Assembly: GCA_964609775.1 (NCBI GenBank)
Contig: CAZSSJ010000001.1
Span: 22,858-86,857, forward strand
Source of the DNA: an uncultured Gammaproteobacteria bacterium
GTDB lineage: Bacteria; Patescibacteriota; Microgenomatia; JAMCZE01
DNA length: 64,000 nucleotides
Direction of reading: 5' to 3'
Shown: piece by piece, positions 1 through 64,000 of the stretch
Layout of the letters: the number at the start of each line of letters is the position of its first letter
Numbering within the stretch: the stretch's first letter is position 1
Position numbers and translations under genes: made by a program
The notes under the pieces: generated by a model
What the model saw: the letters and a program-made list of their open reading frames with translations, nothing else
Told to the model about the DNA's origin: nothing
Database searches by the model: none

Positions 1-17
1 AAAGGCAACTCGGGCGG

Positions 18-581
18 GTGGGGGAGAAAGGCTGGGATGTGTTGCACTCGGCCATTAAGAAGTCGCAGGCGATGGTCGGGCAGGCGGAACTTGAGAGTCT
101 AGAGCAAAGAGCAAAGAGTGATTTGGAGATTAAGAAGTTTGAGGAAAAATACCAGGAGGAGATTCAATTGACGGCGAGTGAAGTCCAGCAGGCGTTTCTT
201 TCGGAAGTGGCGAAGGCGTCGGGGGTGTTTAAAGACTATTTAGGAGAGCTTAAGAAAACGTCAGAAGACGAAAGCAAGGCGCTTCGGGAAGAGATGGCGG
301 CGAGGGTGGCCAAGGTGAGTGCGGCGGTTGAGGAGCAGGTGAAATTGGAGTTAAAGACGGTGGAAGAACGGTCGGTGCTGGCGATGGAAGCGGAAGTGGG
401 GGCTATGAGAACGGCTGTTGAAGAGTATAGGAAGAAGCGTTTGGAACAAATCGACAGGGATATTGTGGAGGTGGTGGAAAAGGTGGCTAAGGAGTATTTG
501 CGCAGGGAAATTCCGGTGAAAAATCAGATGGAACTGGTTTATGAAAGCCTCGAGAGAGCTAAAGAGGAAAAGTTTTTTTAG
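18..581 (+). CDS. atpF: F-type ATP synthase subunit b (coiled-coil stator stalk). GTG start at 18; the frame is open upstream to the window edge, so the gene may be 5' truncated.
   Basis: Charged, helical, low-complexity 187-aa product immediately upstream of delta, alpha, gamma, beta and epsilon genes in canonical operon order. Confidence 0.55.
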   Translation: MGEKGWDVLHSAIKKSQAMVGQAELESLEQRAKSDLEIKKFEEKYQEEIQLTASEVQQAFLSEVAKASGVFKDYLGELKKTSEDESKALREEMAARVAKVSAAVEEQVKLELKTVEERSVLAMEAEVGAMRTAVEEYRKKRLEQIDRDIVEVVEKVAKEYLRREIPVKNQMELVYESLERAKEEKFF

Positions 582-592
582 AAAGGTGAGAT

Positions 593-1003
593 GTGACTGA
601 TATTGTTAGTTCCATTTTGAGGGATTGTTACACTCGGACCGAAGCCTTGGCGAAATTGCGGGAATTGCGGGAAGCGGCTATGGATGAGGGACGGGCGGAG
701 GCGAGGCGAAAAGACGGGGAAGGAAACATTGAGGAAGAGCTGGAAACGGCGAGAGAGGAAATTGAGAAACAGGATGTCCTGACAATTTACCTCCCGGTGG
801 AGCTGTCTTTTGCCCAGATAGAGGAGCTGGGCCAAAAGGTCCGGCAGATTGTTCAGGAGGACATCCTTTTAGATCTCAGGCGGGATGAAAGACTCATTGG
901 AGGGTGCGCGCTGGCATTTAGAGGAAAATACCGGGATTTTTCCTTACGGGTGCAATTTGAGCAAGGGAGAGAATTTCTGAGGGGATTAGTTTTGAAGGAG
1001 TGA
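593..1003 (+). CDS. atpH: F-type ATP synthase subunit delta (OSCP)
   Basis: 136-aa product positioned between the b and alpha subunits, with a C-terminal LIGG...RGKY...SLR pattern typical of delta subunits. Confidence 0.55.
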   Translation: MTDIVSSILRDCYTRTEALAKLRELREAAMDEGRAEARRKDGEGNIEEELETAREEIEKQDVLTIYLPVELSFAQIEELGQKVRQIVQEDILLDLRRDERLIGGCALAFRGKYRDFSLRVQFEQGREFLRGLVLKE

Positions 1004-1015
1004 GGGGAGAAGACT

Positions 1016-2554
1016 ATGGCCGGAAGTAAAAAAAAAGTTAGTGGCGAGAGCGGGGAAATTGGCTTCGTTCGGGCGGCGAAGGGTTTTTTGATTCGACTCG
1101 ACGGGTTGCCCAGTGTCAAGATTAATGACGTGATTGTGGCGGAAAGTGGAGCTTTGGCGTATGTTTCTTCGATCCTGCCGAGCTTTGTGGAAGCCTTTGT
1201 TCTTGGGGGGCAAACGGTTTCTGTGGGCGAGGCGTTTCGGCCAACGGGGCGGAGTTTGGGCCTGGCCGTCGGAGACTTTCTTCTGGGTCGAGTGGTTGGG
1301 CCGATGGGGGAAGTGCTGGACGGCTTGGGGAAGATGGATGCGGCGGGGGCGAAGGAATTTCCCCTGGAGAAGCTGGCCGTCGGAGTGGCTTACCGGGAGT
1401 TTATTACCCGGCCCCTTCTGACAGGCATTACGGTTGTGGACACCCTGTTTCCGCTGGGGATGGGCCAGAGGGAACTGGTTATTGGGGATCCGCGGTCGGG
1501 GAAGAGTTCGTTTCTGATGGAGGTGATTTTAAACCAAGCAAAGAGTGGAGTGATTTGTGTTTATGGAGCGATCGGCCGGCCGGTGACTTTCGTGCGGGGG
1601 TTTATGGATTTGATTTTGGGAAGCGGAGAGACGGCGAAAAACACGGTTATGGTGGCGAGGTTTTCGACGGACAGTGCGCCACTTGTCTCTCTGACGCCAA
1701 AGGCGGCGATGGCCGTGGGGGAATATTTTTCGGGCATGGGAAAGGACGTCCTGGTGGTTTTGGATGACATGGGGACTCACGCCAAGGCCTATCGGGAAAT
1801 GGCCCTCCTTTCGGAACGGTTTCCCGGAAGGGAGGCCTATCCAGGAGACATTTTTCATGAGCAGGCGGCGATTTTGGAGCGGGCAGGAAACTTTAATGAC
1901 CAGGGGGGAGGAGGATCGATTACGGCCTTGCCAGTGATTGAGTTGCCGACCGATGACTTTGTCAATTATATTCCGACTAATCTCATGGGGATGACCGATG
2001 GACATCTGCTGTTTAATACCAGTTTACGGGCCCAGGGGCGGCGGCCGGCGATTGACGTTTCGCTGTCTGTGTCCCGGGTGGGGGCCCAGACGCAGAACCA
2101 GACGCAAAACCGGCTGGGAATCAAAGTCAAGGAAACCCTAGCCCGGGCGGATGAGTTGTCAACTCTTGTGGGTTTTGGCGGAGAACTGCCGCCGTCGACC
2201 CAGCTGGTTATTAACCAAGGGAGTTTACTGCGCGAGTTTTTTAGTCAGCCGGGAGGGGTCAGTTTGAGTGTGGCCGAACAGATCATCCTTTTGTCTTTGC
2301 CATTTATCAGATATCTGGGAGACAAGGACCGAACCTTTGTCGGGCGAAACAAGGCGATTTTGCTCCAGGCTTTTCGGGAAGACCCGGAGCTTGTGAAATT
2401 TAGCCAAGAGGTAACTAAGCTGGCTTTTGGTGACGTCCAGGCCGGTTTAGAGAAAATTTCCGGTCGGATCAAGGAGTGGGTGGAGAAACGGTCGGGGGTT
2501 GACAGGGAGAAAGTGGAAGTGGTCGATCGGGAGACGTGGTTACCTGACATCTAA
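1016..2554 (+). CDS. atpA: F1 ATP synthase alpha subunit with a divergent P-loop
   Basis: 512 aa with an alpha/beta ATPase fold signature, VIGDPRSGKSS (canonical alpha has GDRQTGKT); position in operon; start preceded by GGGGAGAAG. Confidence 0.85.
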   Translation: MAGSKKKVSGESGEIGFVRAAKGFLIRLDGLPSVKINDVIVAESGALAYVSSILPSFVEAFVLGGQTVSVGEAFRPTGRSLGLAVGDFLLGRVVGPMGEVLDGLGKMDAAGAKEFPLEKLAVGVAYREFITRPLLTGITVVDTLFPLGMGQRELVIGDPRSGKSSFLMEVILNQAKSGVICVYGAIGRPVTFVRGFMDLILGSGETAKNTVMVARFSTDSAPLVSLTPKAAMAVGEYFSGMGKDVLVVLDDMGTHAKAYREMALLSERFPGREAYPGDIFHEQAAILERAGNFNDQGGGGSITALPVIELPTDDFVNYIPTNLMGMTDGHLLFNTSLRAQGRRPAIDVSLSVSRVGAQTQNQTQNRLGIKVKETLARADELSTLVGFGGELPPSTQLVINQGSLLREFFSQPGGVSLSVAEQIILLSLPFIRYLGDKDRTFVGRNKAILLQAFREDPELVKFSQEVTKLAFGDVQAGLEKISGRIKEWVEKRSGVDREKVEVVDRETWLPDI

Positions 2555-2638
2555 TCATCAATCATCAATCATCAATGATCAATCATCAATCATCAATCAT
2601 CAATGATCAATCATCAATCATCAATCATCAATGATCAA
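2555..2638. repeat. Tandem heptamer array (TCATCAA)n in which every fourth unit is TGATCAA, giving a 28-nt higher-order unit x3, in the atpA-atpG intergenic spacer.
   Basis: Read directly: tcatcaatcatcaatcatcaatgatcaa repeated three times. Confidence 0.9.
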
Positions 2639-2703
2639 TCTCAAGAGTAATTTTAGCGAGGGACTTAAGCAGTCTGGGGCGGGGATTGCTGAGGAAGTGA
2701 CAG

Positions 2704-4909
<2,206 letters not shown>

Positions 4910-5036
4910 TTTGAAATTTGAAATTTGAAATTTGAATTGAATTTTTAATTTTCTAATGGCTCAAGGTTTAAAGCATTGAAAATTGAATCATTTGATATTG
5001 ATTTCAAATTGAAAATTGTAAATTTCAAATTGAACA
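4910..5036. repeat. AT-rich (TTTGAAA)n heptamer-repeat spacer between atpD and atpC; a related copy lies at 46186..46262.
   Basis: tttgaaatttgaaatttgaaatttgaat... followed by an inverted aatttcaaa arm. Confidence 0.8.
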
Positions 5037-5306
5037 GTGGATACTTTACAAGTTCGGATAGTCTCGCCGAAAGGTGAAGTTTTTAAGGGTGAGGCGACGG
5101 CGGTGTCGTCGAGAAATTCGGTGGGAAATTTTGACATTCTTCCCCAACATGCTAATTTTGTGACTTTGGTGAGGAGCGAGAAGATTGTGGTCAGGCTAAT
5201 TTCCGGAAAGGCAGTGGAATTTAAATATGACCTGGCAATTGTGCACGCGGGTTTGGGAAAGGTGGACATTTATACCGACGTTCCGGAGGAAATGACGGCG
5301 AAGTAG
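5037..5306 (+). CDS. atpC: F1 ATP synthase epsilon subunit
   Basis: 89 aa, VRIVSP.GEVF.GEA..V.....G.FDILP.HA beta-sandwich motif; last gene of the operon. Confidence 0.75.
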   Translation: MDTLQVRIVSPKGEVFKGEATAVSSRNSVGNFDILPQHANFVTLVRSEKIVVRLISGKAVEFKYDLAIVHAGLGKVDIYTDVPEEMTAK

Positions 5307-5945
5307 GTTTTGACTTCAGACGGCAAAGAGACAAGATTTTGGCTACAGGCTTCTAGGGTGGCCGGGTGAGGAGAATTGGAGACGAGGCGAGATTCTTATG
5401 ACGAGATGAAAAGACGGTTCGAAAGGTAAGTTGGCTGATGCAAATTGAGATGGTTTGATAGATGTGATATGAGCGGTTAATTTACCTTTTGTTTGAGAAT
5501 TTGAAGATCAATCTTGGCAGGGGTTGGGGTTTAGGCAAAAGAGATTGGGAAAAAGTGGTAAGAGGTCAAAGGGCCTCATGTTTGGGCAAATTTTGGGCCA
5601 GAAAGAAGGTGTTTCTCCGAAGGATTTCTTCACTATAACTTATTCTCCAGGTTTAGGAGATGACATTAAAAATTGCCGAGGCCCGAGGGGTTTTGAGAAA
5701 AAAGGAAAGCGGATCGCATAAATTTTCATCAGTAAAGTTGGATAGGAAATGAGTTCTAAGTGAATCTAGTATCTTGACAAATCTGGGTAAATCTCTTTAT
5801 TCTGATTATGTGAAAAGTTTTATTAGTATGTGTCACGAATTAAATTATTTAATTTGCAGCCCCACGACGCTCATGTTTGCGCCATGCACTACGTGTATGC
5901 TCGCAAGCAATCGCTTTGCGGGGCAAGGCCTGAGAAACTGCCAGA

Positions 5946-8900
5946 GTGGATAGGAACAAAGCAAAGGGAAAGTACAAGAAGCTTTTAAAGATCGGCGAGG
6001 CTGCGGCTGTTCTTGGCGTTTCCATTGACACGCTGCGCCGGTGGGACCAGGAAGGCAAGTTGAGTTCAATTAAGACCCCCGGGGGGACGAGATATTACTC
6101 CCTGGGCGATTTGCGCAAGATTAACCCTGAAGTCGGGGAGATTATCAAAACAGAAAAGCAGGAAAGGGCGTTTGACCTGACAGCTCTTTCTGAGGAGGCG
6201 AGGCGGGAATATTTGGAAAGCCCGATTGGAAGCCGGGGTGGCCAGCTTGCTCGACCAGGTCAGTCAAAGCGCATCAGTGGGGTCAGTTACCCGAGTCAGG
6301 TGGCGAAAGAAGCAGAGGCTGGGCTTCGAGCGAGAAAGCTGGCCTTGGGGGCGGCTTTGGCTGCAGTTGTTATAGGGTTGGTAGCGACTGGGGTTGTGGC
6401 GCTTCGAGGGACAGGATTGTTTAGGGGGGATTTGGTGAAGACCGGGAGTGAGAGGGAAGGTGCGGGTGAGGTTCTAGCTATTACCGCAGGGAAGAGCTTT
6501 TTGGAGATCGGGGCGGAGACGGTGTTTAAGGATCGGGTCGACTTTGGCGGTTCGGCCGACGGCTTTTCCGTTTTTGGGGGAGACACGGTGTCGCGGCGGC
6601 TGACGGTGACGGGGGCGGATGTGGCCTTAGACCAATCTCTGACGGCATCGTCTTCGCCGACGTTTGCTTCTTTGAAGCTTAGCGGGACGAGTGATCAGAT
6701 TGTGGTTGGGGGAAACGGAACGCTGACTTGGACACCAACGGCGGCGCGGACGGTGACATTTCCCGACGCGACTGGAACGGTTGTTCTGGACACGGCCACT
6801 CAAACCCTGTCAAACAAGTCACTTTCCGGATCAAGTAACACCTTCACGAACATTCCGAATTCGGCGCTGTCGAACTCGAAGATTACCATCAATGCGGGAA
6901 CAAATCTGGGAGGCGGAGGGGATGTGTCCTTGGGATCGAGTGTAACCATTGACCTGGATGACGCTATTTCCCTGACGTCGGCGACTTTTTCCGGGACGCT
7001 GGGGGTCGGGGGAACGGCTTCGGTCGGCGGGCAGATCATTCTTGACGGAGCGACCGCGGAGATTAACGCCACGAATAACCGGCCGCTGGACTTGGGGTTT
7101 GAGAACACCGGGGCGGTGCGGTTTTTGAACTCGACCAACTATGTTGACAGCAATAATAACTTGTATATCAACGGAGTGTTGGTCGCGGGGCCGACGACAC
7201 AAGGTTATTGGCAGAGGAATTCCGGGGCTTTGGCCCCGACGAATATTACGGACTCTTTGGTCGTCGGGGGGACGGCGACGGCGTCGGGAAAGTTTCAAGT
7301 CTACGGACTGTCGGCTCTTAATCCGGTGGCGAGCATTTCGGGGAGTTCATCGAAGGCCGCGTTCATCGTAGATAACACTGTTGGGGATTTGTTTACCGCT
7401 TCCTCCTCCGGCCTCAACCGTTTTGTGATTACCCAGAATGGAAATGTGGGGATTGGGACAAGCGCTCCGGCCTATAAGCTCGATGTCAACGGGTCGACGA
7501 ATATTGCTAATGGGTTGACGATTGCGGCCGGGAACTTGACTTTGACCGGGTCGCAGTCAATTGACGCGACGGGGATTTTGTCCATCGGGACTTCTAACCA
7601 AACATCGCTTCTTATCGGCCGGGTTGGGGCGCCGACGACGATCTACGGCTCGTCGGTGACGATCAGCTCGAGCACGTTTAGCTCCAATGCGGCGACGATT
7701 TCCGGGACGCTCGGCGTCGGGGGCGAAGCTTCGTTTTCGGCCAAAATTATTCTGGATTCGCCAACCTCGGAGATTAATGCCACGAACAGGCGCTATTTGG
7801 ATCTGGGGTTCATGAACACCGGCGGCGTGCGCTTTCTTAATGACACAAACTACATCACTCCGAGCGGGGATCTGTATTTAGCCGGCAGTTTGATCAGTTC
7901 CGGGACACAGGCGGGCTTCTGGCAGCGGCCGGCGAGCACCGGAGCCCTGGCCCCGATAAATATTACTGACTCACTGCTGATCGGCGGCACGGCGACAAGT
8001 TCAGCAAAATTTCAAGTCTATGGTCTCTCAGCGTTAAATCCGGTGGCGTCAATTTCGGCTTCGTCGGCAGTCGCCGGGCTCATGGTGGACAACACCGTCG
8101 GGGATTTGTTTACGGCAAGCTCATCGGGCTTAAACCGGTTTGTGATTACCCAGAATGGAAATGTGGGGATTGGGACGACGGCTCCAGTTGGACTGCTTGA
8201 TGTCGCGGCAACGGCCCCCTTCGTTATCACTTCGGCGGGCCAGGTCGGCATCGGGACGACGAGCCCGGTGGGACTTCTTCATGTTCAGGGAGCGTGTGTC
8301 ACGGGAGACACGCTGATTCGAGTCCGGCGTAGGAAGAAGAAGAAAAATGGTGACTGGGAAGATGAATGGCTTGATTTGCCAATTAAGCAGCTTAAGGCGG
8401 GGGATGAAGTGATGACACTGGATGAAAGGACGGGGGAGTTTACTACCTCAGTGGTTCGGGAACTCATGGACAAAGGGATTAAAACGACCTTTAAACTGAT
8501 GACCGCTGACGGCAAATCCATCCGGACAACAGCGGAACATCCTTATTTGGTGCAGGAAAGTGGCAGCCCGGACAGTAATTTCCTCTCTGGACTGACTTTT
8601 GCTTCAGTGAAAAAGATCTCCCAAGATTACTATTTCACTGTCTTGTCGGGCCGGAAGGTGGCTGTTAAAGCATTGGACGGCGAGATTGTGCATTTCACTA
8701 GCGAAGGGTTCTCTCATATTACTCACGAGAAGAAGAGCGAATTTGAAATAATGACGAGACTTTTTGCTCTGTCTAAAGTTTTGACGGTTCTGGAAACAGG
8801 TGTCAAAGTTTCTCAGAAAGACAGAAAGATCGTTAACGGCAAAGTTAATGATTATTGGACTTTGGAGGAAGTTGTTGAGGGCGTTTTAACTAAAGTTGTT

Positions 8901-11900
8901 GTCAGGTCGATTGAGGACGGGCCGAAGCAATTTTTGTCAGTTGTTTGGAAGGATAAGACTCCGGAAGCCACAAAAAATGTGGGGGACGTTGCCTCTCGCA
9001 TATTGCAGCGACGTGGACGAATGGTTACGTCTCAACGTAGGGCCCACGAGAAGTTTTATACCACAATTCTGGCCGATTTGTCAAGAGGGGTCTGGGGATA
9101 TAGAGGGATTTCCTTAGCGCAAGACTTAGTTTCCAAAAAGAAATGGGTTAAAGTGCGGTTTTTGAAACCCGGCATGGAGATCGCTACTTTCGGGCCTGAT
9201 GGCCGAATTTCCTGGCAGAAGATTGAGTCCATTGAGAAAGTGGGAGAGGAGCAGGTTTATGACATCGAAGTGGAAAACACTCACAATTTTGTGGCCGGGC
9301 ACTATATAGACAACACCAACCAGAGGGCCCTAATTTCACAGGAAGGAGAGATTCTACTTCGTTATCTGTCTTTTGAACAAAAGGAAGCCGAGGAACAGGG
9401 CGATCATGACCAAAGCAAAACCAATTTGGAAACGATTGAAAAATTCTGTCAGGTCAATCATGATTTTTTGCTCCAACTGTCCAAAATAACCGCCGACAGT
9501 AGACAAATTGTAGCCGAACCAATATTGCCTGTCAACACCCAGGCGTCCTTAATGGCGAAAAGTCCCAAGAGCAGTCCGGCTGCCAAGTCGATAAATAAGG
9601 AAGAAAAAATCTTGAGAACGGAAACCCTCATCGAGGAGAGTATAGAAAAGGTGGAGAACCTTGTCAATCGTTACAGGAAAGGCGAAATTCGGTTCGGTGG
9701 CATTGTGGCGCATAACACGACGGGGAAGGCATTGGTGGATCTGAACTACACCGGGACGGATCAGGCAATTTTGACAGCTTCTGTTTCGGGGACCACGAAA
9801 TTTGTCATTAACAATTCCGGTCAAGTGGGAGTGGGAACCGGAGCAAACAACAATACTTTGCTGGCGGATGTGGATTTGCGGACGCTGACGAACACGGTTC
9901 CGGTGGCTTCAATTGCCGGAAGCACGGGAGTGGCAGCCTTGGTGGTGGACAACGTTTCCGGGGATTTATTTACAGCCAGTAGTTCGGGTTTGAGTCGTTT
10001 TGTGATAGATAGGGGAGGGAATGTGGGGATTTCCTCGACGGCGCCGTCACAGAAACTGGACGTGGTTGGGGCGGTGCGGTTGGGAGCTAACGGGGGGGCC
10101 AATGACATTTTGAACACGACGGTTGGGGGAAGTGCCCCGAGCGGGGTTTTGTATTGGGGAAACAGGACGCTGTGTGACACTTCCGGCAACTGTTCGGGAG
10201 TCGGGGGGATTGTGGCCGGGAGCGGAGTCCAATATTACATTAGCAAATGGACTGATGCTTCCGGCACGACAATCGGCGATTCACTGCTGTATGACCCGGG
10301 CACGTCGGTGGGACTCAACACCACCTCGCCGGCGGCGATTTTTGACATTCGGGGCACGCAGGGAACTTCGGCTCTCTCCGGGACTTTGCCGGTGGCCAGC
10401 ATTTCCGGGAAAACAAGTTTTGCGGCGGTGGTGGTGAACAACGATTCGACGGTCGGGGACCTCTTCACGGCTTCGGCGTCGGGGTTAAGCCGGTTTGTCA
10501 TCACCAATACGGGCAACGTGGGCATTGGCACGGCACTTCCGGCCCAGTTGCTCTCGGTCGCCGGGGCGATCCAGTTAGGGAGCGGTTTGGGAGCAAATGA
10601 TGTTCTGAATACTGCTGCTGCCGGGGGGGTGCCGTCGGGACTGCTCTATTGGGGCAGCCGGGAAGTCTGTGATGCTTCGGGCAACTGCGCCGGAGTGGGC
10701 GGGCAGGTCCAGGGGACGGGAACCCAAAACTATATTACCAAGTGGAACAATGCCGGGGGAACGGCGATCGGGGATTCGCTGCTGTATGATTCCGGCTCGG
10801 CGGTGGGTCTGGGAACAACCTCGCCTTTGGGGACACTCCATGTGGTTGGGCAGTGCGTCGTCTCTGGCACAAGGATTCGGCGGCGACGCCGTCGCCGAGG
10901 CTATGGCGCCCGAGGGGCGGAAGAGTGGGTTGAGGAGGAAGTGCCAATTGAGGAGATTGAGCCGGACGATGAAATTGTGTCATTGAACGTTGAGAAGGGG
11001 CGGTTTGAGTGGCACAAGGTGGAAAAGACCCTTAATAAGGGGCTGCTTGCCGGGATGGCCCTTTCGACTTCGACGGGGAAGAGAATCGTGACCACGGGCA
11101 AACATCCATACCTGATGATCGACAAACCGGAAATTACTCAAGGGACTTTTGAGGTTGACCAATCGATTAAAGTGGAAGATTTGGGCAAGGCGACAATTGT
11201 GGGCTTTGCTTTGGGAAAACTGGCCTTTGCGGTGAAACTTCGACAACAGGACAAAAAGTTGATCCGTAGTGGTTTTCAGAAAGCCGGTAAGGAAGATCTC
11301 TTTGCTCCTTTGACCTTTGCCAATGTAGTGGTTAATCTCTTCCGGGCGGCCCAGATCTATCCGGCTAGAATCGCGCTTGATGAAGAATACACCGGCTTTT
11401 TCGGGGAGATTAAAGATATTATTAAAAAGTCCTTCCCGGATGCAGAGGTTTTTGAGACTAATCTGAAAGATTCTTCAGCTGCTCATCAAAGGGTCTGGGC
11501 GGTCAACAAAGGGAGAGCGAAAGAGGATGTCCTCTTGGTTCTTGAGGGCGGAGAATTAAAAGAAAGGCCGGGAGTTAAATCAACTCTGAGCGGAAGACCT
11601 TTGCCCCTGAATGGTTACAGGGGGACCAGTCAACCCATCGGCCTTTACTATGGTGAATTCTATCACCGAGGGGCGAATTTGTCAACCCCTTCGACAAGCT
11701 CAGGGTTGATAGCGAGAAAGACCGAGCTATCAAGGGCTCGATGGGCCAAAGCTGGAGATATTAGGGTCGGTCAGTATGTGGCGACGGAGGATGGGTTTGA
11801 GAAAGTGACGGGGATTTCTGACGCCGGCCGGGTGCTGATGTACGACCTTTCCGTTGCTAACACCCACAACTTCCTCGCCAACGGGATTGTGGCCCATAAC

Positions 11901-14900
11901 ACCGGGACGATGGCGATCGCGACGGTTTCGGGGGCGACGTCTTTTGCGGCCCTCACCGTGGATAACTCCGGCGTCGGGGATTTGTTTACGGCCAGTTCGT
12001 CTGGCTTAAACAGGTTCGTGATTACCCAGAACGGCAACGTCGGCATCGGGACGACGGCTCCAGTTGGACTGCTTGATGTCGCGGCAACGGCCCCCTTCGT
12101 TATCACTTCGGCGGGCCAGGTCGGCATCGGGACGACCTCGCCGGTGGGACTGCTGCATGTCCAGGGGGCGTGTGTGACGGGGGACACATTGTTGAAACGA
12201 CGGCGTAAGAAATGGCGGACACGCAGGTCCGCCCCTACGGAAATGGGACCGGATCCAGAAGGGGATGCTGAATCCACCAAAAAATCCGCTTACGCGGACT
12301 TGGTAAACCAGATCGGCTTGCTAAATGGCTGGCTTGATACCCTTACGGGTAATATATCAGATGGTGATGAAATTGTCAAGGATCAGATGGGCATGGACCT
12401 GCCGGGAGTTGAACCCGGTAGGCTTGGGGTATCAAGCCAGCCTAGCAAACCTGCCAGGCCCATGCCAATGAATAGTATAGCAGACGATGGTGACTATTAC
12501 TGGGAAGATGTGCGGATTGATGAAATTGAGGCGGGGGATGAAGTGATGACCCTGGATGAAAAGAGCGGGGAGTTTGTAGCCAGCACGGTTAAACAATTGA
12601 TGGTGATGGGGAATAAAAAGATCATTAAACTGACAACCGAGAGTGGAAAGACCATTCGGACAACGGAAAAACACCCTTATCTGGTCAAGGTCAAAGGAGA
12701 AAATCAGAAAACAGCCTTCGCTTTCATTGATGAAACAGGAATTACACTTGATCCCGGCCAACACCATCTTGGGGTGGGGGCTCTTAATAAAAAGGAGGAT
12801 GGTGCCTTAAAAGACACGTTTTGTCAAGGGGGAGGGAAGGTGTTTTGGCGTCAAGTTTCAACTCTCAAACCGGGAATGTTGATCGCGACAGTTGATGGCT
12901 TTGAGAAGATTATCAGGATTGAGGAACTGCCCGAGGAGATGGTTTATGACATTGAAGTGGAAAACACCCACAATTTTGTGGCCGGGCACTATGTCGACCA
13001 GGCTTCACAGACGGCGTTAAAAGCGGAGGAGGAAAAGTTTCTCTGTCTTTATCAACAAAACACGTTAACGAGAGAGTTTTCTCTTTTCGACCTTACCGAA
13101 GAAAATCCAAGCCAGAAAAAGGGCAATAAGCCCCAATCCAACTCCTATCCAGGCAGCGATATAAAATTGATCCAAAGTGGTGATCATATGTTTTCAAATA
13201 GCCAGTCTTCTAATTTGATGGCTATCCAGCTACAGAGCGTAGCAAAGATGAGGTTTGCTGTCAAGGCCAAGATGGGGTTGGACGAAGCGAATGATGCAAA
13301 AGCACCAAATATGAACCCAGTGGATAGGTTTGAGAGTATAGATGAAACTACCTTGACTTGGCTAGGGCGAATATTAAAAGAAAACTCCATTAACTTGACT
13401 TTAGACGAAGCGCTTTGTCTTATCAATAAATATGAGTCTGGGGAAATTGTTTATGGGGGCATTGTGGCGCATAACACGACGGGGAAGGCCCTGGCGAATC
13501 TGAACTACACCGGAACCGATCAGGCAATCTTTACAGCTTCTCAGGGAGGAGTGTTGAAGTTTTCTCTTAATGGCATCGGAACAGAGCATACGGCTTCGGT
13601 GGCGGGGACAACGTCTAAGGCGGCTCTGATTGTGGACAACACAATCGGGGATTTGTTCACGGCCTCGTCATCGGGCTTGGCTCGCTTTGTGATAACACAA
13701 AGCGGCAATGTGGGGATTGGGTCCGCCGCTCCCAGCGTCGCTCTGGATGTCACCGGAGCGGGGAAGACGAGTGGGGCCTTTACGGTGGGGAATAATTTGA
13801 CGGTGACGGCCGGGGGCCTCACGGTGACGGCCGGGAACATTGCCCTGACGGGGTCGCAGACGATTGACGGGACCGGGACGCTGACAATTGGCGGCACTTC
13901 GCAGACGTCGCTGGCGTTGGGGAGGAGCGGGGCGCAGACGACGATTTCCGGCGGGCCGGTGGTCGTCAACGGCGCTTCCTTTGCCTCGGCAGGGACAACG
14001 ACATTCACCGGCGGGAATGTGGGGATCGGGACGACGACGGTGACGGATTTTGCTTTGGAGATGGGCGGGAGCATCGGGCCGGTGACGACCGATCAATATG
14101 ATTTGGGGTCGGCCGCTCTCGAATGGAATAATTTGTATGTCAAAAACATTATTTCAACGGGGACGACGGCCGGATTTTGGCAGCGGGCGTCGGGGGTGCT
14201 GGCTCCGCAGAACATTACAGACTCGCTGATTATTGGCGGGACGGCAACATCCTCCGGGAAATTCCAAGTTTACGGCCTATCGGCTCTTAATCCAGTGGCG
14301 AGCATTTCCGGGTCTTCGGCAGTGGCCGCGCTTATGGTCGATAACACAGTGGGAGATTTATTTACGGCCTCATCGTCGGGACTAAATCGGTTTGTGATTA
14401 CTCAAAATGGAAATGTGGGGATTGGGAGCACGGTTCCTGTATCACGGCTTGATACAGGAGGAGGAACAATTTCACTTAATGGTGGGTGGTTGTCGAATGA
14501 TGGTGGAGCTGAAGGTGTGTTTGTTAAAACAGACGGGAATGTGGGTATCGGGACAAGTGCACCAGCCTATAGGCTTGATGTCGTCCACACCACACCGACT
14601 GCGGCAAATGGCAGTGTGTCACCAGATCAAATAGGATTGAGGGTTAACAGGGCCCACTATGTTGGGACCCCTGGACCCTACCCTAATGCTGTTTATGGCG
14701 TTTTGGGTCAAGGCCAAGCAGGTCAGGGGAGTGCCAGTGTGTCTTATTCCAATACGGTGGGTGCTAGAGGTGTGGCTGGACAAGCAATTGTCAATGTTAC
14801 GGGTGGTGCCAGTGTTACGGGTGCAAGTTCATTGTATGCGTTGAATGCTACGATTACTGCTGGAACTTTATCTAATCAATATGGATTATATGTTGAGTCG

Positions 14901-17900
14901 TTATCCGGGGCCTCCAACAATTATGGAGTTTATGTTGCTGGTAATAATTCCTCGTATTTTGGCGGCAACGTCGGCATCGGGACGACGAGCCCGGTGGGAC
15001 TGCTGCATGTCCAGGGGGCGTGCGTGACGGGGGACACCTTGTTAAAAAGACGACGGAAGCGGAAGAGCAAATATGGTGATTGGGAGGAAGACTATTGGGA
15101 AGACATTAGAATTGATGAGATCGAGGCGGGAGACGAAATATTAACTTTTGACGAAACCACTGGCGGATTTACTGCTTCTCAGGTTAGGGAGCTTATGGAT
15201 ATGGGTAAAAAGACCACGTTTAAGTTGGTAACGGAGGGCGGAAAGGAAATTCGGACGACAGCGAACCATCCTTACTTGGTCAAGTCAGCCAATACGAGTA
15301 ATTTCTTCAATGAGACTTTTAAAGTTGTGGCAGAAATTGCCAGGGCCTATTACTTTGCCACTTTAACGTCCTGGGATCCGATTGCTCCGGCCCTGAATAA
15401 TGAGAGAATAAGTATTTCTGAGGAAGGATGGCATCATCTTCATCATAAAGCCAGAAGCAGGGGAGAAATGTTGACGAGGTATTTTGCACTTCCCAAAGCG
15501 GCCGCTCTTCTTGCCAGCAAAGAAGCTCGCGTGACTTATGAACCCGGTGGGGATGGGGTCTCCGAGTTTTGGTCCCTTTATGGAACAGTTGATGATGTTC
15601 AGGTTAAGGTGGTTGTCCGATCAGTCAATAAAGGTCCGAAGTACTTTTACTCTGTCATCTGGAAGAGCGAAGTTAAAGAAGACACTAAAAAAAGAGCTGC
15701 CTCCTGCTTGTATCCGCAGTGTGGGGGAGTGATTACCCCTCAGCTCTTTAATGAGAGGATTATAGACCAGATGAGTGACTTTGTCAAGAAACGAAAGAGA
15801 GACTACCAGCTGGGCTCGTATCTCTCTGGGGAAGATTCTACTACTAAGTGGGTGAAAGTCAAACAATTAAAGCCCGGGATGGAAATTGCCACGGTGGGCG
15901 GGGATGACCAGATTTCTTGGCAGAAGATCAAATCTATTGAAAAAATCGGGGAAGAACAAGTCTTCGACATCGAAGTGGAAAACACCCACAATTTTGTGGC
16001 CAATGGGATTGTGGCGCATAACACGACGGGGAAGGCCTTGGCGAATTTGAACTATACGGGGACGGATCAGGCGATTTTCACCGCTTCGCAGGGGGGAACG
16101 TTGAAGTTTGCTTTGAATGGGACGGGGACGGATTTTACCGCCAGCGTCGCCGGGACGACTTCGAAGGCGGCTCTCATTGTGGACAACACCGTCGGGGATT
16201 TGTTTACGGCCAGCTCCAGTGGCTTAAACAGATTCGTGATTACCCAGAATGGAAATGTGGGCATTGGAATGGCGACGCCTTCTGCTACATTGGAAGTTAG
16301 AAAAGGTCCAATTCCCTCAACATTTGATTCATCTCTTGCTCTCTATTCTGCTGGTCAGTTTGTCAACACGAACACTAACTGGTATGACACGGAATTAAAT
16401 TTACTTGATACTAGGGACCAAGCTGCAGGAGTTGGCGGAAGGCTTGCTTTCGGTGGCGTTTATAGACAAGTTGGGACTACCAATGTAACAACCTTTGCGG
16501 CGATTGGCGGTTATAAAGAGAATTCTACTAGTGGTGATTATGCTGGATATCTCTCGTTTGAAACCAGACCTAACGGTGGAATTTTTACTGAACAGATGAG
16601 AGTTTCTAGTGCTGGCAACGTCGGCATCGGGACGACGAGCCCGGTGGGACTGCTGCATGTTCAGGGGGCGTGCGTGACAGGGGATACTCTGATTCGAGTA
16701 AGACGGCGCAAGAAGAAGAAGAATGGCGAGTGGGAAGATGAATGGCTGGACGTTCCCATTAAAGATATTCAAGCTGGGGACGAAGTGGCCACTCTGGACG
16801 AAAAGACGGGAGAATTCATCGTCTCCAAGGTTAAACAATTAATGAACATGGGGAGAAAAGTGGTCTTTGAACTTTTGACTGAGTCAGGAAAAGTCGTTAA
16901 AACTACAGAAAATCATCCGTATTTGGTTGACCAATCAGGGAAACAAATGGTCTCTGATCTCAGTGCTATCCAGAAGGAAACTTATGAGTTTGCTGAGAAG
17001 TTAGGAAAGAAATACTATGTGAACAACTTGGCTGGCAGGAAGGTTAAGTCTAGGGCTTTGGGCGAATTTGTCGAGTTTAGTCATTCTGGCTGGAACCATT
17101 TTGTGGAGAAAAGCCATTCAATTAATGAACTTATTACTCGATTCTTTGCTTTGCCTCGGGTGGTTACAGTTATCAGATCTAGTCCCCATGTCACTTCATA
17201 TAACATAGTCGAGAAAAAAGACATGACGATTGAATATTGGGAGTTGCAGGAAATTATTGACCATGTTCTTGTTAAAGTTCTAGTCTGCGCTGTTGATGGT
17301 GGACCGAAGTTTTTCTTGACGTGCACTTGGCTCGGGACAAAAGAGAATGAAGGGGTCAAACCAACTAAAAAAGAGCTGTCTCTCTCGCCTAGATCCCGCG
17401 AAATGCAGGACCAGTTGGGTCGACGTCGGGAACTGGTTATCCCTCAGCTCTTTAGTAGGGTGATTATACCAAAGAAAGTCAAGTGGGTCAAGGTCAAGGA
17501 TTTGACTGTAGGTGTGACTATTGCTACCAAAGATGGCTGGGAGAAAGTAGTTTCCATTAAAAAATTGGATGAACAACAAGTTTATGACATTGAAGTGGAA
17601 AACACCCACAATTTCGTGGCCAATGGGATCGTGGCGCATAACACGACGGGCAAGGCCTTGGTGGATCTGAACACCACCGGAGATCAGGCGGTCTTTACGG
17701 CTTCAGTTTCTGGAACGACGAAATTTGTGATTAACAATTCGGGGCAGGTGGGAGTAGGGACGGGGGCAAACAACAATACCCTTTTGGCGGATGTGGATTT
17801 GCGGACGCTGACAAACACTGTACCGGTGGCTTCAATTTCCGGAAGCACCGGAGTGGCAGCATTGGTGGTGGACAATGTTTCCGGCGATGTGTTTACGGCG

Positions 17901-20900
17901 TCAACTTCGGGATTGAGCCGGTTTGTGATTGACAAGAACGGAAATGTGGGGATCGGGAGTTCGGCTCCAGGATACAAACTGGATGTTTCGGGAACGGCTC
18001 ATGTCACCGGAGCAGTCACTTTAGATACGGCCCTGACGGTGGCCAATGGGGGGACGGGAGCCCAGACATTCACAGACAACGGCGTGCTCTTTGGCAACCT
18101 GACGGCCGCCATTGGAGCGACGGCCGAAGGAGCGACCGGGCAGTGCCTCATCGGGAACACCGGGAGCGCGCCATCATGGTCAGCATGTACCACGGCCTCA
18201 GGGCAGTTGTGGCAGGAAGCTTTGGGAGTGGTCGCGCCGCTGAACATCACGGATTCCCTGATTATTGGGAAGATCGCGACACCCAGCGGGGCCATTACCT
18301 CGGGCAGCATGCAGATTTACGGGGTGAACAACCTGACCCCGGTCGCCTCTATTTCGGGGGTCAGTGCGGTGGCGGCGCTCATCGTGGACAACACCGGCGG
18401 GGATGTCTTCACGGCCAGCACTTCGGGACTGACCAGATTTGTGATTGACAAGAACGGCAACGTCGGGATTGGGACAACGAGCCCGGATTATCCACTTGTA
18501 GTAGTAGGGACAGCTTCTGACGGAACACGGACACTTGAGGTAAAAAATTCAGTTGCTGGTAGTATATCTAATTTCCAAGTAACAGGTGATGGTGTCAACG
18601 CTCGCCTTATGGCGTTGTCTAGTTCGTATTCATCATCCGGGGCTTATGCTGCTGATACAGTTGTCTTAGACGACGATCAGGGTTACGCTGCTGGCCTTAC
18701 ACTACTTGCCCGTAATTCAAGTGGGTATATCCGAATGTTTACAGGCGGTTTTGATGACGGAAATGAGCGTCTGAGAATTAACAGCACTGGCAACGTCGGC
18801 ATCGGGACGACGAGTCCGGTGGGACTGCTGCATGTTCAGGGACAATGCGTCATTGCCGGAACAAAAATTAAAAGAAGAAAGAAGAAAGAAAAAAGAAGAA
18901 AGCAAGACACTGCCGGAACGGGGCCGGATCCGGTCGGCGATTGGGACTATGAAGATGTTCCCATCGAACAGATCGAACCGGATGATGAGATTCTTTCCCT
19001 AAACCAGGAAAAGGGCCAGTTTGAGTGGCACAAGGTGGAACAAACCATGAATAAAGGACTCCTGCCGGCCTTGGCTCTGACAACTTCTACTGGAAAGAGA
19101 ATTGTCACGACGGCAAAACATCCATATTTGGCGATCGATCGGCCGGAAACTACTCAAGGGACTTTTGAGGTGGATCAATCAATCAAGATCGAGAATTTGG
19201 GGGCGGCAAGCATTATAGGGTTTGCCCTGGGGAAACTAGCTTTTGCCGTTAAGCTGCCGCAGAAGGATAAGAAGATTATTCTCGCTCGTTATCAGAAGAA
19301 GAACCAAAAAGATGTTTTTGCCCATGAGACTTTTGCCCGATGTGTGGTTGCCGCCTTTAAGATTGCCCGGATTTATCCAGCGAGAATTGCTCTCGATGAA
19401 GAATACACCAGTTACTTCCGAAGAATCGAGAGCGTTATTAAGGAAAGTTTCCCTGACAGCGAGATTTTTCAAACCAACCTTAAGGATGGTTCCGCCGCCC
19501 ACAAAAAGGTCTGGGCTGTTAATAGGGGAATTTTAAGAGAGGATGCTGTTCTAAGTTTGGAATCGGGAGAATTAAAAGAAAGGCCGGGGGTTAAATCAAC
19601 CTTCAGAATGCCTTTGCCCCTGGTTGGTTACAGGGGGACCAGTCATCCACACGGCCTTTACTATGGAGAATTCTACTCCACGGAGCGGGAATTGTCAAGA
19701 GCAAAGTGGGTTAAGGCCGCGGAGGTTAGGAAAGGGATGTGTGTGGCGACGGAGGATGGTTTTGAGAAGGTCACAGGGATTTCCGATGCGGGGCAGGTGG
19801 CGATGTATGATCTGCAAATTGCCAACACTCACAATTTTGTGGCCAATGGGATTGTGGCGCATAACACGACGGGGAAGGCCCTGGTGGATCTGAACACCAC
19901 CGGGGACCAGGCGGTGTTCACCGCCAGTGTTTCCGGAAACACCAAGTTTGTGATTAACAATTCAGGACAGGTGGGAGTGGGAACCGGAGCAAACAACAAC
20001 ACGCTGCTGGCCGATGTGGATTTGCGGACGCTGACAAACACGGTTCCGGTGGCTTCAATTGCCGGGAGCACGGGGGTGGCGGCTCTGGTTGTGGACAATA
20101 CAGCCGGGGATCTTTTCACCGCCTCGTCAAGTGGGCTATCAAGATTTGTGATTGACAAGAACGGGAATGTGGGGATTGGGACGGCGGCGCCGACGGCTCT
20201 GGTGTCTTTAGCTAACTCGAACTATACGACGCAAAACATGTTGAACGTGGCGGGGACGTCGACAGGGTTGACGACCGGGTCACTGGCGAGTTTTGACTGG
20301 AGTCCGACGGACTGGTCGACCTCGAGCGGGAATTTGGTGAATATTAATCTTGGCAGTTTGGCCGACACGACGGGAAACATCTTTAATATTTCCGATGACG
20401 GCAGCTCGATCTTCTCGGTTTCGCCGCAGCAGATTGTCAACTCGTTGCCAACGTCATTTAATGCCGCCGGAGATGTGGCGATTGCCTATGACATTAATTT
20501 CACCAATCCGACGGCATCATACATTAAATCTGCTGCACCCATGTATTTGCAGGCAGGGGAGCTATTTAATTCCTCGGATTTGACGTTGAAGACCTTTAAC
20601 AAAGGCTTGATTGTTCTGGATCCAGATGAAGCGGTCACAATTGATGGGGCGGCTTCTGTGTCGGGGCAGCTCATGGTCGGCAGTACGACAGCGGCGCCGG
20701 CGCAGTTTGGCAAGTTCTATGTGACGGACTCTAACACGGCCACTTCTTCAGCCTTCATTGAAAACACTAACACAGCTGCAGCAATTTCGGGTTTGGTCAT
20801 TAAGCTGGGGAGTACGACCCTGGACACCACCTCGCATTTTGTTAATTTTCTTGATTTGAACGGCAAGATGATTGGCAACATTCGGGCAGCTAACACGACA

Positions 20901-21923
20901 ACGGTTGCTTATCAGACAAGCGGAATTGCGGATTTTGGGGAATGGATGAAAGTTTCTTCGGATTTGACTAATTTGTCTAATTGGACCAATTTGGTTTCTC
21001 CGGGGACGATTGTTTGTCAAAGCGCGGATGGGGTGGAGCCCTGCGAGGCGAGTGAGTCGGCGAGGATGGCGGGGGTGACTTCTGACACGACGGCGTTTTT
21101 GGGAGGAGAGGAGAAAGACGGAAGCGTGGTTGTCGGAATGTTGGGACAAATTCGAGTGAAGATCGCAACGGACTCAGCGCAAATTGAGCCGGGTGACGCG
21201 ATTGGGGTGGCGATCGCCGGTTTGGGAAAGAAAATTACGTCACGGGGATATGTGGTCGGCCGGGCGATGGAATCATGGTCCTCCGGACAAGAGAAAGTCT
21301 TAGTTTATGTCAACCCCGGTTACTTTGAGGGCCCCGAGTCGCAGCTGGCGTCGAAACTCTCGGTGGATGAGATTCAGGAACAGGTGGCGTCGATCAGTGC
21401 AAATTTGACTAATTTGTCTAATTGGTCCAATTTGAACAGCGACGAATTTGCGACGGTTTCGGGAAACCTGAAAGTTTTGGGAATGACGGAGCTTTCCAAC
21501 ACGACGATTGGCGGGTCGCTCACTGTGGGACTGGTCCATGTTGATGATTTGCTGGGCGATGTTTCCGGTTTGAATGGGAGTTTGAGTTTGCAAAACGGGA
21601 TGCTGACAATTAGTCAAATTGGACAAATTGGTCAAATTGGGGTTAACGGCGATTTGACAGTTTCCGGGGAGTTGACGGCGAAGAAGATTAACGTGCCGAC
21701 GGGAGTGGCTGGGGCCTCGGCGGGCAAGGCGACGATTCTTGCTGGACAAAGCGAAATTGAGATTACGACCAGCGCGCTTAGTGCTAATTCCTTGATTTTT
21801 GCGACACCGGAAGACGTGCCGGTGGCCGTCTCGACGACCAAGACAGCGACAGACAAGTTTAAGATCAAACTGGACTCCCCTGCGGGGGCAAACATCAAAA
21901 TTAATTGGTGGATAATCAATTAG
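5946..21923 (+). CDS. Giant (5325-aa precursor) repeat-rich putative surface/adhesin-like protein hosting six inteins. N-terminal MerR/excisionase-type HTH segment followed by a predicted TM helix; the body is made of about 50-aa repeats (GDLFTASSSGLNRFVITQNGNVGIGTT.P).
   Basis: One uninterrupted 15,978-nt frame; highly iterated Gly/Thr/Ser-rich repeat; intein blocks A (C[VI]TGDTLI), B (T.EHPYL), F/G (YD[IL].VENTHNF[VL]ANGIVAHN) six times; ends in TAG. Confidence 0.85.
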   Translation: MDRNKAKGKYKKLLKIGEAAAVLGVSIDTLRRWDQEGKLSSIKTPGGTRYYSLGDLRKINPEVGEIIKTEKQERAFDLTALSEEARREYLESPIGSRGGQLARPGQSKRISGVSYPSQVAKEAEAGLRARKLALGAALAAVVIGLVATGVVALRGTGLFRGDLVKTGSEREGAGEVLAITAGKSFLEIGAETVFKDRVDFGGSADGFSVFGGDTVSRRLTVTGADVALDQSLTASSSPTFASLKLSGTSDQIVVGGNGTLTWTPTAARTVTFPDATGTVVLDTATQTLSNKSLSGSSNTFTNIPNSALSNSKITINAGTNLGGGGDVSLGSSVTIDLDDAISLTSATFSGTLGVGGTASVGGQIILDGATAEINATNNRPLDLGFENTGAVRFLNSTNYVDSNNNLYINGVLVAGPTTQGYWQRNSGALAPTNITDSLVVGGTATASGKFQVYGLSALNPVASISGSSSKAAFIVDNTVGDLFTASSSGLNRFVITQNGNVGIGTSAPAYKLDVNGSTNIANGLTIAAGNLTLTGSQSIDATGILSIGTSNQTSLLIGRVGAPTTIYGSSVTISSSTFSSNAATISGTLGVGGEASFSAKIILDSPTSEINATNRRYLDLGFMNTGGVRFLNDTNYITPSGDLYLAGSLISSGTQAGFWQRPASTGALAPINITDSLLIGGTATSSAKFQVYGLSALNPVASISASSAVAGLMVDNTVGDLFTASSSGLNRFVITQNGNVGIGTTAPVGLLDVAATAPFVITSAGQVGIGTTSPVGLLHVQGACVTGDTLIRVRRRKKKKNGDWEDEWLDLPIKQLKAGDEVMTLDERTGEFTTSVVRELMDKGIKTTFKLMTADGKSIRTTAEHPYLVQESGSPDSNFLSGLTFASVKKISQDYYFTVLSGRKVAVKALDGEIVHFTSEGFSHITHEKKSEFEIMTRLFALSKVLTVLETGVKVSQKDRKIVNGKVNDYWTLEEVVEGVLTKVVVRSIEDGPKQFLSVVWKDKTPEATKNVGDVASRILQRRGRMVTSQRRAHEKFYTTILADLSRGVWGYRGISLAQDLVSKKKWVKVRFLKPGMEIATFGPDGRISWQKIESIEKVGEEQVYDIEVENTHNFVAGHYIDNTNQRALISQEGEILLRYLSFEQKEAEEQGDHDQSKTNLETIEKFCQVNHDFLLQLSKITADSRQIVAEPILPVNTQASLMAKSPKSSPAAKSINKEEKILRTETLIEESIEKVENLVNRYRKGEIRFGGIVAHNTTGKALVDLNYTGTDQAILTASVSGTTKFVINNSGQVGVGTGANNNTLLADVDLRTLTNTVPVASIAGSTGVAALVVDNVSGDLFTASSSGLSRFVIDRGGNVGISSTAPSQKLDVVGAVRLGANGGANDILNTTVGGSAPSGVLYWGNRTLCDTSGNCSGVGGIVAGSGVQYYISKWTDASGTTIGDSLLYDPGTSVGLNTTSPAAIFDIRGTQGTSALSGTLPVASISGKTSFAAVVVNNDSTVGDLFTASASGLSRFVITNTGNVGIGTALPAQLLSVAGAIQLGSGLGANDVLNTAAAGGVPSGLLYWGSREVCDASGNCAGVGGQVQGTGTQNYITKWNNAGGTAIGDSLLYDSGSAVGLGTTSPLGTLHVVGQCVVSGTRIRRRRRRRGYGARGAEEWVEEEVPIEEIEPDDEIVSLNVEKGRFEWHKVEKTLNKGLLAGMALSTSTGKRIVTTGKHPYLMIDKPEITQGTFEVDQSIKVEDLGKATIVGFALGKLAFAVKLRQQDKKLIRSGFQKAGKEDLFAPLTFANVVVNLFRAAQIYPARIALDEEYTGFFGEIKDIIKKSFPDAEVFETNLKDSSAAHQRVWAVNKGRAKEDVLLVLEGGELKERPGVKSTLSGRPLPLNGYRGTSQPIGLYYGEFYHRGANLSTPSTSSGLIARKTELSRARWAKAGDIRVGQYVATEDGFEKVTGISDAGRVLMYDLSVANTHNFLANGIVAHNTGTMAIATVSGATSFAALTVDNSGVGDLFTASSSGLNRFVITQNGNVGIGTTAPVGLLDVAATAPFVITSAGQVGIGTTSPVGLLHVQGACVTGDTLLKRRRKKWRTRRSAPTEMGPDPEGDAESTKKSAYADLVNQIGLLNGWLDTLTGNISDGDEIVKDQMGMDLPGVEPGRLGVSSQPSKPARPMPMNSIADDGDYYWEDVRIDEIEAGDEVMTLDEKSGEFVASTVKQLMVMGNKKIIKLTTESGKTIRTTEKHPYLVKVKGENQKTAFAFIDETGITLDPGQHHLGVGALNKKEDGALKDTFCQGGGKVFWRQVSTLKPGMLIATVDGFEKIIRIEELPEEMVYDIEVENTHNFVAGHYVDQASQTALKAEEEKFLCLYQQNTLTREFSLFDLTEENPSQKKGNKPQSNSYPGSDIKLIQSGDHMFSNSQSSNLMAIQLQSVAKMRFAVKAKMGLDEANDAKAPNMNPVDRFESIDETTLTWLGRILKENSINLTLDEALCLINKYESGEIVYGGIVAHNTTGKALANLNYTGTDQAIFTASQGGVLKFSLNGIGTEHTASVAGTTSKAALIVDNTIGDLFTASSSGLARFVITQSGNVGIGSAAPSVALDVTGAGKTSGAFTVGNNLTVTAGGLTVTAGNIALTGSQTIDGTGTLTIGGTSQTSLALGRSGAQTTISGGPVVVNGASFASAGTTTFTGGNVGIGTTTVTDFALEMGGSIGPVTTDQYDLGSAALEWNNLYVKNIISTGTTAGFWQRASGVLAPQNITDSLIIGGTATSSGKFQVYGLSALNPVASISGSSAVAALMVDNTVGDLFTASSSGLNRFVITQNGNVGIGSTVPVSRLDTGGGTISLNGGWLSNDGGAEGVFVKTDGNVGIGTSAPAYRLDVVHTTPTAANGSVSPDQIGLRVNRAHYVGTPGPYPNAVYGVLGQGQAGQGSASVSYSNTVGARGVAGQAIVNVTGGASVTGASSLYALNATITAGTLSNQYGLYVESLSGASNNYGVYVAGNNSSYFGGNVGIGTTSPVGLLHVQGACVTGDTLLKRRRKRKSKYGDWEEDYWEDIRIDEIEAGDEILTFDETTGGFTASQVRELMDMGKKTTFKLVTEGGKEIRTTANHPYLVKSANTSNFFNETFKVVAEIARAYYFATLTSWDPIAPALNNERISISEEGWHHLHHKARSRGEMLTRYFALPKAAALLASKEARVTYEPGGDGVSEFWSLYGTVDDVQVKVVVRSVNKGPKYFYSVIWKSEVKEDTKKRAASCLYPQCGGVITPQLFNERIIDQMSDFVKKRKRDYQLGSYLSGEDSTTKWVKVKQLKPGMEIATVGGDDQISWQKIKSIEKIGEEQVFDIEVENTHNFVANGIVAHNTTGKALANLNYTGTDQAIFTASQGGTLKFALNGTGTDFTASVAGTTSKAALIVDNTVGDLFTASSSGLNRFVITQNGNVGIGMATPSATLEVRKGPIPSTFDSSLALYSAGQFVNTNTNWYDTELNLLDTRDQAAGVGGRLAFGGVYRQVGTTNVTTFAAIGGYKENSTSGDYAGYLSFETRPNGGIFTEQMRVSSAGNVGIGTTSPVGLLHVQGACVTGDTLIRVRRRKKKKNGEWEDEWLDVPIKDIQAGDEVATLDEKTGEFIVSKVKQLMNMGRKVVFELLTESGKVVKTTENHPYLVDQSGKQMVSDLSAIQKETYEFAEKLGKKYYVNNLAGRKVKSRALGEFVEFSHSGWNHFVEKSHSINELITRFFALPRVVTVIRSSPHVTSYNIVEKKDMTIEYWELQEIIDHVLVKVLVCAVDGGPKFFLTCTWLGTKENEGVKPTKKELSLSPRSREMQDQLGRRRELVIPQLFSRVIIPKKVKWVKVKDLTVGVTIATKDGWEKVVSIKKLDEQQVYDIEVENTHNFVANGIVAHNTTGKALVDLNTTGDQAVFTASVSGTTKFVINNSGQVGVGTGANNNTLLADVDLRTLTNTVPVASISGSTGVAALVVDNVSGDVFTASTSGLSRFVIDKNGNVGIGSSAPGYKLDVSGTAHVTGAVTLDTALTVANGGTGAQTFTDNGVLFGNLTAAIGATAEGATGQCLIGNTGSAPSWSACTTASGQLWQEALGVVAPLNITDSLIIGKIATPSGAITSGSMQIYGVNNLTPVASISGVSAVAALIVDNTGGDVFTASTSGLTRFVIDKNGNVGIGTTSPDYPLVVVGTASDGTRTLEVKNSVAGSISNFQVTGDGVNARLMALSSSYSSSGAYAADTVVLDDDQGYAAGLTLLARNSSGYIRMFTGGFDDGNERLRINSTGNVGIGTTSPVGLLHVQGQCVIAGTKIKRRKKKEKRRKQDTAGTGPDPVGDWDYEDVPIEQIEPDDEILSLNQEKGQFEWHKVEQTMNKGLLPALALTTSTGKRIVTTAKHPYLAIDRPETTQGTFEVDQSIKIENLGAASIIGFALGKLAFAVKLPQKDKKIILARYQKKNQKDVFAHETFARCVVAAFKIARIYPARIALDEEYTSYFRRIESVIKESFPDSEIFQTNLKDGSAAHKKVWAVNRGILREDAVLSLESGELKERPGVKSTFRMPLPLVGYRGTSHPHGLYYGEFYSTERELSRAKWVKAAEVRKGMCVATEDGFEKVTGISDAGQVAMYDLQIANTHNFVANGIVAHNTTGKALVDLNTTGDQAVFTASVSGNTKFVINNSGQVGVGTGANNNTLLADVDLRTLTNTVPVASIAGSTGVAALVVDNTAGDLFTASSSGLSRFVIDKNGNVGIGTAAPTALVSLANSNYTTQNMLNVAGTSTGLTTGSLASFDWSPTDWSTSSGNLVNINLGSLADTTGNIFNISDDGSSIFSVSPQQIVNSLPTSFNAAGDVAIAYDINFTNPTASYIKSAAPMYLQAGELFNSSDLTLKTFNKGLIVLDPDEAVTIDGAASVSGQLMVGSTTAAPAQFGKFYVTDSNTATSSAFIENTNTAAAISGLVIKLGSTTLDTTSHFVNFLDLNGKMIGNIRAANTTTVAYQTSGIADFGEWMKVSSDLTNLSNWTNLVSPGTIVCQSADGVEPCEASESARMAGVTSDTTAFLGGEEKDGSVVVGMLGQIRVKIATDSAQIEPGDAIGVAIAGLGKKITSRGYVVGRAMESWSSGQEKVLVYVNPGYFEGPESQLASKLSVDEIQEQVASISANLTNLSNWSNLNSDEFATVSGNLKVLGMTELSNTTIGGSLTVGLVHVDDLLGDVSGLNGSLSLQNGMLTISQIGQIGQIGVNGDLTVSGELTAKKINVPTGVAGASAGKATILAGQSEIEITTSALSANSLIFATPEDVPVAVSTTKTATDKFKIKLDSPAGANIKINWWIIN
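8295..9716 (+). mobile_element. Intein 1 (474 aa) in the giant protein. It has a long internal uncharacterized domain and about 140 aa inserted between block F (NTHNFVAGHY) and the terminal GGIVAHN.
   Basis: Starts with Cys of ...HVQGA|CVTGDTLIRVRRRKKKK, contains TTAEHPYLV, ends ...GGIVAHN|TTGKAL. Frame verified against the host ORF. Confidence 0.8.
10854..11900 (+). mobile_element. Intein 2 (349 aa); second subfamily (CVVSGTRI...EWHKVE...; internal domain with IYPARIALDEEYT)
   Basis: ...HVVGQ|CVVSGTRIRRRRRRRG...GKHPYLM...YDLSVANTHNFLANGIVAHN|TG. Confidence 0.8.
12171..13475 (+). mobile_element. Intein 3 (435 aa); same subfamily as intein 1, including the insertion before GGIVAHN.
   Basis: ...HVQGA|CVTGDTLLKRRRKKW...TEKHPYLV...YDIEVENTHNFVAGHYVD...YGGIVAHN|TTGKAL. 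Confidence 0.8.
15021..16022 (+). mobile_element. Intein 4 (334 aa)
   Basis: ...HVQGA|CVTGDTLLKRRRKRKSKYGDWEED...TANHPYLV...FDIEVENTHNFVANGIVAHN|TTGKAL. Confidence 0.85.
16671..17642 (+). mobile_element. Intein 5 (324 aa)
   Basis: ...HVQGA|CVTGDTLIRVRRRKKKKNGEWEDEW...TENHPYLV...YDIEVENTHNFVANGIVAHN|TTGKAL. Confidence 0.85.
18846..19865 (+). mobile_element. Intein 6 (340 aa); same subfamily as intein 2.
   Basis: ...HVQGQ|CVIAGTKIKRRKKKEKRRK...AKHPYLA...YDLQIANTHNFVANGIVAHN|TTGKAL. Confidence 0.8.
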
Positions 21924-21971
21924 GCTGGCTTGCCCTGAGCTTGTCGAAGGGTGGATTGTGAATTAACGAAA

Positions 21972-24900
21972 ATGAAACAAATTAGACGGATTAGACTAAT
22001 TGGTCTAATTAGGCCAATTTGGGCAAAAAAATTAGGGATTTTTTTGCTCTCGGCGACGATTATCGTCGCCGGACTGCTCGTTTTCTGGGTGAACAGGAAC
22101 GGGGGGAAGGTCGAGGCGGCGTGGTTTGATGATTCCTGGGGCTACCGGCAGATTATAACTCTCACCAATAACGGGTCGACGCAGACGGATTATCAGGTGC
22201 AGGTGGTGGTGGGGACGGGCGATCTTATTGCCGCGGGGAAGATGCAATCTGACTGCAATGATTTGCGGTTTACGGATCTTTCCGGAAAGGTCCTTTCCTA
22301 TTGGACGGAATATTGCCGGTCAGGGGCGGGGAAAAATTCCTCGGTTTGGGTGACGATTCCCACCCTGACAACGACACCGGCACCTATATATATGTATTAC
22401 GGAAACCCGTCTGCGGCAACGGCGAGCACGTTTCGGTCTTTGCCGACGGGGATTAATTTGGGGGATGGGGCCGATGGGGCGGCGACTGTTTCGGGGACGG
22501 TGAACTTTAATTCGACGACGATTTCCGGACGGACGGAGGCTGATGGAGTCAATCCGGCGTCAACGGTGCTGACGGCGCTGGGGAGCACGACGATTACGGC
22601 GACGGCTGCGGCGGGGCTTTCCGTCGGGGATGAGGTTTTGATTATTAATCTTCAGGGGACGACTTCTGATTACGGAAATGTGGGAAAGTATGAAACGGCA
22701 AGGGTGACGGCGATTAATGGAGCTGTTTTAACTCTTAACCATCCTCTTGTTAATGCCTATGATGGGACGACACAAAAAATCATGGTCCAGCGGGTGCCGA
22801 ACTATTCGAGCGTGACGGTGTGCACGGGCAGCGCCGATCCGGTGGCCGGGTGTGCTTCGGCAGGAACGTTGAATCCTGCATCGTGGTCGAGCGGAAACGG
22901 GACAGGAGGGGTGGTCATGCTACGGGCCACGGGGACGGTGAATGTGGCGGCGTCGGGGAGCATTTCTGGAGCAGGTTTAGGTTATGCGGGAGGGGCGGGA
23001 GGCCCGGCGGGAGCAAAGGGCGGATATGGGGGAGACAGCTATGATGGGGATAATCCGCGAGGCGGATGTGCGGATTCAAGCTGTACGGCCGGGGTGGGTG
23101 GCGGGAAATCTGGGTCGGCGACCGGAGCTTCGCCAAATAGCGGTGGAACCCGCGGTGGAGGCGGCGGAGGGGGATCTGACGGGGCGACTAACGGGACTGG
23201 CGGCGGGGCGGCCGGAGGCGGCGGGGGTTATGGCGGAGGCGGAGGCGGAGGCGGAGCCAATGGTGATGGCTATGTGGCTCTTCCAAGCACTGCGAATGGA
23301 GGAACGGGCGGAAGTGGAGGCTCAACAGGAACTTCTGCGGGTGGTGGAGGAGGGGGTTGCCGGGACAATGATGGTGATAACACAGCCGGGGCCAACGGGG
23401 GAAATGCCGGCAGTGCCGGGTCAAATGGTAGTGCGAGCTGTTCGGGGACGGCAGGCACGGGGGGCGAAGTAGGGTCGGGAGCAACGAGCGGAAGCGGGGG
23501 CGGAGGGGCTGGAGGAGGTCTTGGTTCGGGCGGCGGGGGCGGAGGCGGAGGAACGTATGGCACGGCGGCTTTGACGACAATTTTTTTGGGAAGCGGCGGC
23601 GGGGGCGGTGGAGGGACAACAGCAGGAGTGGACTTTGCCGGAGCAGCCGGGGCGGCAGGCGGAGGAATCGTTTACATCAGTGCCGGGACAGTGACAGTCG
23701 CCGGGGCAGCTTCGGCCAACGGAGCCGATGGGACCACTCCTGACGCGCAAACTGGCAGTGGGGGGGCCGGGGCCGGAGGATCAGTTTTTATTTCAGGAGC
23801 CACAGTGACGCTGGGGAGCAGCTTAGTTTCAGCAACCGGAGGAGCTGCAGGTGCAGCTGATCAGGCAATCGCCGGATCCGGCGGAGGCGGAGTAGGACGG
23901 ATTGCGGTGAATTATTCAACGAGCACCGGTTCGACTAATCCTTCAGCTGGATCCACCTCCACATTGCCGGTCGCCGGGTCGCCATCGACGGAAGAAAAAG
24001 GCAACGGGCCGGTGGCTTTCTGGCACCTTGACGACGGCCAGGGAACAGTAGCCCAAGATTCAACGACGAATGGAAATGCTGGGACACTTTCGGGAACAAC
24101 TCTGCCCAGCTGGCAGACGGAGGACTTGTGCGTTTCGGGCAAGTGTCTCTATTTTAATGGGATTACTTCCAATGTGACGGCGGGGACAGTGAATGCGGTG
24201 CAAACCGTGTCTTTCTGGGTCAGGCCGGCGAGTGTTTCGGCCTCACTGGTGCAGTTGGCAAGCGGGGTCGATGTTAAAGCGGCTTCAGGAGTAGTCGGGA
24301 CTGACGGCTTTACTGCACCGACGATCTATGTCAACGGGGCCAAGGTGACAGGCAGCTCGGCGACGCCGTTTGCAGCCAGTCAATGGAATTTTGTGACGGT
24401 GACGACGGGGACAGGGATTACAGCAAATGCCATTACCTTGGGGAAAATGCAGACGGGAGTGTTAAACGGGTTTTTGGATGAAGTGAAACTCTATCACTAT
24501 GCCCGGAGTGCGGCGCAGGTGAAGGCAGATTATGCCAATTCGGGAATTAATAAAGGGACGGGAAGTGTTCTGGGGGCGGATCCGGATCAAGTGAATCGGA
24601 CGTTATCAAATGGGCTAGTTGGGTATTGGAAGATGGATGAAAGCGGGGCTGGTAGCTGCACAGGCGGAGCCAATGACAGCTGCGATTCATCCGGCAACGG
24701 CAATGACGGCAACTGGGTTAATCAAGCAGCGAACACGGGAGGAAAGTTCGGTAATGGAGTTATCTTTGACGGCGTCAATGACACGGTCGATGTGGCCCAA
24801 TCCAGCAGTCTTAATGGAGTAACCGATGACATTACCGTCTCGGCCTGGATCAAAACCACCGCTACAGGCGGGGGTCTGACCGACAATACATTTATCAGCA

Positions 24901-27900
24901 AAGAGACAGCGGGTTGCGGTTCAGGCTATAGCGACTGGTTTATCCATTTATTAAACGGCACCGTCAAGTTCTGGACATCCGGATCAGAGTGTACGGCCGT
25001 GGCATCCAATGCCACAGTCAATGACGGCAGTTGGCATCTCGTGACCGTGACACGAAAAAGATCAGACGGCAATCATATTATCTATATTGACGGGCAGTAT
25101 GATACTTCAAAAATCGGAAATACCGGTTCAATCGGCAACGCGGAAGATCTTTATTTCGGAACCATAAACGGAACGGCATCAGACTATACCGGTAGTCTCG
25201 ACGAAGTCCGGATCTATAACCGTGTCCTGTCTCCTGCCGAAGTCTCCATTCTTTACCAGTTTGCCGCCGGGCCGGTGGGGTATTGGAAGATGGAGGAAGG
25301 GGCGGGAACAACGGCCGCGGATTCCAGCGGCAATGGCTATACCACGGCGGCATTTACGGGAAACACCGCTTGGACAGCGGGGAAATTTGGCAAAGGGCTG
25401 ACCTTTGACGGAGACGGAGATTACGCCAGCATTACGGATGCTTCCGGAGTAAAGATTGATCTTGGGGCAACGACCGATTCATATACAGTCTCCGGGTGGG
25501 CAAAGACGTCGACCGATGGTTCGGGTAATGCCACGATCGTGGAGAAAAATGATGGATCTGGAGCCTATCCGTTTAGCTTGTATCTGAATTCTTCGGAACA
25601 TGCCTGTTTTCAGATTTCCGACGGGACCAATGCGCCTTCGGCCTGCGGATCGACGGCTTTGAGTGATGGCGCTTGGCATTATCTCACGGGCGTGCGGGAT
25701 GTTGGAGCAGACAAGGTCTATATTTATGTTGACGGGGTGCAGATCAATTCGGCGACGGATTCGACCACGGCCACAGCGGCCAATGGCGATGACACATCAA
25801 TCGGAAACGGCGGAACCTCTTATACAACGAATGATTTTACCGGACAAATTGACGAGGTGAGGATTTACAACTATTCGCGCAGCCCAAAACAAATTATAGA
25901 AGACTTAAATGTCGGGCACCCGACTGGGGGAAGTCCAATCGGCACAGCACATGGCTACTGGAAATTTGATGATGGGCGGGGAACGACAGCTTATGATTCC
26001 GGGGCCAGCCCGAATAATGGAGTTCTAACCAGTATGAACTTAGTGACCTCAGTTGGTATTTCCGGCTGGAACCCGAATGGGAAGTTTAATAAGGCATTAT
26101 CGTTTGACGGGAGCAATGATAACGTGGACTTCGGGGATCTTTCCTACACTGAAGGTGCTTCCAGTTTAAGCTGGAGTTTTTGGGTTAATCCGAATTCGGT
26201 CGCGGCGACGAAGTGTTTGTGGTGTAAATATAATAATGCGGCAACAGAGCGGTCGTGGGCGATTGAAAGCGGAACAACTAATGCTTCGGCGATTAGGGCC
26301 ACGCTGCCAACGAGCACGACGGAAGCGGATGGCACAACATACGGAGAAACACCGACCGGACAACTTAGTGTCGGAGTTTGGACCCACGTGGCAGTGGTCT
26401 ATGACGGAAATGCTTCAGGTAATTTGAACCGGCTGAAGATATATATTAATGGTGTTAAGCAGAATCTGGCTTTTGCCGGGACGATTCCGGCAACGACTCA
26501 GGCCACCACTTCCACGGCTAACGCTGGCGAAAGCTCCGATGGAGCCAGAAATTTTTCAGGCACACTTGATGAGATGAAGATCTACGGCGGGGCGCTGACA
26601 GAGGCTGAAGTGAAGTTGGATTATAACCGAGGGTCGGCAATTTCTTTGGGAGTTTTGGGAACTTCGACGGCCGACGGGAAGACCGCGTCAAGTTCGGCTG
26701 GGTCGGCTTATTGCCTGCCGGGAGATACCACAACGTGTAACCCGCCGGTGGCGGAGTGGCCTTATGAAGAAGGCCAGGGGACGAGCGTGGCTGACACGAG
26801 CGGAAACAACAACACGATGACTCTAAGCGCCGCCAGTCAATGGACGCATGGAGTCATCGGTCGCGGCATCACCTTCAACGGCACGAGCGACACGGCTGAT
26901 TACGGAGATGTGAATAATAAATTTGACAGCGTGACCAAGCTCACGGTGACGGCTTGGTTTAAGAAACCAAGCGTCGGGGGAAAAGTTTATATTGCCACGA
27001 AGGGCAGCGGCGCCAACGCGACACGTTTTGAACTGTCGGCTTTAACTGATGGTTTGATCTATTTTGTTGTCAGAAACGGGGTGTTATCGACAGCGTCCAC
27101 ATATAGCAATGACACGAATTGGCACCATGTGGCGCTGGTTTTTGATGGGACCCAAACGGGCAATGCCAATCGGTTGAAGGGGTTTATTGATGGCACGGCG
27201 CGCGCTCTGACTTTCTCAAACACTGTTCCGAGCTCGACGGGAAACTATGGCACCGCGAAGCTTTATTCCGGCTATCATGAATGGTTTAACCTGTATTCGG
27301 CCGGATATGTTGACCAGATGCGGGTTTTTGATTACCCCTTGACAGCGGCTCAAGTGGCCAACAACTATAACCGCGGCCTGCCTGCATCCTGGTGGAAGTT
27401 TGATGAGTGTCAGGGAACGGTAGCCAATGACTCAATCGCAACCATATCGGGTACGCTAAACGGTGGGACACCGGGAGACTGTAATACCGCAAGTACTGCC
27501 TGGGCCAATGGAAAAACAGGAAAGTTTAATTACTCATTAAAATTTGGCACTACACCCGATCTTACTACAGTGACTTCGACCAGTACGTATCCTTTTAGCC
27601 AAGTCAGCAGCCCTCCGGTATCATGGGGCGGATGGTTTTATCCGACTAGTTCGGTAAACAGTCAGGCATTTATCGATAAAAAGGATCAATTCCGGCTTTA
27701 CACCGACGGATCCGGAAATGCAATCTGCGGGGTGGCAACGGCTGCCGGATCCTACACCGATGCCTCATCGGTGACAGCTCCGATAACCTTAAATACCTGG
27801 AATCATGTACTTTGCACTTATGATGGTACCACTAGCTTGAAAACCTATGTAAATGGAATATTAAAAAATACTTCAACCATCTCTGTCGATATGTTTCTCA

Positions 27901-28067
27901 CGACAACCACATTGTATGTAGGCCAACTCAATGACGCTTCTAACCAGTTTACAGGCCAGGCAGATGATATAAAAATATGGGCATATTCTTTGACTGCTTA
28001 CCAGGTGCGGATGGAGTTTAACCAAAGCAGTGCTGTTAGGTTTGGGCCTAGTTCCGGGGCTCCCTGA
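21972..28067 (+). CDS. DUF2341-domain protein with an N-terminal signal anchor, a long Gly-rich low-complexity region and multiple concanavalin-A-like/LamG (Laminin_G_3-type) domains. The ORF is open from GTG at 21951; ATG at 21972 is the likely start.
   Basis: N-terminal W.YR..I......DYQV.V......D.RFTD..G..LSYW.E......WV.IP.L.....IYMYYGN (DUF2341 signature). Repeated ...DGSWHHV...GSLDEVRIYNR.LS..E... modules, each preceded by WK.DEG.G lectin-type motifs. Confidence 0.75.
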   Translation: MKQIRRIRLIGLIRPIWAKKLGIFLLSATIIVAGLLVFWVNRNGGKVEAAWFDDSWGYRQIITLTNNGSTQTDYQVQVVVGTGDLIAAGKMQSDCNDLRFTDLSGKVLSYWTEYCRSGAGKNSSVWVTIPTLTTTPAPIYMYYGNPSAATASTFRSLPTGINLGDGADGAATVSGTVNFNSTTISGRTEADGVNPASTVLTALGSTTITATAAAGLSVGDEVLIINLQGTTSDYGNVGKYETARVTAINGAVLTLNHPLVNAYDGTTQKIMVQRVPNYSSVTVCTGSADPVAGCASAGTLNPASWSSGNGTGGVVMLRATGTVNVAASGSISGAGLGYAGGAGGPAGAKGGYGGDSYDGDNPRGGCADSSCTAGVGGGKSGSATGASPNSGGTRGGGGGGGSDGATNGTGGGAAGGGGGYGGGGGGGGANGDGYVALPSTANGGTGGSGGSTGTSAGGGGGGCRDNDGDNTAGANGGNAGSAGSNGSASCSGTAGTGGEVGSGATSGSGGGGAGGGLGSGGGGGGGGTYGTAALTTIFLGSGGGGGGGTTAGVDFAGAAGAAGGGIVYISAGTVTVAGAASANGADGTTPDAQTGSGGAGAGGSVFISGATVTLGSSLVSATGGAAGAADQAIAGSGGGGVGRIAVNYSTSTGSTNPSAGSTSTLPVAGSPSTEEKGNGPVAFWHLDDGQGTVAQDSTTNGNAGTLSGTTLPSWQTEDLCVSGKCLYFNGITSNVTAGTVNAVQTVSFWVRPASVSASLVQLASGVDVKAASGVVGTDGFTAPTIYVNGAKVTGSSATPFAASQWNFVTVTTGTGITANAITLGKMQTGVLNGFLDEVKLYHYARSAAQVKADYANSGINKGTGSVLGADPDQVNRTLSNGLVGYWKMDESGAGSCTGGANDSCDSSGNGNDGNWVNQAANTGGKFGNGVIFDGVNDTVDVAQSSSLNGVTDDITVSAWIKTTATGGGLTDNTFISKETAGCGSGYSDWFIHLLNGTVKFWTSGSECTAVASNATVNDGSWHLVTVTRKRSDGNHIIYIDGQYDTSKIGNTGSIGNAEDLYFGTINGTASDYTGSLDEVRIYNRVLSPAEVSILYQFAAGPVGYWKMEEGAGTTAADSSGNGYTTAAFTGNTAWTAGKFGKGLTFDGDGDYASITDASGVKIDLGATTDSYTVSGWAKTSTDGSGNATIVEKNDGSGAYPFSLYLNSSEHACFQISDGTNAPSACGSTALSDGAWHYLTGVRDVGADKVYIYVDGVQINSATDSTTATAANGDDTSIGNGGTSYTTNDFTGQIDEVRIYNYSRSPKQIIEDLNVGHPTGGSPIGTAHGYWKFDDGRGTTAYDSGASPNNGVLTSMNLVTSVGISGWNPNGKFNKALSFDGSNDNVDFGDLSYTEGASSLSWSFWVNPNSVAATKCLWCKYNNAATERSWAIESGTTNASAIRATLPTSTTEADGTTYGETPTGQLSVGVWTHVAVVYDGNASGNLNRLKIYINGVKQNLAFAGTIPATTQATTSTANAGESSDGARNFSGTLDEMKIYGGALTEAEVKLDYNRGSAISLGVLGTSTADGKTASSSAGSAYCLPGDTTTCNPPVAEWPYEEGQGTSVADTSGNNNTMTLSAASQWTHGVIGRGITFNGTSDTADYGDVNNKFDSVTKLTVTAWFKKPSVGGKVYIATKGSGANATRFELSALTDGLIYFVVRNGVLSTASTYSNDTNWHHVALVFDGTQTGNANRLKGFIDGTARALTFSNTVPSSTGNYGTAKLYSGYHEWFNLYSAGYVDQMRVFDYPLTAAQVANNYNRGLPASWWKFDECQGTVANDSIATISGTLNGGTPGDCNTASTAWANGKTGKFNYSLKFGTTPDLTTVTSTSTYPFSQVSSPPVSWGGWFYPTSSVNSQAFIDKKDQFRLYTDGSGNAICGVATAAGSYTDASSVTAPITLNTWNHVLCTYDGTTSLKTYVNGILKNTSTISVDMFLTTTTLYVGQLNDASNQFTGQADDIKIWAYSLTAYQVRMEFNQSSAVRFGPSSGAP

Positions 28068-28104
28068 CCATAGTGAAAGCGAGCTTTGGTTGCGGTCCTC
28101 GCAC

Positions 28105-28201
28105 GCTCGACAGCTGAGGGTGAATGTTGTTTTCAGCTCGCGGCTGCGGGCCTAAACCAAGGAAGCGCAGTTAGATTTGGACCCAATACGGGGGCGCCTT
28201 A
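28105..28201 (+). pseudogene. Orphan 3'-terminal remnant duplicating the last ~30 codons of the upstream LamG gene (…ECCFQLAAAGLNQGSAVRFGPNTGAP*)
   Basis: Translation in frame gives NQGSAVRFGPNTGAP-stop, against NQSSAVRFGPSSGAP-stop at 28020..28067. Confidence 0.6.
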
Positions 28202-29320
28202 AGTTAGAAATTCAGAAAAGTTTTCTTTGGTGACCGGGGTCCAGGTGGAGTTAGGATAGGTTTGACGCCAGGTCACTGGAGGAGAGTTTCTGCTCTTTTG
28301 CCATTTGATTTCAAAGGCGTTAAGAGTTCCTTGGGATTCTTCAATATAGTCGATTTCTTGTTTAGACCAGGTTCTCCAGAAATAAGTGTTTGGGGTTAAA
28401 CCGAGATTGCCGTTTCTTTTGAATCTTTCGGTGATAAGGAAATTTTCCCAGAGGGCGCCAGTATCGGAGCGCAGTGCAAGAGGGTTAAAGTTGTTGATGA
28501 TTGCATTTCTGATGCCGGTGTCCCAGAAGTATATCTTCCGAGATTTGTTAATTTCTTTTCTTAGGTTCCTTGAGAGTGGAGGAAGACGGAATATCACAAA
28601 AGCCAACTCAAGAAGTCTCGTGTAGGAAGAGATAGTTTCCTTGTCTACCTCGAGAAGGTTGGCCAGCTCGGTGAAATGGACCTCGCTGCCAATTTGGAGA
28701 GCGAGGGCTTGCAGAAGCTTTTCTAAAAGCTCTGGTGCTTTTAGTTGACGGTATTCTAAGGAATCTTTATAAAGGTAGTTTTTGTAGATCGATTTGATGG
28801 TTTCCTCGGCGGACTGCCCTCCCAGGCTGACAATTTCCGGGTAGGAACCATAGATCATTCTTGTTTCTAGAAGTCTAGCTGTTTCGATTTGGTCAGGATA
28901 GATTTCGGCCAGTGAGAGCGGGCTGAGGATAAACTCATAAGTGCGGCCGGTTAAGGGCTCCTTAATTTTATTGGAAAGATCGAAAGAGCTGCTACCCGTG
29001 GCAATTACTTGCAGCTTGGGGGCGTTATCGACAAGGAGTTTGAGGGTTAGTCCGATGTTTAGCACTCTTTGGGCTTCGTCGATGATGACGAGTTTGTTTT
29101 TGCCGATTAAGCTTTTGAGTTCAGAGGAGGTTTTGTCCGTGAGAGCTCTTCTTACATCTGGTTCGTCACAGTTTAAATAAGAACTTTCTTCGGGGAATTT
29201 CTTCTTAATCTCTTGGACTAGAGTGGTTTTGCCCACCCGTCGCGGGCCGTAAATTATGATTACCTTTCCTCTAAAGAGGTGGTCTTCAATTCGTGGCTGG
29301 ATTGATCTCTTAAATAGCAT
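28199..29320 (-). CDS. AAA+ ATPase of the AAA_14 + DUF4143 family
   Basis: Walker A GPRRVGKTTL and Walker B VIIDEAQ; 373 aa; own TTGACA-17-TAGTAAT promoter and AGGAGA RBS upstream (about 29330..29370). Confidence 0.8.
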   Translation of the reverse strand: MLFKRSIQPRIEDHLFRGKVIIIYGPRRVGKTTLVQEIKKKFPEESSYLNCDEPDVRRALTDKTSSELKSLIGKNKLVIIDEAQRVLNIGLTLKLLVDNAPKLQVIATGSSSFDLSNKIKEPLTGRTYEFILSPLSLAEIYPDQIETARLLETRMIYGSYPEIVSLGGQSAEETIKSIYKNYLYKDSLEYRQLKAPELLEKLLQALALQIGSEVHFTELANLLEVDKETISSYTRLLELAFVIFRLPPLSRNLRKEINKSRKIYFWDTGIRNAIINNFNPLALRSDTGALWENFLITERFKRNGNLGLTPNTYFWRTWSKQEIDYIEESQGTLNAFEIKWQKSRNSPPVTWRQTYPNSTWTPVTKENFSEFLT

Positions 29321-29424
29321 GATTTCGGTGGTTTTACTCTCCTAAATTACTATAATTTAGGCGGTTTGTCAAGGACCAAGAAAGTCTCGCCTTGGTCCTG
29401 CTCCAGAGGTGAAGGTGTGGAACT

Positions 29425-29508
29425 ATGCCTTGACCCCATATCAAGTGAGGACTGAATATAACCAATCGGGTGCAGTGAGATTTGGCCCAACAACTGGTGC
29501 TCCCTAGA
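29425..29508 (+). pseudogene. Second orphan 3' remnant of a LamG-type gene (VWNYALTPYQVRTEYNQSGAVRFGPTTGAP*)
   Basis: In-frame translation matches the C-terminus …IKIWAYSLTAYQVRMEFNQSSAVRFGPSSGAP* of the 21972..28067 product. Confidence 0.6.
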
Positions 29509-29618
29509 TTGTTGGGATGCCTTTCCTGAGGGGTGGTCTCGGGAAGAAATTTTTCTCTCTTGACAGGGCTAGTTGGGCCTGTCATTCTTAATTAAATAAG
29601 CAGCCTGGAGTTGTTCTC

Positions 29619-32600
29619 TTGAAAAAACATCTAAGCTTAATCATCTTCTTTGTCTTCATCTTTTCAGGCTTTTTCGTGTTTGCGCCGGCGCCGCTTTGGG
29701 CTTCCGGGGCGACCTATTATGTGGCGACTTCCGGCAGTGACACTAATTCCGGCACGCAAAGTGCGCCCTGGGCCACGCTCCAAAAAGCCCTCGGGAGCAT
29801 TTCCTCCGGCGACATGGTCATCATCCGCGGAGGCATCTATCGTCAGCCCGGCAGCATGATTGGCTACCCCTACAAATCCTTCGGCCCAGCCGGAACGGCG
29901 GGCAATTTGACCACCTTCAAATCTTATCCCGGAGAACGAGTTATCATCACCGGTCCAAACAACGACCTTATCCAAATTGCCGTTGCCGACTATGTTCGGA
30001 TTGACAGCCTCTGGTTTGGCGGGGATTATGTCACCGGTATCAAAGGTCCGGTGTTTCAAATTTCCGGCGTCGGCAAAGAAATTGTCAACAACACCTTTTT
30101 CAATTGGCCCTCGGGCCCGCTGATGGGTTGGGGAGAAAACGTCCTTTTTCAAGGAAATCGGCTCGTCAACACCGGCCGGGATGTGCACACCGCGGGAACC
30201 TATTTCTCTTCGGGATATGCGACTGACGGAAAGTTGTCTAATCACATCATTGCTGACCACAACATCTACATTGGCAACAACATTTCCGCCGGTTATGGCT
30301 TCCAGTTTTGGCATGGCGGCAAGTCCATGATCGCGACCCGAAACTTTGTGGCCGGTCATTCCTGGGGGAGCGCCATAGACGGAGACAGCCAGCTGTGGGC
30401 TAATAATTTTTATTGGAAGCAAACCGGAAAAGATTCAGACATTGACACCGTCATTAATCCCTATGGTCCTCTGTCCGGTGGTTCTAATCAAAAGTATATC
30501 AATAATATCTTTGGGCCCTCCGCCTGGTTTTATTATGCTAACGCCTGGAAAGCCACTCAGGCAGAAATCGATACCAAACTATCTAATAATGCTTTCACTG
30601 ACGATCCCTCCTATCTGCCGGGATCCGGTGGTCCCACCTGTAAAAAGCCCTGCGGAGTAAGTCCATACGTCTTTCATCAAGGGCAAGAAAGTGCGGAAAT
30701 TGGTATCAGTGCGGCAGCTCTGGATAAGGCAGTTGGGACAATCAGTCAGGCTTTTCTAAACCCGCTGGACACTATCTATAGCGACACCACGGTTGAATCA
30801 AGTTTTCAACAGATTCGCTCGGCGCAAGTTCCAACCACGAGCCCCCTATACCGTAAAGGACTGCCTTGGTTCGGACAAGCCATCGACATTGGCTGGAACG
30901 TTCCGGCGCCAGCCTCCGTTTGCGACTATTGGGCCGCTTTCACCAAGCTTGGTCTCAAGCACTATGATAAATACGGTAGTGTTCTTCCTGACTATTCCTG
31001 CACTAGTCCTACACCACCTCCGCCGCCACCGCCACCACCGCCGCCGTCGACAGTGACGGGCGACGTTAATGGTGACGGCAAGGTTGATTTTGCCGACCTC
31101 CAAGCCCTGCTCTTAAACATCCTGGGGACAGTCACGGCGCAACTTGATCTCATTGTCGATGGCAAAATTAATTCGTTGGACTTTGCCGTTTCCTCGGGAG
31201 AAATCATTAATGCTAATCCGCCGCCGCCCGGCGACACTCAAGCTCCAGTCACTGTCATCACCGCGCCAGCTGGTGGTCAAACGGTCAGTGGGACTTTTTC
31301 CGTCGTGGCGAGCGCGACGGATAACGTCGGGGTGACAAAAGTGGAGTTCTATATTGACGGGGCGATTAAAAACACTGACACGGGTGTTCCCTACGGATTT
31401 AATCTGGACACGACCCAACTGACTAATGCCGCGCACACGGTTTATTCCAAGGCCTATGACGCTGCCGGCAACGTAGGGAGCTCATCAAGCATCACTTTCA
31501 CGGTCAGCAACACCGCCCCGCCGCCCCAAACCATGACTTTGAATTTGTCCTCGTATTTTGGCGGCTCGGGTGAAGACAGTGCTCGCGACGTGGTCACCGA
31601 TTCCCAAGGCAATGCCTACGTGGTGGGCGGCCTGGGATCAGCAACGATCCAGACAACCCAAACTTTTAAAAAAACCGGTACCTGCGCTGTTTCCTGGACG
31701 GGTAACGGCGGCAAGGACATGGACGCCTATGTCATGAAAATCAGCCCGACTAACCAGCTTGTCTGGTCAACCAGGATCGGCGGGCCGTGCTATGACCGGT
31801 CGTATGGCGTGGAGCTCGATTCCTCGGGAAACATCTACTTGACCGGCCGGGCCGGGCCGAATTTCCCCACGACCAGCGGGACTTTCCAGCCGGGTTTCTA
31901 CGGCTTTAATTCCGGCAGCGCCTATGGTGAGCAGAACGCTTTTGTGGCCAAAGTTTCCCCAACGGGAGCTCTTGTTTGGGCGAGCTACGTCGGCTCGACA
32001 GACGGCAACCGGGACATCGCCGTTGACGGCAGTGGGGATGTCTATATTGGCACCGGCTTTAATTCGGCGACGCAAAAGCCACTAAGCGGGCTTGCCTGGT
32101 TTAGCTCGGCCATTAGCAAGGCTTTTCAAGTGGTGAACAATCGCGGTTTTGAGGGCTTGATTGTCAAAATTAAGTCTGACGGGTCGCAGGTGGTGTGGGC
32201 CAGTTTCTACGGCGGCACGGGTAATGAGGGAGCCACGCCGTCAATCAGAGTGGATAGGAACGGCTACGTTTATTACCTCACCAACACAACTTCGACTAAT
32301 CTGCCCGTAAAAAACGCTTTCAAATCGACTCTCGGGGGGACGATCGACATGGCCCTCGTTAAATTCCATTTTGACTCGGGGGTGGGGAAACTGGTCACCG
32401 ACTATTCGACCTATTTTGGCGGCAGTGATGTCGAGTTTACCGAAACCCACGGTCTGGCCGTGGACGTATCGGGAAACGCCTATATAGCCGCGACCACCAA
32501 ATCTACGAACCTGACGACGACCACGGGGGCTTACCAACGAACCTATGGCGGCTCAGGGGGAAGCGGAAACTATCCGGGGGACGGCTTTGTGGCGAAATTT

Positions 32601-32993
32601 TCCCCCACGGGGACACTTCTTTCGGCCACCTATCTGGGGGGGTCCTCAGGGGAGGGCCTGGAGGGCACGGCCCTTGATTCTTCGGGTAATGTCTTTGTCT
32701 CGGGGGCGACCTATTCAACAAACTTCCCGACGAGTTCCGGAGCCTTTCAAACAAGTAATAAGGGCAGAGCTGACGTTTTTGCGGCGAAACTTTCGCCGGA
32801 TCTCAAAAGTCTTCTTTTCAGCACCTACCTGGGCGGCACGGGCGATGACCTGGGTCGGTCAGCAACGGTCGATTCTGCGGGCAACTTCCTGGTGGTGGGA
32901 CTCGAATATTCTTCCAATTTGCCGACGAAAAGTGCTTTCCAGATAACCTATGGGGGAGCCGGGGATGAGTTAATTTCTAAATTTGGTCCTTAA
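29619..32993 (+). CDS. Secreted multidomain protein (TTG start): signal peptide; right-handed parallel beta-helix (pectate-lyase-like) domain; poly-Pro linker; dockerin-like repeat (GDVNGDGKVDFADL...DGKINSLDFA); bacterial Ig-like domain; C-terminal SBBP beta-propeller repeats.
   Basis: MKKHLSLIIFFVFIFSGFFVFAPAPLWASG; beta-helix NxxGxxxxG repeats; PPPPPPPPPPPPS; dockerin Ca-binding loop motif; repeated D.SGN.Y..G.T.S.N.PT..GA.Q units. Confidence 0.75.
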   Translation: MKKHLSLIIFFVFIFSGFFVFAPAPLWASGATYYVATSGSDTNSGTQSAPWATLQKALGSISSGDMVIIRGGIYRQPGSMIGYPYKSFGPAGTAGNLTTFKSYPGERVIITGPNNDLIQIAVADYVRIDSLWFGGDYVTGIKGPVFQISGVGKEIVNNTFFNWPSGPLMGWGENVLFQGNRLVNTGRDVHTAGTYFSSGYATDGKLSNHIIADHNIYIGNNISAGYGFQFWHGGKSMIATRNFVAGHSWGSAIDGDSQLWANNFYWKQTGKDSDIDTVINPYGPLSGGSNQKYINNIFGPSAWFYYANAWKATQAEIDTKLSNNAFTDDPSYLPGSGGPTCKKPCGVSPYVFHQGQESAEIGISAAALDKAVGTISQAFLNPLDTIYSDTTVESSFQQIRSAQVPTTSPLYRKGLPWFGQAIDIGWNVPAPASVCDYWAAFTKLGLKHYDKYGSVLPDYSCTSPTPPPPPPPPPPPSTVTGDVNGDGKVDFADLQALLLNILGTVTAQLDLIVDGKINSLDFAVSSGEIINANPPPPGDTQAPVTVITAPAGGQTVSGTFSVVASATDNVGVTKVEFYIDGAIKNTDTGVPYGFNLDTTQLTNAAHTVYSKAYDAAGNVGSSSSITFTVSNTAPPPQTMTLNLSSYFGGSGEDSARDVVTDSQGNAYVVGGLGSATIQTTQTFKKTGTCAVSWTGNGGKDMDAYVMKISPTNQLVWSTRIGGPCYDRSYGVELDSSGNIYLTGRAGPNFPTTSGTFQPGFYGFNSGSAYGEQNAFVAKVSPTGALVWASYVGSTDGNRDIAVDGSGDVYIGTGFNSATQKPLSGLAWFSSAISKAFQVVNNRGFEGLIVKIKSDGSQVVWASFYGGTGNEGATPSIRVDRNGYVYYLTNTTSTNLPVKNAFKSTLGGTIDMALVKFHFDSGVGKLVTDYSTYFGGSDVEFTETHGLAVDVSGNAYIAATTKSTNLTTTTGAYQRTYGGSGGSGNYPGDGFVAKFSPTGTLLSATYLGGSSGEGLEGTALDSSGNVFVSGATYSTNFPTSSGAFQTSNKGRADVFAAKLSPDLKSLLFSTYLGGTGDDLGRSATVDSAGNFLVVGLEYSSNLPTKSAFQITYGGAGDELISKFGP

Positions 32994-32997
32994 ATCT

Positions 32998-34257
32998 ATG
33001 ATAAATTTAACTATGCCACAAATGCCAGAGCGCTTTTCCAGGTCCGGAGTTATTCCGATTAAACTTGTTATTCTCCTTTTATTGCTGGCGCTGCCGCTGC
33101 TGCTTCTGGCGTTGAACTCGAAGACGAATCTTTTAGGCCTGGCTGGAGCTTCGGCCAACCTGGCAGTCTATCCGGCCACCCAAGCTAATGTGGTCGTCGG
33201 GGACCCCGTCTCTTTCACTGTTTCGCTGACGACCGGTGGGGCCAGCGTCCGGGGAGCGGACGTGATCATTAACTACGACAAGACAAAGTTGGCTCTGGTG
33301 GACATTACGCCCAATGACGCTTCCTTTAAAACCTTTGGCCCGCAAACCGCCGGGGGAGTCTTCGATGCTTCTCGGGTTATCAGTGTGGCCAGTCAAAGCG
33401 GCCGGATTGAGTTTAGCTCTTTGGCCTTTGATCCGTCGCAATCAGGTAACGGTCAGCAAGGCTTGACGGCGCTTTTTAACGGCACGACGACGCTAGTCAA
33501 TCTCAAGTTCCTGGCGCTCTCCGCCGGCAGCAATATTCCCCTGACTTTTGGCTACACCGCCAGCAGCACGACCGATTCGAATGTGGCTCTGGACGGCGGC
33601 CAGGACGTCTTGGGCTCGGTCACAAACGCCGCGATTACGATTGTCAATCCCACGGTCCAAGATAGCCAGGCTCCAACAACAGCGGTGACGACGCCAACGG
33701 CCGACCAAACAGTGGCCGGGACGGTGATCCTTGCCGCCACAGCCACAGACAACGTGGGGGTGACAAAAGTGGAGTTTGTCCTGGACGGAGCGGTCAGGGG
33801 TTCGGACACCACTTCTCCCTACACTCTTTCCTGGGACTCAAAGACGGTTTCGGACGGCAGCCACTCCGTCCTGACCAAAGCCTATGACGCGGCCGGCAAT
33901 GTGGGCACTTCGCCAGCTATTAGCTTTAAAGTGGTTAACACGGTTGTGAGCAAGACGATGAGAGTGAGCCAGATTGTTTATGAAGTCCGCGGCCAAAAGC
34001 TTGATGATGGGGTTCTGGTTGTCGATGCGGCCGGCAAGGGGCTGGGCGGAGCCCTGGTTTCCCGAACGGTGACTAACGAGGCCCAGACTCTGACCTATAA
34101 ACTCTCTTCCAAAACGGCGACTAACGGTTGGACCGGCTCAACCATCACCAAAAAAGCCGCCCCGGGGTGCTATTCGGAGAAAATCACCGCCGTCACTCTC
34201 TCCGGCTACACCTTTGATGGTGTTACTCCGCAAAACCAATATTGCACCAAGAGGTAG
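32998..34257 (+). CDS. Cohesin-domain protein with an Ig-like domain. N-terminal TM/signal anchor. The ORF is open from 32983.
   Basis: LAVYPATQANVVVGDPVSFTVSLTTGGASVRGADVIINYDKTKLALVDI (cohesin-type pattern); the Ig-like segment TATDNVGVTKVEF.LDGA...DT..PY is shared with the upstream dockerin protein. Confidence 0.6.
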   Translation: MINLTMPQMPERFSRSGVIPIKLVILLLLLALPLLLLALNSKTNLLGLAGASANLAVYPATQANVVVGDPVSFTVSLTTGGASVRGADVIINYDKTKLALVDITPNDASFKTFGPQTAGGVFDASRVISVASQSGRIEFSSLAFDPSQSGNGQQGLTALFNGTTTLVNLKFLALSAGSNIPLTFGYTASSTTDSNVALDGGQDVLGSVTNAAITIVNPTVQDSQAPTTAVTTPTADQTVAGTVILAATATDNVGVTKVEFVLDGAVRGSDTTSPYTLSWDSKTVSDGSHSVLTKAYDAAGNVGTSPAISFKVVNTVVSKTMRVSQIVYEVRGQKLDDGVLVVDAAGKGLGGALVSRTVTNEAQTLTYKLSSKTATNGWTGSTITKKAAPGCYSEKITAVTLSGYTFDGVTPQNQYCTKR

Positions 34258-34273
34258 AAAGTTAGCCTATGAT

Positions 34274-36073
34274 ATGAGGCAAGAGAGAGCCTTTAGAAAG
34301 AGATTGTTTTGGAGGCGGGGTTTGACTTCAGTTCTGGCGCCGGTGGCTCTTTTTTTGGTTTTGATTCTGGGAGTGGTGGCGATTAATTTCGGGCTGAATT
34401 CATCAACGAGTCCGGAGCCACGAGCCGACGGAGGGACAAATGTCGTTGTGACCGGAACAGTGCAGCGGTCGCCATGGCTGCGGCTGCGGAAACCGGACTA
34501 TCGGCTGGTCAAGACGGATAATGGCAAGGACTACTATTTGACCACGACCAGCACGGGAATTAATCTCCGGACCTATGAGGGGAAAAAAGTCGTTGTGACA
34601 GGGACGGAGACAACGACGGCTAAGTGGGGGCTGACGCTGTTTGTCAAGGACATTAAGGTGTTTGTGGCCCCGCCGCCACCATATCCGGCGCAGAAGAAGG
34701 TGGACACCTCAAAGACGGTGATGTATCAAGTGTGGTTGAATTATTACGCCCAGAATGTCTCCGAGGATCAGCCGTCGATGGTGGTGTTTGAGAATGCGGC
34801 CCGGAGGTTGCCGGACCTGGCGAAGATGGGCGTGACCACAATTCAGCTTTCGCCGGTGCACCCGTTTTTGTCAGGGACGACCATTGGGTCGCCATATGGT
34901 TCACGGGACTACTATGACGTCAATCCGGGTTATGCCGGGTTCACAAATCCACAAACCGATCCGGGAACGAAAAGTGAGCGGATCGCCGCCTTTAAAAAAT
35001 ATGTTGAGGCGGCCCACGGTCAGGGGATGAAGGTGATCATGGACTGTGTCTATCACAGCACCGATGCCCGCAATGTTCTGGTGGCGGCGTATCCGGAATA
35101 TTACAAACATAATGCCGACGGCCGTTTTGTCCAGAATCAATACGGGTTTTATGTTTTGGACTACGCTCAATCCGAGCTTGTCGACTATATGATTTCGATG
35201 GTGAAATACTGGAAACAGACGGTGGGAGTGGACGGGTGTCGGGCGGACGTGGCGACGATGGTGCCGCTTGCTTTCTGGGCAGCCTTAAATAACGAGATGA
35301 AAAAGATTGATCCCGGGTGGCTCATGATTGCGGAAACGACAGCAAATCTGGTTTCGTATAGCGGGCCGTACAGCGGTCCGGGATATAAGGGGGAAACGTA
35401 TGACAAGATCTATGGTTTTGACGGGATATATGGGGTGACTTATATGCTGGCTTCACGGGCGATTCTTAACGGAAGTCGCATGGCTGATGTCCTGGAGACG
35501 GCCTGGGAGTTTCCGCAAAACGGCACGGCAGCGGTTCCGGGAGGAATTTTTTACCGGTCGGTGGACAATCATGATCAGCGGCCAAGAGCAACGCTTCTGG
35601 CTGGAGGGAATGCCGGGATGGTGGCTTCGGTGGCGGTCAACTTGACGCTTGACGGGATTCCGTTTATTTTTAATGGCCAGGAGATCGGGGATGTGGCGCC
35701 GACGAGCATTGCGGTTCAAAGATTTATTTCCTGGAGTCATCCGCTTGCACCCCAGAATGGAGAGGCTTTTGAGAAACTGATTTCACTTCGACGAAATCGT
35801 CCGGCTTTAAACAGCGGGACGACAGTTTGGCTTGATAATTCAAATCCGGCAGGAGTTGTGTCGTATGTCAGGCAGAGCGGGAGTGACCGGGTGTTGGTGG
35901 TGGCGAATCTTTCGGGGACAGACTGGAGCGGAACGGTGAGCGGAACAACGGGAGCAAGCCTTAGTGGCCAGGGAAAAGATCTCATCTCCGGTCTGAGCGT
36001 GTCTTCGGCGGTTAACAACGTGATGACGCTTTCACTCCCGGCCTATTCTTATGTTGTTATCCAAATTCAGTAG
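34274..36073 (+). CDS. GH13 alpha-amylase-family glycoside hydrolase, membrane-anchored or secreted. The ORF is open from TTG at 34214; ATG at 34274 lies after the upstream stop.
   Basis: GH13 conserved regions: QLSPVHPF...GYAGF, KVIMDCVYHST, GVDGCRADVA (catalytic Asp), FNGQEIG, VDNHDQ. Confidence 0.8.
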   Translation: MRQERAFRKRLFWRRGLTSVLAPVALFLVLILGVVAINFGLNSSTSPEPRADGGTNVVVTGTVQRSPWLRLRKPDYRLVKTDNGKDYYLTTTSTGINLRTYEGKKVVVTGTETTTAKWGLTLFVKDIKVFVAPPPPYPAQKKVDTSKTVMYQVWLNYYAQNVSEDQPSMVVFENAARRLPDLAKMGVTTIQLSPVHPFLSGTTIGSPYGSRDYYDVNPGYAGFTNPQTDPGTKSERIAAFKKYVEAAHGQGMKVIMDCVYHSTDARNVLVAAYPEYYKHNADGRFVQNQYGFYVLDYAQSELVDYMISMVKYWKQTVGVDGCRADVATMVPLAFWAALNNEMKKIDPGWLMIAETTANLVSYSGPYSGPGYKGETYDKIYGFDGIYGVTYMLASRAILNGSRMADVLETAWEFPQNGTAAVPGGIFYRSVDNHDQRPRATLLAGGNAGMVASVAVNLTLDGIPFIFNGQEIGDVAPTSIAVQRFISWSHPLAPQNGEAFEKLISLRRNRPALNSGTTVWLDNSNPAGVVSYVRQSGSDRVLVVANLSGTDWSGTVSGTTGASLSGQGKDLISGLSVSSAVNNVMTLSLPAYSYVVIQIQ

Positions 36074-36357
36074 AATTTTTCGGGTTCAGACGGGATGGCA
36101 AAAGTTGAATTTGAGTTTAAACAATTAAATTTCCTTTATTCTTCTGCCTCTGCTCCTTTAAGATATGTTTGGTTTTTTGATTCCTCTGCTGACGCTGCTG
36201 TTTGTTTTGACCGCACGTTCTGGGCGAGACGGACAGATTGTGAAGACGGTGACGCCGGCGGTGGTGATGATTTTTCTTTTGGCTTCGGGAGGTGAGAGCG
36301 GGAAACTTGACTCCATCCAAATTTTTTGCTAATATTCCTTGACTGTGGTCAAAACAG

Positions 36358-37566
36358 ATGCAAGCCTTAATTGAAACCTACCATCGTTTACTTTCGGAAA
36401 TAGTACCGTCCTACTGGCGCCGGTTCTATGACGAGTTTGTCATGGATAGCCGGATGGTCGGCATTGTTGGGGCAAGAGGGGTGGGAAAGACCACGTTTCT
36501 TGTTAGCTATCTGCGGGAACACTACGGCGGTTCGGACAGGTCACTCTACGTCTCGGCGGACAACCTCTATTTTGTGGAGCATACTTTGATTGAAGTGGCG
36601 GATCAATTTGTCAAGGACTTCGCCGGGGAGATTTTGTGCATTGACGAGATTCACCGCTATAGGAATTGGAATCAGGAACTGAAAAATATTTACGACTCCT
36701 ACCCTAAACTGTCAGTAATATTTTCAGGGAGTTCGAGTGTTGATCTGGTGAAAGGGAAGTATGATCTATCCCGCCGGGCTAACTTGAAAACGATGTATGG
36801 CTTTTCCTTCCGGGAATATCTGGAGGTTTGGGAGAAAGCTAAATACCCGATTCTGACGCTGGCGGAAATTCGCACTAATCACACGATGTATGCTCAGGAA
36901 TTAATGAAGACGCCAAAAATCCTTGGTTATCTGAAACAGTATCTTAAGGGAGGTTACTACCCGACGTTTTTGGAAATGGGGAGCTACGGCGCCTATCAAA
37001 GCAGCCTGCGGGGGATTATTGACAAGATTATCTTTGAAGATATCAGTAGTTTTTATTCTTTAAATACCTCTAATTTGGACACTCTTAAGAAGATAATTTA
37101 TTTCTTTGGGACTGCCCAGCCCGGGACTGTTAACATCAACCGCCTGGCCGGAAGTTTAAAGAAGGACTATACCACAATTGCGGAGTATGTGCAGATTTTA
37201 AGAGATACCGGACTTCTTCGTTTTCTCCGGCGGAACAAACAAGGCCATGCTTTAGTGCGGGATGCAGAAAAGATTTATCTGGACAATCCGAATCTCCTTT
37301 ACGCTGTTAATCAGGAGGTAGGGAAGGAGCCACTGGTTGGAGTTTCGCGGGAGCTCTTTGTGATTGGCAGTTTGGAAAACGCAGACTACCACGTGTTTTT
37401 TTCTGAGGCGGCGGACGTTGAATGCGACGGGCACCTTTTTGAGATTGGGGGGAAGAACAAAACCGCCTCGCAGTTGAAAGGGAAAGAAGGATATTTAATT
37501 AGTGATGATGTCCTTGTTGGCGACTCCAGAACCATTCCCCTTTATTTGTTTGGGTTTTTGTCTTAA
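36358..37566 (+). CDS. AAA+ ATPase, AAA_14 + DUF4143 family (second, divergent copy)
   Basis: GARGVGKTTFL Walker A, ILCIDEIH Walker B; sigma70-like promoter TTGACT-17-TAATAT at about 36310..36340. Confidence 0.8.
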   Translation: MQALIETYHRLLSEIVPSYWRRFYDEFVMDSRMVGIVGARGVGKTTFLVSYLREHYGGSDRSLYVSADNLYFVEHTLIEVADQFVKDFAGEILCIDEIHRYRNWNQELKNIYDSYPKLSVIFSGSSSVDLVKGKYDLSRRANLKTMYGFSFREYLEVWEKAKYPILTLAEIRTNHTMYAQELMKTPKILGYLKQYLKGGYYPTFLEMGSYGAYQSSLRGIIDKIIFEDISSFYSLNTSNLDTLKKIIYFFGTAQPGTVNINRLAGSLKKDYTTIAEYVQILRDTGLLRFLRRNKQGHALVRDAEKIYLDNPNLLYAVNQEVGKEPLVGVSRELFVIGSLENADYHVFFSEAADVECDGHLFEIGGKNKTASQLKGKEGYLISDDVLVGDSRTIPLYLFGFLS

Positions 37567-37635
37567 TCGGTGGTTGATTTTTCAACTGGGGGTTTTTGTT
37601 TGGCCTCGAAAGATGAGGATTGGGAAATGAAAATG

Positions 37636-37666
37636 TTCCATGAGTTGCGATCGCGTTTTATGGAAC
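37636..37666. repeat. GTTCCAT-N-GCGATCGC-N-ATGGAAC palindromic element, copy 1 of 5
   Basis: gttccatgagttgcgatcgcgttttatggaac; the other copies are at 44464..44495, 47173..47204, 48945..48975 and a partial one near 41545. Confidence 0.8.
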
Positions 37667-37736
37667 AAAAATGCAAGATACAGAGTGGGGAAGTTGAGGA
37701 AAAAATTACCTTGTTGGCACTAGTGTGCAAGTTGGG

Positions 37737-38414
37737 TTATTTTAGGATTTGGGGTCTTAAGCTTCGGGCGAGGGATTCATAGAATTTCTCCATGGCTTTT
37801 TGGTCAAAGGGGACGAGCATTTTGGGAAGATTCGTTATTTCCGCGGCCTTGAGGAAGCTTTGGGCCGTTTTAATAGTGTCTGTGGTGACGACGAATTTTT
37901 GGTCAGCACTGGTGAGGAGATCGGCTGCTGTCCAGTTTGTTTCTTTGATAATTAAGTAGAGGTCGACGTAATCTCGTTCACGGGCTTTGGTGCGGATCGT
38001 GTGGATCTTGTTGACGGCAATGTCGTAGAGGCTATCAATTTCGAGGCCGCGCCACCTGATTCCCGGTTTTAGACGGTTGAAGGAGTAGTGGTTAAAGTCG
38101 ACCTTGAAACGGCTGTTGTCAGGGTAGCGGAAGAAATATGTGTAGAAACCAAGGTCGTCATCGACGCTAACGTGACGGTATTCGAGGATACTTTGATTCC
38201 TTTTGATCCATTCAGTAACACGGTCGCCATTAAAGGAGCGATCGGTGAAGAAATCCAAATCGTAGGATTCCCGGTGGTGGAGGTACCAGCTGGCCAGACC
38301 GGTGCCGCCGCTTAAGTAGAAGTTATCGAGGAGATATTTTTCCTGAAGTACCAGGTCCAGAAATTGCTTCTGTCGAAGGCTAAGTCCTTCTCCTTGCGCC
38401 AGGGTTTGTTCCAT
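37737..38414 (-). CDS. AbiEii/AbiGii-like nucleotidyltransferase (type IV TA toxin family)
   Basis: FYLSGGTGLASWYLHHRESYDLDFF motif (GGTAL...HR.S.DLD). Confidence 0.7.
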   Translation of the reverse strand: MEQTLAQGEGLSLRQKQFLDLVLQEKYLLDNFYLSGGTGLASWYLHHRESYDLDFFTDRSFNGDRVTEWIKRNQSILEYRHVSVDDDLGFYTYFFRYPDNSRFKVDFNHYSFNRLKPGIRWRGLEIDSLYDIAVNKIHTIRTKARERDYVDLYLIIKETNWTAADLLTSADQKFVVTTDTIKTAQSFLKAAEITNLPKMLVPFDQKAMEKFYESLARSLRPQILK

Positions 38415-38608
38415 AGGTAGAATTCTAGCACCTTTTTCTTGTCAGGATTGAGACGATCTTTGATTTTGAACCAGGCTTTCCGGAGCTCCTTTTCCTCGAT
38501 TTTTTCGCCCTCAAGGCCATAGTTTATACGCTGGACCAAGCGCCAGAGTTTATATTCTTTAGGATGGTTTTTTTTTAAGGCTTCCTCGTCAGTGTTCCAA
38601 TTGATCAT
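38312..38608 (-). CDS. Small conserved partner protein of the AbiEii-like NTase (putative antitoxin); it overlaps the NTase start by about 100 nt, and the NTase lies in the -1 frame.
   Basis: Paralogous to 39117..39389 (NW.TDE.A.KK..PK.YKLWRL.Q.IN.GL.GEK..EKE.RKAW.KIKDRL.P); same overlap architecture in both copies. Confidence 0.55.
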   Translation of the reverse strand: MINWNTDEEALKKNHPKEYKLWRLVQRINYGLEGEKIEEKELRKAWFKIKDRLNPDKKKVLEFYLWNKPWRKEKDLAFDRSNFWTWYFRKNISSITST

Positions 38609-38719
38609 TAAATAGATTATACCTCTTAAGGAAAAGCGGGGAGGGAGGGGCGGATTTGGCAGGAAGGTTGTCGCAGCAATCTGCCGTGTGGCAGTCTGTC
38701 GGCCCAGGGAAAGAGAGCT

Positions 38720-39004
38720 TCAGGTTGCTATGATGGTTGATTTGCGACCAAAGTCGTCTTGCCAGATTTTGAGTTTTTGCCCTTTCGGATAGTGTGTCGT
38801 CACATCATTTCTTGAGTCTGGATATAGTTGGCTGACATTAAATCCTTCGCCTGGTGCCAGGGAAATGATTTCAAGTGGACTTTGTGCATCGGAAGATAAT
38901 TCCCACTTTTTTTCTCCTTGAGACAGTTCCCGGGGAAAACGGAATTTGGGTAACAGGCCTCCTTCTGGATGCCAAAAATTGTCATACTCTATCTTACAGG
39001 TCAT
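38720..39004 (-). CDS. Small ORFan protein (94 aa) whose ATG directly abuts the conserved GA-leader
   Basis: Start codon immediately follows ...TTGACAAATTAAGC(AG)6AATAAGGCT. Confidence 0.5.
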   Translation of the reverse strand: MTCKIEYDNFWHPEGGLLPKFRFPRELSQGEKKWELSSDAQSPLEIISLAPGEGFNVSQLYPDSRNDVTTHYPKGQKLKIWQDDFGRKSTIIAT

Positions 39005-39080
39005 AGCCTTATTCTCTCTCTCTCTGCTTAATTTGTCAAGCTACGCTTGACAAAACCAGCCCCGGCGTTTTTTGTCGAGT
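39005..39080. promoter_or_regulatory. Conserved bidirectional leader/promoter element (copy a): rc TTGACA-AATTAAGC-(AG)6-AATAAGG-ATG for the minus gene, plus the palindrome TTGTCAAGCtacGCTTGACAA.
   Basis: Read directly; paralogous elements at 40292, 41474, 43345, 44375, 47105, 48878 and 59345. Confidence 0.7.
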
Positions 39081-39116
39081 TTGGGAGGGGCGGGTGAGCC
39101 TGATTTATGGTAAAAT

Positions 39117-39389
39117 ATGCTTATGCTTAACTGGTCCACTGACGAAAAAGCCTTCAAGAAAAAAGACCCTAAGGGCTACAAATTGTGGAGGTTAACTCAG
39201 CTCATAAACTTCGGTCTTGACGGGGAAAAACTGTCGGAAAAAGAAGTCAGAAAAGCCTGGCCGAAGATCAAGGACAGGCTCGATCCCTACAAGGGCCGTT
39301 TGCTGGAGTTTCTTATATGGGGAAAACAATACTCACTCCCAAACAATATCAGTTTCTGGAACTGGCCGCTGCCGACCCAAAAATCGTAG
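39117..39389 (+). CDS. Small conserved partner protein (paralog of 38312..38608)
   Basis: About 45% identity to the other copy; overlaps the downstream NTase gene by 72 nt. Confidence 0.55.
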   Translation: MLMLNWSTDEKAFKKKDPKGYKLWRLTQLINFGLDGEKLSEKEVRKAWPKIKDRLDPYKGRLLEFLIWGKQYSLPNNISFWNWPLPTQKS

Positions 39390-39991
39390 CGAATTTCTAT
39401 CTCACTGGCGGCACGGCTCTGTCAGAATTTTATCTCCACCACCGCCTCTCTGAAGACATCGATCTTTTTTGCCCGAAAGAAGAAGTCGATCAAAAATTCG
39501 TAGAAATTTTCCTCAAAAAAATCTCACCAAAGATGGCAATCCAATATCTCCGCCCGACCGTATTCTTGGGTCTTGTCAGTTACAAATTGGTCTTCACGGA
39601 CAAAACAGAATTGAAAGTAGATTTTAACTATTACCCTTTCCTCCAAATCGATAGTGGTACCAAATTTAATAATCTGAGTGTCGACAGCCTTTATGATATT
39701 GCGGCAAACAAACTGCACACTCTTTTTATGAGACCACGATCGCGCGATTACGTGGATCTTTATTTTATTCTCCAGCAAGAAAATTATCCGTTAGAAAAGC
39801 TGATAATCGACGCCAAAATCAAGTTCGACTGGCACATTGATAACACGACTCTCGCCAGTCAATTCTCAAGAGTGCAAGATTTAGTTTCAACCGATTTACC
39901 AAAAATGCTCGTTCCTTTTGATCAAGAAAAGATGGAAAAATTTTTTCTTGATCTGGCGAAATCGCTCAAAGGAAAGATATTTAAAGAGTGA
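39317..39991 (+). CDS. AbiEii/AbiGii-like nucleotidyltransferase (second copy)
   Basis: FYLTGGTALSEFYLHHRLSEDIDLF motif. Confidence 0.7.
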   Translation: MGKTILTPKQYQFLELAAADPKIVANFYLTGGTALSEFYLHHRLSEDIDLFCPKEEVDQKFVEIFLKKISPKMAIQYLRPTVFLGLVSYKLVFTDKTELKVDFNYYPFLQIDSGTKFNNLSVDSLYDIAANKLHTLFMRPRSRDYVDLYFILQQENYPLEKLIIDAKIKFDWHIDNTTLASQFSRVQDLVSTDLPKMLVPFDQEKMEKFFLDLAKSLKGKIFKE

Positions 39992-40045
39992 GCAGGGTTG
40001 GGGCAAATTGCTTCGGAAAGCAGGGGCAGGTGGCTGACAGACACC

Positions 40046-40291
40046 TTAATAATTATCAAGAATTTTTTTGGCCTTTATTTTTCGTTTTTCTGCTTCTGGA
40101 CTGATTTTTAATTTTTGGTCGAATGGCGCTTTTTGGTAGTAGGGATGGCTGTATTTTGGAGTTTTGCTAAATTTCTCTGGCACGTTCTTCCAGCCACATG
40201 TAAGAAGTACTCTCGTCGCTGGACGCGGTTTGATTGGTTTTATTAAGTGAAGAGATTGTTCAGACACCCCTTCAGACACCCCTTCAGACAC
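40046..40291 (-). CDS. Small ORFan (81 aa, GTG start) behind GA-leader copy b. The start is ambiguous: an ATG 2 nt upstream, in another frame, would give only a 16-aa peptide.
   Basis: The leader ...(AG)12AATAAAC is followed by an ATG overlapping the GTG; the N-terminus contains the tandem SEGV repeat. Confidence 0.35.
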   Translation of the reverse strand: MSEGVSEGVSEQSLHLIKPIKPRPATRVLLTCGWKNVPEKFSKTPKYSHPYYQKAPFDQKLKISPEAEKRKIKAKKILDNY

Positions 40292-40345
40292 ATGTTTATT
40301 CTCTCTCTCTCTCTCTCTCTCTGCTTAATTTGTCAAGTTGGGACT
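40292..40345. promoter_or_regulatory. GA-leader copy b, with (CT)12 on the plus strand
   Basis: gtttatt(ct)12gcttaatttgtcaag. Confidence 0.7.
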
Positions 40346-40410
40346 GGCTGGGAATCGGAGGAAGGAAATCGCATCTTGACATCATTGCATCTTGATGAGA
40401 AAATGTGGGT

Positions 40411-40665
40411 ATGAACACAGTCAGAACGACGATTTCGCTGGAGGCGGATTTACACCGGCAAGTTTTGGCACAGGCCAACAACCTGGGCTTGTCCATGAGC
40501 GAAGTTGTTAACAAGCGACTGATGAATCCTAACTTCGGGAAGAGCCGGGCCCAGATTGAGGAAAAAATTGCTGAGGACCGGCGCTTTTTCAGGCAGTTGT
40601 CTCACAAGGGAAGAAAAGTTGATTTAGTTAAGGCTTTGAGAGAGGACCGGGACCGTGACAGTTGA
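40411..40665 (+). CDS. vapB: VapB-type ribbon-helix-helix antitoxin. The ORF is open from GTG at 40405.
   Basis: N-terminal TISLEADLHRQV... RHH motif; own TTGACA-17-GAAAAT promoter directly upstream; overlaps vapC by 11 nt. Confidence 0.7.
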   Translation: MNTVRTTISLEADLHRQVLAQANNLGLSMSEVVNKRLMNPNFGKSRAQIEEKIAEDRRFFRQLSHKGRKVDLVKALREDRDRDS

Positions 40666-41074
40666 CAGGTTTGTCATTGACGCCAGCGTGGTTTTGGAAT
40701 GGGTGGAAACGAAAGAGTCGCCTCAAAAACAGAGGGCGCTTGGTCTCTATGAGCGGCTGGTGAAAGGTGAGGTGGCTTTTTCGGCGCCTTCATTTCTTCT
40801 GGTTGAGGTCATTAATGTGCTTTATTGGAAGAAAAGAAACACGGTTGAGGAGATCAGAGACTTTGTTGACCGGGTCAAGACTTCGGGGATTAATTTTGTT
40901 GACGGCGCGTTTTCAGCTGACGCCAGTGATGAGCTTCTGGATGCAGTTGGAAAGCATGAGATTACAGCCTATGACGCACAGTATGTGATTCTGGCAAAGA
41001 AGCTGGGAGTGAAGCTCCTGACGTTTGATGAGAAGTTGTTGGGGATTAAAGAAGTGGGTGCGGGGGAATGGTAG
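40655..41074 (+). CDS. vapC: PIN-domain toxin VapC
   Basis: FVIDASVVLEW..., YDAQYVILA acidic-residue pattern; 139 aa. Confidence 0.75.
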   Translation: MTVDRFVIDASVVLEWVETKESPQKQRALGLYERLVKGEVAFSAPSFLLVEVINVLYWKKRNTVEEIRDFVDRVKTSGINFVDGAFSADASDELLDAVGKHEITAYDAQYVILAKKLGVKLLTFDEKLLGIKEVGAGEW

Positions 41075-41080
41075 AGAGAC

Positions 41081-41473
41081 CTACCATATTTCCTGTGGTC
41101 CATATTCCTGGTCGAAATCTTTTTGAGCTAAGCGAACATATTTCTCTTCGGTAATCTGCCAAGAGGTGCCGTCTCCCTTTGGATCCCATTCGGTGCGTAA
41201 TAGAACAGTGTTTGGTGTGCGGGTTTTCCAGCGAGATTCGCGAATGTCCGGCCTTTTTGTTCGAACCGCTTCATCATATTCATCGTATTTTCGACCCGTT
41301 AGTCCTATTCTTTCTTGAGCTAATCGACGGCCTTCTTCAGTCCAAGGACGAAATTCAATTCTCCTTCCTTGTTGGCCAGGTCCAAAACCAAGATTTGGAT
41401 GGAGAAAATAATCAAGTTCTATTTTATCCTGCTCAAATAGAGCTTGTGTCTCCGGCGATTGATTTACGGACAT
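41081..41473 (-). CDS. Small ORFan (130 aa) behind GA-leader copy c; intact paralog of the pseudogene at 48494..48877.
   Basis: ATG abuts ...TTGACTTTTTAGGAAG(AG)6AATAAGGCC; shares GRRLAQERIGLTGRKY...RTEWDPKGD with 48494..48877. Confidence 0.55.
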   Translation of the reverse strand: MSVNQSPETQALFEQDKIELDYFLHPNLGFGPGQQGRRIEFRPWTEEGRRLAQERIGLTGRKYDEYDEAVRTKRPDIRESRWKTRTPNTVLLRTEWDPKGDGTSWQITEEKYVRLAQKDFDQEYGPQEIW

Positions 41474-41560
41474 GGCCTTATTCTCTCTCTCTCTTCCTAA
41501 AAAGTCAAATTTGGTTGGGCCGGAAAAGTGGTCGTGTCTTATTTATGCGATCGCATTTTT
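41474..41560. promoter_or_regulatory. GA-leader copy c (variant TTGACTTTTTAGGAAG) plus a partial GCGATCGC palindrome
   Basis: ggccttatt(ct)6tcctaaaaagtcaaa ... ttatgcgatcgcatttt. Confidence 0.65.
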
Positions 41561-41646
41561 AAGAAGTCAGTTGGTTGATAAGAGAAGATAGGATAAATTG
41601 ACATTATTAATTGATTCGACTATAATCGAAAAGAGGCATAAAACAT

Positions 41647-42234
41647 ATGAAGAAAATCGAACTCATTTGGCGGGAGATTCTAGAGAACGGACAGAAAGAT
41701 CCCGTTTTTGAACAGAAGGAGCTGGCGTCAAGACTGGGATTGTCCACGAGCACGGTTTTTGCGGCGCTTGAGCCATTGAGAGCAATTGGAGCGGTAACGG
41801 TTGGCGGCCGGGGGTTTCGGTTGACTAATTTTTCCAAAGTGCTCTTCTTTTGGGCGACGCATCGAAATTTGGCCAAAGATATCGTTTACAAAACGAGGGT
41901 TGATCTGCCAATGGTCGAAATTGAGGGCCTGGTTGACAACGAAACGATTTACGGGGCATATAGTGCCGGCCGCAGGCTTCTGGGGCAGGCTCCGGCTGAC
42001 TATGACAAAGTCTATCTTTATGCCTCAAAAACAGACAATTTGATCAGGAGATTTCCGAGGGCGGGGGGGGCAGCCAACGTTTTTGTCCTGCAGGCTGATC
42101 CGGGCTTGCCGGCTTTTGGCAAAATGACCCCGGTGTCGCAGACGTTTGTTGATTTGTGGAATTTGCCGGACTGGTTTGCGCAGGATTTTTTGGAGGCTTT
42201 AAAGGAGAAATTTTATGGCGGATTATTATCATGA
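41647..42234 (+). CDS. wHTH DNA-binding protein, putative antitoxin/regulator of the downstream NTase
   Basis: N-terminal KELASRLGLSTSTVFAALEPLRAIGAV wHTH; overlaps the next gene by 20 nt. Confidence 0.5.
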   Translation: MKKIELIWREILENGQKDPVFEQKELASRLGLSTSTVFAALEPLRAIGAVTVGGRGFRLTNFSKVLFFWATHRNLAKDIVYKTRVDLPMVEIEGLVDNETIYGAYSAGRRLLGQAPADYDKVYLYASKTDNLIRRFPRAGGAANVFVLQADPGLPAFGKMTPVSQTFVDLWNLPDWFAQDFLEALKEKFYGGLLS

Positions 42235-42826
42235 TTTAGTGACTGACAAGAGTTGGAAGACTTTGCAGGAACTTAAGAGCCAGGTGGATTTTGTGCTCAT
42301 CGGCGGGTGGGCGGTTTATTTATATACAAAAGCTTTGAAGTCGAAAGACATTGACATTATTGTCAATTTTGACCAACTGGACAGATTAAGGAGTCAATTT
42401 GAGGTCGTCAAAAATGAGCGGTTGAAGAAATATGAAGCGAGGCGCGAGGAAGTCCAGATTGATGTCTATTTGCCGCACTTCAGCGAAATTGGAGTGCCCA
42501 TTGAGGAGGTTGTCAAAAGGGTCGTTTCCCGGGAGACGTTTGTGGTTCCGGTGCCGGAGGCGCTTCTCATTTTGAAGCAGTTTATTTTGGGGCAGAGGGG
42601 GCTGTCGGCCAAGGGCCAAAAAGACCGACTGGACATCTTGTCGATCCTCCTTTCGGTTGAGGTGAACTTTAGGGAATATCGCAAATTAACGCAGGCGTGG
42701 GGCTTGACTTCTTTTCCTTCGGAGCTGGCGGAACTTGTTTCGACAACGGTCAGAATTCCGGAGCTATCGGTTGATGAGTATCAATGGTCGAAGGTGAAAA
42801 AGAAGGTTTTGAACTTGGTGGCTTAG
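42215..42826 (+). CDS. Minimal nucleotidyltransferase-fold protein (AbiEii/MNT-like putative toxin)
   Basis: VDFVLIGGWAVYLY...SKDIDIIV (GG...DID NTase motif). Confidence 0.55.
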   Translation: MADYYHDLVTDKSWKTLQELKSQVDFVLIGGWAVYLYTKALKSKDIDIIVNFDQLDRLRSQFEVVKNERLKKYEARREEVQIDVYLPHFSEIGVPIEEVVKRVVSRETFVVPVPEALLILKQFILGQRGLSAKGQKDRLDILSILLSVEVNFREYRKLTQAWGLTSFPSELAELVSTTVRIPELSVDEYQWSKVKKKVLNLVA

Positions 42827-42888
42827 CGTCGGGTTTTTAGTTGTCTCCCGTGTTTAGATTTGTGGTCCGAGAGCTTGAGAATATGACA

Positions 42889-43344
42889 TTAGTTTTGAGG
42901 TTGGAGCATTTTGATGAGACTGCCTAGTCTTGCTGCTTGATCTTCGCCGATCGTTGATGCAGTCTGGGCTGCACCGAGGAATTCTTCACGTAGAAATTGT
43001 CTTTCAGGGTTCCTTCCTAGGGCTACTGCGTCCTTTCCCTCTGCTGAGGCCGCGCTTTCGAGCCATTTTGCCTGGTCTATTTTCAGATAATTTATTGCTT
43101 TTTGCCTGGCAGCCGGGTCGTTGTTTTTTAATCCCGTGGCAATCTGTTCGATTACTGCGCGGCCAGCTTCGTACATGGCCCGGATTTCCCCTTGATCATC
43201 GCCCCAACCCTCGCCTGCTTTTTCAGCCGCCTCAAGCTCATGCTCAAAGTAGGTTATCGGATTAGCGTAGATTTCGTTCGATTCGGCTTCGTACCAATGA
43301 GGGAATCTGCCAGTTTGAGTTGTTTTTTCTGTTCTGTCAGCCAT
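42889..43344 (-). CDS. Small ORFan (about 151 aa from ATG at 43344; the frame is open from TTG at 43359) behind GA-leader copy d
   Basis: This is the only copy with an SD-like GGAGGT between the (AG)n tract and the ATG. Confidence 0.5.
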   Translation of the reverse strand: MADRTEKTTQTGRFPHWYEAESNEIYANPITYFEHELEAAEKAGEGWGDDQGEIRAMYEAGRAVIEQIATGLKNNDPAARQKAINYLKIDQAKWLESAASAEGKDAVALGRNPERQFLREEFLGAAQTASTIGEDQAARLGSLIKMLQPQN

Positions 43345-43400
43345 TTGAATTACCTCCAAGGTCTATTGTCTCTCTCTCTCTTCCTAAAAAGTCAAATTTT
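43345..43400. promoter_or_regulatory. GA-leader copy d (TTGACTTTTTAGGAAG(AG)6 variant with an added SD)
   Basis: ttgaattacctccaaggtctattg(tc)6ttcctaaaaagtcaaa. Confidence 0.65.
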
Positions 43401-43440
43401 GGCTTTGCGTTTTGGCTACGAAGTTGATATACTCTGAGAA

Positions 43441-43716
43441 ATGCAAACTACGCTTCTTAACTACCGAATCATTGTTGAGCCCGACAGCCAAACTGGAACA
43501 GGCAAGCTTGGATACACAGCCTATGCACCCACCTTGGGAGTGGCTGATGATGGAAAGACAATTGAAGAGGCAATTAAAAATGTTCGGGGCGCAATTGAAG
43601 CATTTGTGGAAAGTTTGATCGTTGATGGGCAACCAGTGCCAACAGACCGAGTGGAGCAAGATCTTGTGGCGACGGCACAAATTTCGGTTAACGGCCCGGT
43701 TCAATTCGCTTTTTAA
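43441..43716 (+). CDS. hicB: HicB-family antitoxin (UPF0150)
   Basis: YRIIVEPDSQTGTGKLGYTAYAPTLGVADDGKTIEEAIKNVRGAIEAF pattern. Confidence 0.7.
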   Translation: MQTTLLNYRIIVEPDSQTGTGKLGYTAYAPTLGVADDGKTIEEAIKNVRGAIEAFVESLIVDGQPVPTDRVEQDLVATAQISVNGPVQFAF

Positions 43717-43937
43717 TGCCTGAGATTCCTCAAATTAAACCTCGGAATGTGGAAAAAGTGCTACTGAAAAGAGGTTTTGTCGGCCGGACAACAAAAAGCA
43801 GTCATGTTGTTTTTGTTCATAAGGATGGCAGGCGCACAGTTGTTCCGGTTCACAATAAACCGGTGAGCACAGGAACTCTTCGGGCAATCCTTCGCCAGGC
43901 AAAGATTTCCGTGGAGGAGTTTTTGGAGGAAGTTTAA
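43716..43937 (+). CDS. hicA: HicA-family mRNA interferase toxin
   Basis: KPRNVEKVLLKRGF...SSHVVFVHKDGRRTVVPVHNK...GTLRAILRQAKIS; 73 aa. Confidence 0.75.
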   Translation: MPEIPQIKPRNVEKVLLKRGFVGRTTKSSHVVFVHKDGRRTVVPVHNKPVSTGTLRAILRQAKISVEEFLEEV

Positions 43938-44374
43938 TTGGGAGATGGGGTTTCTGGTGGACTTGAGAACTTTTCTAGTTGTTTTGCTAGAGCCCTGAAA
44001 CCTGACAAAAACCATGTCTCGCCTTCATCCTCACTTTTTTTTGGTTCGAGACCGTACTCTTCAGACATTGCGTTGACAACTCCTGAGAAGTCGTTCAGGG
44101 TCTGAGCAGTTCTGAGGGCGTCTTGCCACAACTGTATACCTTGTTCCGCTGCCGCATACATTGCTGGGTCGTCTTGTGGATCTACACGGTTCCTGATTAT
44201 TAGCTCATTATTGAGTCTTGTTTGGGCGAGCAGAATTGCATCCTGCCGAGCTTTTCGGTCGGATACCGATTTTCCAACATATCTGTTTCTAAACTCAGCT
44301 GGTAGTCTGTTTTCCAGAACTGCCCAAGCTTTCCTGGGATTAAAGTTCTCTTCAACATTATTTTTTTCTGACAT
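43934..44374 (-). CDS. Small ORFan (146 aa) behind GA-leader copy e
   Basis: ATG abuts ...(AG)10AATAAAACAA. Confidence 0.5.
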   Translation of the reverse strand: MSEKNNVEENFNPRKAWAVLENRLPAEFRNRYVGKSVSDRKARQDAILLAQTRLNNELIIRNRVDPQDDPAMYAAAEQGIQLWQDALRTAQTLNDFSGVVNAMSEEYGLEPKKSEDEGETWFLSGFRALAKQLEKFSSPPETPSPN

Positions 44375-44500
44375 TTGTTTTATTCTCTCTCTCTCTCTCT
44401 CTCTCTGCTTAATTTGTCAAGCTTGGACAATCCAGAATGGCCCAGGAGAATTTTAGGGAAAATGTTCGATGTTTTGTGATCGCGTTTTATGGAACAAAAT
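44375..44500. promoter_or_regulatory. GA-leader copy e ((CT)10) plus the GTTCGAT-GTGATCGC-ATGGAAC palindrome
   Basis: Read directly. Confidence 0.7.
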
Positions 44501-44577
44501 GTTGGGTGGGAGAACGGCGTGGATTTTGTGTCAATCTGGACGAGAGGTTTCTTGGGGCAGTAGCAGTGGTGGGGATG

Positions 44578-45612
44578 TCAGAGAAGTTTTTCCTGGCCGG
44601 CACTGACTGGCGGGGTTTTGCCGAGGTGGAAATAGGCAGCCGGAGTGGTCATCCGGCCGCGGGGGGTACGTTTGACAAAACCGATCTGCATCAGATAGGG
44701 TTCGACAACTTCTTGAAGGGTGCCGATGTCTTCAGAAAGAGTGGCGGCAAGGGTTTCCAGGCCAACCGGGCCGCCACCGAATTTGTCGATGATGGCCAGG
44801 AGAAAGCGGCGGTCGGAGTCGTCGAGGCCCAGAGGATCAACTTCCAGAATGTCCAAAGCCCTGGTGAGCATTTCGGAGGTGACGGTGCCGGTGCCATGGA
44901 CTTGAGAATAGTCGCGGACCCGTTTCAGGAGCTTGAGGGCAATTCGGGGAGTGCCCCGGGCGCGCTTGGCCAGCTCCAGAGCAGCCCCTTGGGCAATGGG
45001 CAGATCAAGCTTCACCGCGGCTTTCTTAGCAATTTCCGTCAAGTCTTCCGGACTATAAAAAGAGAGCCGGTGGGTGATGCCGAAACGGTCGCGAAGAGGG
45101 GCGGAGATTAAGCCAATGCGGGTCGTGGCGCCGACGATGGTGATGTGGGGAAGTTCCAGGCGAAGGGTTCGGGCGGAGGGACCCTTACCCACGACAATGT
45201 CGAGGGCGAAGTCCTCCATGGCCGGATAGAGCGTCTCTTCAACAACTTTGCTCAGGCGGTGAATTTCGTCAATGAAAAGAATGTCGCCCGGTTCGAGATT
45301 GGTGAGGATTGAGGCCAGATCACCGGCCCGTTCGATGGCCGGTCCGGAGGTGACGCGAATGTTGGTGCCCATTTCCCGGGCAATTAAATGGGAAAGGGTG
45401 GTTTTTCCCAAGCCCGGAGGTCCGTAGAGCAGAGTGTGCTCCATGGGTTCGGAGCGTTTTTTGGCGGCGGAAAGGCCGATTTGAAGAGATTGCTTGACTT
45501 TCTCCTGGCCGATGAATTCATCCCAGGCGGCAGCCCGAAGGGAGTTGAAAAGTTTTTCCTCGTCGGGACTTTTTTCGCTGAGGTCTTTAGATCCTGGATC
45601 GGCTTTTTTCAT
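44578..45612 (-). CDS. ruvB: Holliday junction helicase RuvB
   Basis: [22 protein letters not shown]...[10 protein letters not shown]...; 344 aa. Confidence 0.9.
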
Positions 45613-46181
45613 TTGAGTTTAGAGAGAGATTTTAAAGCAAAACGGATCTGGTCTTCAATGGCGATTGTTTCCGGGGGAAGGTTTTTGGTTGCTTGCCGGG
45701 CTTCGGAAGGTGAATAGCCCATGGATTCTAAAGCGTCGAGAAGTTCGGAAGTGGCGGAACCGCCCGTGAGATCGAGGTCGGAAAGGCTGCCCAGTTTGGA
45801 TTTTAATTCAATGATGATTTTCTGAGCGTTTTTTTTGCCCAGGCGGGGGACAAGGGTGAAGAAAGTCTCATCGGCTTTAATGATGGCCTGTTTAACCGGA
45901 TCAACACCTTTGTCCAGGACAAGGAGAGCGGTCCGTGGGCCAATCCCGGAGACACTAAGAAGCATTTTAAAGAGGTTTAAACCTTCGGTGTTTGGGAAGC
46001 CAAAGAGGTCAAGGGCGTCTTCGCGGACGTGGGTGTGAATGTGCAGGTCAAGCGGCTCGCCAAGGGAAAGCCTTGAGAGAATTGAGGAGGGAAGAAAGAC
46101 ATGATAGCCCACGCCGCCAACCAGAAGAGTGACAGAATCAAAGTTTTTTTGTTTAACCGAGCCTTGAAGAAAACTGATCAT
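45609..46181 (-). CDS. ruvA: Holliday junction DNA helicase subunit RuvA
   Basis: MISFLQG......GVGY.V......L.......L..H..VRED...LFGF; HhH motifs [13 protein letters not shown]. Confidence 0.85.
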
Positions 46182-46185
46182 TGAT

Positions 46186-46262
46186 TAATTTGAAATTTGA
46201 AATTTTAAATTTGAAATCAATTTTCAATTTAAAATGTTTCAATTTCAAAACCAGACATTTTT
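46186..46262. repeat. AT-rich ATTTGAAATTTGAAA-type repeat spacer between ruvA and ruvC
   Basis: ttaatttgaaatttgaaattttaaatttgaaatcaattttcaatttaaaatgtttcaatttcaaaa; same family as 4910..5036. Confidence 0.75.
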
Positions 46263-46274
46263 AAAACCCGTACA

Positions 46275-46763
46275 TTATTTTTGAGCGAGGCGCATTTTGT
46301 AACTAAATGAATGAGTGATGGCGACGGCCAGAGCGTCGGCGGCGTCGTCGGGCCTCGGAACGGTCTTTAAATTCAGAACTGATTTTACCATCATTTGGAT
46401 CTGATATTTATCGGCCCGGCCGTAGCCTGTCAGAGCCTGTTTAATTTGAAGAGGGGTGTAGGAATGGAGAGACAGACTTTTGAGTTGGGCGCAGAGGAGA
46501 ACAATGCCGCGAGACTGGCCGACAGCCAGAGCGGTTTTGGCGTTGGCGGCAAAAAATAGCTCCTCGACAGCCAGGGTGTGGGGGTGATGGGTGGTGATGA
46601 GTTTTTCCAGAAAGCGAAAAATGATTTCCAGACGCTCCTCTTCGGGGAGGTGGGCGGCGGTTTCCTGACAGCCGAAATCGATGAGATCAAGCCTGCCTTG
46701 ATCATCTTTAATGAGCCCCCAACCGAGGCGGGCAAAACCGGGATCAATGCCCAAAATTTTCAT
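46275..46763 (-). CDS. ruvC: Crossover junction endodeoxyribonuclease RuvC
   Basis: MKILGIDPGFARLGWGLI...AVEELFF..N..TAL.VGQSRG; 162 aa. Confidence 0.85.
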   Translation of the reverse strand: MKILGIDPGFARLGWGLIKDDQGRLDLIDFGCQETAAHLPEEERLEIIFRFLEKLITTHHPHTLAVEELFFAANAKTALAVGQSRGIVLLCAQLKSLSLHSYTPLQIKQALTGYGRADKYQIQMMVKSVLNLKTVPRPDDAADALAVAITHSFSYKMRLAQK

Positions 46764-46825
46764 AGGGCTATTATATGTCAGTTTGCAGGAAAGACCGGGC
46801 GACGGGATGAAGCAGAAGAAGTGGC

Positions 46826-47104
46826 TTAAGTTTTTAAGCAGTTGGCGTTTTGCTGGAGGGTCCTCTCACTTATTCTTGAGATTGAAGATAGGCTAGCTCC
46901 CCCTTCCGTGCTGCCGAATCCCCCACAAGAGATTGCTTCAGGACTGGTTTCCTTAAATAGGGGGCAGCTTAGGCAGTATCTTCGGAACAGCTCTGACGGA
47001 CCGAAGAATTCAGGGTCTTCATAGGACACTATTAGCAGAAAGCCGGCATAGTCACTGGTCGGGGAGTATCGTATTGTTGCTTCAGGCTGCTCGACTTCTA
47101 ACAT
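46826..47104 (-). CDS. Small ORFan (92 aa) behind GA-leader copy f
   Basis: ATG abuts ...(AG)6AATAAAGGCC. Confidence 0.45.
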   Translation of the reverse strand: MLEVEQPEATIRYSPTSDYAGFLLIVSYEDPEFFGPSELFRRYCLSCPLFKETSPEAISCGGFGSTEGGASLSSISRISERTLQQNANCLKT

Positions 47105-47210
47105 GGCCTTTATTCTCTCTCTCTCTGCTTAATTTGTCAAGTTGGGACAGTTCAATGAGTCTTTGGGGAAATGTTCCATGGAATGCGATCGCGTTTTATG
47201 GAACAGGGGG
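47105..47210. promoter_or_regulatory. GA-leader copy f ((CT)6) plus the perfect-arm palindrome GTTCCATggaatGCGATCGCgttttATGGAAC
   Basis: Read directly. Confidence 0.7.
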
Positions 47211-47291
47211 TTGATTTTTGACGGCAGTCAAAATTTGTATTGGGAACAAAATCTTATATAATCTAATATAGTCGCTATATGAGATTTAACT

Positions 47292-48365
47292 ATGGCTGAT
47301 ATTAATCGATTTGACCAGCGGCTGGAGAATTTGCCGTCAGGAATTTGGGCTAGGGTTGCCCGGATTGATGAGCTGAAGGGGAGGTTTGTGGCGGGAGCAG
47401 AGCTTGGGCCGCAAGCTTTAAAGGGGCTCCGAAGATCGGTTCTGGTGACTTCTTCCGGAGCCTCGACCCGGATTGAGGGAGCCAAACTTTCTGATGAGGA
47501 CGTGGAGAAAATGATGCGGGGCATTGATATTGTGAAGTTTGCTAACCGGGACAAACAAGAGGTCCAAGGCTACTTTGAGCTGTTACAAAATGTGTTTGCT
47601 TCCTGGGAGGATTTGAGTCTTTCAGAAGGAACGATCAAACATTTTCACCAAGAGCTTCTGAAGTACGTGGAGAAGGACAAGTTACATCGGGGAGAGTATA
47701 AGCACGACGAGAACAAAGTGGAAATGATCAACGAGGCAGGGGAGTCGGTTGGATTGTTGTTTGATACGACTCCAGCTTACCTTACACCAAAAGAAATGCT
47801 CGAGCTCGTGGAGTGGACACAAGGGGCACTTGAAGAGAAAAGATTCCACACCCTGCTCATTATTGGAAATTTCCTGGTGGAGTTTCTCAATATTCACCCG
47901 TTTACTGACGGAAACGGCCGTTTGTCACGGATCTTAACCAATGTGCTTCTTGTTAAGGCAGGCTACGCATTTATGCCTTATGTTTCACACGAGAAGCTTG
48001 TTGAGGGCAATAAGCCAGATTACTATCTGGCCTTAAGAAGTAGCCAGCGAACTTTTAAGGCACCCGGGGAGACGGTTGTTCCTTGGCTGGATTTCTTTCT
48101 CGCAGTTCTTCTTAAACAGGCGCAGACGGCAGTCGATTTACTCTCGGCGGCCACTATTGAACGGACGCTGTCAACAAAACAAATAGTTGTTTGGCAATAC
48201 CTTCAATCGAAGGAGGAGGCTACTCCGGGAGAGGTTGCCAGTCAAACGGGAGTGCCCCGGCCAACAGTTAATCAGGCCTTGGGTAAACTGGTGCGGCTCA
48301 AAATGGTTGAAAAGATTGGTTTGGGCCGGGCGACGAGATACCGGAAGCAAAGGCGAGAAATATAA
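47292..48365 (+). CDS. fic: Fic/Doc-family protein with a C-terminal winged HTH
   Basis: HPFTDGNGRLSR Fic motif; TATAAT at about 47249. Confidence 0.85.
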   Translation: MADINRFDQRLENLPSGIWARVARIDELKGRFVAGAELGPQALKGLRRSVLVTSSGASTRIEGAKLSDEDVEKMMRGIDIVKFANRDKQEVQGYFELLQNVFASWEDLSLSEGTIKHFHQELLKYVEKDKLHRGEYKHDENKVEMINEAGESVGLLFDTTPAYLTPKEMLELVEWTQGALEEKRFHTLLIIGNFLVEFLNIHPFTDGNGRLSRILTNVLLVKAGYAFMPYVSHEKLVEGNKPDYYLALRSSQRTFKAPGETVVPWLDFFLAVLLKQAQTAVDLLSAATIERTLSTKQIVVWQYLQSKEEATPGEVASQTGVPRPTVNQALGKLVRLKMVEKIGLGRATRYRKQRREI

Positions 48366-48414
48366 TCCCCTCGTGTTAGACTGATTGGGGTTCGAGTTTT
48401 GAATGAAAGCTTGG

Positions 48415-48488
48415 GGTGAGGCTTCTGATTTTTGATGAGAAGTTGTTGGGGATTAGGGATGTGACTGTGGAGAAGCTCCCGGATTGAT
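48415..48488 (+). pseudogene. 3' remnant of a second vapC (…LLIFDEKLLGIRDVTVEKLPD*)
   Basis: Matches the VapC C-terminus …LLTFDEKLLGIKEVGAGEW at 41020..41074. Confidence 0.55.
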
Positions 48489-48493
48489 CAGAG

Positions 48494-48877
48494 CTATTTA
48501 GGTTCGTGGCGGGAATATTCTTCCTCGAAGTCTTCAGGTGGGAGCCGGACATATCTTTCTTCTTTCGTCGGCCAAGTGTCGTCTCCTTTTGGATCCCATT
48601 CTGTCCGTCGCAGGACCACGTTTGGGGTGCAGGTTTCCAGAACAGACTTGCGGGCGAGGCCAAATTCTTGGTCAAAAGTTACTTCCTGGTATTTTCGGCC
48701 GGTTAGACCTATTCTTTCTTGGGCAAGTTGACGCCCTTCCGAAGTGTGAGGAGTAAAGTCCACCCACTTGCCTGCTTGGGTAGGTCCAAGTCCTAGCTCG
48801 GCGGTTAGGAACTATTCCAGGCGACCTTTGTCGTCTTTAATTTGTTGTTCATTTCTTTCTTGAGAGATTGCAGACAT
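48494..48877 (-). pseudogene. Paralog of 41081..41473 interrupted by an in-frame TAG (Tyr codon to stop) 21 codons after the leader-adjacent ATG
   Basis: MSAISQERNEQQIKDDKGRLE-TAG-FLTAELGLGPTQAGKWVDFTPH… is collinear with MSVNQSPETQALFEQDKIELDYFLHPNLGFGP…; TAG is a bona fide stop elsewhere in the window. Confidence 0.55.
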
Positions 48878-48980
48878 GGCTTTATTCTCTCCCTCTCTTC
48901 CTAAAAAGTCAAATTTGGACAGTCCGGGAGGGTTCTGGGGAAATGTTCAATGAAACGCGATCGCGAGTGTGGAACGACTG
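48878..48980. promoter_or_regulatory. GA-leader copy g (interrupted CT tract) plus the GTTCAAT-GCGATCGC-GTGGAAC palindrome
   Basis: Read directly. Confidence 0.65.
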
Positions 48981-49194
48981 TCGAACTTGGGTGGAGAGAT
49001 GAGAAAAGTGACACAAATTGCGCTAGTGTGAATTTTGTGTCAATTTGGAGTGAGTTAATTTAACCGTATTGGGGTACGGATCTGGAGGGCCATCAGGTAG
49101 GTTGCTGCGACGACCTTCCTGAGGAGTGGTCTCAGGAGGGCTGCTGGTACTGGCAGTTGGGTTTGCAAGGCGAGGGTGTAGAGTCTCTGTTTTA

Positions 49195-50262
49195 TTATTT
49201 GAGAAGACTCTCTTGATAGAGAGGGCTTTCTACAACCTGCTTCCAGGCGGCAACAGCGTTTGGTGATGATTGGAGACGATAATCGCGGCCGGAACCATCC
49301 CTTGAGTTAAACCAGACAGCTACTTTAACCTTCGGGAGCTTTTCAGGGATCGTTGTGAGAAATCCCTGTTTTATCCAATTCGCCTGAGCCATCGGATCAT
49401 CGGGATTTGCCATTGCACCAACTTCCCAAAGAATCATCGGACGAGAAGAAAAGCCAGTAACAAAGTCATAGGTGGATTTGAACTCATCTTCGAGCGACCG
49501 CCAATTATTTTGAGCATTGCTGTAGCCGTCTAAGGCGACCCAGTCAACATAGTTGTCGCCGGGATAGAGCTCTTTAAAGATGCCTCCATACGTATTCAAG
49601 TTGTCATCGCTAAGGACACTGGCGCACCAAACAAACTGGACATTAGTGGCTTTTTCCCGGCGAAAAATGTCGACAATGTGCTTCCAGGCGGCGACAAAAT
49701 CTGCCGGATTGGTGTTGCCATTGACACTATAGCCCCACGGATACCAAGTGCCATCCATTTCGTGGAGAAAACGAAGAATGAAGGGATAATGGTAGGCGGC
49801 CGCGTCTTTGGCAAATTGAGTAATATATTGGTCATGTCGGCCGGAGGCAATTGCCTTCCAAGAATAATCTGTTTGGTTAATGGCTTGTTGCCGATCTGGA
49901 TAGGCCTCTATTGACCCTTTTGACGGACTCCAGGTTATTCCGGGCATAATACCCCGGGTTCGGAATTCATCGAGCATCGGAGGGTAAAATGGAATGTAGC
50001 TTCCGTCTAAGCGTTTCCACGTGGTTGGCTGCCAGGCAAAAGCGGGTTTTCTGCCAGCCTCTTTAATGTACCTGTCGATATTATCTCCCGAAGTATCTTT
50101 TTGGGGTTGATAGATTCCTAGGGCTATCCCCGAGGAAGGAATGATCGGAGACTGATCATTACGAAGTTCCGACAAATTGGGGGAGCGAAAAAGCCTCGGC
50201 AGCTGTGAAAGGACCAGAATACCGGCGACCGTGATTATGGCAACCAATAAGTATTTGTGCAT
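49195..50262 (-). CDS. Secreted glycoside hydrolase, GH26-like (beta-mannanase-type clan GH-A). The family assignment is tentative.
   Basis: Signal anchor; HEMDGTWYPWG and ILWEVGA glutamate-containing motifs; paralogous to residues about 530-880 of the adjacent 985-aa protein. Confidence 0.5.
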   Translation of the reverse strand: MHKYLLVAIITVAGILVLSQLPRLFRSPNLSELRNDQSPIIPSSGIALGIYQPQKDTSGDNIDRYIKEAGRKPAFAWQPTTWKRLDGSYIPFYPPMLDEFRTRGIMPGITWSPSKGSIEAYPDRQQAINQTDYSWKAIASGRHDQYITQFAKDAAAYHYPFILRFLHEMDGTWYPWGYSVNGNTNPADFVAAWKHIVDIFRREKATNVQFVWCASVLSDDNLNTYGGIFKELYPGDNYVDWVALDGYSNAQNNWRSLEDEFKSTYDFVTGFSSRPMILWEVGAMANPDDPMAQANWIKQGFLTTIPEKLPKVKVAVWFNSRDGSGRDYRLQSSPNAVAAWKQVVESPLYQESLLK

Positions 50263-50299
50263 GTTTTAGTTATTGAGTGTTTATATTAAAATAATTGGT

Positions 50300-53257
50300 T
50301 TAATTGACAAAGACGGTGATGGAGTTGGTGGCAGATTTACCTGAGGAGTCAGTGACCTTGGCGGTGACGAGGTATTGGCCGCTCGGGACGGATGAGCCGA
50401 GAGTGACAGAACAGGAGTAGGGAAAAGTGGTGTCGGTGCATTTCAGACTATCTTTAACATAGAACTCAACTTTGGTCACAGGAAGGCTGCTTTCAACCTG
50501 GGTAGTGGCAGTGGTGTTTTTCTTGACGAGACTGCCGTTTGTGGGCGAGTTGATCTTGATGGTCAGGATCGAAGCGGTCGGGTCGAGTGAGGTGGCGGGA
50601 CTTCTGGTTGGGCTTTCGGATGGAGGAGTTGGTGCGGGGTTTGATGAGAGCGCCACAACGGGAGTGGGAGCCGAGGCGGTGGGGGCGAGGGAGTTAAAAA
50701 GATTTCCTTGATAGAGAGGGCTGGCGACCACCTGTTTCCAGGCGTTAAGAGAATTTTGGGAAGAATCAACTGCATAGTTCACTGTTTTTCTGTCATTAAT
50801 GGAGTTGAACCAGTTGACCATCTTAACATCGGGAAATAGTTGCGGAATAGTAGTTAAAAATCCCTGGGTAATCCAGTTGGCTTTAGCCATCGAGTCTTTG
50901 GGATCTTCCGACGCTCCAACTTCATAAAAAGCCATCCGCCGGTGGGTAAAAGTTTTTAAGAATTGGTAAGCAGGTTGAAAGTCATCCTGAAGAGAACGCT
51001 TGGTCGATGCCGGATTGCTATAACCATCCAGAGCGATCCAATCAACATAGTCGTCTCCGGGATAAAGTTGCTTAAGAACGTCTTTGTATTGATCAATCCG
51101 GCTGGGAGTCAGGACACTGGCAGCCCAGCACCAGGCAAACTGGACATTAGTGGCTCCTTCTTTCCTGAAGATATCTACGACGTGTTTCCAGGCGGCAACA
51201 AAATCAGCGGGATTTGTGTTTCCATTGACTGAATATCCCCACGGGTACCAATTGCCATCCATTTCCGCAAACACTCGTACAATAAAAGGATAGTGATAGG
51301 CGGCAGCATCTTTGGCAACCTGGGTGATATACGCATCATGCATCCCTGAGTTGATTGCTTGCCAAGAAAAATCCGGCTGATTTTCATTCAGTGCCGATCC
51401 CTTTGATGCATCCCAGTTTAAGCCGGGCATAATTCCCCTTGTCCGGAACTGGTCCAGGAGACGAGGATCAAATTGCTGATAGGCGCCGGTATTGGGGTTC
51501 TGCCATTTAACCGAAAACCAGGCAAAAGCAGGCTTCCTGCCAACCTCTTTAGTGTATTGGTCTACGGCAGTGCCGTGACCGAAGGGGTCTGCGGCCGGTT
51601 GATAGACACCGAGGGATATGCCATTGGAGCCGGTTGGAGAGGGGCGGCACCAGCCTTCGGCTGGTTCGGGCAGAAGACAGGCGGGCTTGGAATCAAGGCA
51701 AGCGGGGCGGGGTTTACAAGTTGTTGGAGGTGGTGGGAGGGGATTTGTCTGTTGAGGTTCGACAAAGACGGGTGATTTGGTCAGTTGGATAGTATTGGTG
51801 CTGATAGTGCTTTCTTTGCCGGTCACATCGGTGACTTGGGCACCGGTGAAGGGCAGGGTGACGGTGGCATTATCGCTTTCAGACCAGAGAATGTAGATGT
51901 CCTTGCCATGATTAGAGAATTCATAGGCCCGGACATTGCTTCCCAAAGAAAGTTTTTGCTGGAAAGAACCGTCCGTGAGCTTATCTGAGATGACTTTAAA
52001 GGCGGCGGCGGCGGGGCGGGGGGTGCCGGAATTGTCAATTAAGCCGACGTGGGCTTCACTGATGGCGAAATCGGTCATGGTCCAGTAGACAAACCGGTCA
52101 ACTTTTCCAGCAAAGCCAATGACCATTTTCCGGACCAGTTCCCGGGCGTGCTCGTCTGGGTCGTAGCCCTTTCCCGGGGCGCCGCGCCAGCCGTACCAGG
52201 CTTCCCACCAGGAAATCGGCTTGTCGTCGCCGACGCCTTTAAGGCTGGTGTGCAGATATTCCAGGACTTTTTCCAGGTTCTGCCAGGGAGCGCCGTTGTG
52301 GATTTGGAGCTTGTCAATATATTTATGATTGGCAAAAATGTTGTTTTCCCAGGCAATGGTGTCCTGAACACCCGGGGCAGCGAGGGTTTGTTTAAGCTCG
52401 TCGATGGTATTAAAGTGAACTGTTTGGCCGGCTTTCTCCTGATGAGCGGTATAGGAGTTGGCGAAGTCGAGGGCTTCCTGGTTGCGGCCTTCGTTCACAA
52501 GCCAGTTGGCCGTTAAATAGCCCAGACCTTCATAGGACATGCCGGCGTCGGTGACGACGGCGTTGGGGTCGGCGGCGTGGACAGCTTTGGAGGCATTTTG
52601 CAACAGTTTGGTATAGTCTTCCCGGCTGGCGCCCCAATTGCCTGGCCAGTGAGCCTCGTTTTCGACGGAATAGTGGGTGATTTTGCCTTTATAGTGTTTG
52701 GTCACTTCGTAGACAAATTTATAGTAGTCGTCCCAGTTTTTTGGGGGCATGGAGTGATTGCCGGAGAGCTTGATGTCCGGCGGGAAGGGCTGAGTGGCCC
52801 AGGAGGCATTGGAAACAAGGTGGACCATGATTTCCTGGCCGCAACTTTCGTAGCTGTCGACCCAATTGTCAAACTGTTTCCAGACCCACTGATTACGGTT
52901 AACGGGTTGAATGCGGGCCCAGGAGAGGACGAGCCAGTTGACAGTCGAACCGTTGGTTGTGAGAGTTTCACAAAATTTGTCTTTTTGACTGCCGAGGGCT
53001 TGATCGATGGGGGCTCCAGTGCCTATCAGGAGGCCGGTCCTTGGCGGCTGGCTTTTGCCCACTCCGGGTTTAGTCGGAAAGATAGAGTTAGATCTAATAG
53101 CTTCCTCAACGTTTGAGGCGAGGTTTTTAGCTGCTTGGGTTATTTTAGTGACTTCCTGGCGGATCTGGGGACTTTGTTTGTAGGCAGTGAGACCCAGCAG
53201 GGTGGTGGCGGCAAGGATTATTGGTATGAAGATGAAGGCGAAGCCAGATTGTTTCAT
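50300..53257 (-). CDS. Large secreted multidomain glycoside hydrolase: N-terminal clan GH-A-like domain (VENEAH), Pro/Cys-rich linker, GH26-like domain, C-terminal Ig-like domain
   Basis: Signal anchor; NE(P/A) catalytic motif; AEMDGNWYPWG; C-terminal Big-like TKVEFYVKD... Confidence 0.55.
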   Translation of the reverse strand: MKQSGFAFIFIPIILAATTLLGLTAYKQSPQIRQEVTKITQAAKNLASNVEEAIRSNSIFPTKPGVGKSQPPRTGLLIGTGAPIDQALGSQKDKFCETLTTNGSTVNWLVLSWARIQPVNRNQWVWKQFDNWVDSYESCGQEIMVHLVSNASWATQPFPPDIKLSGNHSMPPKNWDDYYKFVYEVTKHYKGKITHYSVENEAHWPGNWGASREDYTKLLQNASKAVHAADPNAVVTDAGMSYEGLGYLTANWLVNEGRNQEALDFANSYTAHQEKAGQTVHFNTIDELKQTLAAPGVQDTIAWENNIFANHKYIDKLQIHNGAPWQNLEKVLEYLHTSLKGVGDDKPISWWEAWYGWRGAPGKGYDPDEHARELVRKMVIGFAGKVDRFVYWTMTDFAISEAHVGLIDNSGTPRPAAAAFKVISDKLTDGSFQQKLSLGSNVRAYEFSNHGKDIYILWSESDNATVTLPFTGAQVTDVTGKESTISTNTIQLTKSPVFVEPQQTNPLPPPPTTCKPRPACLDSKPACLLPEPAEGWCRPSPTGSNGISLGVYQPAADPFGHGTAVDQYTKEVGRKPAFAWFSVKWQNPNTGAYQQFDPRLLDQFRTRGIMPGLNWDASKGSALNENQPDFSWQAINSGMHDAYITQVAKDAAAYHYPFIVRVFAEMDGNWYPWGYSVNGNTNPADFVAAWKHVVDIFRKEGATNVQFAWCWAASVLTPSRIDQYKDVLKQLYPGDDYVDWIALDGYSNPASTKRSLQDDFQPAYQFLKTFTHRRMAFYEVGASEDPKDSMAKANWITQGFLTTIPQLFPDVKMVNWFNSINDRKTVNYAVDSSQNSLNAWKQVVASPLYQGNLFNSLAPTASAPTPVVALSSNPAPTPPSESPTRSPATSLDPTASILTIKINSPTNGSLVKKNTTATTQVESSLPVTKVEFYVKDSLKCTDTTFPYSCSVTLGSSVPSGQYLVTAKVTDSSGKSATNSITVFVN

Positions 53258-53301
53258 TGGGGATTAATGTCAGTCGAGTTTAAGGCAGAAAGCCTTGGTT
53301 G

Positions 53302-54333
53302 TCAATCTAAGATTTCTTCATCCGGTTCGTTAGCCTGTTTTTGGAGTAGAGGGAAATCGACAGTGGTGACGGCGTTTTTCGTGATGGGAAAGAGACCGGG
53401 ACTCACAGCAATGAAACCCTTGGGGGCCGAGGGGGACCACTTCTTCAAAAGTAGCTGCTTCCCACTTTTGCAGTAGAAATAGTTATTGCCAGTGGGGATT
53501 TTGACCGGGCGGTTGATGCCGGCACAGGTCTCAAATTTAAAGCCTGCCGGGATGAGCGGTTTTTTAATTTTATAGTCGCCGGTAGGAATTTCCCCAAAAG
53601 AGTAGTTTTCTTTGCCGGTGTTTTTTCCGGAATCAAGGATGGCGACTAGTGTGTTTGCGCCAGAGTCGACTTTAGTCAGAGTTAAACTGGCTTTTTTGAC
53701 CGAGGGTTCGACGGACTCGGCGTTTTTTCTGGCGTTGTGGTCGGTTTCGTCGTCATGCCAGATGTAGCCTGTCAGGGGGCCTTTGTCCGAGGCGGTTTGG
53801 ATTTTTTCGACCTGGATTTCGCAGGTGGAGTTGTTTTGAGCGGAGGGGTACCAGAGACTCGCGTTAGTGCCGCAGGTAGTTTTAGAGACCTTCCAATTCG
53901 AGGGAAGGTTAGTGCTGCCGGTTTCAGGGCAACTCGTACAAAGAGTGATTTGGTAGCCGGCGCCAGTTGTTGAGTCAGACCAGGTGGCACAGCCGGCGCC
54001 GTTGCAGGCGGAAGGACTGTAGGTTTGGACACGGCCTTTTTGGCAGACCGGGTCGGAGCAGGAGGCGTTGCAGCCGGTTGGACAAGCGGACATGAAGGTG
54101 GCGCGGACACTCACTTGGCTGGGGTATTTCTGGCCAGTGGCCCGGTCTTTTATTTTAATCGTCAGCGGGTTTCCGAAGGGTGGTGGCGGGGGGGGCGGGG
54201 GGGGGGGGGGGGGGCGGGCTTTGCTCGTAGCCGGAACAAAGCAAGGGAGCCGTGTTGCTGCAGTAGGAGTTGTAGTCCGAATAGGCAGGCTTGATGAGTC
54301 CGGAAGTGAGGCAAGTTTTGACGTCCGGAACAC
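53302..54333 (-). CDS. C-terminal Cys-rich/Ig-like portion of the metallopeptidase gene. It overlaps 54155..55594 out of frame across a poly-C tract and probably belongs to the same gene.
   Basis: N-terminus PPPPPPPPPPPP is encoded by the same G/C homopolymer that encodes the PPPPPPPAPP C-terminus of the upstream ORF. Confidence 0.5.
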   Translation of the reverse strand: MFRTSKLASLPDSSSLPIRTTTPTAATRLPCFVPATSKARPPPPPPPPPPPPFGNPLTIKIKDRATGQKYPSQVSVRATFMSACPTGCNASCSDPVCQKGRVQTYSPSACNGAGCATWSDSTTGAGYQITLCTSCPETGSTNLPSNWKVSKTTCGTNASLWYPSAQNNSTCEIQVEKIQTASDKGPLTGYIWHDDETDHNARKNAESVEPSVKKASLTLTKVDSGANTLVAILDSGKNTGKENYSFGEIPTGDYKIKKPLIPAGFKFETCAGINRPVKIPTGNNYFYCKSGKQLLLKKWSPSAPKGFIAVSPGLFPITKNAVTTVDFPLLQKQANEPDEEILD

Positions 54334-55594
54334 ACCAGTTGGTGGTCCAGACGTAAGAGGAATCTCCGATCATGGGAGTCCCCGAGGGAATTGGGGCGAA
54401 GAGATTGATGGCGCCACGCATGGCGGGCTCGTCAACGGGGTCAAGGTGATAACCGGATTCTGACCAGAGTGTCTCCATAATGCAGCTGCCAGAGGTGGAT
54501 TTGTAACGGTTGGTGTAGGTGCAGATGGTGTAGCAGTTTGTTCCGGGGATTCCTGACCATTTGCCACAAGCAGAAGAGGTATCACAGTTTGCGTGAATGT
54601 TTCGGTTGGGGTTGGTTTCAATTTTGTTGTAATCATATTCATCATTTAAGTTTCCGATGCCATGACCTAATTCATGATAGAGGGTAAGTCCGGGAAAAGG
54701 CAGATTTGATTGTGATCGTGACATGAGGGCATACTTGATTGGCGGATAATAGGACCAGCCAATCTTGTCGTCGATGCCTTCAAGAATAACAATGAAGTCG
54801 TAGTTGGTTTGGGAAGCGATGTTGTAGATTAAAGCACTGTCGCAATCAAGATTTTCAGCGTTATTAAAACTGTTACACAAGATTTGATCGTTGTGGATTT
54901 TCGCGAATCTGATTTTTGATCGATATTCGTTCCAAGGTGACTGAGCCAGGAGGAAGTTAGTCATACTGCTAACGTCCGCATCAAATAGGTCAAAGTCGGA
55001 ATAGCGGTCGCTTATAAAGGTAAGGTCAAGGTAACCGTCAGAGGAAAGACCCGACTGGGGAGCCGGAGTGTTAGATGACTTGACAACATAACTTTTTTTA
55101 AGGATTGCCGATTGAATCTTTAGGCTGTCTAAGACTTGGGTCTTTTTTGGCTGGCTATGGCGAATTTGGATTGTAGCGCCCGTTTGGTAAGGGAAAGAGA
55201 TTACCACTCGGGGCTCGGAAAAAATCTTATCCTGTCTATTGATTTGTTTTTTTTCAGAAGCGAAAGTTTCGATGGCGAGACTGTCAGTAAATTTAATGCT
55301 TGCTTTCCAGGTGGTTTTTCCGTTTAAAACTTGTTCGATTTCATCAGTTTCACTGTCAGTTTTTTGGTTTGGCAAGTAGGGGGTATAGCCATTGTTGGCG
55401 AGGGCTTTTTGAATGGAGATTTTGCCGGTGGTGGGGTTTTTGGTTAAGACGAGGATGAGGTTGGTGTCTGCTTTGAGGCCAGTAGCTTTGTCTTGGAGAC
55501 GGGTTTGTTGGGTGACAATAAATAGAGTTGCACCTAGGAGGGGGAGGAGGAGAAGGACGAGAGTGAGGCTGAGGGTGGCGGCACCTTTTTTCAT
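54155..55594 (-). CDS. Secreted zinc metallopeptidase (HEXXH; M64/IgA-peptidase-like)
   Basis: Signal peptide; LYHELGHGIGNLNDEYDY (HExxH...DEY); C-terminal poly-Pro. Confidence 0.6.
   Translation of the reverse strand: MKKGAATLSLTLVLLLLPLLGATLFIVTQQTRLQDKATGLKADTNLILVLTKNPTTGKISIQKALANNGYTPYLPNQKTDSETDEIEQVLNGKTTWKASIKFTDSLAIETFASEKKQINRQDKIFSEPRVVISFPYQTGATIQIRHSQPKKTQVLDSLKIQSAILKKSYVVKSSNTPAPQSGLSSDGYLDLTFISDRYSDFDLFDADVSSMTNFLLAQSPWNEYRSKIRFAKIHNDQILCNSFNNAENLDCDSALIYNIASQTNYDFIVILEGIDDKIGWSYYPPIKYALMSRSQSNLPFPGLTLYHELGHGIGNLNDEYDYNKIETNPNRNIHANCDTSSACGKWSGIPGTNCYTICTYTNRYKSTSGSCIMETLWSESGYHLDPVDEPAMRGAINLFAPIPSGTPMIGDSSYVWTTNWCVPDVKTCLTSGLIKPAYSDYNSYCSNTAPLLCSGYEQSPPPPPPPAPPATTLRKPADD
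54186..54222. repeat. About 37-nt G-rich homopolymeric tract (poly-C on the coding strand) at the junction between the two peptidase ORFs
   Basis: ggtggcggggggggcggggggggggggggggggcgggc. Confidence 0.9.
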
Positions 55595-55805
55595 GGGTAT
55601 AGTTATAGTATTTAGATTATTACTCCCACAAGGCCTGTCAAGGGTTCAGGATTGACAGTAAGATGGCCGACTAGTAAGATTAGACCGTATGAATGGTCGT
55701 GTTTTGCTTTTGGCTCTCCTTCAAAGCTCGCAATAGCGGGGAAGGTTTGTTGGCAAAACACATCTTAATCCCGCAAAAGGCGGGATTTTTTGTTAGGATT
55801 AGCCT

Positions 55806-56408
55806 ATGGATCAGGAAAATTGGGGGAATCAGGGAGATCAGTTTAAGAAAGCGGGCTACCAGTATCTGTTGGCTTGGAAAATAACTGTTCCCATTTATGA
55901 TTACACTGTCATTTTTTGCAGGAAGTATCGCAGATTGCTCTCTTCTGAGCGGACTTATGACCAGATGGTGCAGGCGGCCAGAAGCGGGACACAAAATGTT
56001 CCGGAGGGAAATCAACAGGCAAGTCTTGAAGGCTACATCAAATTGACTGGTGTTAACAAAGCCTCATTGGAGGAACTATTGAGGGATTTCCTGGCGTTTG
56101 CCAGACAGAATCAGATTCCAATTTGGTCAAAGGAAAGGTGTGTCAGGGAAATTAGGGAAATTGGGGAGATCTGGGGGATTCTTAAAAATAATAAAACGCT
56201 CCCTGACGATCCCAATTTCCCGAATTTCCCTGACAAATTGGAGATCGGCGTCAATTTAATGATAACATTGGTCCATCAAGCAATTTTTCTTCAAGGGAAA
56301 TTAAAGGAGTCTTTGGAGAAAAAGTTCATCGAGGAAGGTGGTTTTAGAGAGAACTTGTTTAGAAAGAGAATGGACTGGCGAAGGAGGCAGAATGGACAGG
56401 AAGTATGA
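55806..56408 (+). CDS. Four-helix-bundle protein (TIGR02436-like, '23S rRNA intervening sequence protein' family). Tentative.
   Basis: YDQMVQAARSGTQNVPEG resembles the ..Q..RAa.Si..NIAEG signature; 200 aa. Confidence 0.4.
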   Translation: MDQENWGNQGDQFKKAGYQYLLAWKITVPIYDYTVIFCRKYRRLLSSERTYDQMVQAARSGTQNVPEGNQQASLEGYIKLTGVNKASLEELLRDFLAFARQNQIPIWSKERCVREIREIGEIWGILKNNKTLPDDPNFPNFPDKLEIGVNLMITLVHQAIFLQGKLKESLEKKFIEEGGFRENLFRKRMDWRRRQNGQEV

Positions 56409-58977
56409 ACCGGCAGAGATAGAGAAGAAGTGGCCCTCCTTCGCCAAGGCTTCGGACGGGCAAGCAGGACGTTATAACCATCGGGAGATTGAGCATAAGT
56501 GGCAGGAGGTGTGGGAAAAAGAGAAACTATATCTAACTCCAAAACCTGATGCCGAGCATCCGAAGAGATACATTTTGGATATGTTTCCCTACCCGTCGGG
56601 GGCGGGACTTCATGTTGGGCATATGGAAGGCTACGTGGCCACGGATGTTATTGTCAGATACCTGCGGATGAAGGGGCTTTCGGTTCTTCACCCGATGGGC
56701 TGGGACGCGTTTGGCCTGCCGGCCGAGAATTATGCGATTAAAGAAGGAATTGCCCCTGATAAGTCGACGCACGAGAATATCAAGAATTTTAAGTATCAGC
56801 TTCAACTTTTGGGACTGTCTTATGATTGGTCCAAAGAAATAGATACATCTAGCCCGAAGTATTACAAATGGACACAGTGGTTGTTTACGCTGCTGTTTAA
56901 AAAGGGCTTAGCCTATAAAAAGAAAGCGCCGGCGAATTGGTGCCCCAAGGACGAAACGGTGCTGGCCAACGAGCAGGTGGTTGATGGGAAATGCGAACGG
57001 TGCGGGACGGCGGTAGTGCAAAAGGAATTGGAGCAGTGGTTTTTTAAGATTACGGATTATGCGGATAAGCTGATTTCCGGTCTGGACAAAGTCGATTGGC
57101 CGGAATCGACCAAGACGCAGCAGGTTAACTGGATTGGGAAGAAAGAGGGCATCGAAATTACTTATGAGGTGGTAGGTGTTCCTGACGAAATTACTGTTTT
57201 TACGACTGCTCCGGTTAACTTTGGGATGACCTTTTTGGTTTTAGGACCAGAACACCATTTCGTCCAGAAAATTATTTCTGGTGAAATTAAGATTTCTTCT
57301 GAGACTCAAAAAGAAGTTAAGGATTATGTTGAGGCGGCGGGTAAAAAGACAGAACTGGAGAGGATCGCTGCGGGTAGGGAGAAGACAGGGGTGTTTACCA
57401 CTTTATATGCAATTAACTCCATTAATGGTAAAAAAGTGCCGATTTATGTGACTGATTTTGTTTTAGGGCATGTGGGTACTGGTGCGGTTCAAGGTTGCCC
57501 GGCGCATGATCTTAAAGACTTTCAGTTTGCAAAGAAGTTTAACTTGCCGATCGTTAGAGTTGTTGAGGGTCCCGATGGTGATGCTGGACCGGTAGAGAGA
57601 GAAGATCAGATTATTGAAAAGGGAATGCGGGGTACATTTATTAATTCAGAGTTTTTGAACGGCTTGAGTTTTGAGGGAGGACTGCAAAAGACGATGGACT
57701 ATTTTGTTGAAAAAGGCGTTGGTAGGAGGGTGGTGACCTATCACATTCGGGATTGGCTGATTTCGAGGCAGAGATATTGGGGGTGCCCGATCCCGATGGT
57801 GTTTTGCGAAAAAGACAGCTGGCAGCCTGTTCCTGATTCAGAACTACCTATTTTGTTACCAACTGATATAGATTTTCGACCGACCGGGGAATCACCGATT
57901 GCCAGATCAGGGTCTTTCCAAAAAGGGGTAAGGTGCCCGGTTTGCGGGGAGGCAGCCAAGCGGGAGGTAGACACCATGGACACTTACGTCGACTCCTCAT
58001 GGTATTTTTACCGCTTTGTAGATCCGGATAATAACAAAAAATTCGCTTCGAAGAAGGCTCTCGAAACATGGATGCCGGTGGACATTTATGTTGGCGGCGG
58101 GCATGTGGTCCAGCACCTGCTGTTTGCCCGATTCTTCCACAAAGTTCTCGTCGATGCAGGATATATTAAGGGTGATGGCGCTGGTGAGCCTTTCCTAAAG
58201 CTTAGAGCGCCGGGATGGATTTTGGGCCCGGACTCTCGCAAGATGAGCAAGCGCTGGGCGAACGTTATCACTCCGGAGGAAGTGGTTGCCAAACATGGAG
58301 CGGACACGATGCGGATGTATGAGATGTTTATGGCGCCGTTTGAAGTCGATAAACCGTGGAATGTCAACTCGGTGGCTGGGGTGCAGCGCTTTTTGAGCCG
58401 AATTTACGGTTTGTTTGAAAGATCTTATCAGTTGAAGGACGCAGTTGCTGGCGAAGCAATGGCTCGTGAGATTAATAAATTGGTTTTTAAGGTCGGCAAA
58501 GATATTGAGGGTTTCAAGTTCAATACGGCAGTGGCTGCCATGATGGAGTTTGTGAATCAGGTACAGGCAGGATTGAAGACGAAGGAGCAGGGTGAAGGAA
58601 GCTACACCTGGAGAGTGGTTTGGGAGAAGTTTCTGACCGTTTTGGCGCCGTTTGCGCCGCATTTGGCGGAGGAGCTGTGGTCCCACTTCGCCAAGGCTTC
58701 GCGGGACAAGCATGGATATGTTTCTGTCCATCAGCAGTCGTGGCCGGAGGTTGATGAGAAATATCTGGGCCAGGAAAGCAGGACGATCGTGGTGTCGATT
58801 AATGGCAAGGCGAGAGCGACATTGAAAATGAGCAATGGGCAATCCTCAATGAGCAATAGCCAGGAGGAGGTTGAGAAGTTGGCGAGAGGAGATCAGAATG
58901 TGGCGAAGTGGCTGGAAGGGAAAGAGGTTAAGAAAGTGGTCTACGTACCAGGCAAGATTGTCAACTTCGTCGTTTAA
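56392..58977 (+). CDS. leuS: Leucyl-tRNA synthetase. The ORF is open from 56338; ATG at 56392 is preceded by GGAGG.
   Basis: HVGHMEGY (HIGH) and KMSKRWAN (KMSKS) motifs; LeuRS-type editing and anticodon-binding regions; 862 aa. Confidence 0.9.
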   Translation: MDRKYEPAEIEKKWPSFAKASDGQAGRYNHREIEHKWQEVWEKEKLYLTPKPDAEHPKRYILDMFPYPSGAGLHVGHMEGYVATDVIVRYLRMKGLSVLHPMGWDAFGLPAENYAIKEGIAPDKSTHENIKNFKYQLQLLGLSYDWSKEIDTSSPKYYKWTQWLFTLLFKKGLAYKKKAPANWCPKDETVLANEQVVDGKCERCGTAVVQKELEQWFFKITDYADKLISGLDKVDWPESTKTQQVNWIGKKEGIEITYEVVGVPDEITVFTTAPVNFGMTFLVLGPEHHFVQKIISGEIKISSETQKEVKDYVEAAGKKTELERIAAGREKTGVFTTLYAINSINGKKVPIYVTDFVLGHVGTGAVQGCPAHDLKDFQFAKKFNLPIVRVVEGPDGDAGPVEREDQIIEKGMRGTFINSEFLNGLSFEGGLQKTMDYFVEKGVGRRVVTYHIRDWLISRQRYWGCPIPMVFCEKDSWQPVPDSELPILLPTDIDFRPTGESPIARSGSFQKGVRCPVCGEAAKREVDTMDTYVDSSWYFYRFVDPDNNKKFASKKALETWMPVDIYVGGGHVVQHLLFARFFHKVLVDAGYIKGDGAGEPFLKLRAPGWILGPDSRKMSKRWANVITPEEVVAKHGADTMRMYEMFMAPFEVDKPWNVNSVAGVQRFLSRIYGLFERSYQLKDAVAGEAMAREINKLVFKVGKDIEGFKFNTAVAAMMEFVNQVQAGLKTKEQGEGSYTWRVVWEKFLTVLAPFAPHLAEELWSHFAKASRDKHGYVSVHQQSWPEVDEKYLGQESRTIVVSINGKARATLKMSNGQSSMSNSQEEVEKLARGDQNVAKWLEGKEVKKVVYVPGKIVNFVV

Positions 58978-59026
58978 CCGTTTTTATCTGTGTAAAATGA
59001 ATTCAGAAGATAATGAGTTAAGATCT

Positions 59027-59344
59027 TTATCCCTTAGGTTTTATTTTGGGCTTCAGATTTGTATCTAAGTTGAGCTTTGAGAGAATTTCGTTTATGCCTT
59101 CGTCTCCTGGATGAAAATGTTTCCAACCATCATCTCGAGTGTATCCTCTCTCAGACCCGGTTCCGCGGCTTGCGAGTCTGATATAGAATACCGTTTCACT
59201 GTTGTCGTATAAAGTTAAACTGCCAGACCAGATTCCATCGCCACCGGCAAAAGCACGACTAGGATCAAGAGCAATCATATCTGCGTGGTTTAAAGAAACA
59301 GTTCTCACGATAGTTGGACGATCTTTTTGGTCTGGATCTTTCAT
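59027..59344 (-). CDS. Small ORFan (105 aa) behind GA-leader copy h
   Basis: ATG abuts ...TTGACAAAAGAAGC(AG)5AATAGGCGAA. Confidence 0.45.
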   Translation of the reverse strand: MKDPDQKDRPTIVRTVSLNHADMIALDPSRAFAGGDGIWSGSLTLYDNSETVFYIRLASRGTGSERGYTRDDGWKHFHPGDEGINEILSKLNLDTNLKPKIKPKG

Positions 59345-59400
59345 TTCGCCTATTCTCTCTCTCTGCTTCTTTTGTCAAGCCCAGCTTGACAAAACTAGCC
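59345..59400. promoter_or_regulatory. GA-leader copy h ((CT)5) plus the palindrome TTGTCAAGCccaGCTTGACAA, between divergent genes
   Basis: Read directly; near-identical to copy a over about 60 nt. Confidence 0.7.
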
Positions 59401-59410
59401 CTGGCGTTAT

Positions 59411-59788
59411 TTGTCAAGTCCGGGCGGGCTGGAGATGGAGTGGCTGGAGATGGAGAGTAAATGCAATATTGACAAAGCGTACGGTTTGACGTACGATTGT
59501 GGTATGAATACGACGACTTTACCCCAAAATTTGACCGTGAGTCAGGCTCGTGCGAATCTTTATGATTTGATTGAAGAAGTGGGTTCGAAGTTGCGTCGAT
59601 TTGTCATTTCTCACAAGGGAAGGCCGACGGCGGTGGTGATGCCTGTGGAGGATTTGGAAAGTTGGGACGAAACGTTGGAGATTATGGCGAACAAGAAGTT
59701 GATGAGGTCTATTAAAAAGGCTCAAAGGGAATATGGGCGCGGTGAGGCAATTAGTTTTGAGGAAGTCAAGAAAAAATTGGGTATATGA
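59411..59788 (+). CDS. Phd/YefM-family antitoxin (the real start may be the internal ATG near 59503)
   Basis: LTVSQARANLYDLIEEV...RFVISHKGRPTAVVMPVEDLESWDETLEI. Confidence 0.7.
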   Translation: MSSPGGLEMEWLEMESKCNIDKAYGLTYDCGMNTTTLPQNLTVSQARANLYDLIEEVGSKLRRFVISHKGRPTAVVMPVEDLESWDETLEIMANKKLMRSIKKAQREYGRGEAISFEEVKKKLGI

Positions 59789-60036
59789 GACTTCAGTTTT
59801 CAAAAGATGCCCTAAAACAACTGGAAAAGATATCCCGAAACGAGGCTAAAAAGATTACCAGGAAACTGGAACAACTCGAAACTGAGCCCCTCGTTGGCAA
59901 GAAACTGGCTGGGGAGCTAGCCGATCAGTTTTCACTGCGAGCCTGGCCTTACAGAATCATTTATCAGGTTTATCCGAAAGCACAGACTGTGTTGATAATA
60001 CACATTGAGCATCGGCAGGGAGTTTACAAAAATTGA
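59785..60036 (+). CDS. RelE/ParE-family toxin
   Basis: ...LRAWPYRIIYQV....VLIIHIEHRQGVY; 4-nt overlap with the upstream antitoxin. Confidence 0.7.
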   Translation: MRLQFSKDALKQLEKISRNEAKKITRKLEQLETEPLVGKKLAGELADQFSLRAWPYRIIYQVYPKAQTVLIIHIEHRQGVYKN

Positions 60037-60181
60037 GCTGTTTTGCGATCTTGTGAGGGGGTTGATTTTCTTACATCGGGGTGTTACTTCTAATTTGGTG
60101 ACTAATCCACAAGATGTTCACAAGTCCGGGGATGCGGGAAATGTTTCGCCCTTGCAATTTACGACGCAGTTGCCGCGGTTA

Positions 60182-60796
60182 ATGCCGCTTGGAGTGGCGG
60201 CTCTGGGAATTTTGCTGATCGGCGTAGGGATTTTTTGGGAATACTTCAAAACGCATCAGAATCCATCAAGTAAAAATAGCAGTCAAAAGTTAGTTGTTGG
60301 GGAGGAAGGAATGGTGGCAAGTGTGGCGGGAGTGAAAAACCAAGTGAAAGGAAGAACAATCTTTGTTGATGTCTCTGGGGCTGTGGAAAAACCTCAAGTT
60401 GTGGAAGTGCCATATGATTCCCGCGTAAAGGATGTGCTTATTGCCGCAGGTGGTTTGACCCCGAAAGCTGACCGAAATTATGTATCTAAGTCAATCAATT
60501 TAGCTCAGAAGGTTCAAGATGGCACGAAGATCTATGTTCCGGCTCAGGGCGAGATGGTCTCTGTTTCAGCGCCTCAAGTCTCAGGGAATTCAGGGCAATT
60601 AGGGATACAGGGAAATTTAATAAACATTAATGAAGCAAGTGAGTCAGAACTCGATTCATTGCCGGGAGTGGGGCCGGTGACGGCGCAGAAGATAATTTCA
60701 GGCAGGCCCTATCAGGAGGTGTCGGAACTGGTGAGTAAGAAGATTGTTAATCAGTCGGTTTTTGACAAAATCAGGGATAAGGTCGCAGCCTATTAG
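60182..60796 (+). CDS. comEA: Competence protein ComEA (SLBB domain plus tandem helix-hairpin-helix). The ORF is open from TTG at 60005.
   Basis: TM segment LGVAALGILLIGVGIFW; INEASESELDSLPGVGPVTAQKII HhH motif. Confidence 0.75.
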   Translation: MPLGVAALGILLIGVGIFWEYFKTHQNPSSKNSSQKLVVGEEGMVASVAGVKNQVKGRTIFVDVSGAVEKPQVVEVPYDSRVKDVLIAAGGLTPKADRNYVSKSINLAQKVQDGTKIYVPAQGEMVSVSAPQVSGNSGQLGIQGNLININEASESELDSLPGVGPVTAQKIISGRPYQEVSELVSKKIVNQSVFDKIRDKVAAY

Positions 60797-60801
60797 CTTT
60801 C

Positions 60802-62037
60802 ATGAATATTAAGAAGACTTGGATAGGACTTCTTCTCGTTCTCGGGCTGCGGTTTGGCCAGTATTATTATCAGCTGCCGGAAAGGGTCGGCGGGGAAGTA
60901 GTGACGATCCGAGGAGTGTTAGGAAGTGAGCCGGCCCAGGCGAATGGGCGGCAAACCTTGAGCCTGGATGGGCTGTATGTTTCCGTGCGGACGCCGCCGG
61001 AATTTCATTATGGTGACGAGGTGATGGTCGAAGGCAAACTGTTGTGTTACGATACCTTCAGATGTATTAGAGGACGGATTGAGCGAGCAAGAGTGAGTTT
61101 AGTGGCACAAGATCAAGGCGGGCTTTTGGGGAGGTGGGGCTACCTGGCGAGGATGAAGTTTCAGGACGTCTACTTTGGCTCTTTGAAAAGAGAAGAAGCC
61201 AATCTTTTATCCGGGGTCCTTGTGGGGAGCATCGGTTTAGACAGGACCTTTAAAGAGAAGCTGGCGAATGTGGGTTTGACTCACGTCGTGGCGGCCTCAG
61301 GAATGAATTTGACATTGTTTGTAGGGTTTTTGATCGGTTTTTTCAAGTATTTTCACTGGAGTAGACCTTTGTCGGCGGTATTTTCGATCGGAGCTGTTGT
61401 CTTGTATGCGATAATTGCCGGATTTGCTCCGGCGATTGTCCGAGCCGGACTGATGGTGGGAGGGGTTTTGATCGGGTTGAGTCTGGGGAGAAAAGGAGGG
61501 GGTTGGTGGGGGTTGGTAATGGCTGGGTATTTAATGCTATGGGTTGATCCGAGACTAATAGTCGACTTCAGTTTTTTGTTGTCCTTTGCCTCAATGATGG
61601 GCCAGATTGTTCTTAGCACTTGGAAGATTCATTTGCCAAATGTTTTTAAGTGGCTGGCTGAGAATATTTTGCAAAGTGTTATGGCGATTGTGTTCACTCT
61701 GCCGATAATCATCATCGGGTTTGCCCGATTTTCACTCATTTCCATGATTTCGAACCTCCTGGTTTTGTGGACAATTGAACCACTGATGATTCTGGGGGGT
61801 CTGGCTGGAATCGTTGGTCTGGTTTTGCCGGAACTTGCTAAACTCATTTTAATTCCCGCAGGAGTTCTTCTTGATTACTTCCTTTCTGTCGTAAAAATTC
61901 TCGGAACGGGTGAAAATTTCCTTTTAAGGGTCTCCGGGTTCAACGGGCTTATGGCCGTCGGTTACTATTTAATCCTTGCTGGTGTGTATTACTACTTAAT
62001 GTACTATAAAACCCCAAAGCATACCAATAAGGTGTAA
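60802..62037 (+). CDS. comEC: ComEC/Rec2 competence channel domain protein (no metallo-beta-lactamase domain)
   Basis: Polytopic membrane protein; LTHVVAASGMNLTLFVGFL competence-domain motif. Confidence 0.75.
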   Translation: MNIKKTWIGLLLVLGLRFGQYYYQLPERVGGEVVTIRGVLGSEPAQANGRQTLSLDGLYVSVRTPPEFHYGDEVMVEGKLLCYDTFRCIRGRIERARVSLVAQDQGGLLGRWGYLARMKFQDVYFGSLKREEANLLSGVLVGSIGLDRTFKEKLANVGLTHVVAASGMNLTLFVGFLIGFFKYFHWSRPLSAVFSIGAVVLYAIIAGFAPAIVRAGLMVGGVLIGLSLGRKGGGWWGLVMAGYLMLWVDPRLIVDFSFLLSFASMMGQIVLSTWKIHLPNVFKWLAENILQSVMAIVFTLPIIIIGFARFSLISMISNLLVLWTIEPLMILGGLAGIVGLVLPELAKLILIPAGVLLDYFLSVVKILGTGENFLLRVSGFNGLMAVGYYLILAGVYYYLMYYKTPKHTNKV

Positions 62038-62288
62038 TGTTCTATCCTTGGCGTCGGAACAGGAGTCTGGCGCTGCCGAGAGAAATCCCCGGCACTTGGG
62101 CAGGAAGTCATGTAAAAAGGCACTGCTGGTCAGGTTGGATTAGAGAGAAAGGAGTTATATAATCGAAACGATGAACAAAGTTCAAGTTTAAGGCCAGCTC
62201 GTCGAGCCGCATGATTAAAGTTGCGAAGTAGTGTGTTACACTTATAGATGATGAATCGATTGATCGTCGGTTTCTGTATCACTAGCAT

Positions 62289-62753
62289 TTGAAAAGTATG
62301 CCCCAGGTTAGCAGAAGGTTGATTTCGAATTTATTACAGCAAAAGATGAATCAGGTTTTGTGGAACGGCCTGACGAAACTTGACAGCAAGGATTTTGTAG
62401 CTGAGTTTTTGAATGACATTTTGACTTCGACTGAAAGGGTCATGATGACTAAGAGGCTGGCAATGGCGGTGCTTTTGCTTCGAGGTTGGGACCAGGAGGC
62501 GATTAGCTCATATCTTAAAGTTTCAACCTCGACGGTGAGGGGAGTCAAGAAGGTTTTGAAACACGGTGGTGATGGTTACCGGAAGATTGTAGCCAGAATT
62601 GAGAGAGATAAGGAGTGGGAGAAGATAAAATTGGACCTTGGTCAGGCACTGGAGGAAATCGTTGCCGGAAGGGTTGGGGCTAATTGGAAAACGAGTAAAT
62701 CAGCAGTGGCTCGCAAGTATCGGGAACTGAGGGAAAAGAAGAAAGTTTTGTAG
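62289..62753 (+). CDS. TrpR/YerC/YecD-like HTH DNA-binding protein
   Basis: ...SERVMMTKRLAMAVLLLRGWDQEAISSYLKVSTSTVRGVKKVL pattern of the TrpR-like family. Confidence 0.55.
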   Translation: MKSMPQVSRRLISNLLQQKMNQVLWNGLTKLDSKDFVAEFLNDILTSTERVMMTKRLAMAVLLLRGWDQEAISSYLKVSTSTVRGVKKVLKHGGDGYRKIVARIERDKEWEKIKLDLGQALEEIVAGRVGANWKTSKSAVARKYRELREKKKVL

Positions 62754-63117
62754 GTGATTCTTTTTGATCTACATAACGCTGATGAATCGATTCATCATTC
62801 ATTAATGTATCAGATTACATCTGTGAAGCAAGTAAAAAGATCGGAAGCTAAGGTGAGTAAAGTTACTGATGCTTGTTTTGCCGTTGAGTATCCGTTGATG
62901 GATAAGCCAATCCATGGGGCGGTAATTGAGATTTCGGGACGATATCCTGACATTGGATTCAGCCGGAATGAGGTGTGTATTGAGCTGGCTTACGTCATTT
63001 CCGGTAGGGGAAAACTGGGTTGACGTGGCGGGGCAATTGAGTTTAACGCGGGAGACCAACTGGTGATTGAGCCGGGGGAGGACTTTAAAGAACCCGTCGA
63101 TCGAAATATTTTTGTGA
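62754..63117 (+). pseudogene. Small cupin-fold protein that appears frameshifted: the 89-aa ORF ends at 63023 and the cupin beta-strands continue in another frame to about 63117.
   Basis: HGAVIEISGRYPD...ELAYVISGRGKLG* then, shifted, ...EFNAGDQLVIEPGEDFKEPVDRNIFVMI. Confidence 0.4.
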
Positions 63118-63124
63118 TGATTAT

Positions 63125-64000
63125 ATGGCAGAAATGGTAAAAAAGATAGAAGTTTCTTATCACTTGAAAGAGGAGATTGCTAAGGCGGCGAATGGTTTAT
63201 TTGAGGGCCTGAACCTCACTCCTGAGCAGGTTTTTTTGGAGCATCCCGGGAGCGAAGACCACGGTGACTATTCAACAAATGTGGCGTTGCAGCTGGCTAA
63301 AACGATAGGGGCTAGGGGCGAGGGGCTAGCAGCTAGTCGTTTTTCATCGAGGGAGATGGCGGAGAAAATTGTCGGGGTTTTCAAACAAAGTGTATCAGAG
63401 AGTGCATCAAAGGATGTCAAAAAAGAAGGAGAGCCCCACTCTGCTAAAGCTTCGTTAGGGGCGCTCTTTGAGCGATTTGAGGTTGCAGGACCTGGGTTTA
63501 TTAATTTTTGGTTGACGAAAGAGTTTTTGGTTGGGGAAGTTGGGGAGATCCATGAGAAAAATGAGGGATATGGGGGAAATGAGGAATATGGGGGGAAGCG
63601 GATTATGGTCGAGTTTGCCCACCCGAACACGCATAAGGAAATGCACATTGGCCACATGCGGACACTCATTACTGGTGAAGCATTGTCGAGAATTCTTCAG
63701 GCGTCGGGTGCCAAAATCTTTCGGGCGAACTATCAAGGAGACATTGGTCCGCACGTAGCTAAGGCAATCTGGGGAACAAAGCTCGTTTTGGCTGAAAGGA
63801 AGATGAACTTCGATCAGGCTGAAAAACTGTCTCTTAAAGAAAAGGCTCATCTTCTGGGTCAGGGGTATGTTCGGGGCAATCAGGAGTACGAAACCCATAA
63901 GGAAGAAATTGATCAGTTAAACAGCAAAATCTATCATAAGGATCCTGAAATCGTGCCAGTTTATGAAAGAACAAGAAAATGGAGTTTAGACTATTATAAG
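63125..64000 (+). CDS. argS: Arginyl-tRNA synthetase, 5' portion (continues beyond the window)
   Basis: N-terminal Arg_tRNA_synt_N pattern; EFAHPNTHKEMHIGHMRT HIGH motif; frame open to the window end. Confidence 0.8.
   Translation, partial: MAEMVKKIEVSYHLKEEIAKAANGLFEGLNLTPEQVFLEHPGSEDHGDYSTNVALQLAKTIGARGEGLAASRFSSREMAEKIVGVFKQSVSESASKDVKKEGEPHSAKASLGALFERFEVAGPGFINFWLTKEFLVGEVGEIHEKNEGYGGNEEYGGKRIMVEFAHPNTHKEMHIGHMRTLITGEALSRILQASGAKIFRANYQGDIGPHVAKAIWGTKLVLAERKMNFDQAEKLSLKEKAHLLGQGYVRGNQEYETHKEEIDQLNSKIYHKDPEIVPVYERTRKWSLDYYK

What the first reader, a model, noticed from the sequence alone, without database searches (positions are those of the whole stretch)
37737..39991. Two paralogous overlapping small-ORF plus AbiEii-like nucleotidyltransferase modules in inverted orientation, with a conserved -1 frame overlap
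Modules 38608→37737 (minus) and 39117→39991 (plus) each consist of a 90-98-aa protein (NW.TDE.A.KK.PK.YKLWRL.Q.IN.GL.GEK..EKE.RKAW.KIKDRL.P…LEF[YL][LI]W) whose reading frame runs 72-100 nt into the NTase gene. In both copies the NTase frame is -1 relative to the small ORF, even though the copies are only about 45% identical. In the plus copy the NTase start ATG GGG AAA sits on the heptamer G_GGA_AAA in the small-ORF frame, a potential -1 slippery site. This may be translational coupling of a two-gene toxin/antitoxin-like system, or programmed frameshifting that yields a fusion protein. The small protein is not a recognisable AbiEi.
Basis: partly seen in the sequence, partly recalled or inferred. 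Interest (0 to 1): 0.5.

Follow-up and report, generated by a model that had tools for sequence, protein, structure and literature searches.

The report
Toxin gene pair with selected overlap
Two diverged copies of a toxin-antitoxin-like gene pair from an uncultured groundwater bacterium share 50-100 bases that encode conserved parts of both proteins in two reading frames, which is a clear bacterial case of one gene growing over another and not a programmed ribosomal frameshift.

Summary
The window comes from a Candidatus Gottesmanbacteria genome. It holds two inverted paralogous modules, each a small ORF (88-98 aa) followed by an AbiEii/MenT-type nucleotidyltransferase (NTase) that starts 73 or 103 nt before the small ORF ends, in the -1 frame.

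- **Conservation:** In 63 of 63 intact modules from other Patescibacteria, the NTase ATG sits in the small protein's Leu/Ile-Trp codons (NNA TGG). The overlap is always -1 and 52-103 nt long.
- **Dual coding:** The first ~48 nt of the overlap is under purifying selection in both frames. Constraint on either frame alone cannot explain the conservation of the other.
- **Origin:** More distant relatives have a 63-70-aa small protein that overlaps the NTase by only 1-25 nt, or not at all. The long tail therefore arose when a stop codon was lost over the ancestral NTase N-terminus.
- **Frameshifting is not supported:** The G_GGA_AAA heptamer occurs in only 39/63 modules and is absent from the window's minus copy. 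No conserved downstream RNA structure exists, and the one apparent fusion protein whose DNA I read is an artefact.
- **Expression:** The small ORF appears leaderless, with an extended -10 box ending about 6 nt before its ATG.
- **Identity of the small protein:** It belongs to an uncatalogued helical family that is not AbiEi. It is most likely the antitoxin.

Verdict: a new variant of a known kind, of moderate interest.

The parts
38616..38621 (-). -10 promoter hexamer TATAAT of the minus module, 7 nt upstream of the small-ORF ATG (leaderless arrangement)
   Evidence: Sequence. The family-wide position of TGnTATAAT at -15..-7 comes (63/71 loci; Shine-Dalgarno (SD)-like motif in only 5/71).
38312..38608 (-). 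Small ORF A (98 aa): helical core of about 66 aa plus a 30-aa tail (NKPWRKEKDLAFDRSNFWTW...) read across the NTase start
   Evidence: Its subfamily has 27 clusters with a conserved tail LWNKKWxxEPGLxxDRSNFWxW.
37737..38414 (-). AbiEii/MenT-type nucleotidyltransferase A (225 aa)
   Evidence: Pfam PF08843 E 1.6e-15; PADLOC AbiEii; 40% identical to copy B.
38312..38414 (-). 103-nt dual-coding overlap of module A (NTase in the -1 frame); no slippery heptamer
   Evidence: WIN_minus has no canonical X_XXY_YYZ site.
39108..39116 (+). Extended -10 promoter TGgTAAAAT of the plus module, ending 6 nt before the ATG at 39123
   Evidence: Sequence; family pattern.
39123..39389 (+). Small ORF B (88 aa from the family-conserved ATG; the mechanical ORF starts at 39117): four helices plus the tail GKQYSLPNNISFWNWPLPTQKS
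   Evidence: tail YSLPxNLxFWN at least 90% conserved. AlphaFold2 (AF2) model with pLDDT 78, tail at low confidence.
39317..39991 (+). AbiEii/MenT-type nucleotidyltransferase B (224 aa) with motifs I-IV: G31-G32, R43, S45, D47, D49, K132, R143-D144-x-x-D147
   Evidence: Pfam E 1.9e-19; invariant columns; AF2 pLDDT 92.8; Foldseek hits to JHP933, TglT/MenT3 and MenT1.
39317..39389 (+). 73-nt overlap of module B. The first ~48 nt (39317-39365) encode the conserved small-protein tail and, in the NTase frame, its N-terminal coil and most of helix 1
   Evidence: Entropy by codon position; substitution classes; synonymous-codon simulations; NTase helix at residues 8-19.
39320..39326 (+). G_GGA_AAA heptamer in the small-ORF frame. 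It is a by-product of coding W-G-K in one frame and M-G-K in the other, and is not conserved
   Evidence: Present in 39/63 modules; replaced by GAA, GAC, CAA, AAC, CAC or GGC codons elsewhere.
38643..38653 (+). GGGAGGGGCGG, an exact 11-mer about 35-45 nt upstream of the minus-module start; its twin lies at 39083-39093 upstream of the plus module. Whether it belongs to the modules is uncertain
   Evidence: a third exact copy at 22988.
39083..39093 (+). Second copy of GGGAGGGGCGG, in the -35 region of the plus-module promoter

Best explanation
Each module is a two-gene, toxin-antitoxin-like operon.

- **Transcription (inferred):** A promoter with an extended -10 box (TGnTATAAT) ends about 6 nt before the first ATG, so the mRNA is probably leaderless.
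- **First gene:** It encodes a basic, four-helix protein of an uncatalogued family restricted to Patescibacteria. This protein is inferred to be the antitoxin.
- **Second gene:** It encodes an AbiEii/MenT-type (DUF1814) nucleotidyltransferase, the inferred toxin. By analogy with MenT and AbiEii it probably blocks translation by modifying tRNA 3' ends.
- **Translation of the NTase (ATG conservation shown, its use as the start inferred):** It starts from its own ATG, which is embedded in the small protein's C-terminal Leu/Ile-Trp codons (NNA TGG). That embedding fixes the -1 frame relationship by descent.
- **Origin of the long overlap (ancestral and derived states shown, direction of change inferred):** In the ancestral state, still seen in relatives, the small ORF stops 1-25 nt later at a TAA lying inside the NTase Ile-Leu-Thr codons. 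In the clade found here, mainly Microgenomates, synonymous changes in those NTase codons removed the stop. The small protein gained a 16-30-aa tail read over the NTase N-terminal coil and first helix.
- **Current state (shown):** That tail is now under purifying selection in its own frame, so about 48 nt code for two conserved peptides.
- **What the tail does (inferred):** It adds a protein-level function, most plausibly contact with or regulation of the toxin. Translating ribosomes also cover the weak, SD-poor toxin start, which would keep toxin synthesis below antitoxin synthesis.

No programmed frameshift is needed.
For: - **Separate genes:** The ATG is conserved in 63/63 intact modules. 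The base before TGG is A in 63/63, against 28% of other Leu/Ile codons. The overlap is always -1 and 52-103 nt long.
- **Dual coding, by nucleotide entropy** (small-frame positions 1/2/3): 0.25/0.44/0.64 in the overlap, 0.82/0.56/1.39 upstream and 0.42/1.48/0.59 downstream.
- **Dual coding, by substitution class:** Of the possible single-base variants, 64% of those silent only in the small frame are observed, 38% of those silent only in the NTase frame, and 17% of those that change both.
- **Dual coding, by simulation:** With NTase peptides fixed and codons randomised, the small frame stays open in 10% of sequences (observed 57/57) and tail identity is 0.39 (observed 0.79). The reverse simulation gives 14% open and 0.36 identity, against 0.70 observed.
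- **Ancestral state:** In 63-70-aa relatives the NTase ATG lies in L-W codons in most, and overlaps are 1-25 nt or none. The NTase N-terminal motif ILTxxQxxFL is present even without an overlap, and the small-ORF TAA lies in ATC CTA ACN.
- **NTase identity:** Pfam and PADLOC AbiEii. Motifs I-IV are invariant (motif definitions from PMC3985639). The fold matches JHP933, TglT/MenT3 and MenT1.
- **Precedent for a small antitoxin:** MenA1 is a 68-aa antitoxin unrelated to AbiEi that contacts the MenT1 N-terminal helix (PMC10435456).
- **Possible phosphoacceptor:** An invariant Ser lies two residues before the first catalytic Asp (S45-E-D47), like the MenT1 T39/D41 phosphoacceptor (PMC11375011).
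- **Leaderless start:** An extended -10 box sits at -15..-7 in 63/71 loci; an SD-like motif occurs in 5/71.
- **TA-like behaviour:** Genomes carry several copies. Eight loci keep an intact small ORF next to a truncated NTase. The window modules sit in a low-GC island with VapBC-like, HicB-like and other NTase pairs.
Against: - No experiment shows toxicity or neutralisation, so the antitoxin role of the small protein is inferred from gene order and precedent only.
- The NTase start lacks an SD-like motif in 33/63 modules, so how it is initiated is unclear.
- Termination-reinitiation coupling is hard to picture across 52-103 nt.
- The transcription start is inferred from promoter geometry and was not mapped.
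- The sequences are phylogenetically related, so the counts are not independent events.
Confidence: 0.8

Rival explanations
1. Programmed -1 ribosomal frameshifting at G_GGA_AAA, or at another site in the overlap, makes a small-domain-NTase fusion protein that is the main or an essential product.
For: The plus copy and 39/63 modules carry a canonical X_XXY_YYZ heptamer exactly at the frame junction. The NTase start has no SD-like motif in 33/63 modules. The frame relationship is always -1 in the close clade. A few database proteins look like in-frame fusions (P0126, P0130, P0214, P0215).
Against: - The heptamer is missing in 24/63 modules, including the window's minus copy. Twelve of 63 have no canonical heptamer anywhere in the overlap.
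- GGGGAAAA is explained by coding W-G-K and M-G-K in two frames.
- There is no consensus structure downstream (0 pairs). Fold z-scores are -0.60 against -0.10 in the control.
- The ATG is kept in 63/63 modules.
- The zero-frame tail is under purifying selection, so the unshifted product matters.
- Relatives have non-overlapping genes in other frames.
- P0215 is an artefact: TGA was read as Trp, and there is an indel in an A7 run. The other apparent fusions are short or end soon after the junction, and their DNA was not checked.
Confidence: 0.07
2. The small protein is not an antitoxin. It is a transcription factor, a sensor or adaptor, or a protein unrelated to the NTase's activity, and the NTase is a housekeeping or defence enzyme that needs no neutraliser.
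For: The small protein has no similarity to any known antitoxin. It is basic and helical, so it could bind nucleic acid (composition read from the sequence). Not all DUF1814 genes are linked to antitoxins (PMC3985639).
Against: The pairing is very tight: among the 80 genome loci retrieved by the small protein, most carry the NTase immediately downstream, and the distant 63-70-aa relatives are also paired. The upstream-small-gene order is typical of TA operons. There are several copies per genome. NTase decay with the small ORF retained occurs in 8 loci. MenA1 is a precedent for a short helical antitoxin (PMC10435456).
Confidence: 0.12
3. The tail conservation is not selection on a peptide. It is a by-product of nucleotide-level constraint on the NTase translation-initiation region, or an annotation artefact of a read-through ORF.
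For: The 5' ends of genes are often constrained at the RNA level. The tail is predicted at low confidence in isolation (pLDDT 58-64). Relatives do without a tail.
Against: Variation concentrates at small-frame third positions and is silent there while changing NTase residues (Leu CTN entropy 1.83, Pro CCN 1.03). Variants silent only in the small frame are observed more often than those silent only in the NTase frame, and both more often than variants that change both. The frame is open in 57/57 sequences against 10% expected. A second subfamily has a different, also conserved, 30-aa tail. No conserved RNA structure was found.
Confidence: 0.05

Closest known systems
AbiE (AbiEi/AbiEii) type IV toxin-antitoxin / abortive-infection system (Streptococcus agalactiae, Lactococcus; PMC3985639)
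   Same: The downstream gene is a DUF1814/AbiEii nucleotidyltransferase with motifs I-IV. The layout is bicistronic with the partner gene upstream and overlapping the toxin start.
   Different: The partner is not AbiEi (COG5340, a winged-helix domain plus a C-terminal domain of roughly 200-300 aa) but an 88-98-aa helical protein of an uncatalogued family. The overlap is 52-103 nt and dual-coding, where S. agalactiae abiE overlaps by 4 nt. The promoter geometry implies a leaderless mRNA, where abiE has a 26-nt leader.
MenAT1 (MenA1/MenT1, Rv0078B/Rv0078A) of Mycobacterium tuberculosis (PMC10435456, PMC11375011)
   Same: A DUF1814-fold NTase toxin is paired with a very short helical antitoxin (68 aa) unrelated to AbiEi. 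The antitoxin contacts the toxin's N-terminal helix. A Ser/Thr lies two residues before the first catalytic Asp, the site of antitoxin-induced auto-phosphorylation.
   Different: The small protein shows no sequence or fold similarity to MenA1. The NTase is only a remote structural relative (Foldseek E 1e-4, 15-17% identity). No long dual-coding overlap was recalled or found for MenAT1.
Overprinted (dual-coding) same-strand gene overlaps, best known in viruses and rare in bacteria (PMC8227390, PMC4683798)
   Same: A new coding stretch was created in an alternative frame of a pre-existing gene. Both frames are now under purifying selection.
   Different: Here the new stretch is a C-terminal extension of an existing neighbouring gene, created by stop-codon loss, rather than a whole new gene. 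The ancestral short-overlap state survives in relatives. The two partners are probably a toxin and its antitoxin.
Programmed -1 frameshifting cassettes (dnaX, IS3-family transposases)
   Same: Two ORFs overlap in the -1 frame, and many members have an X_XXY_YYZ heptamer at the junction.
   Different: The heptamer is not conserved. No stimulatory structure is present. The downstream ORF has its own conserved ATG. The zero-frame continuation is itself conserved.

Membership tests
AbiEii / DUF1814 (MenT-type) nucleotidyltransferase toxins | Match to the family profile (Pfam PF08843) | tested here: met
   E 1.9e-19 (71 bits) and 1.6e-15 (58 bits), cut-off 22.5. Multiple PADLOC AbiEii models match.
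AbiEii / DUF1814 (MenT-type) nucleotidyltransferase toxins | Motifs I/II (hG[G/S]-x~15-DhD with an Arg in motif II), motif III (Lys in a hydrophobic context) and motif IV (+DxxD), as defined in PMC3985639 | tested here: met
   G31, G32, R43, D47, D49, K132, R143, D144 and D147 are invariant in 46 sequences. The spacing is x=14 rather than 15.
AbiEii / DUF1814 (MenT-type) nucleotidyltransferase toxins | DUF1814 fold | tested here: met
   AF2 model with pLDDT 92.8. Best PDB matches are JHP933 (E 5e-8), TglT/MenT3 (1e-5) and MenT1 (1e-4).
AbiEii / DUF1814 (MenT-type) nucleotidyltransferase toxins | Toxicity through nucleotidyl transfer (tRNA 3'-end modification or GTP binding) | not testable with these tools
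   Needs expression and biochemistry.
AbiE system (AbiEi + AbiEii) | Cognate antitoxin of the AbiEi/COG5340 family (N-terminal winged helix plus C-terminal domain) | tested here: not met
   The small proteins hit no AbiEi model in Pfam, NCBIfam or PADLOC at E<=0.1/0.01. They are 88-98 aa long with a four-helix model.
MenAT1-like (short antitoxin MenA1) | Homology of the small partner to MenA1 | tested here: not met
MenAT-like regulation | Ser/Thr phosphoacceptor two residues before the first catalytic Asp | tested here: met
   S45-E-D47 is invariant; compare MenT1 T39/D41 (PMC11375011). Phosphorylation itself is not testable here.
Programmed -1 ribosomal frameshift cassette | Conserved slippery heptamer X_XXY_YYZ at the junction | tested here: not met
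   G_GGA_AAR is present in 39/63 modules. Twelve of 63 have no canonical heptamer in the overlap, including the window's minus copy.
Programmed -1 ribosomal frameshift cassette | Conserved stimulatory hairpin or pseudoknot 5-9 nt downstream | tested here: not met
   RNAalifold predicts 0 pairs on 27 sequences. The mean z-score is -0.60 against -0.10 in the control. Pseudoknots were not modelled explicitly.
Programmed -1 ribosomal frameshift cassette | Downstream frame lacks its own start and depends on the shift | tested here: not met
   The ATG is conserved in 63/63 modules. Distant relatives have separate, non-overlapping genes.
Dual-coding (overprinted) gene overlap | Purifying selection in both frames beyond what either frame imposes on the other | tested here: met
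Dual-coding (overprinted) gene overlap | Identifiable ancestral single-coding state | tested here: met
   Relatives with a 63-70-aa small ORF have overlaps of 1-25 nt or none, and the same NTase N-terminal motif is present.
Leaderless mRNA | Transcription start at or within a few nt of the start codon, with no SD | tested here: inconclusive
   An extended -10 box ends 6 nt before the ATG in 46 loci and 4-9 nt before it in 63/71. An SD-like motif occurs in 5/71. The transcription start is inferred, not mapped.

The most novel reading that the evidence does not exclude
The overprinted tail is the functional heart of the system. A peptide encoded by the same ~48 nt as the toxin's N-terminal helix, read one base out of register, docks on or regulates that very toxin. 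For example, it could trigger Ser45 auto-phosphorylation or act as a sensor released on phage attack. The two partners would then be forced to co-evolve through shared nucleotides. A weaker variant is that heptamer-bearing members also make a low-level antitoxin-toxin fusion by -1 slippage, with a regulatory role.
Probability: 0.12. Interest if true: 0.7.

Novelty: new variant of a known kind. Interest (0 to 1): 0.45.

Why it matters
- **Missed systems:** AbiEii/MenT toxins in Patescibacteria have a partner family that no current catalogue recognises. Defence and TA annotation therefore misses these systems or reports orphan toxins.
- **Overprinting case:** The module gives an unusually clean bacterial example of overprinting. 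The ancestral state (short overlap) and the derived state (52-103 nt, selected in both frames) are both sampled many times. This makes it useful for testing methods that detect overlapping genes and for asking how a toxin and its regulator evolve when they share nucleotides.
- **Caution for scanning:** A canonical slippery heptamer at a -1 junction can arise purely from dual coding.

Tried and rejected
- **Fusion proteins as evidence for frameshifting.** The profile search found a 282-aa 'small domain + AbiEii' protein (P0215). Its contig shows a TGA stop read as Trp by the gene caller and an indel in an A7 run that splits the NTase. I rejected it as an artefact. P0126, P0130 and P0214 are short or end soon after the junction. 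Their frame switch lies upstream of the ATG, and I did not check their DNA.
- **Stimulatory RNA structure.** Single-sequence folds with shuffles and RNAalifold found nothing.
- **Sequence search of PDB chains.** No significant hits for either protein.
- **Phage or plasmid carriage.** The small protein has no tblastn hits.
- **First metagenome scan.** A 41-sequence alignment of short relatives was too diverse to give search patterns, so I repeated the scan with 8 closer sequences.
- **SD for the NTase from the conserved Glu codon (GGAG).** Only 14/63 modules have GGAG and 33/63 have nothing, so I do not claim it.
- **The GGGAGGGGCGG 11-mer as an operator.** It occurs in opposite orientation relative to the two genes and has a third copy elsewhere. 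I left it unexplained.
Full report
**1. The observation**

On the minus strand, a 98-aa ORF (38608→38312) runs 103 nt into a 225-aa ORF (38414→37737). On the plus strand, a 90-aa ORF (39117→39389) runs 73 nt into a 224-aa ORF (39317→39991). In both copies the second ORF is in the -1 (+2) frame relative to the first.

The large proteins match Pfam AbiEii (E 1.6e-15 and 1.9e-19) and PADLOC AbiEii models. The small proteins match nothing in Pfam or NCBIfam and no AbiEi model in PADLOC. The two small proteins are 59% identical over 78 aa and the two NTases 40% over 218 aa. There are no further copies in the window. The plus-copy small protein is 100% identical to a hypothetical protein of a Candidatus Gottesmanbacteria genome.

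**2. The arrangement is a conserved family trait**

The small protein has 249 relatives of 81-95 aa. Those that carry a source name come from Patescibacteria. A profile search of 1.84 billion representative proteins finds only 174 hits, so the family is small and lineage-restricted.

A scan of one genome per species returned 80 loci. The titles that name a lineage are mostly Microgenomates-group: Gottesman-, Davies-, Levy-, Roizman-, Woese-, Beckwith-, Curtiss-, Collier- and Amesbacteria. Some genomes carry two or three loci.

In 63 of 72 parsed modules the NTase is intact. In all 63, its ATG lies 194 or 197 nt into the small ORF (191 nt in one, L075), in the -1 frame, with an overlap of 52-103 nt (70 nt in 37 of them). 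The ATG is formed by the last base of a Leu/Ile codon plus the TG of an invariant Trp codon (TTA/CTA/ATA TGG). That last base is A in 63/63, against 28% of Leu/Ile codons elsewhere in the same ORFs. Eight further loci keep an intact small ORF beside a truncated NTase.

**3. The overlap encodes two selected peptides**

The small proteins do not end at the Trp. Their tails are conserved (LWGKxYSLPxNLxFWN, with many columns at or above 90%). The minus copy belongs to a smaller subfamily of 27 clusters with a different, longer conserved tail: LWNKKWxxEPGLxxDRSNFWxW.

I ran three tests on 57 ungapped modules.

- **Entropy by codon position.** Entropy drops at all three positions in the first 48 nt of overlap: 0.25/0.44/0.64. 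Upstream, where only the small ORF is coding, it is 0.82/0.56/1.39. Downstream, where only the NTase is coding, it is 0.42/1.48/0.59. Small-frame Leu, Pro, Asn and Phe are invariant, while their third positions vary freely. That variation changes the NTase residue (P/S/A/T, K/H/N/E and so on).
- **Substitution classes.** Among all possible single-base changes, 64% of those silent only in the small frame are observed in at least two sequences. The figures are 38% for those silent only in the NTase frame and 17% for those that alter both.
- **Simulation.** With the observed NTase peptides fixed and synonymous codons redrawn, the small frame stays open in 10% of sequences (observed 57/57) and tail identity is 0.39 (observed 0.79). 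The reverse simulation keeps the NTase frame open in 14% and gives identity 0.36 (observed 0.70). The ATG survives in 33% of simulated sequences, against all of the real ones.

After FWN the small frame is unconstrained, and the stop position varies.

**4. Origin of the overlap**

A metagenome scan with the shorter members of the family (63-70 aa) returned 80 loci. These small ORFs are also followed by AbiEii NTases (37-49% identical to the window's over the full-length matches). In most of these pairs the NTase ATG again sits in L-W codons, but the small ORF stops only 19-25 nt later. Others overlap by 1, 7, 10 or 16 nt. Several do not overlap at all (gap of 0-6 nt) and sit in other relative frames: L125, L128, L139, L147, L151 and L154.

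The NTase N-terminal motif ILTxxQxxFL is present in all of them, so it predates the long overlap. In the short-overlap relatives the small-ORF TAA lies inside the NTase Ile-Leu-Thr codons (ATC CTA ACN). In the long-overlap clade these codons read ATA CTC ACT, which removes the stop. The residue after ILT is free in the relatives (P, K, Q, S, G, L, T, E, D, R and others) but is restricted to P/S/A/T (NCC) in the long-overlap clade. This restriction is what the small-frame Leu-Pro codons impose.

The tail is therefore an overprinted C-terminal extension that later became selected. The shared -1 frame of the two window copies is inherited.

**5. Frameshifting**

- **Heptamer.** G_GGA_AAR is present in 39/63 modules. 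Elsewhere the Gly codon is replaced by GAA, GAC, CAA, AAC, CAC or GGC. Twelve modules, including the window's minus copy, have no canonical heptamer anywhere in the overlap. The GGGGAAAA run follows from coding W-G-K in one frame and M-G-K in the other.
- **Downstream structure.** RNAalifold predicts no pairs on 27 sequences. Single-sequence z-scores are -0.60, against -0.10 in a control region.
- **Upstream reading frame.** The NTase frame is open for only 9-51 nt upstream of the ATG in all but one module.
- **Apparent fusion.** The 282-aa 'fusion' P0215 comes from a contig where TGA was read as Trp and an indel in an A7 run splits the NTase.

I therefore consider frameshifting unsupported. 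Low-level slippage in heptamer-bearing members cannot be excluded without an experiment.

**6. Expression signals**

In 63 of 71 loci a -10 hexamer (at least 5/6 match to TATAAT) lies 4-9 nt upstream of the small-ORF ATG, with a 6-nt spacer in 46. TG at the extended -10 position is present in 53 of the loci. SD-like motifs occur in only 5/71.

In the window the -10 boxes are TGgTAAAAT (39108-39116, 6 nt before the ATG at 39123) and TATAAT (38621-38616, 7 nt before the ATG at 38608). Transcription usually starts about 7 nt downstream of the -10 hexamer (established knowledge), so the small ORF is probably translated from a leaderless mRNA. This is an inference.

The NTase start has no SD-like motif in 33/63 modules and GGAG in only 14. 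I infer weak, independent initiation that is partly masked by ribosomes translating the small ORF. That would favour an excess of the small protein, as is usual for antitoxins (the general principle is reviewed in PMC5535158).

**7. The proteins**

*NTase.* The AF2 model has pLDDT 92.8. Residues 1-7 are coil and residues 8-19 form the first helix, most of which is encoded by the conserved part of the overlap. The best PDB matches are JHP933, TglT/MenT3 and MenT1. Motifs I-IV as defined for AbiEii (PMC3985639) are invariant: G31-G32, R43, D47, D49, K132 and R143-D144-x-x-D147. So is S45, which is positioned like the MenT1 T39 phosphoacceptor (PMC11375011).

**8. Context**

The modules lie in a lower-GC stretch (0.42-0.47, against 0.50-0.57 in the flanks). 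This stretch sits between a 619-aa ORF that I did not assign to a family and the ruvABC genes. It also holds the following:

- an AAA_14/DUF4143 ATPase that matches the PADLOC candidate PDC-S01;
- a VapBC-like pair;
- an HTH + DUF6036 NTase pair;
- a HicB-like ORF.

The small protein has no relatives in the phage or plasmid collections.

**9. Verdict**

These are two diverged copies of a Patescibacteria-specific AbiEii/MenT-type module. Its partner gene belongs to an uncatalogued family. The long -1 overlap is a real dual-coding region under selection that arose by stop-codon loss. It is a new variant of a known kind and of moderate interest.

The frameshift idea is the weakest part of the original finding. 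The strongest new points are the selected overlap, its reconstructed origin, and the leaderless promoter geometry.

Noticed in passing
window 38643-38653, 39083-39093 and 22988-22998 (all + strand): There are three exact copies of the GC-rich 11-mer GGGAGGGGCGG. Two lie about 35-45 nt upstream of the two small-ORF starts, in opposite orientation relative to the genes. Ten matches at up to 1 mismatch were found, against 3.3 expected by chance.
   Followed up: partly
window 38720-39004 (-), with a (CT)n run at about 39008-39022: A 94-aa ORF lies between the two modules, upstream of and co-oriented with the minus module. It has no family match beyond a sub-threshold NCBIfam hit (E 0.059). It is unclear whether it is a gene.
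   Followed up: no
window ~36100-44400: This is a lower-GC island (0.42-0.47 against 0.50-0.57 in the flanks) packed with TA or defence-like genes. It holds an AAA_14/DUF4143 ATPase matching the PADLOC candidate PDC-S01 (36358-37566), a VapB/VapC-like pair (40405-41074), an HTH + DUF6036 nucleotidyltransferase pair overlapping by 20 nt (41647-42826) and a HicB-like ORF (43441-43716). ruvABC lies just downstream.
   Followed up: partly
L161 (JGI Ga0637471_0076326) 335-1183: A database 'fusion' protein (P0215, 282 aa) results from a gene call that reads TGA as Trp, combined with an indel in an A7 run that splits the NTase. It is not a real fusion. In this relative the NTase ATG is in the +1 frame, not -1.
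   Followed up: yes
L017, L030, L041, L042, L052, L070, L073, L074: Eight loci keep an intact small ORF next to a truncated NTase ORF (21-122 aa). This is the decay pattern expected if the NTase is the dispensable or toxic partner.
   Followed up: partly
loci L004-L080 record titles: Many MAG records that carry this Patescibacteria-type module are titled 'uncultured Gammaproteobacteria' or 'Pseudomonadales' (binchicken/SRP co-assemblies). These are probably mislabelled taxonomy in the source records.
   Followed up: no
window 40290-40320: A (CT/TC)n-rich stretch translates as SLSLSLSL in one frame, just upstream of the VapB-like ORF. Its significance is unknown.
   Followed up: no

What the first reader, a model, noticed from the sequence alone, without database searches (positions are those of the whole stretch)
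38720..59400. Eight small ORFan genes share a conserved TTGACA-(GA)n-AATAAG leader; the SSR sits in the presumptive promoter spacer
Eight minus-strand small ORFs start exactly at a conserved element: 38720-39004, 40046-40291, 41081-41473, 42889-43344, 43934-44374, 46826-47104, 48494-48877 and 59027-59344. On the coding strand the element reads TTGACA AATTAAGC (AG)n AATAAGGCC ATG; the variant is TTGACT TTTTAGGAAG (AG)n AATAAGGCC ATG. The (AG) count varies between loci: 5, 6, 6, 6, 6, 10, 12, and one interrupted tract. With n=6, TTGACA lies 17 nt from a GAGAAT -10-like hexamer and transcription would start within a few nt of the ATG, giving a leaderless or near-leaderless mRNA. At n=10-12 that spacing is destroyed. 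This is the geometry of SSR-mediated promoter phase variation. The encoded small proteins are mutually unrelated apart from one paralog pair. Six of the eight lie divergently from a TA or Fic operon (the other two, at 43934 and 48494, do not): AbiEii-like pair, vapBC, HTH+NTase, hicBA, fic, phd-relE. In copies a and h the element contains the palindrome TTGTCAAGCnnnGCTTGACAA, placing a TTGACA -35 box on each strand. I am not aware of a described modular cassette-like arrangement such as this.
Basis: seen in the sequence. Interest (0 to 1): 0.85.

Follow-up and report, generated by a model that had tools for sequence, protein, structure and literature searches.

The report
Repeat-containing promoter shared by small orphan genes
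An uncultured groundwater bacterium (Gottesmanbacteria, candidate phyla radiation) puts the same 45-base promoter, whose spacer is a run of AG repeats, in front of at least 15 unrelated small genes. The three copies with long AG runs change length between natural populations, so the repeat probably turns individual genes down or off.

Summary
Eight minus-strand copies of TTGAC(A/T)-N8-(AG)nA-ATA-N5-7-ATG lie in the window, against 0 expected by chance. Seven more lie on other contigs of the same Candidatus Gottesmanbacteria genome, and related copies occur in other species.

With a 13-nt tract the element reads TTGACA-17 bp-GAGAAT-6/7 nt-ATG. Neighbouring toxin-antitoxin operons use the same leaderless sigma-70 geometry.

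The downstream ORFs are 31-151 aa, hydrophilic and without detectable homologues, but they are real genes (dN/dS about 0.26 for the one paralogue pair).

- Tract units are 5,6,6,6,6,11,11 plus one interrupted tract.
- Copy g carries an in-frame TAG.
- Copy d has a Shine-Dalgarno leader.
- Copy b starts at GTG.

Across independent assemblies that are 99.5-100% identical, the 11- and 13-nt tracts do not vary. The long tracts do: b is 21/23/27, e is 23/25, and a third locus is 25/27/29. These are the only indels in up to 14 kb.

No long locus was seen at the 13-nt ON length, so hypermutability is shown but ON/OFF switching is not.

On another contig, three such cassettes are each bounded by a copy of the last ~33 nt of fpg, which supports cassette-like accretion.

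Verdict: a new variant of repeat-controlled promoters, combined with promoter propagation.

The parts
39005..39039 (-). Promoter module a. It runs from -35 TTGACA through 8 nt and (AG)6A (tract 39013-39025) to the -10 GAGAAT, then 6 nt before the ATG at 39004. The upstream palindrome TTGTCAAGC-GTA-GCTTGACAA reaches to about 39060.
   Evidence: (10/12 sigma-70 match, 17-nt spacer)
38720..39004 (-). Small ORF a (94 aa), leaderless, with no family match.
40292..40336 (-). Promoter module b with an expanded tract, (AG)11A, at 40300-40322. This puts -35 and -10 27 bp apart. Tract length is 21, 23 or 27 nt in different assemblies.
40046..40291 (-). Small ORF b (81 aa). It has a GTG start and a 12-nt in-frame tandem repeat at its 5' end.
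41474..41508 (-). Promoter module c (variant TTGACT-TTTTAGGA, tract 41482-41494, 13 nt). One assembly carries tract +2 together with a 2-bp deletion in the -35 box, which keeps TTG 17 bp from GAGAAT.
41081..41473 (-). Small ORF c (130 aa), paralogue of g. dN/dS is about 0.26.
43345..43395 (-). Promoter module d (tract 43369-43381, -10 GACAAT), followed by a 24-nt leader with a GGAGG Shine-Dalgarno sequence.
42889..43344 (-). Small ORF d (151 aa). It is a strict orphan: only itself among 5.8 billion proteins.
44375..44420 (-). Promoter module e with an expanded tract, (AG)11A, at 44384-44406. Tract length is 23 or 25 nt in different assemblies.
43934..44374 (-). Small ORF e (146 aa). It is a strict orphan, predicted all-helical at low confidence.
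47105..47140 (-). Promoter module f (tract 47114-47126, 13 nt).
46826..47104 (-). Small ORF f (92 aa).
48878..48912 (-). Promoter module g with an interrupted tract, AGAGAGGGAGAGA (48886-48898). It is identical in 13 assemblies.
48494..48877 (-). ORF g, a decayed paralogue of c. It has an in-frame TAG at 48812-48814, and a PIN-gene remnant follows it.
   Evidence: (D5, D13, D15)
59345..59378 (-). Promoter module h (tract 59354-59364, 11 nt, 15-bp spacer). The palindrome TTGTCAAGC-TGG-GCTTGACAA lies upstream. The tract is invariant in 6 assemblies.
59027..59344 (-). Small ORF h (105 aa). Its cassette sits between leuS and comEA/comEC.
39117..39991 (+). AbiEi-like/AbiEii pair, divergent from a and convergent with b.
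40411..41074 (+). vapB-vapC (PIN) operon with its own leaderless promoter, TTGACA-17-GAAAAT-6-ATG. It is divergent from b.
41647..42826 (+). HTH + DUF6036 nucleotidyltransferase pair (promoter TTGACA-17-TATAAT at 41598-41626), divergent from c.
43441..43937 (+). hicB-hicA, divergent from d and convergent with e.
47292..48365 (+). Fic protein with a C-terminal winged-helix domain, divergent from f.
59504..60036 (+). phd-parE/relE-type operon with a leaderless promoter, TTGACA-17-TACGAT-6-ATG. It is divergent from h.

Best explanation
Each element is a copy of a ~45-bp core-promoter module that has been placed in front of many unrelated small accessory genes. The host is a Candidatus Gottesmanbacteria (Microgenomates, CPR) genome from the Rifle aquifer.

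TTGAC(A/T) is the -35 box. The last four bases of the AG tract plus AT form the -10 box, GAGAAT. Transcription starts 6-7 nt further on, at the A or G of the start codon, so the mRNA is leaderless. Copy d and a few others instead have a short Shine-Dalgarno leader.

The AG repeat supplies 9 of the 17 spacer bases, so tract length sets the -35/-10 distance. An 11-nt tract gives 15 bp and a 13-nt tract gives 17 bp. These short forms are genetically stable and are the working state.

Once a tract has expanded to 21-29 nt, the -35 box sits 8-16 bp too far away. Only a weak in-tract GAGAGA is left at the -35 position. The gene should then be silenced or strongly turned down, and the longer repeat slips frequently.

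The result is gene-by-gene, heritable silencing of individual cassettes. In principle it is reversible. More probably it is a slow lock-off than fast ON/OFF flipping.

Shown:
- the sequence geometry;
- copy number, with at least 15 copies in the genome;
- conservation across species;
- restriction to small ORFs;
- real coding status of the ORFs;
- natural length polymorphism confined to the long tracts.

Inferred:
- the transcription start;
- the effect of length on expression;
- reversibility;
- any adaptive value.
For: Geometry:
- a, c, f and g score 9-10 of 12 against TTGACA-17-TATAAT.
- The -10 to start-codon distance is 6-7 nt in seven of the eight copies.
- Repeat-free promoters of the neighbouring vapB, phd and HTH operons have the same layout, TTGACA-17-nAnnAT(-6-ATG). 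ruvC has TATAAT-6-ATG. The organism therefore uses this architecture generally.
- Copies with a leader (d, L034, L026) carry GGAGG-type Shine-Dalgarno sequences. The AG run is therefore not the ribosome-binding site.

Specificity:
- There are 8 copies against 0 expected.
- At least 15 copies are in this genome. Contigs L013, L034 and L017 carry the same A2721_ locus tags.
- All ~26 distinct copies precede ORFs of 31-151 aa.

Coding status:
- c/g give dN/dS 0.26. The orthologues in L004 and L019 give pN 0.30 against pS 0.80.

Instability:
- Among assemblies 99.5-100% identical over 2.9-14 kb, the only indels lie in the element: tract-length changes, plus in one assembly (L041) a paired 2-bp deletion in the adjacent -35 box.
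- b is 23 (7 assemblies), 21 and 27. e is 23 (6 assemblies) and 25 (2 assemblies). The third long locus is 25, 27, 29 and 29.
- Short tracts were non-modal in 1 of 48 observations, long tracts in 6 of 21 (Fisher p = 0.0025).

Spacing seems to be selected:
- The single short-tract variant (c in L041) combines tract +2 with a 2-bp deletion in the -35 box.
- That restores TTG-17-GAGAAT. These are the only differences in 7 kb.

Decay:
- The one interrupted tract (g) belongs to the one copy with a stop codon and a degraded TA neighbour.
Against: - No transcription data exist, so the start site and the effect of tract length are inferred.
- At none of the three long loci was a 13-nt allele seen (21 observations). 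Switching back is therefore unobserved.
- In other species the usual tract is 11 nt, a 15-bp spacer that is poor for E. coli sigma-70. Either 15 bp works here or TTGAC is not a simple -35 box.
- The tract and the flanking AAGC are conserved between species whose synonymous sites are saturated, and between paralogues with dS of about 1.6. Spacing alone does not need that. It points to an additional sequence-specific role.
- All three long-tract copies share an AT-rich -10-to-start segment (ATAAACA). They might therefore still fire without a -35 box.
Confidence: 0.55

Rival explanations
1. This is classical, adaptive, rapidly reversible phase variation. Each tract flips between ON and OFF lengths within populations, giving bet-hedging over which small proteins are made.
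For: The repeat lies in the promoter spacer. Long tracts differ between samples in steps of 2 nt, on a time-scale at which almost no point substitutions accumulated. One contig ends 9 nt beyond a long tract, which is what within-sample heterogeneity would cause (L015). The repeat is retained across species.
Against: Tracts of 5-6 units were invariant in 47 of 48 observations. Long loci sit 4-8 units away from the ON length and were never seen near it. The length distribution is bimodal (9-13 against 21-29), with no dominant alleles of 15-19 nt. The encoded proteins are small and cytoplasmic, not the surface or restriction-modification functions usual for contingency loci.
Confidence: 0.25
2. 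The AG tract with its AAGC and ATA flanks is a sequence-specific cis-element. It could be an operator for one regulator that controls all these genes as a regulon, or an extended -10 contacted by RNA polymerase. Length change would then be incidental slippage.
For: The spacer sequence is conserved where neutral sites are saturated (L004/L019, c/g). Both 15- and 17-bp spacings occur as the norm in different genomes. Many copies carry an inverted GTCAA/TTGAC partner 2-19 nt upstream, as in the perfect 9-bp palindrome of a and h, which looks like an operator. TA promoters in the same genome do not need the tract.
Against: No candidate regulator was identified. A direct repeat of GA is an unusual operator. 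The compensating indel pair in c argues that distance, not only sequence, is under selection. The decayed copy g keeps its length but has lost tract purity, which fits either model.
Confidence: 0.25
3. The shared module is mainly a recombination or attachment site. Small-ORF/TA cassettes would be inserted or exchanged through it, in the manner of an integron.
For: The same module precedes unrelated ORFs. On contig L013, three cassettes lie between recF and fpg, and each ends with a ~33-nt copy of the fpg 3' end. A relative with 57-58% identical Fpg and RecF has one element and one fpg end at the same site. Relatives have no cassettes beside their ruvCAB genes.
Against: The duplicated junction is the fpg 3' end, not the promoter module. 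No comparable direct repeats bound the cassettes in the window. No integrase or other recombinase was found in the window. Similarity between copies ends exactly at the start codon, and about 10 nt upstream of the -35 box, as expected of a promoter.
Confidence: 0.07
4. The AG run is transcribed from a promoter further upstream and acts in the 5' UTR as a purine-rich translation enhancer or RNA element.
For: The run is purine-rich and directly precedes the start codon. Copies e and g follow genes on the same strand, so read-through transcripts would contain it.
Against: Leadered copies use canonical GGAGG downstream of the tract, and GAGAG does not pair with a CCUCC anti-Shine-Dalgarno sequence. 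There is no Rfam match. No conserved upstream promoter is shared by all copies. The fixed 6-7 nt between GAGAAT and the ATG is the leaderless signature.
Confidence: 0.05

Closest known systems
Haemophilus influenzae hifA/hifB fimbrial phase variation: a (TA)n repeat between the -35 and -10 boxes of a combined divergent promoter region (van Ham et al. 1993 Cell 73:1187, listed as ref. 120 in PMC11868660; mechanistic details from my own knowledge)
   Same: A dinucleotide repeat forms the promoter spacer, so repeat number sets the -35/-10 distance. The element lies in a divergent intergenic region. Unit-step length changes occur in natural populations.
   Different: The hif case is one locus with 9-11 units flipping around the optimum. 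It controls a surface structure in a host-adapted pathogen. Here there are at least 15 loci per genome with unrelated cytoplasmic orphan proteins, in a free-living or episymbiotic CPR bacterium. The working state has only 5-6 units and is stable. Only the expanded alleles vary, and the mRNAs are leaderless.
Mycoplasma hyorhinis vlp gene family: a poly(A) tract in the spacer of a promoter region conserved across several vlp genes
   Same: Several genes each carry their own copy of the same promoter with a mutable tract in the spacer. This allows independent, combinatorial control.
   Different: The vlp genes are paralogous surface lipoproteins with a shared signal peptide. Here the downstream genes are mutually unrelated, and the repeat is a dinucleotide.
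Putative mobile promoters / promoter propagation in prokaryotes (Matus-Garcia et al. 2012, PMC3488235; PMC3575422)
   Same: Highly similar promoter sequences lie upstream of non-homologous genes within one genome and are shared between species.
   Different: That work describes promoter reuse in general. It does not describe an embedded hypermutable repeat, exact fusion to leaderless start codons, or restriction to small orphan genes in TA islands.
Chromosomal (sedentary) integron cassette arrays, which are rich in small orphan genes and TA cassettes (from my own knowledge)
   Same: There are arrays of small orphan genes interleaved with TA modules. At one locus there is serial accretion bounded by repeated junction sequences.
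   Different: No IntI integrase or attC sites were found, and there is no common Pc promoter. Every cassette carries its own promoter. The repeated junction is the 3' end of a housekeeping gene (fpg).
Homopolymer-spacer promoters of Neisseria (porA, opc, fetA; PMC3639595 for porA)
   Same: The length of a repeat in the promoter spacer tunes expression in steps.
   Different: Those are homopolymers at single loci that encode outer-membrane proteins.

Membership tests
Sigma-70-type promoter driving a leaderless mRNA | A -35 TTGACA-like and a -10 TAnnnT-like hexamer separated by 16-18 bp | tested here: met
   a, c, f and g match 9-10 of 12 positions with a 17-bp spacer. h and many copies from other species have 15 bp. 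b and e have 27 bp.
Sigma-70-type promoter driving a leaderless mRNA | The start codon lies 6-8 nt downstream of the -10 box, with no Shine-Dalgarno sequence | tested here: met
   Met for seven of the eight copies, which have 6-7 nt between GAGAAT and ATG/GTG. The exception is d, which has a leader with GGAGG.
Sigma-70-type promoter driving a leaderless mRNA | An experimentally mapped transcription start at the start codon | not testable with these tools
   No transcriptome or 5'-end data are available.
Repeat-mediated (SSR) transcriptional phase variation | A simple sequence repeat located within the core promoter, between -35 and -10 | tested here: met
   The tract supplies 9 of 17 spacer bases plus 4 bases of the -10 box.
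Repeat-mediated (SSR) transcriptional phase variation | Repeat-number polymorphism between or within populations, at a rate far above point mutation | tested here: met
   Met for the long tracts only: b 21/23/27, e 23/25, the third locus 25/27/29. They are the sole indels in up to 14 kb of 99.5-100% identical sequence. Within-sample heterogeneity was not testable.
Repeat-mediated (SSR) transcriptional phase variation | Both ON-length and OFF-length alleles occur at the same locus (reversibility) | tested here: not met
   No long-tract locus shows an 11- or 13-nt allele in 21 observations. Short-tract loci never show long alleles. The sampling is of consensus assemblies only.
Repeat-mediated (SSR) transcriptional phase variation | Expression changes with repeat number | not testable with these tools
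   This needs reporter assays or metatranscriptomes.
Propagated ('mobile') promoter family | Near-identical promoter sequence upstream of non-homologous genes, in more than one genome | tested here: met
   There are 28-43-nt identical stretches between copies before unrelated ORFs. The same module occurs in other species.
Integron | An IntI tyrosine recombinase next to the array | tested here: not met
   Pfam scans of the ORFs flanking and within the islands found no recombinase. The rest of the genome was not examined.
Integron | An attC-type imperfect palindrome at the 3' end of each cassette | tested here: not met
   No shared 3' repeat bounds the window cassettes. The recurring palindrome TGTTCCAT-N5-GCGATCGC-N5-ATGGAACA lies upstream of only some copies, and once on its own. 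A dedicated attC model was not available.

The most novel reading that the evidence does not exclude
CPR bacteria of the Gottesmanbacteria lineage may have an integrase-independent, or trans-mobilised, cassette system.

In this reading, ~1-kb units of a TA module plus a small orphan gene accrete serially at the 3' ends of housekeeping genes. The fpg end is triplicated in this way. Every orphan gene arrives behind the same leaderless promoter, whose AG-repeat spacer acts as a built-in mutational switch.

The array would then be a set of individually silenceable contingency cassettes. That would be the first repeat-based phase-variation system described outside host-associated bacteria, in a lineage with very few known regulatory mechanisms.
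Probability: 0.17. Interest if true: 0.85.

Novelty: new variant of a known kind. Interest (0 to 1): 0.62.

Why it matters
Repeat-controlled promoters are textbook biology for pathogens such as Haemophilus, Neisseria and Mycoplasma. My literature searches found no report of them for the candidate phyla radiation, whose gene regulation is almost unknown.

Here one stereotyped 45-bp promoter marks a whole class of otherwise unannotatable small genes. That gives a practical handle for finding and grouping such genes across Microgenomates genomes.

The geometry also gives sequence-level evidence for consensus -35/-10 promoters and widespread leaderless mRNAs in this lineage.

The natural length polymorphism makes the proposed switch directly testable with existing Rifle metagenome and metatranscriptome reads.

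The fpg-end triplication hints at how TA-rich accessory islands are built in these tiny genomes.

Tried and rejected
- **RNA genes:** Rfam (gathering threshold) and tRNA scans of the window found nothing, so there is no known RNA element.
- **Phage origin:** the element has no match in the viral contig collection.
- **Function of the small proteins:** Pfam, PADLOC, PHROGs and NCBIfam gave no hit for any of them. Homology searches returned only self or the paralogue for c, d and e. An AlphaFold model of e had pLDDT 55, so I ran no fold search.
- **Alternative sigma factor:** I considered a sigma-H-like AGGA...GAAT reading of the TTTTTAGGA variant. I rejected it because the spacing is about 11 nt rather than 17-18, and most copies have AAGC instead of AGGA.
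- **AG run as ribosome-binding site:** rejected, because the leadered copies use GGAGG.
- **Integron:** no integrase and no attC-like 3' repeats.
- **Direct repeats of neighbouring gene ends:** I looked for copies of the ruvB, GH26, leuS, AAA_14 and parE ends around the window cassettes and found none.
- **Orthologous cassettes beside ruvCAB in relatives:** the closest relatives (RuvA 59-65% identical) have no cassettes or elements there.
- **Helical phasing:** 13 against 23 nt is one DNA turn, but the other alleles (21, 25, 27, 29) do not fit.
- **Contigs L028 and L049:** both diverge from the reference part-way along. I treated them as possible chimeras and did not interpret them.

Full report
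**1. Observation**

Reading the minus strand of 38600-49200 and 58950-60100 shows eight copies of cTTGAC(A/T)-N8-(AG)nA-ATA-N5-7-ATG.
- A pattern search (TTGAC-N9-(AG)5A, up to 1 mismatch) gives these 8 hits and nothing else, against 0.00 expected in shuffles.
- A profile search finds no cryptic copies.
- Every AG tract of 11 nt or more in the window belongs to an element.

Tract lengths are 13 (a), 23 (b), 13 (c), 13 (d), 23 (e), 13 (f), 13 with one A-to-G interruption (g) and 11 nt (h).

Other corrections:
- g has an in-frame TAG where paralogue c has Tyr.
- d has a 24-nt leader with GGAGG.
- b starts with GTG.

The neighbours are confirmed by Pfam as AbiEii, PIN, HTH + nucleotidyltransferase, HicB/HicA, Fic, and Phd + ParE/RelE-type toxin. 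Six of the eight small ORFs are divergent from them.

**2. Organism and copy number**

Exact-protein look-ups place the window in Candidatus Gottesmanbacteria bacterium RIFCSPHIGHO2_01_FULL (locus tags A2721_, GCA_001780905.1). The same organism is also deposited as Microgenomates bacterium GW2011_GWA1_48_10. It is a CPR organism from the Rifle aquifer.

Metagenome hits L013/L015/L028/L035, L034/L036 and L017/L029 are other contigs of the same genome. They add 3 + 3 + 1 copies, so the genome has at least 15.

The module also occurs in other metagenome-assembled genomes and contigs with 38-46% GC. One of these organisms has Fpg and RecF only 57-58% identical to this genome, yet it carries the element at the same place next to recF. 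The viral collection has no match.

**3. What the element is**

With a 13-nt tract the sequence reads TTGACA-17 bp-GAGAAT. The -10 box is made of the last GAGA of the tract plus AT. The start codon follows 6-7 nt later.

The consensus scan scores a, c, f and g at 9-10 of 12 positions. The repeat-free promoters of the adjacent operons have the same layout:
- vapB: TTGACA-17-GAAAAT-6-ATG;
- phd: TTGACA-17-TACGAT-6-ATG;
- the HTH gene: TTGACA-17-TATAAT;
- ruvC: TATAAT-6-ATG.

The organism therefore uses consensus sigma-70-type promoters and leaderless mRNAs generally, and the element is one such promoter.

Copies that do have a leader (d, two in L034, L026) carry GGAGG-type ribosome-binding sites downstream of the tract. 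The AG run is therefore not a ribosome-binding site.

Similarity between copies begins about 10 nt upstream of the -35 box and ends at the start codon. Those are the limits of a core promoter.

**4. What it drives**

All ~26 distinct copies precede ORFs of 31-151 aa. These are hydrophilic (median GRAVY -0.72) and have no membrane segments.

They match no family in four profile libraries. c, d and e have no homologues beyond self or paralogue in billions of proteins.

They are nevertheless genes. c/g give dN/dS of about 0.26, and an orthologous pair from two other species gives pN 0.30 against pS 0.80. By inference, open frames of 81-151 codons starting exactly at the predicted transcription start are also very unlikely by chance.

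The promoter is thus not generic. It marks a class of small accessory genes that live in TA-rich islands inserted between housekeeping genes: GH26 | g-fic-f | ruvCAB | e...a | AAA_14, then leuS | h-phd-parE | comEA, then fpg | three cassettes | recF.

Relatives with RuvA 59-65% identical have none of this beside ruvCAB.

TA adjacency looks like shared residence rather than functional coupling. The orthologous small gene in L004 and L019 sits next to different TA types, in different orientations.

**5. Tract instability**

Independent assemblies of the same population are 99.5-100% identical over 2.9-14 kb. Every indel between them lies in the element. All are tract-length changes, except a 2-bp deletion in the -35 box of c in L041, which is paired with a tract change.

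| Locus | Tract lengths seen across assemblies (nt) |
|---|---|
| a | 13 (6 assemblies) |
| b | 23 (7), 21, 27 |
| c | 13 (5), plus one variant |
| d | 13 (8) |
| e | 23 (6), 25 (2) |
| f | 13 (3) |
| g | interrupted 13 (13) |
| h | 11 (6) |
| long locus beside fpg (L013) | 25, 27, 29, 29 |
| its two neighbours in L013 | constant at 13 and 11 |

Non-modal alleles are 6 of 21 for long tracts against 1 of 48 for short tracts (p = 0.0025). All changes are multiples of 2 nt.

The single short-tract variant is instructive. In L041, c has tract +2 together with a 2-bp deletion inside TTGAC. These are the only differences in 7 kb. Together they keep TTG exactly 17 bp from GAGAAT. That is what selection on spacing predicts.

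The only impure tract belongs to g, the copy with a stop codon and a degraded PIN neighbour.

**6. Interpretation**

The best-supported reading is a propagated leaderless promoter whose spacer is a dinucleotide repeat. Short forms are stable and functional. Expanded forms displace the -35 box by 8-16 bp, should be silent or weak, and slip often.

Hypermutability is shown. An ON/OFF cycle is not. No long locus was seen at a short length, and the distribution is bimodal. I therefore favour slow, gene-by-gene lock-off over fast bet-hedging.

Two facts do not fit a pure spacing model:
- The normal tract in other species is 11 nt, which gives a 15-bp spacer.
- The tract plus the flanking AAGC is conserved where synonymous sites are saturated.

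These keep alive a rival in which the tract is itself a recognition sequence, either an operator or an extended -10. The frequent inverted GTCAA/TTGAC partner upstream, perfect in a and h, would suit an operator.

All three long-tract copies share an AT-rich ATAAACA segment between the -10 box and the start codon. I cannot explain this.

**7. Cassette question**

On contig L013, the three units between recF and fpg each end with a ~33-nt copy of the last codons of fpg (TFFCPKCQK-stop). The relative L018 has one element and one fpg end at that site.

That is the footprint of serial insertion at the fpg 3' end.

However, no such repeats bound the window cassettes, and no recombinase is present in the window. 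The duplicated junction is not the promoter module itself.

**8. Comparison and novelty**

Mechanistically the closest case is the (TA)n spacer of the H. influenzae hifA/hifB promoters (van Ham 1993, cited in PMC11868660). From my own knowledge, the multi-gene poly(A)-spacer promoters of Mycoplasma vlp genes are also close.

The spread of one promoter before unrelated genes matches 'promoter propagation' (PMC3488235).

Literature searches found no report of repeat-controlled promoters, or of this element, in the candidate phyla radiation.

I rate it a new variant of a known kind: real, well defined, testable with existing data, but with the switching function and the role of the proteins still unproven.

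Noticed in passing
L013:5740-5779, 6810-6848, 7905-7945 (another contig of the same genome): The last ~33 nt of fpg (encoding TFFCPKCQK-stop) occur three times, once at the end of each small-ORF/TA cassette between fpg and recF. A related species (L018) has a single copy. This looks like serial insertion with target duplication.
   Followed up: partly
window 54188-54218 (ORFs 54155-55594 and 53302-54333, minus strand): A poly-C (proline-coding) tract splits one gene into two overlapping frames in the window. Other assemblies have a single ORF of 756, 760 or 762 aa with different tract sequences, and five contigs end at this tract. It is either a second hypervariable repeat in this genome or an assembly problem at a homopolymer.
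   Followed up: partly
window 37629-37670, 44458-44499, 47169-47205, 48940-48970 (partial at 41547-41554 and about 60040-60069): The palindrome family TGTTCCAT-N5-GCGATCGC-N5-ATGGAACA is often followed by AGGGGGTTGATTTT. It lies 50-60 nt upstream of elements e, f and g, but also occurs alone between AAA_14 and AbiEii. It could be a terminator-like or REP-like repeat. GCGATCGC itself occurs 6 times against 0.9 expected.
   Followed up: partly
window 38660-38692 and 49089-49121: A 33-nt inverted repeat (82% complementary; the 20-nt core has 0.01 hits expected by chance) brackets the whole a-to-g island, including ruvCAB. Its meaning is unknown.
   Followed up: partly
window 48812-48814: There is an in-frame TAG in ORF g at the position of a Tyr codon in paralogue c. 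A remnant of a PIN gene lies downstream (48407-48470 matches 41000-41063). This is a decaying duplicate of the c-vapC unit.
   Followed up: yes
window 40259-40291: A perfect 12-nt tandem repeat (2.8 copies, GTGTCTGAAGGG on the coding strand) lies at the very 5' end of ORF b. Copy number was constant in 10 assemblies.
   Followed up: yes
window 5946-21923 and 21951-28067: There are two giant ORFs on the plus strand (5325 aa and 2038 aa). GC skew is strongly positive across the whole window.
   Followed up: no
window 2548-2644, 4908-4936, 46187-46249: Heptamer tandem repeats (CATCAAT about 14 times; AATTTGA about 4 times) lie in intergenic regions. One of them sits between ruvC and ruvA.
   Followed up: no
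window 56141-56235: A 44-nt inverted repeat built from GGGAAATT-like 9-mers lies about 100 nt upstream of leuS. Similar 9-mers occur at 55811-55839 and 63531-63594. No Rfam family matched.
   Followed up: no
window 49195-53257: Two adjacent GH26 glycoside hydrolase genes (355 aa and 985 aa) share several 71-87% identical segments, indicating a tandem paralogous duplication. Some assemblies split the shorter one.
   Followed up: no
L001-L006 (genome-contig hits): Metagenome-assembled genomes that carry the element are titled 'uncultured Gammaproteobacteria bacterium'. Their element copies, TA-rich context and small genes resemble the Gottesmanbacteria loci, so the taxonomic label is doubtful.
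   Followed up: no
window 40292-40300, 44375-44384; L013 about 6100-6112: All three long-tract copies share an AT-rich ATAAACA segment between the -10 box and the start codon. Most short-tract copies of this genome have ATAAGGCC there instead (others have ATAGGC or ATACCC). This is unexplained.
   Followed up: no

What the first reader, a model, noticed from the sequence alone, without database searches (positions are those of the whole stretch)
53302..55594. Metallopeptidase gene split by a ~37-nt poly-G/C tract encoding a poly-Pro linker: phase variation or assembly error
ORF 54155-55594 (HELGHGIGNLNDEY) ends …SPPPPPPPAPPATTLRKPADD*. ORF 53302-54333 starts …SKARPPPPPPPPPPPPF. Both Pro runs are encoded by the same homopolymeric tract (54186-54222), in two different frames. 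A 1-nt length change in the tract would fuse them into one protein of about 780 aa: protease plus a Cys-rich/Ig-like C-terminal domain. Long G/C homopolymers are classic slipped-strand mispairing switches and also classic sequencing artefacts.
Basis: seen in the sequence. Interest (0 to 1): 0.5.

Follow-up and report, generated by a model that had tools for sequence, protein, structure and literature searches.

The report
Assembly join error splits peptidase gene
The "split" metallopeptidase is one ordinary 760-residue gene in every other assembly of this genome; here, two contig ends were most likely joined end to end inside a very G/C-rich proline-linker stretch, which added 10 bases and broke the reading frame.

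Summary
The two ORFs and the shared G/C tract are there as described. The tract is G18 plus G8 with C interruptions, not a pure 37-nt homopolymer. Deleting one base gives a 763-aa protein.

At least 14 contigs of the same genome from other assemblies carry an intact gene. They are identical to the window over about 30 kb compared. Most encode 760 aa, and there the 10-proline linker uses mixed codons (CCG CCC CCA CCG CCT CCC CCG CCA CCA CCC) with no homopolymer. Orthologs at 38-41% identity are also fused end to end, with a Pro/Thr linker at the same spot.

The window differs from those contigs only inside the tract: two interrupting bases read as C, plus 10 extra C. Many other assemblies break or go chimeric exactly here. 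The window sequence equals the blunt concatenation of two contig ends seen in two other assemblies (…CCCG+C10 | C8-G-C8-G…). On the normal allele these ends overlap by exactly 10 nt. A "-12 nt allele" is explained the same way.

Verdict: scaffolding and sequencing artefact at a GGC-dense, G-quadruplex-type tract (about 0.8). Real phase variation is not excluded without reads (about 0.12). The gene is an M64-like secreted zinc peptidase with a Cys-rich, Ig-like C-terminal module. Low interest.

The parts
53302..55594 (-). One gene for a membrane-anchored or secreted M64-like zinc metallopeptidase with a C-terminal Cys-rich/Ig-like module. It is 760 aa in other assemblies and is interrupted here by a frameshift in the linker-coding tract.
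   Evidence: Both halves are 100% identical in protein sequence to the 760-aa P0002 (OGG19390.1, Candidatus Gottesmanbacteria). 13 contigs encode that exact 760-aa protein. Orthologs P0007 and P0008 align end to end.
54155..55594 (-). Upstream ORF of 479 aa. It is genuine coding sequence down to the tract. The last ~13 residues (APPATTLRKPADD*) are an out-of-frame reading of the linker and the start of the C-terminal module.
   Evidence: residues 1-459 are identical to P0002.
55511..55579 (-). N-terminal hydrophobic segment (ATLSLTLVLLLLPLLGATLFIVT), a signal peptide or membrane anchor.
   Evidence: Read directly from the sequence. It is modelled as a long helix, residues 3-40. A hydrophobic N-terminal stretch is also present in the relatives aligned.
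54662..54676 (-). HELGH (HExxH) zinc-binding and catalytic motif, residues 307-311.
   Evidence: The motif region H-E-x-x-H-x-x-G-x-L-x-D-E-Y is conserved in the peptidase-bearing relatives.
54635..54646 (-). NDEY, the conserved D-E-Y following the HExxH motif (residues 317-320).
54185..54219 (.). G/C-only tract (+ strand GGCG8CG18CGGGC) that encodes the interdomain poly-proline linker. It corresponds to a 10-nt shorter mixed-codon sequence in other assemblies.
   Evidence: It is the most G+C-rich 33-nt stretch in the window, and it matches the canonical G-quadruplex motif on the + strand in both versions.
54197..54214 (.). G18 run, with the inferred end-to-end contig junction between 54205 and 54204.
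   Evidence: The end of contig L013 (…CCCG+C10) concatenated with the start of contig L021 (C8GC8GCCACCACCC…) reproduces window 52705-55704 exactly.
53302..54177 (-). C-terminal module of 291 aa starting at FGNPLTIKIK. It has a Cys-rich part (12 Cys) followed by an SdrD-B/CnaB-like Ig-fold region from about 53775 downward.
   Evidence: SdrD_B in 2 of 8 relatives, E 7e-7; weak fold matches to Gram-positive pilins. The same module follows other N-terminal domains in P0020, P0025 and P0036.

Best explanation
This is a single gene. It encodes a membrane-anchored or secreted M64-like zinc metallopeptidase joined by a poly-proline linker to a Cys-rich, Ig-like C-terminal module. In the organism the linker is most likely encoded by about 33 nt of mixed proline codons, as in the other assemblies. 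That stretch is nearly pure G/C, dense in GGC, and fits a G-quadruplex motif on the + strand. Short-read sequencing degrades in such sequence, and interrupting bases tend to be called as the preceding base. Assemblers therefore stop inside it. In this record, a left contig ending …CCCG+C10 and a right contig starting C8-G-C8-G-CCACCACCC… were placed end to end instead of being overlapped by their true 10 nt. That produced a G18 run on the + strand, 10 extra bases, a frameshift and two apparent ORFs. Shown here: the fused architecture, the localisation of every difference to the tract, the contig breaks, and the exact concatenation identity. Inferred: the read-level miscalling and the scaffolding step.
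For: (1) Sister assemblies encode one protein: 760 aa on 13 contigs, plus 756-aa and 762-aa versions. The window's two halves are 100% identical to the 760-aa protein. (2) In those contigs the linker reads AGC CCG CCC CCA CCG CCT CCC CCG CCA CCA CCC, with no run longer than C5. Other poly-Pro runs in the window also use mixed codons, and CCG rather than CCC is the preferred Pro codon. (3) Over window 50302-59908 and 18199-39320, every difference between the window and the MFJK01000007.1 and ERZ27254752 contigs lies within 54180-54225. (4) Assemblies fail at the tract. Six contigs start or end inside it (L013, L021-L025). Two contigs have unrelated heads joined at it (L005, L006), and L007 has one joined just 3' of it, at window 54163. 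(5) L013-end plus L021-start reproduces the window exactly over 3000 nt. On the normal allele those two ends overlap by 10 nt, which is the size of the insertion. They disagree at one overlap position (C versus G), which would stop an assembler from merging them by overlap. (6) The '-12 nt allele' (L004/L008) equals '…CAAAG' plus the head of contig L023. This shows the same mechanism with a small gap instead of an overlap. [quoted passage not shown] That matches A/G/T read as C. (8) Orthologs at 38-41% identity are fused, with a P/T-rich linker at the same place. The linker has low model confidence, as expected of a flexible tether.
Against: No reads could be inspected. Long C runs appear in at least three other assemblies besides the window: L010/L019 with C17 in frame, L013 with at least C10, and L021 with C8-G-C8. 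At least L021 comes from the 2011 Rifle time series. A real poly-C allele in that population would also give breaks and differing lengths. L013 and L021 come from assemblies other than the one that produced the window, so the exact concatenation could be a coincidence, roughly 1 in 10-20, if a real C18 run happened to break at complementary points. The A-to-C and T-to-C changes are synonymous (CCA and CCT to CCC) and could be real SNPs. I do not know which sample or pipeline produced the window's record.
Confidence: 0.8

Rival explanations
1. Real slippage-prone allele (phase variation in the broad sense). In the 2011 aquifer population, the mixed proline codons mutated (CCA to CCC) into a C run long enough to slip. 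The run then expanded and absorbed neighbouring bases. Cells with in-frame lengths make the full protein. Cells with out-of-frame lengths make only the peptidase module, without the Ig-like C-terminal module.
For: Homopolymer-like versions recur in several assemblies: window C18-G-C8, L010 C17-T-C5 (in frame, 762 aa), L013 at least C10, L021 C8-G-C8. The tract is the only variable site in about 30 kb of otherwise identical sequence, as expected for a hypermutable site. K-mer assemblers normally need reads that span a run shorter than k.
Against: The allele on 13 contigs has no run longer than C5, so there is no conserved repeat tract. The variants differ by substitutions plus +6, +10 or -12 nt, not by unit steps. 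The +10 and -12 versions are exactly reproduced by joining observed contig ends. With a real C18, contigs entering from either side should carry nearly the whole run, not C10 and C8. There is no other long homopolymer in 64 kb. The tract lies in an interdomain linker rather than near the 5' end. No paper in the held library links homopolymeric phase variation with the Candidate Phyla Radiation.
Confidence: 0.12
2. Fixed, real frameshift. In this strain the gene is a pseudogene, or it makes a truncated peptidase lacking the C-terminal module.
For: The sequence as given has the frameshift. The truncated product would retain the whole catalytic domain.
Against: The downstream 291 codons are 100% identical to the intact gene, with no further decay. 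The same points as above argue for an artefactual origin of the +10 nt.
Confidence: 0.04
3. The frameshift is real but is corrected during expression, by a +1 ribosomal slip of tRNA-Pro on CCC-C or by RNA polymerase slippage on the C18 run.
For: Established knowledge: CCC-C is a known +1 slippery site for tRNA-Pro, and long homopolymers provoke transcriptional slippage. The required shift is +1.
Against: No conservation of a slippery site: orthologs and sister assemblies are simply in frame. No stimulatory structure was detected near the tract. The mechanism is unnecessary if the tract is an artefact.
Confidence: 0.02
4. Two genuinely separate genes: a peptidase and an independent Cys-rich/Ig-like protein.
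For: Gene callers on split or truncated assemblies called a 270-aa or 263-aa downstream protein.
Against: Those start codons lie inside the conserved module. The closest orthologs are fused. The module is always preceded by a P/T-rich linker and an N-terminal domain in relatives. The 343-aa ORF's first ~50 residues are out-of-frame peptidase sequence.
Confidence: 0.01

Closest known systems
Local scaffolding or join errors of short-read metagenome assemblies at low-complexity, GGC-rich sequence (described for the Rifle genome sets in PMC5079060; Illumina sequence-specific errors in PMC3141275)
   Same: The differences are confined to a few tens of bases. Contigs end in the stretch. The sequence is explained by abutting two contig ends. 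Interrupting bases are replaced by the preceding base. The gene is intact in other assemblies.
   Different: Not verified at read level here. The resulting G18 run mimics a contingency-locus homopolymer.
Homopolymeric-tract phase variation (contingency loci of Neisseria, Campylobacter, Helicobacter, Haemophilus)
   Same: A long G/C run lies inside a coding sequence for a surface or secreted protein, and a 1-nt change switches the frame.
   Different: The tract is absent from other assemblies of the same genome. It lies in an interdomain linker rather than near the 5' end. The variants are not unit-length changes. There are no companion tracts.
Peptidase family M64 (IgA peptidase of Thomasclavelia ramosa; Bacteroides BF3526 and BACOVA_00663)
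   Same: It has an HExxH…DEY motif and an N-terminal beta domain plus metallopeptidase fold. The best fold matches are 4df9/9qdi/3p1v at E about 1e-9. Pfam M64 matches 5 of 8 family members.
   Different: This protein scores below Pfam's threshold (17.8 versus 26 bits). Identity to solved structures is only 14-16%. It has a long low-confidence, Cys-containing stretch after the motif and a different C-terminal module. The substrate is unknown.
SdrD B-like / CnaB-type Ig-fold domains of Gram-positive surface proteins
   Same: The C-terminal region shows the G-x-V/I-W/F-x-D…G-x-Y pattern. SdrD_B matches two relatives. Fold matches to pilins are weak.
   Different: There is no Pfam match for this protein itself. 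It is preceded by a 12-Cys region with no recognised family.

Membership tests
Assembly or scaffolding artefact | Other assemblies of the same genome carry an uninterrupted gene. | tested here: met
   13 contigs encode the exact 760-aa protein. 756-aa and 762-aa versions also exist.
Assembly or scaffolding artefact | Differences from other assemblies are confined to the suspect stretch. | tested here: met
   All differences lie within 54180-54225 over about 30 kb compared.
Assembly or scaffolding artefact | The sequence is reproducible as a join of contig ends, with the insertion size equal to the true overlap. | tested here: met
   L013-end plus L021-start equals the window over 3000 nt. The overlap on the normal allele is 10 nt, matching the 10-nt insertion.
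Assembly or scaffolding artefact | No reads support the junction. | not testable with these tools
   No read data were available.
Phase-variable contingency locus (slipped-strand mispairing) | An uninterrupted simple repeat in the coding sequence or promoter. | tested here: inconclusive
   G18 is present in this record but absent from the common allele, whose longest run is C5.
Phase-variable contingency locus (slipped-strand mispairing) | Alleles differ only by the number of repeat units. | tested here: not met
   The variants combine base substitutions with +6, +10 or -12 nt.
Phase-variable contingency locus (slipped-strand mispairing) | Length heterogeneity among molecules of one sample. 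| not testable with these tools
   This needs raw reads or long reads.
Phase-variable contingency locus (slipped-strand mispairing) | Several such tracts per genome. | tested here: not met
   No other homopolymer longer than 9 nt in the 64 kb.
Peptidase M64 | A match to Pfam PF09471 above the gathering score. | tested here: not met
   17.8 bits against a cut-off of 26 for this protein. 5 of 8 relatives match, best E 1.6e-14.
Peptidase M64 | HExxH zinc motif followed by a conserved DEY. | tested here: met
   HELGHGIGNLNDEY at residues 307-320, with the pattern conserved in the peptidase-bearing relatives.
Peptidase M64 | The fold of solved family members. | tested here: met
   Foldseek probability 1.0 and E 1e-9 to 4df9, 9qdi and 3p1v, with weaker matches to T. 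ramosa IgA peptidase. The model is of moderate quality (pLDDT 69.9).
Peptidase M64 | Proteolytic activity. | not testable with these tools
   This requires an experiment.

The most novel reading that the evidence does not exclude
The long C run is real in the 2011 Rifle population of this Gottesmanbacteria-type (Candidate Phyla Radiation) bacterium. A synonymous CCA-to-CCC change turned a mixed-codon proline linker into a slippage-prone homopolymer. That homopolymer now toggles whether a secreted M64-like peptidase carries its Ig-like C-terminal module, giving domain-level phase variation in an episymbiotic ultra-small bacterium.
Probability: 0.12. Interest if true: 0.5.

Novelty: not a real feature. 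Interest (0 to 1): 0.1.

Why it matters
Mainly as a caution. A G18 run that looks like a textbook contingency locus can be produced by abutting two contig ends inside a GGC-rich proline-linker stretch. The public record then carries two truncated 'hypothetical proteins' instead of one 760-aa secreted peptidase. The correction gives the right gene model: an M64-like peptidase with a Cys-rich/Ig-like module, sitting in a cluster of large secreted glycoside hydrolases. If the tract were real after all, it would be the first case I could find of homopolymer-driven switching in a Candidate Phyla Radiation bacterium.

Tried and rejected
(1) Two word-indexed protein searches, with the fused protein and with the N-terminal part alone, returned only the protein's own cluster. 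Distant relatives came only from the exhaustive HMMER search.

(2) Scans of JGI metagenome contigs and GTDB genome contigs found nothing, neither for both flanks with a variable gap nor for the left flank alone. The first pattern (gap 10-40) would also have missed the window's own 41-nt version.

(3) Looking up the 479-aa product (P0006) and P0001 found no contig on record.

(4) NCBIfam and a sequence search of the PDB gave no match.

(5) Folding the tract and its flanks as single-stranded DNA gave nothing beyond shuffled controls. A short inverted repeat, GCTTTG…CAAAGC, lies just 5' of the tract.

(6) For a while I favoured a real poly-C allele, because several assemblies show long C runs and k-mer assemblers need spanning reads. 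I dropped this as the leading view after the concatenation test. That test showed the +10 and -12 versions are exact joins of observed contig ends, and that the contigs entering the tract carry only C10 and C8, not the full run.

(7) Programmed frameshifting and two separate genes were considered and rejected, because orthologs and sister assemblies are plainly in frame.

Full report
**Observation.** On the minus strand, ORF 54155-55594 (479 aa) contains HELGHGIGNLNDEY and ends …CSGYEQSPPPPPPPAPPATTLRKPADD*. ORF 53302-54333 (343 aa) contains …SKARPPPPPPPPPPPPFGNPLTIKIK…. Both proline runs are read from the same stretch in two frames, and the downstream ORF is in frame +1.

On the + strand the stretch reads GG C G8 C G18 C GGG. 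The G/C-only span is 54185-54219, and the longest pure run is G18 at 54197-54214. It is the only homopolymer above 9 nt in the window and the most G+C-rich 33-mer. Removing one C gives a 763-aa protein.

**The same gene elsewhere.** A protein search returned one cluster. Its members include a 760-aa protein, OGG19390.1 from Candidatus Gottesmanbacteria (P0002). They also include a 756-aa form, the 479-aa product of this window, and 270-aa and 263-aa downstream fragments. The 760-aa protein is encoded on 13 contigs from ENA, NCBI and Logan assemblies. Both halves of the window's gene are 100% identical to it.

In those contigs the linker is AGC CCG CCC CCA CCG CCT CCC CCG CCA CCA CCC TTC. That is ten prolines in mixed codons, with no run longer than C5. 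The window has the same sequence with two interrupting bases read as C and ten more C. Other poly-Pro runs in the window also use mixed codons, and CCG is the preferred Pro codon.

**Localisation of the differences.** I compared window 50302-59908 with 16 loci and window 18199-39320 with eight more. Against the MFJK01000007.1 and ERZ27254752 contigs, the window is identical everywhere except inside 54180-54225.

**Assemblers fail at this spot.**
- Contig L013 ends after …AAAGCCCG+C10.
- L021 (run SRR1658343, BioProject PRJNA268031, the Rifle aquifer metagenome of Burstein et al. 2016, six time points) starts with C8-G-C8-G-CCACCACCC.
- L022 to L025 start at four other positions within the normal tract.
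- L005 and L006 carry unrelated heads joined at the tract.
- LCPD01000006.1 (L007) has 461 unrelated bases joined just 3' of it, at window 54163.
- Two scaffolds carry further versions: -12 nt (756 aa; L004/L008) and CCCG-C17-T-C5 (+6 nt, 762 aa; L010/L019).

**The decisive test.** Placing the end of L013 directly against the start of L021 reproduces the window exactly over 3000 nt (window 52705-55704). The junction falls between 54205 and 54204, inside the G18 run. On the normal allele these two ends overlap by 10 positions, so an end-to-end join adds exactly the 10 nt observed.

Within that overlap the left end reads C where the right end reads G. At least one of the two is therefore a miscall or variant. 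This mismatch also explains why the ends would not be merged by overlap.

The -12 version is likewise '…CAAAG' followed exactly by the head of contig L023. If a real C18 run existed, contigs entering from either side should carry nearly the whole run, not C10 and C8.

**Plausible technical cause.** The methods paper for these Rifle genome sets reports HiSeq 2000 2x150 reads and IDBA-UD assembly. [quoted passage not shown]

Nakamura et al. showed that GGC motifs trigger direction-specific dephasing on Illumina instruments. [quoted passage not shown] The tract has several GGC motifs on the + strand and fits the canonical G-quadruplex motif in both versions. Reading A, G or T as C between C runs is the expected error. 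This step is inferred, not shown.

**Distant relatives.** An exhaustive HMMER search found 411 relatives. The two closest, P0007 (762 aa, 41% identity) and P0008 (768 aa, 38%), align from end to end. They have a Pro/Thr-rich linker at the same position (…CSGYQYKDSPPPTTTPTPAP…).

Many relatives share only the peptidase part. P0020, P0025 and P0036 carry the C-terminal module behind other N-terminal domains, again after a P-rich linker. The fused architecture is therefore the norm for the orthologs, and the C-terminal module is a reusable unit.

**What the protein is.**
- It starts with an N-terminal hydrophobic helix, a signal peptide or membrane anchor.
- A beta-rich domain follows, then a metallopeptidase domain with HELGH…NDEY (residues 307-320).
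- Pfam M64 is below threshold for this protein (17.8 versus 26 bits) but matches 5 of 8 family members (best E 1.6e-14).
- The AlphaFold model is moderate (pLDDT 69.9). The linker residues 461-470 score below 50.
- The best matches among solved structures are Bacteroides BF3526 (4df9, 9qdi) and BACOVA_00663 (3p1v) at E about 1e-9, followed by the Thomasclavelia ramosa IgA peptidase.
- The C-terminal 291 residues hold 12 cysteines and then an SdrD-B/CnaB-like Ig-fold region. SdrD_B matches two relatives, and fold matches to pilins are weak.
- The gene sits next to two GH26 enzymes and near other large secreted carbohydrate-active proteins.

I file it as M64-like. I do not claim strict family membership.

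**Rival readings.** A real slippage-prone poly-C allele in the 2011 population cannot be excluded without reads. Long C runs recur in several assemblies, and a hypermutable site would also be the only variable position and would also break assemblies.

Several points argue against it. The common allele has no repeat tract. The variants are not unit-length changes. Two of the three variant versions, including the window's own, are exact joins of observed contig ends. There are no companion tracts. The tract lies in an interdomain linker. I give this reading about 0.12.

A fixed pseudogene (0.04), expression-level recoding (0.02) and two separate genes (0.01) are less likely. The downstream part shows no decay, and all relatives are simply in frame.

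**Verdict.** The split is most likely not a biological feature (confidence about 0.8). The correct gene model is one 760-aa M64-like peptidase spanning 53302-55594, with a 10-proline linker. Interest is low. The value lies in correcting the gene model and in showing how a contig join can mimic a contingency locus.

Noticed in passing
window 1-64000: GC skew on the + strand is strongly positive almost throughout (0.1 to 0.38 per 2-kb bin), both where the large genes lie on the + strand (5946-28067) and where they lie on the - strand (49195-55594). It drops to near zero only around 30-34 kb and 38-40 kb. This is unusually strong for a bacterial chromosome arm.
   Followed up: no
window 5946-21923 (+) and 21951-28067 (+): A giant 5325-aa ORF carries Hint/intein-type Pfam hits and faint to weak MerR/HTH-type hits. 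It is followed by a 2038-aa ORF with DUF2341, Laminin_G_3 and Toxin_R_bind_N domains. The giant ORF also contains internal repeats at 82-86% identity (around 9700-9950, 15980-16080, 17600-17960 and about 19800-20200).
   Followed up: no
window 23452, 23488-23499, 25968-26080: Other assemblies of the same genome disagree with the window in the G-rich, glycine-coding part of the 2038-aa gene. LCPD01000006.1 has a 28-nt tandem duplication and lacks 111 nt, which splits the gene in three. The SAMN03202994 scaffold has a 12-nt deletion between GCGGA repeats. The window itself agrees with MFJK01000007.1 here.
   Followed up: partly
window 50544-50602: In the Ser/Pro/Thr-rich linker of the GH26 gene (50300-53257, -), LCPD01000006.1 lacks 57 nt (964 aa against 985 aa), and contig L005 ends at 50602. 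This is a second low-complexity linker where assemblies break.
   Followed up: partly
window 54177-54189 and 53199-53211: A 13-nt repeat, CCGCCACCACCCT (coding strand), is shared by the 3' end of the linker tract and the signal-peptide region of the next gene. The chimeric head of contig L005 uses it.
   Followed up: partly
L014 (ERZ27254846 k141_2334324), contig end at window ~54390: The contig ends in AGATCGGAA, which I recognise as the start of the Illumina adapter. This suggests untrimmed adapter in that public assembly.
   Followed up: no
window 29619-36073 and 49195-53257: The peptidase lies in a neighbourhood of large secreted carbohydrate-active proteins: a Pel9A-like beta-helix protein with a weak dockerin hit and Big_7, a Big_7 protein, an alpha-amylase, and two GH26 enzymes.
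   Followed up: no
window 37737-38414 (-); about 59435-59900 (+): An AbiEii-family gene, and a PhdYeFM antitoxin / ParE toxin pair downstream of leuS.
   Followed up: no
proteins P0020, P0025, P0036: The Cys-rich plus SdrD-B-like C-terminal module occurs behind unrelated N-terminal domains in other proteins, each time after a Pro-rich linker. It behaves as a shuffled module of unknown function.
   Followed up: partly
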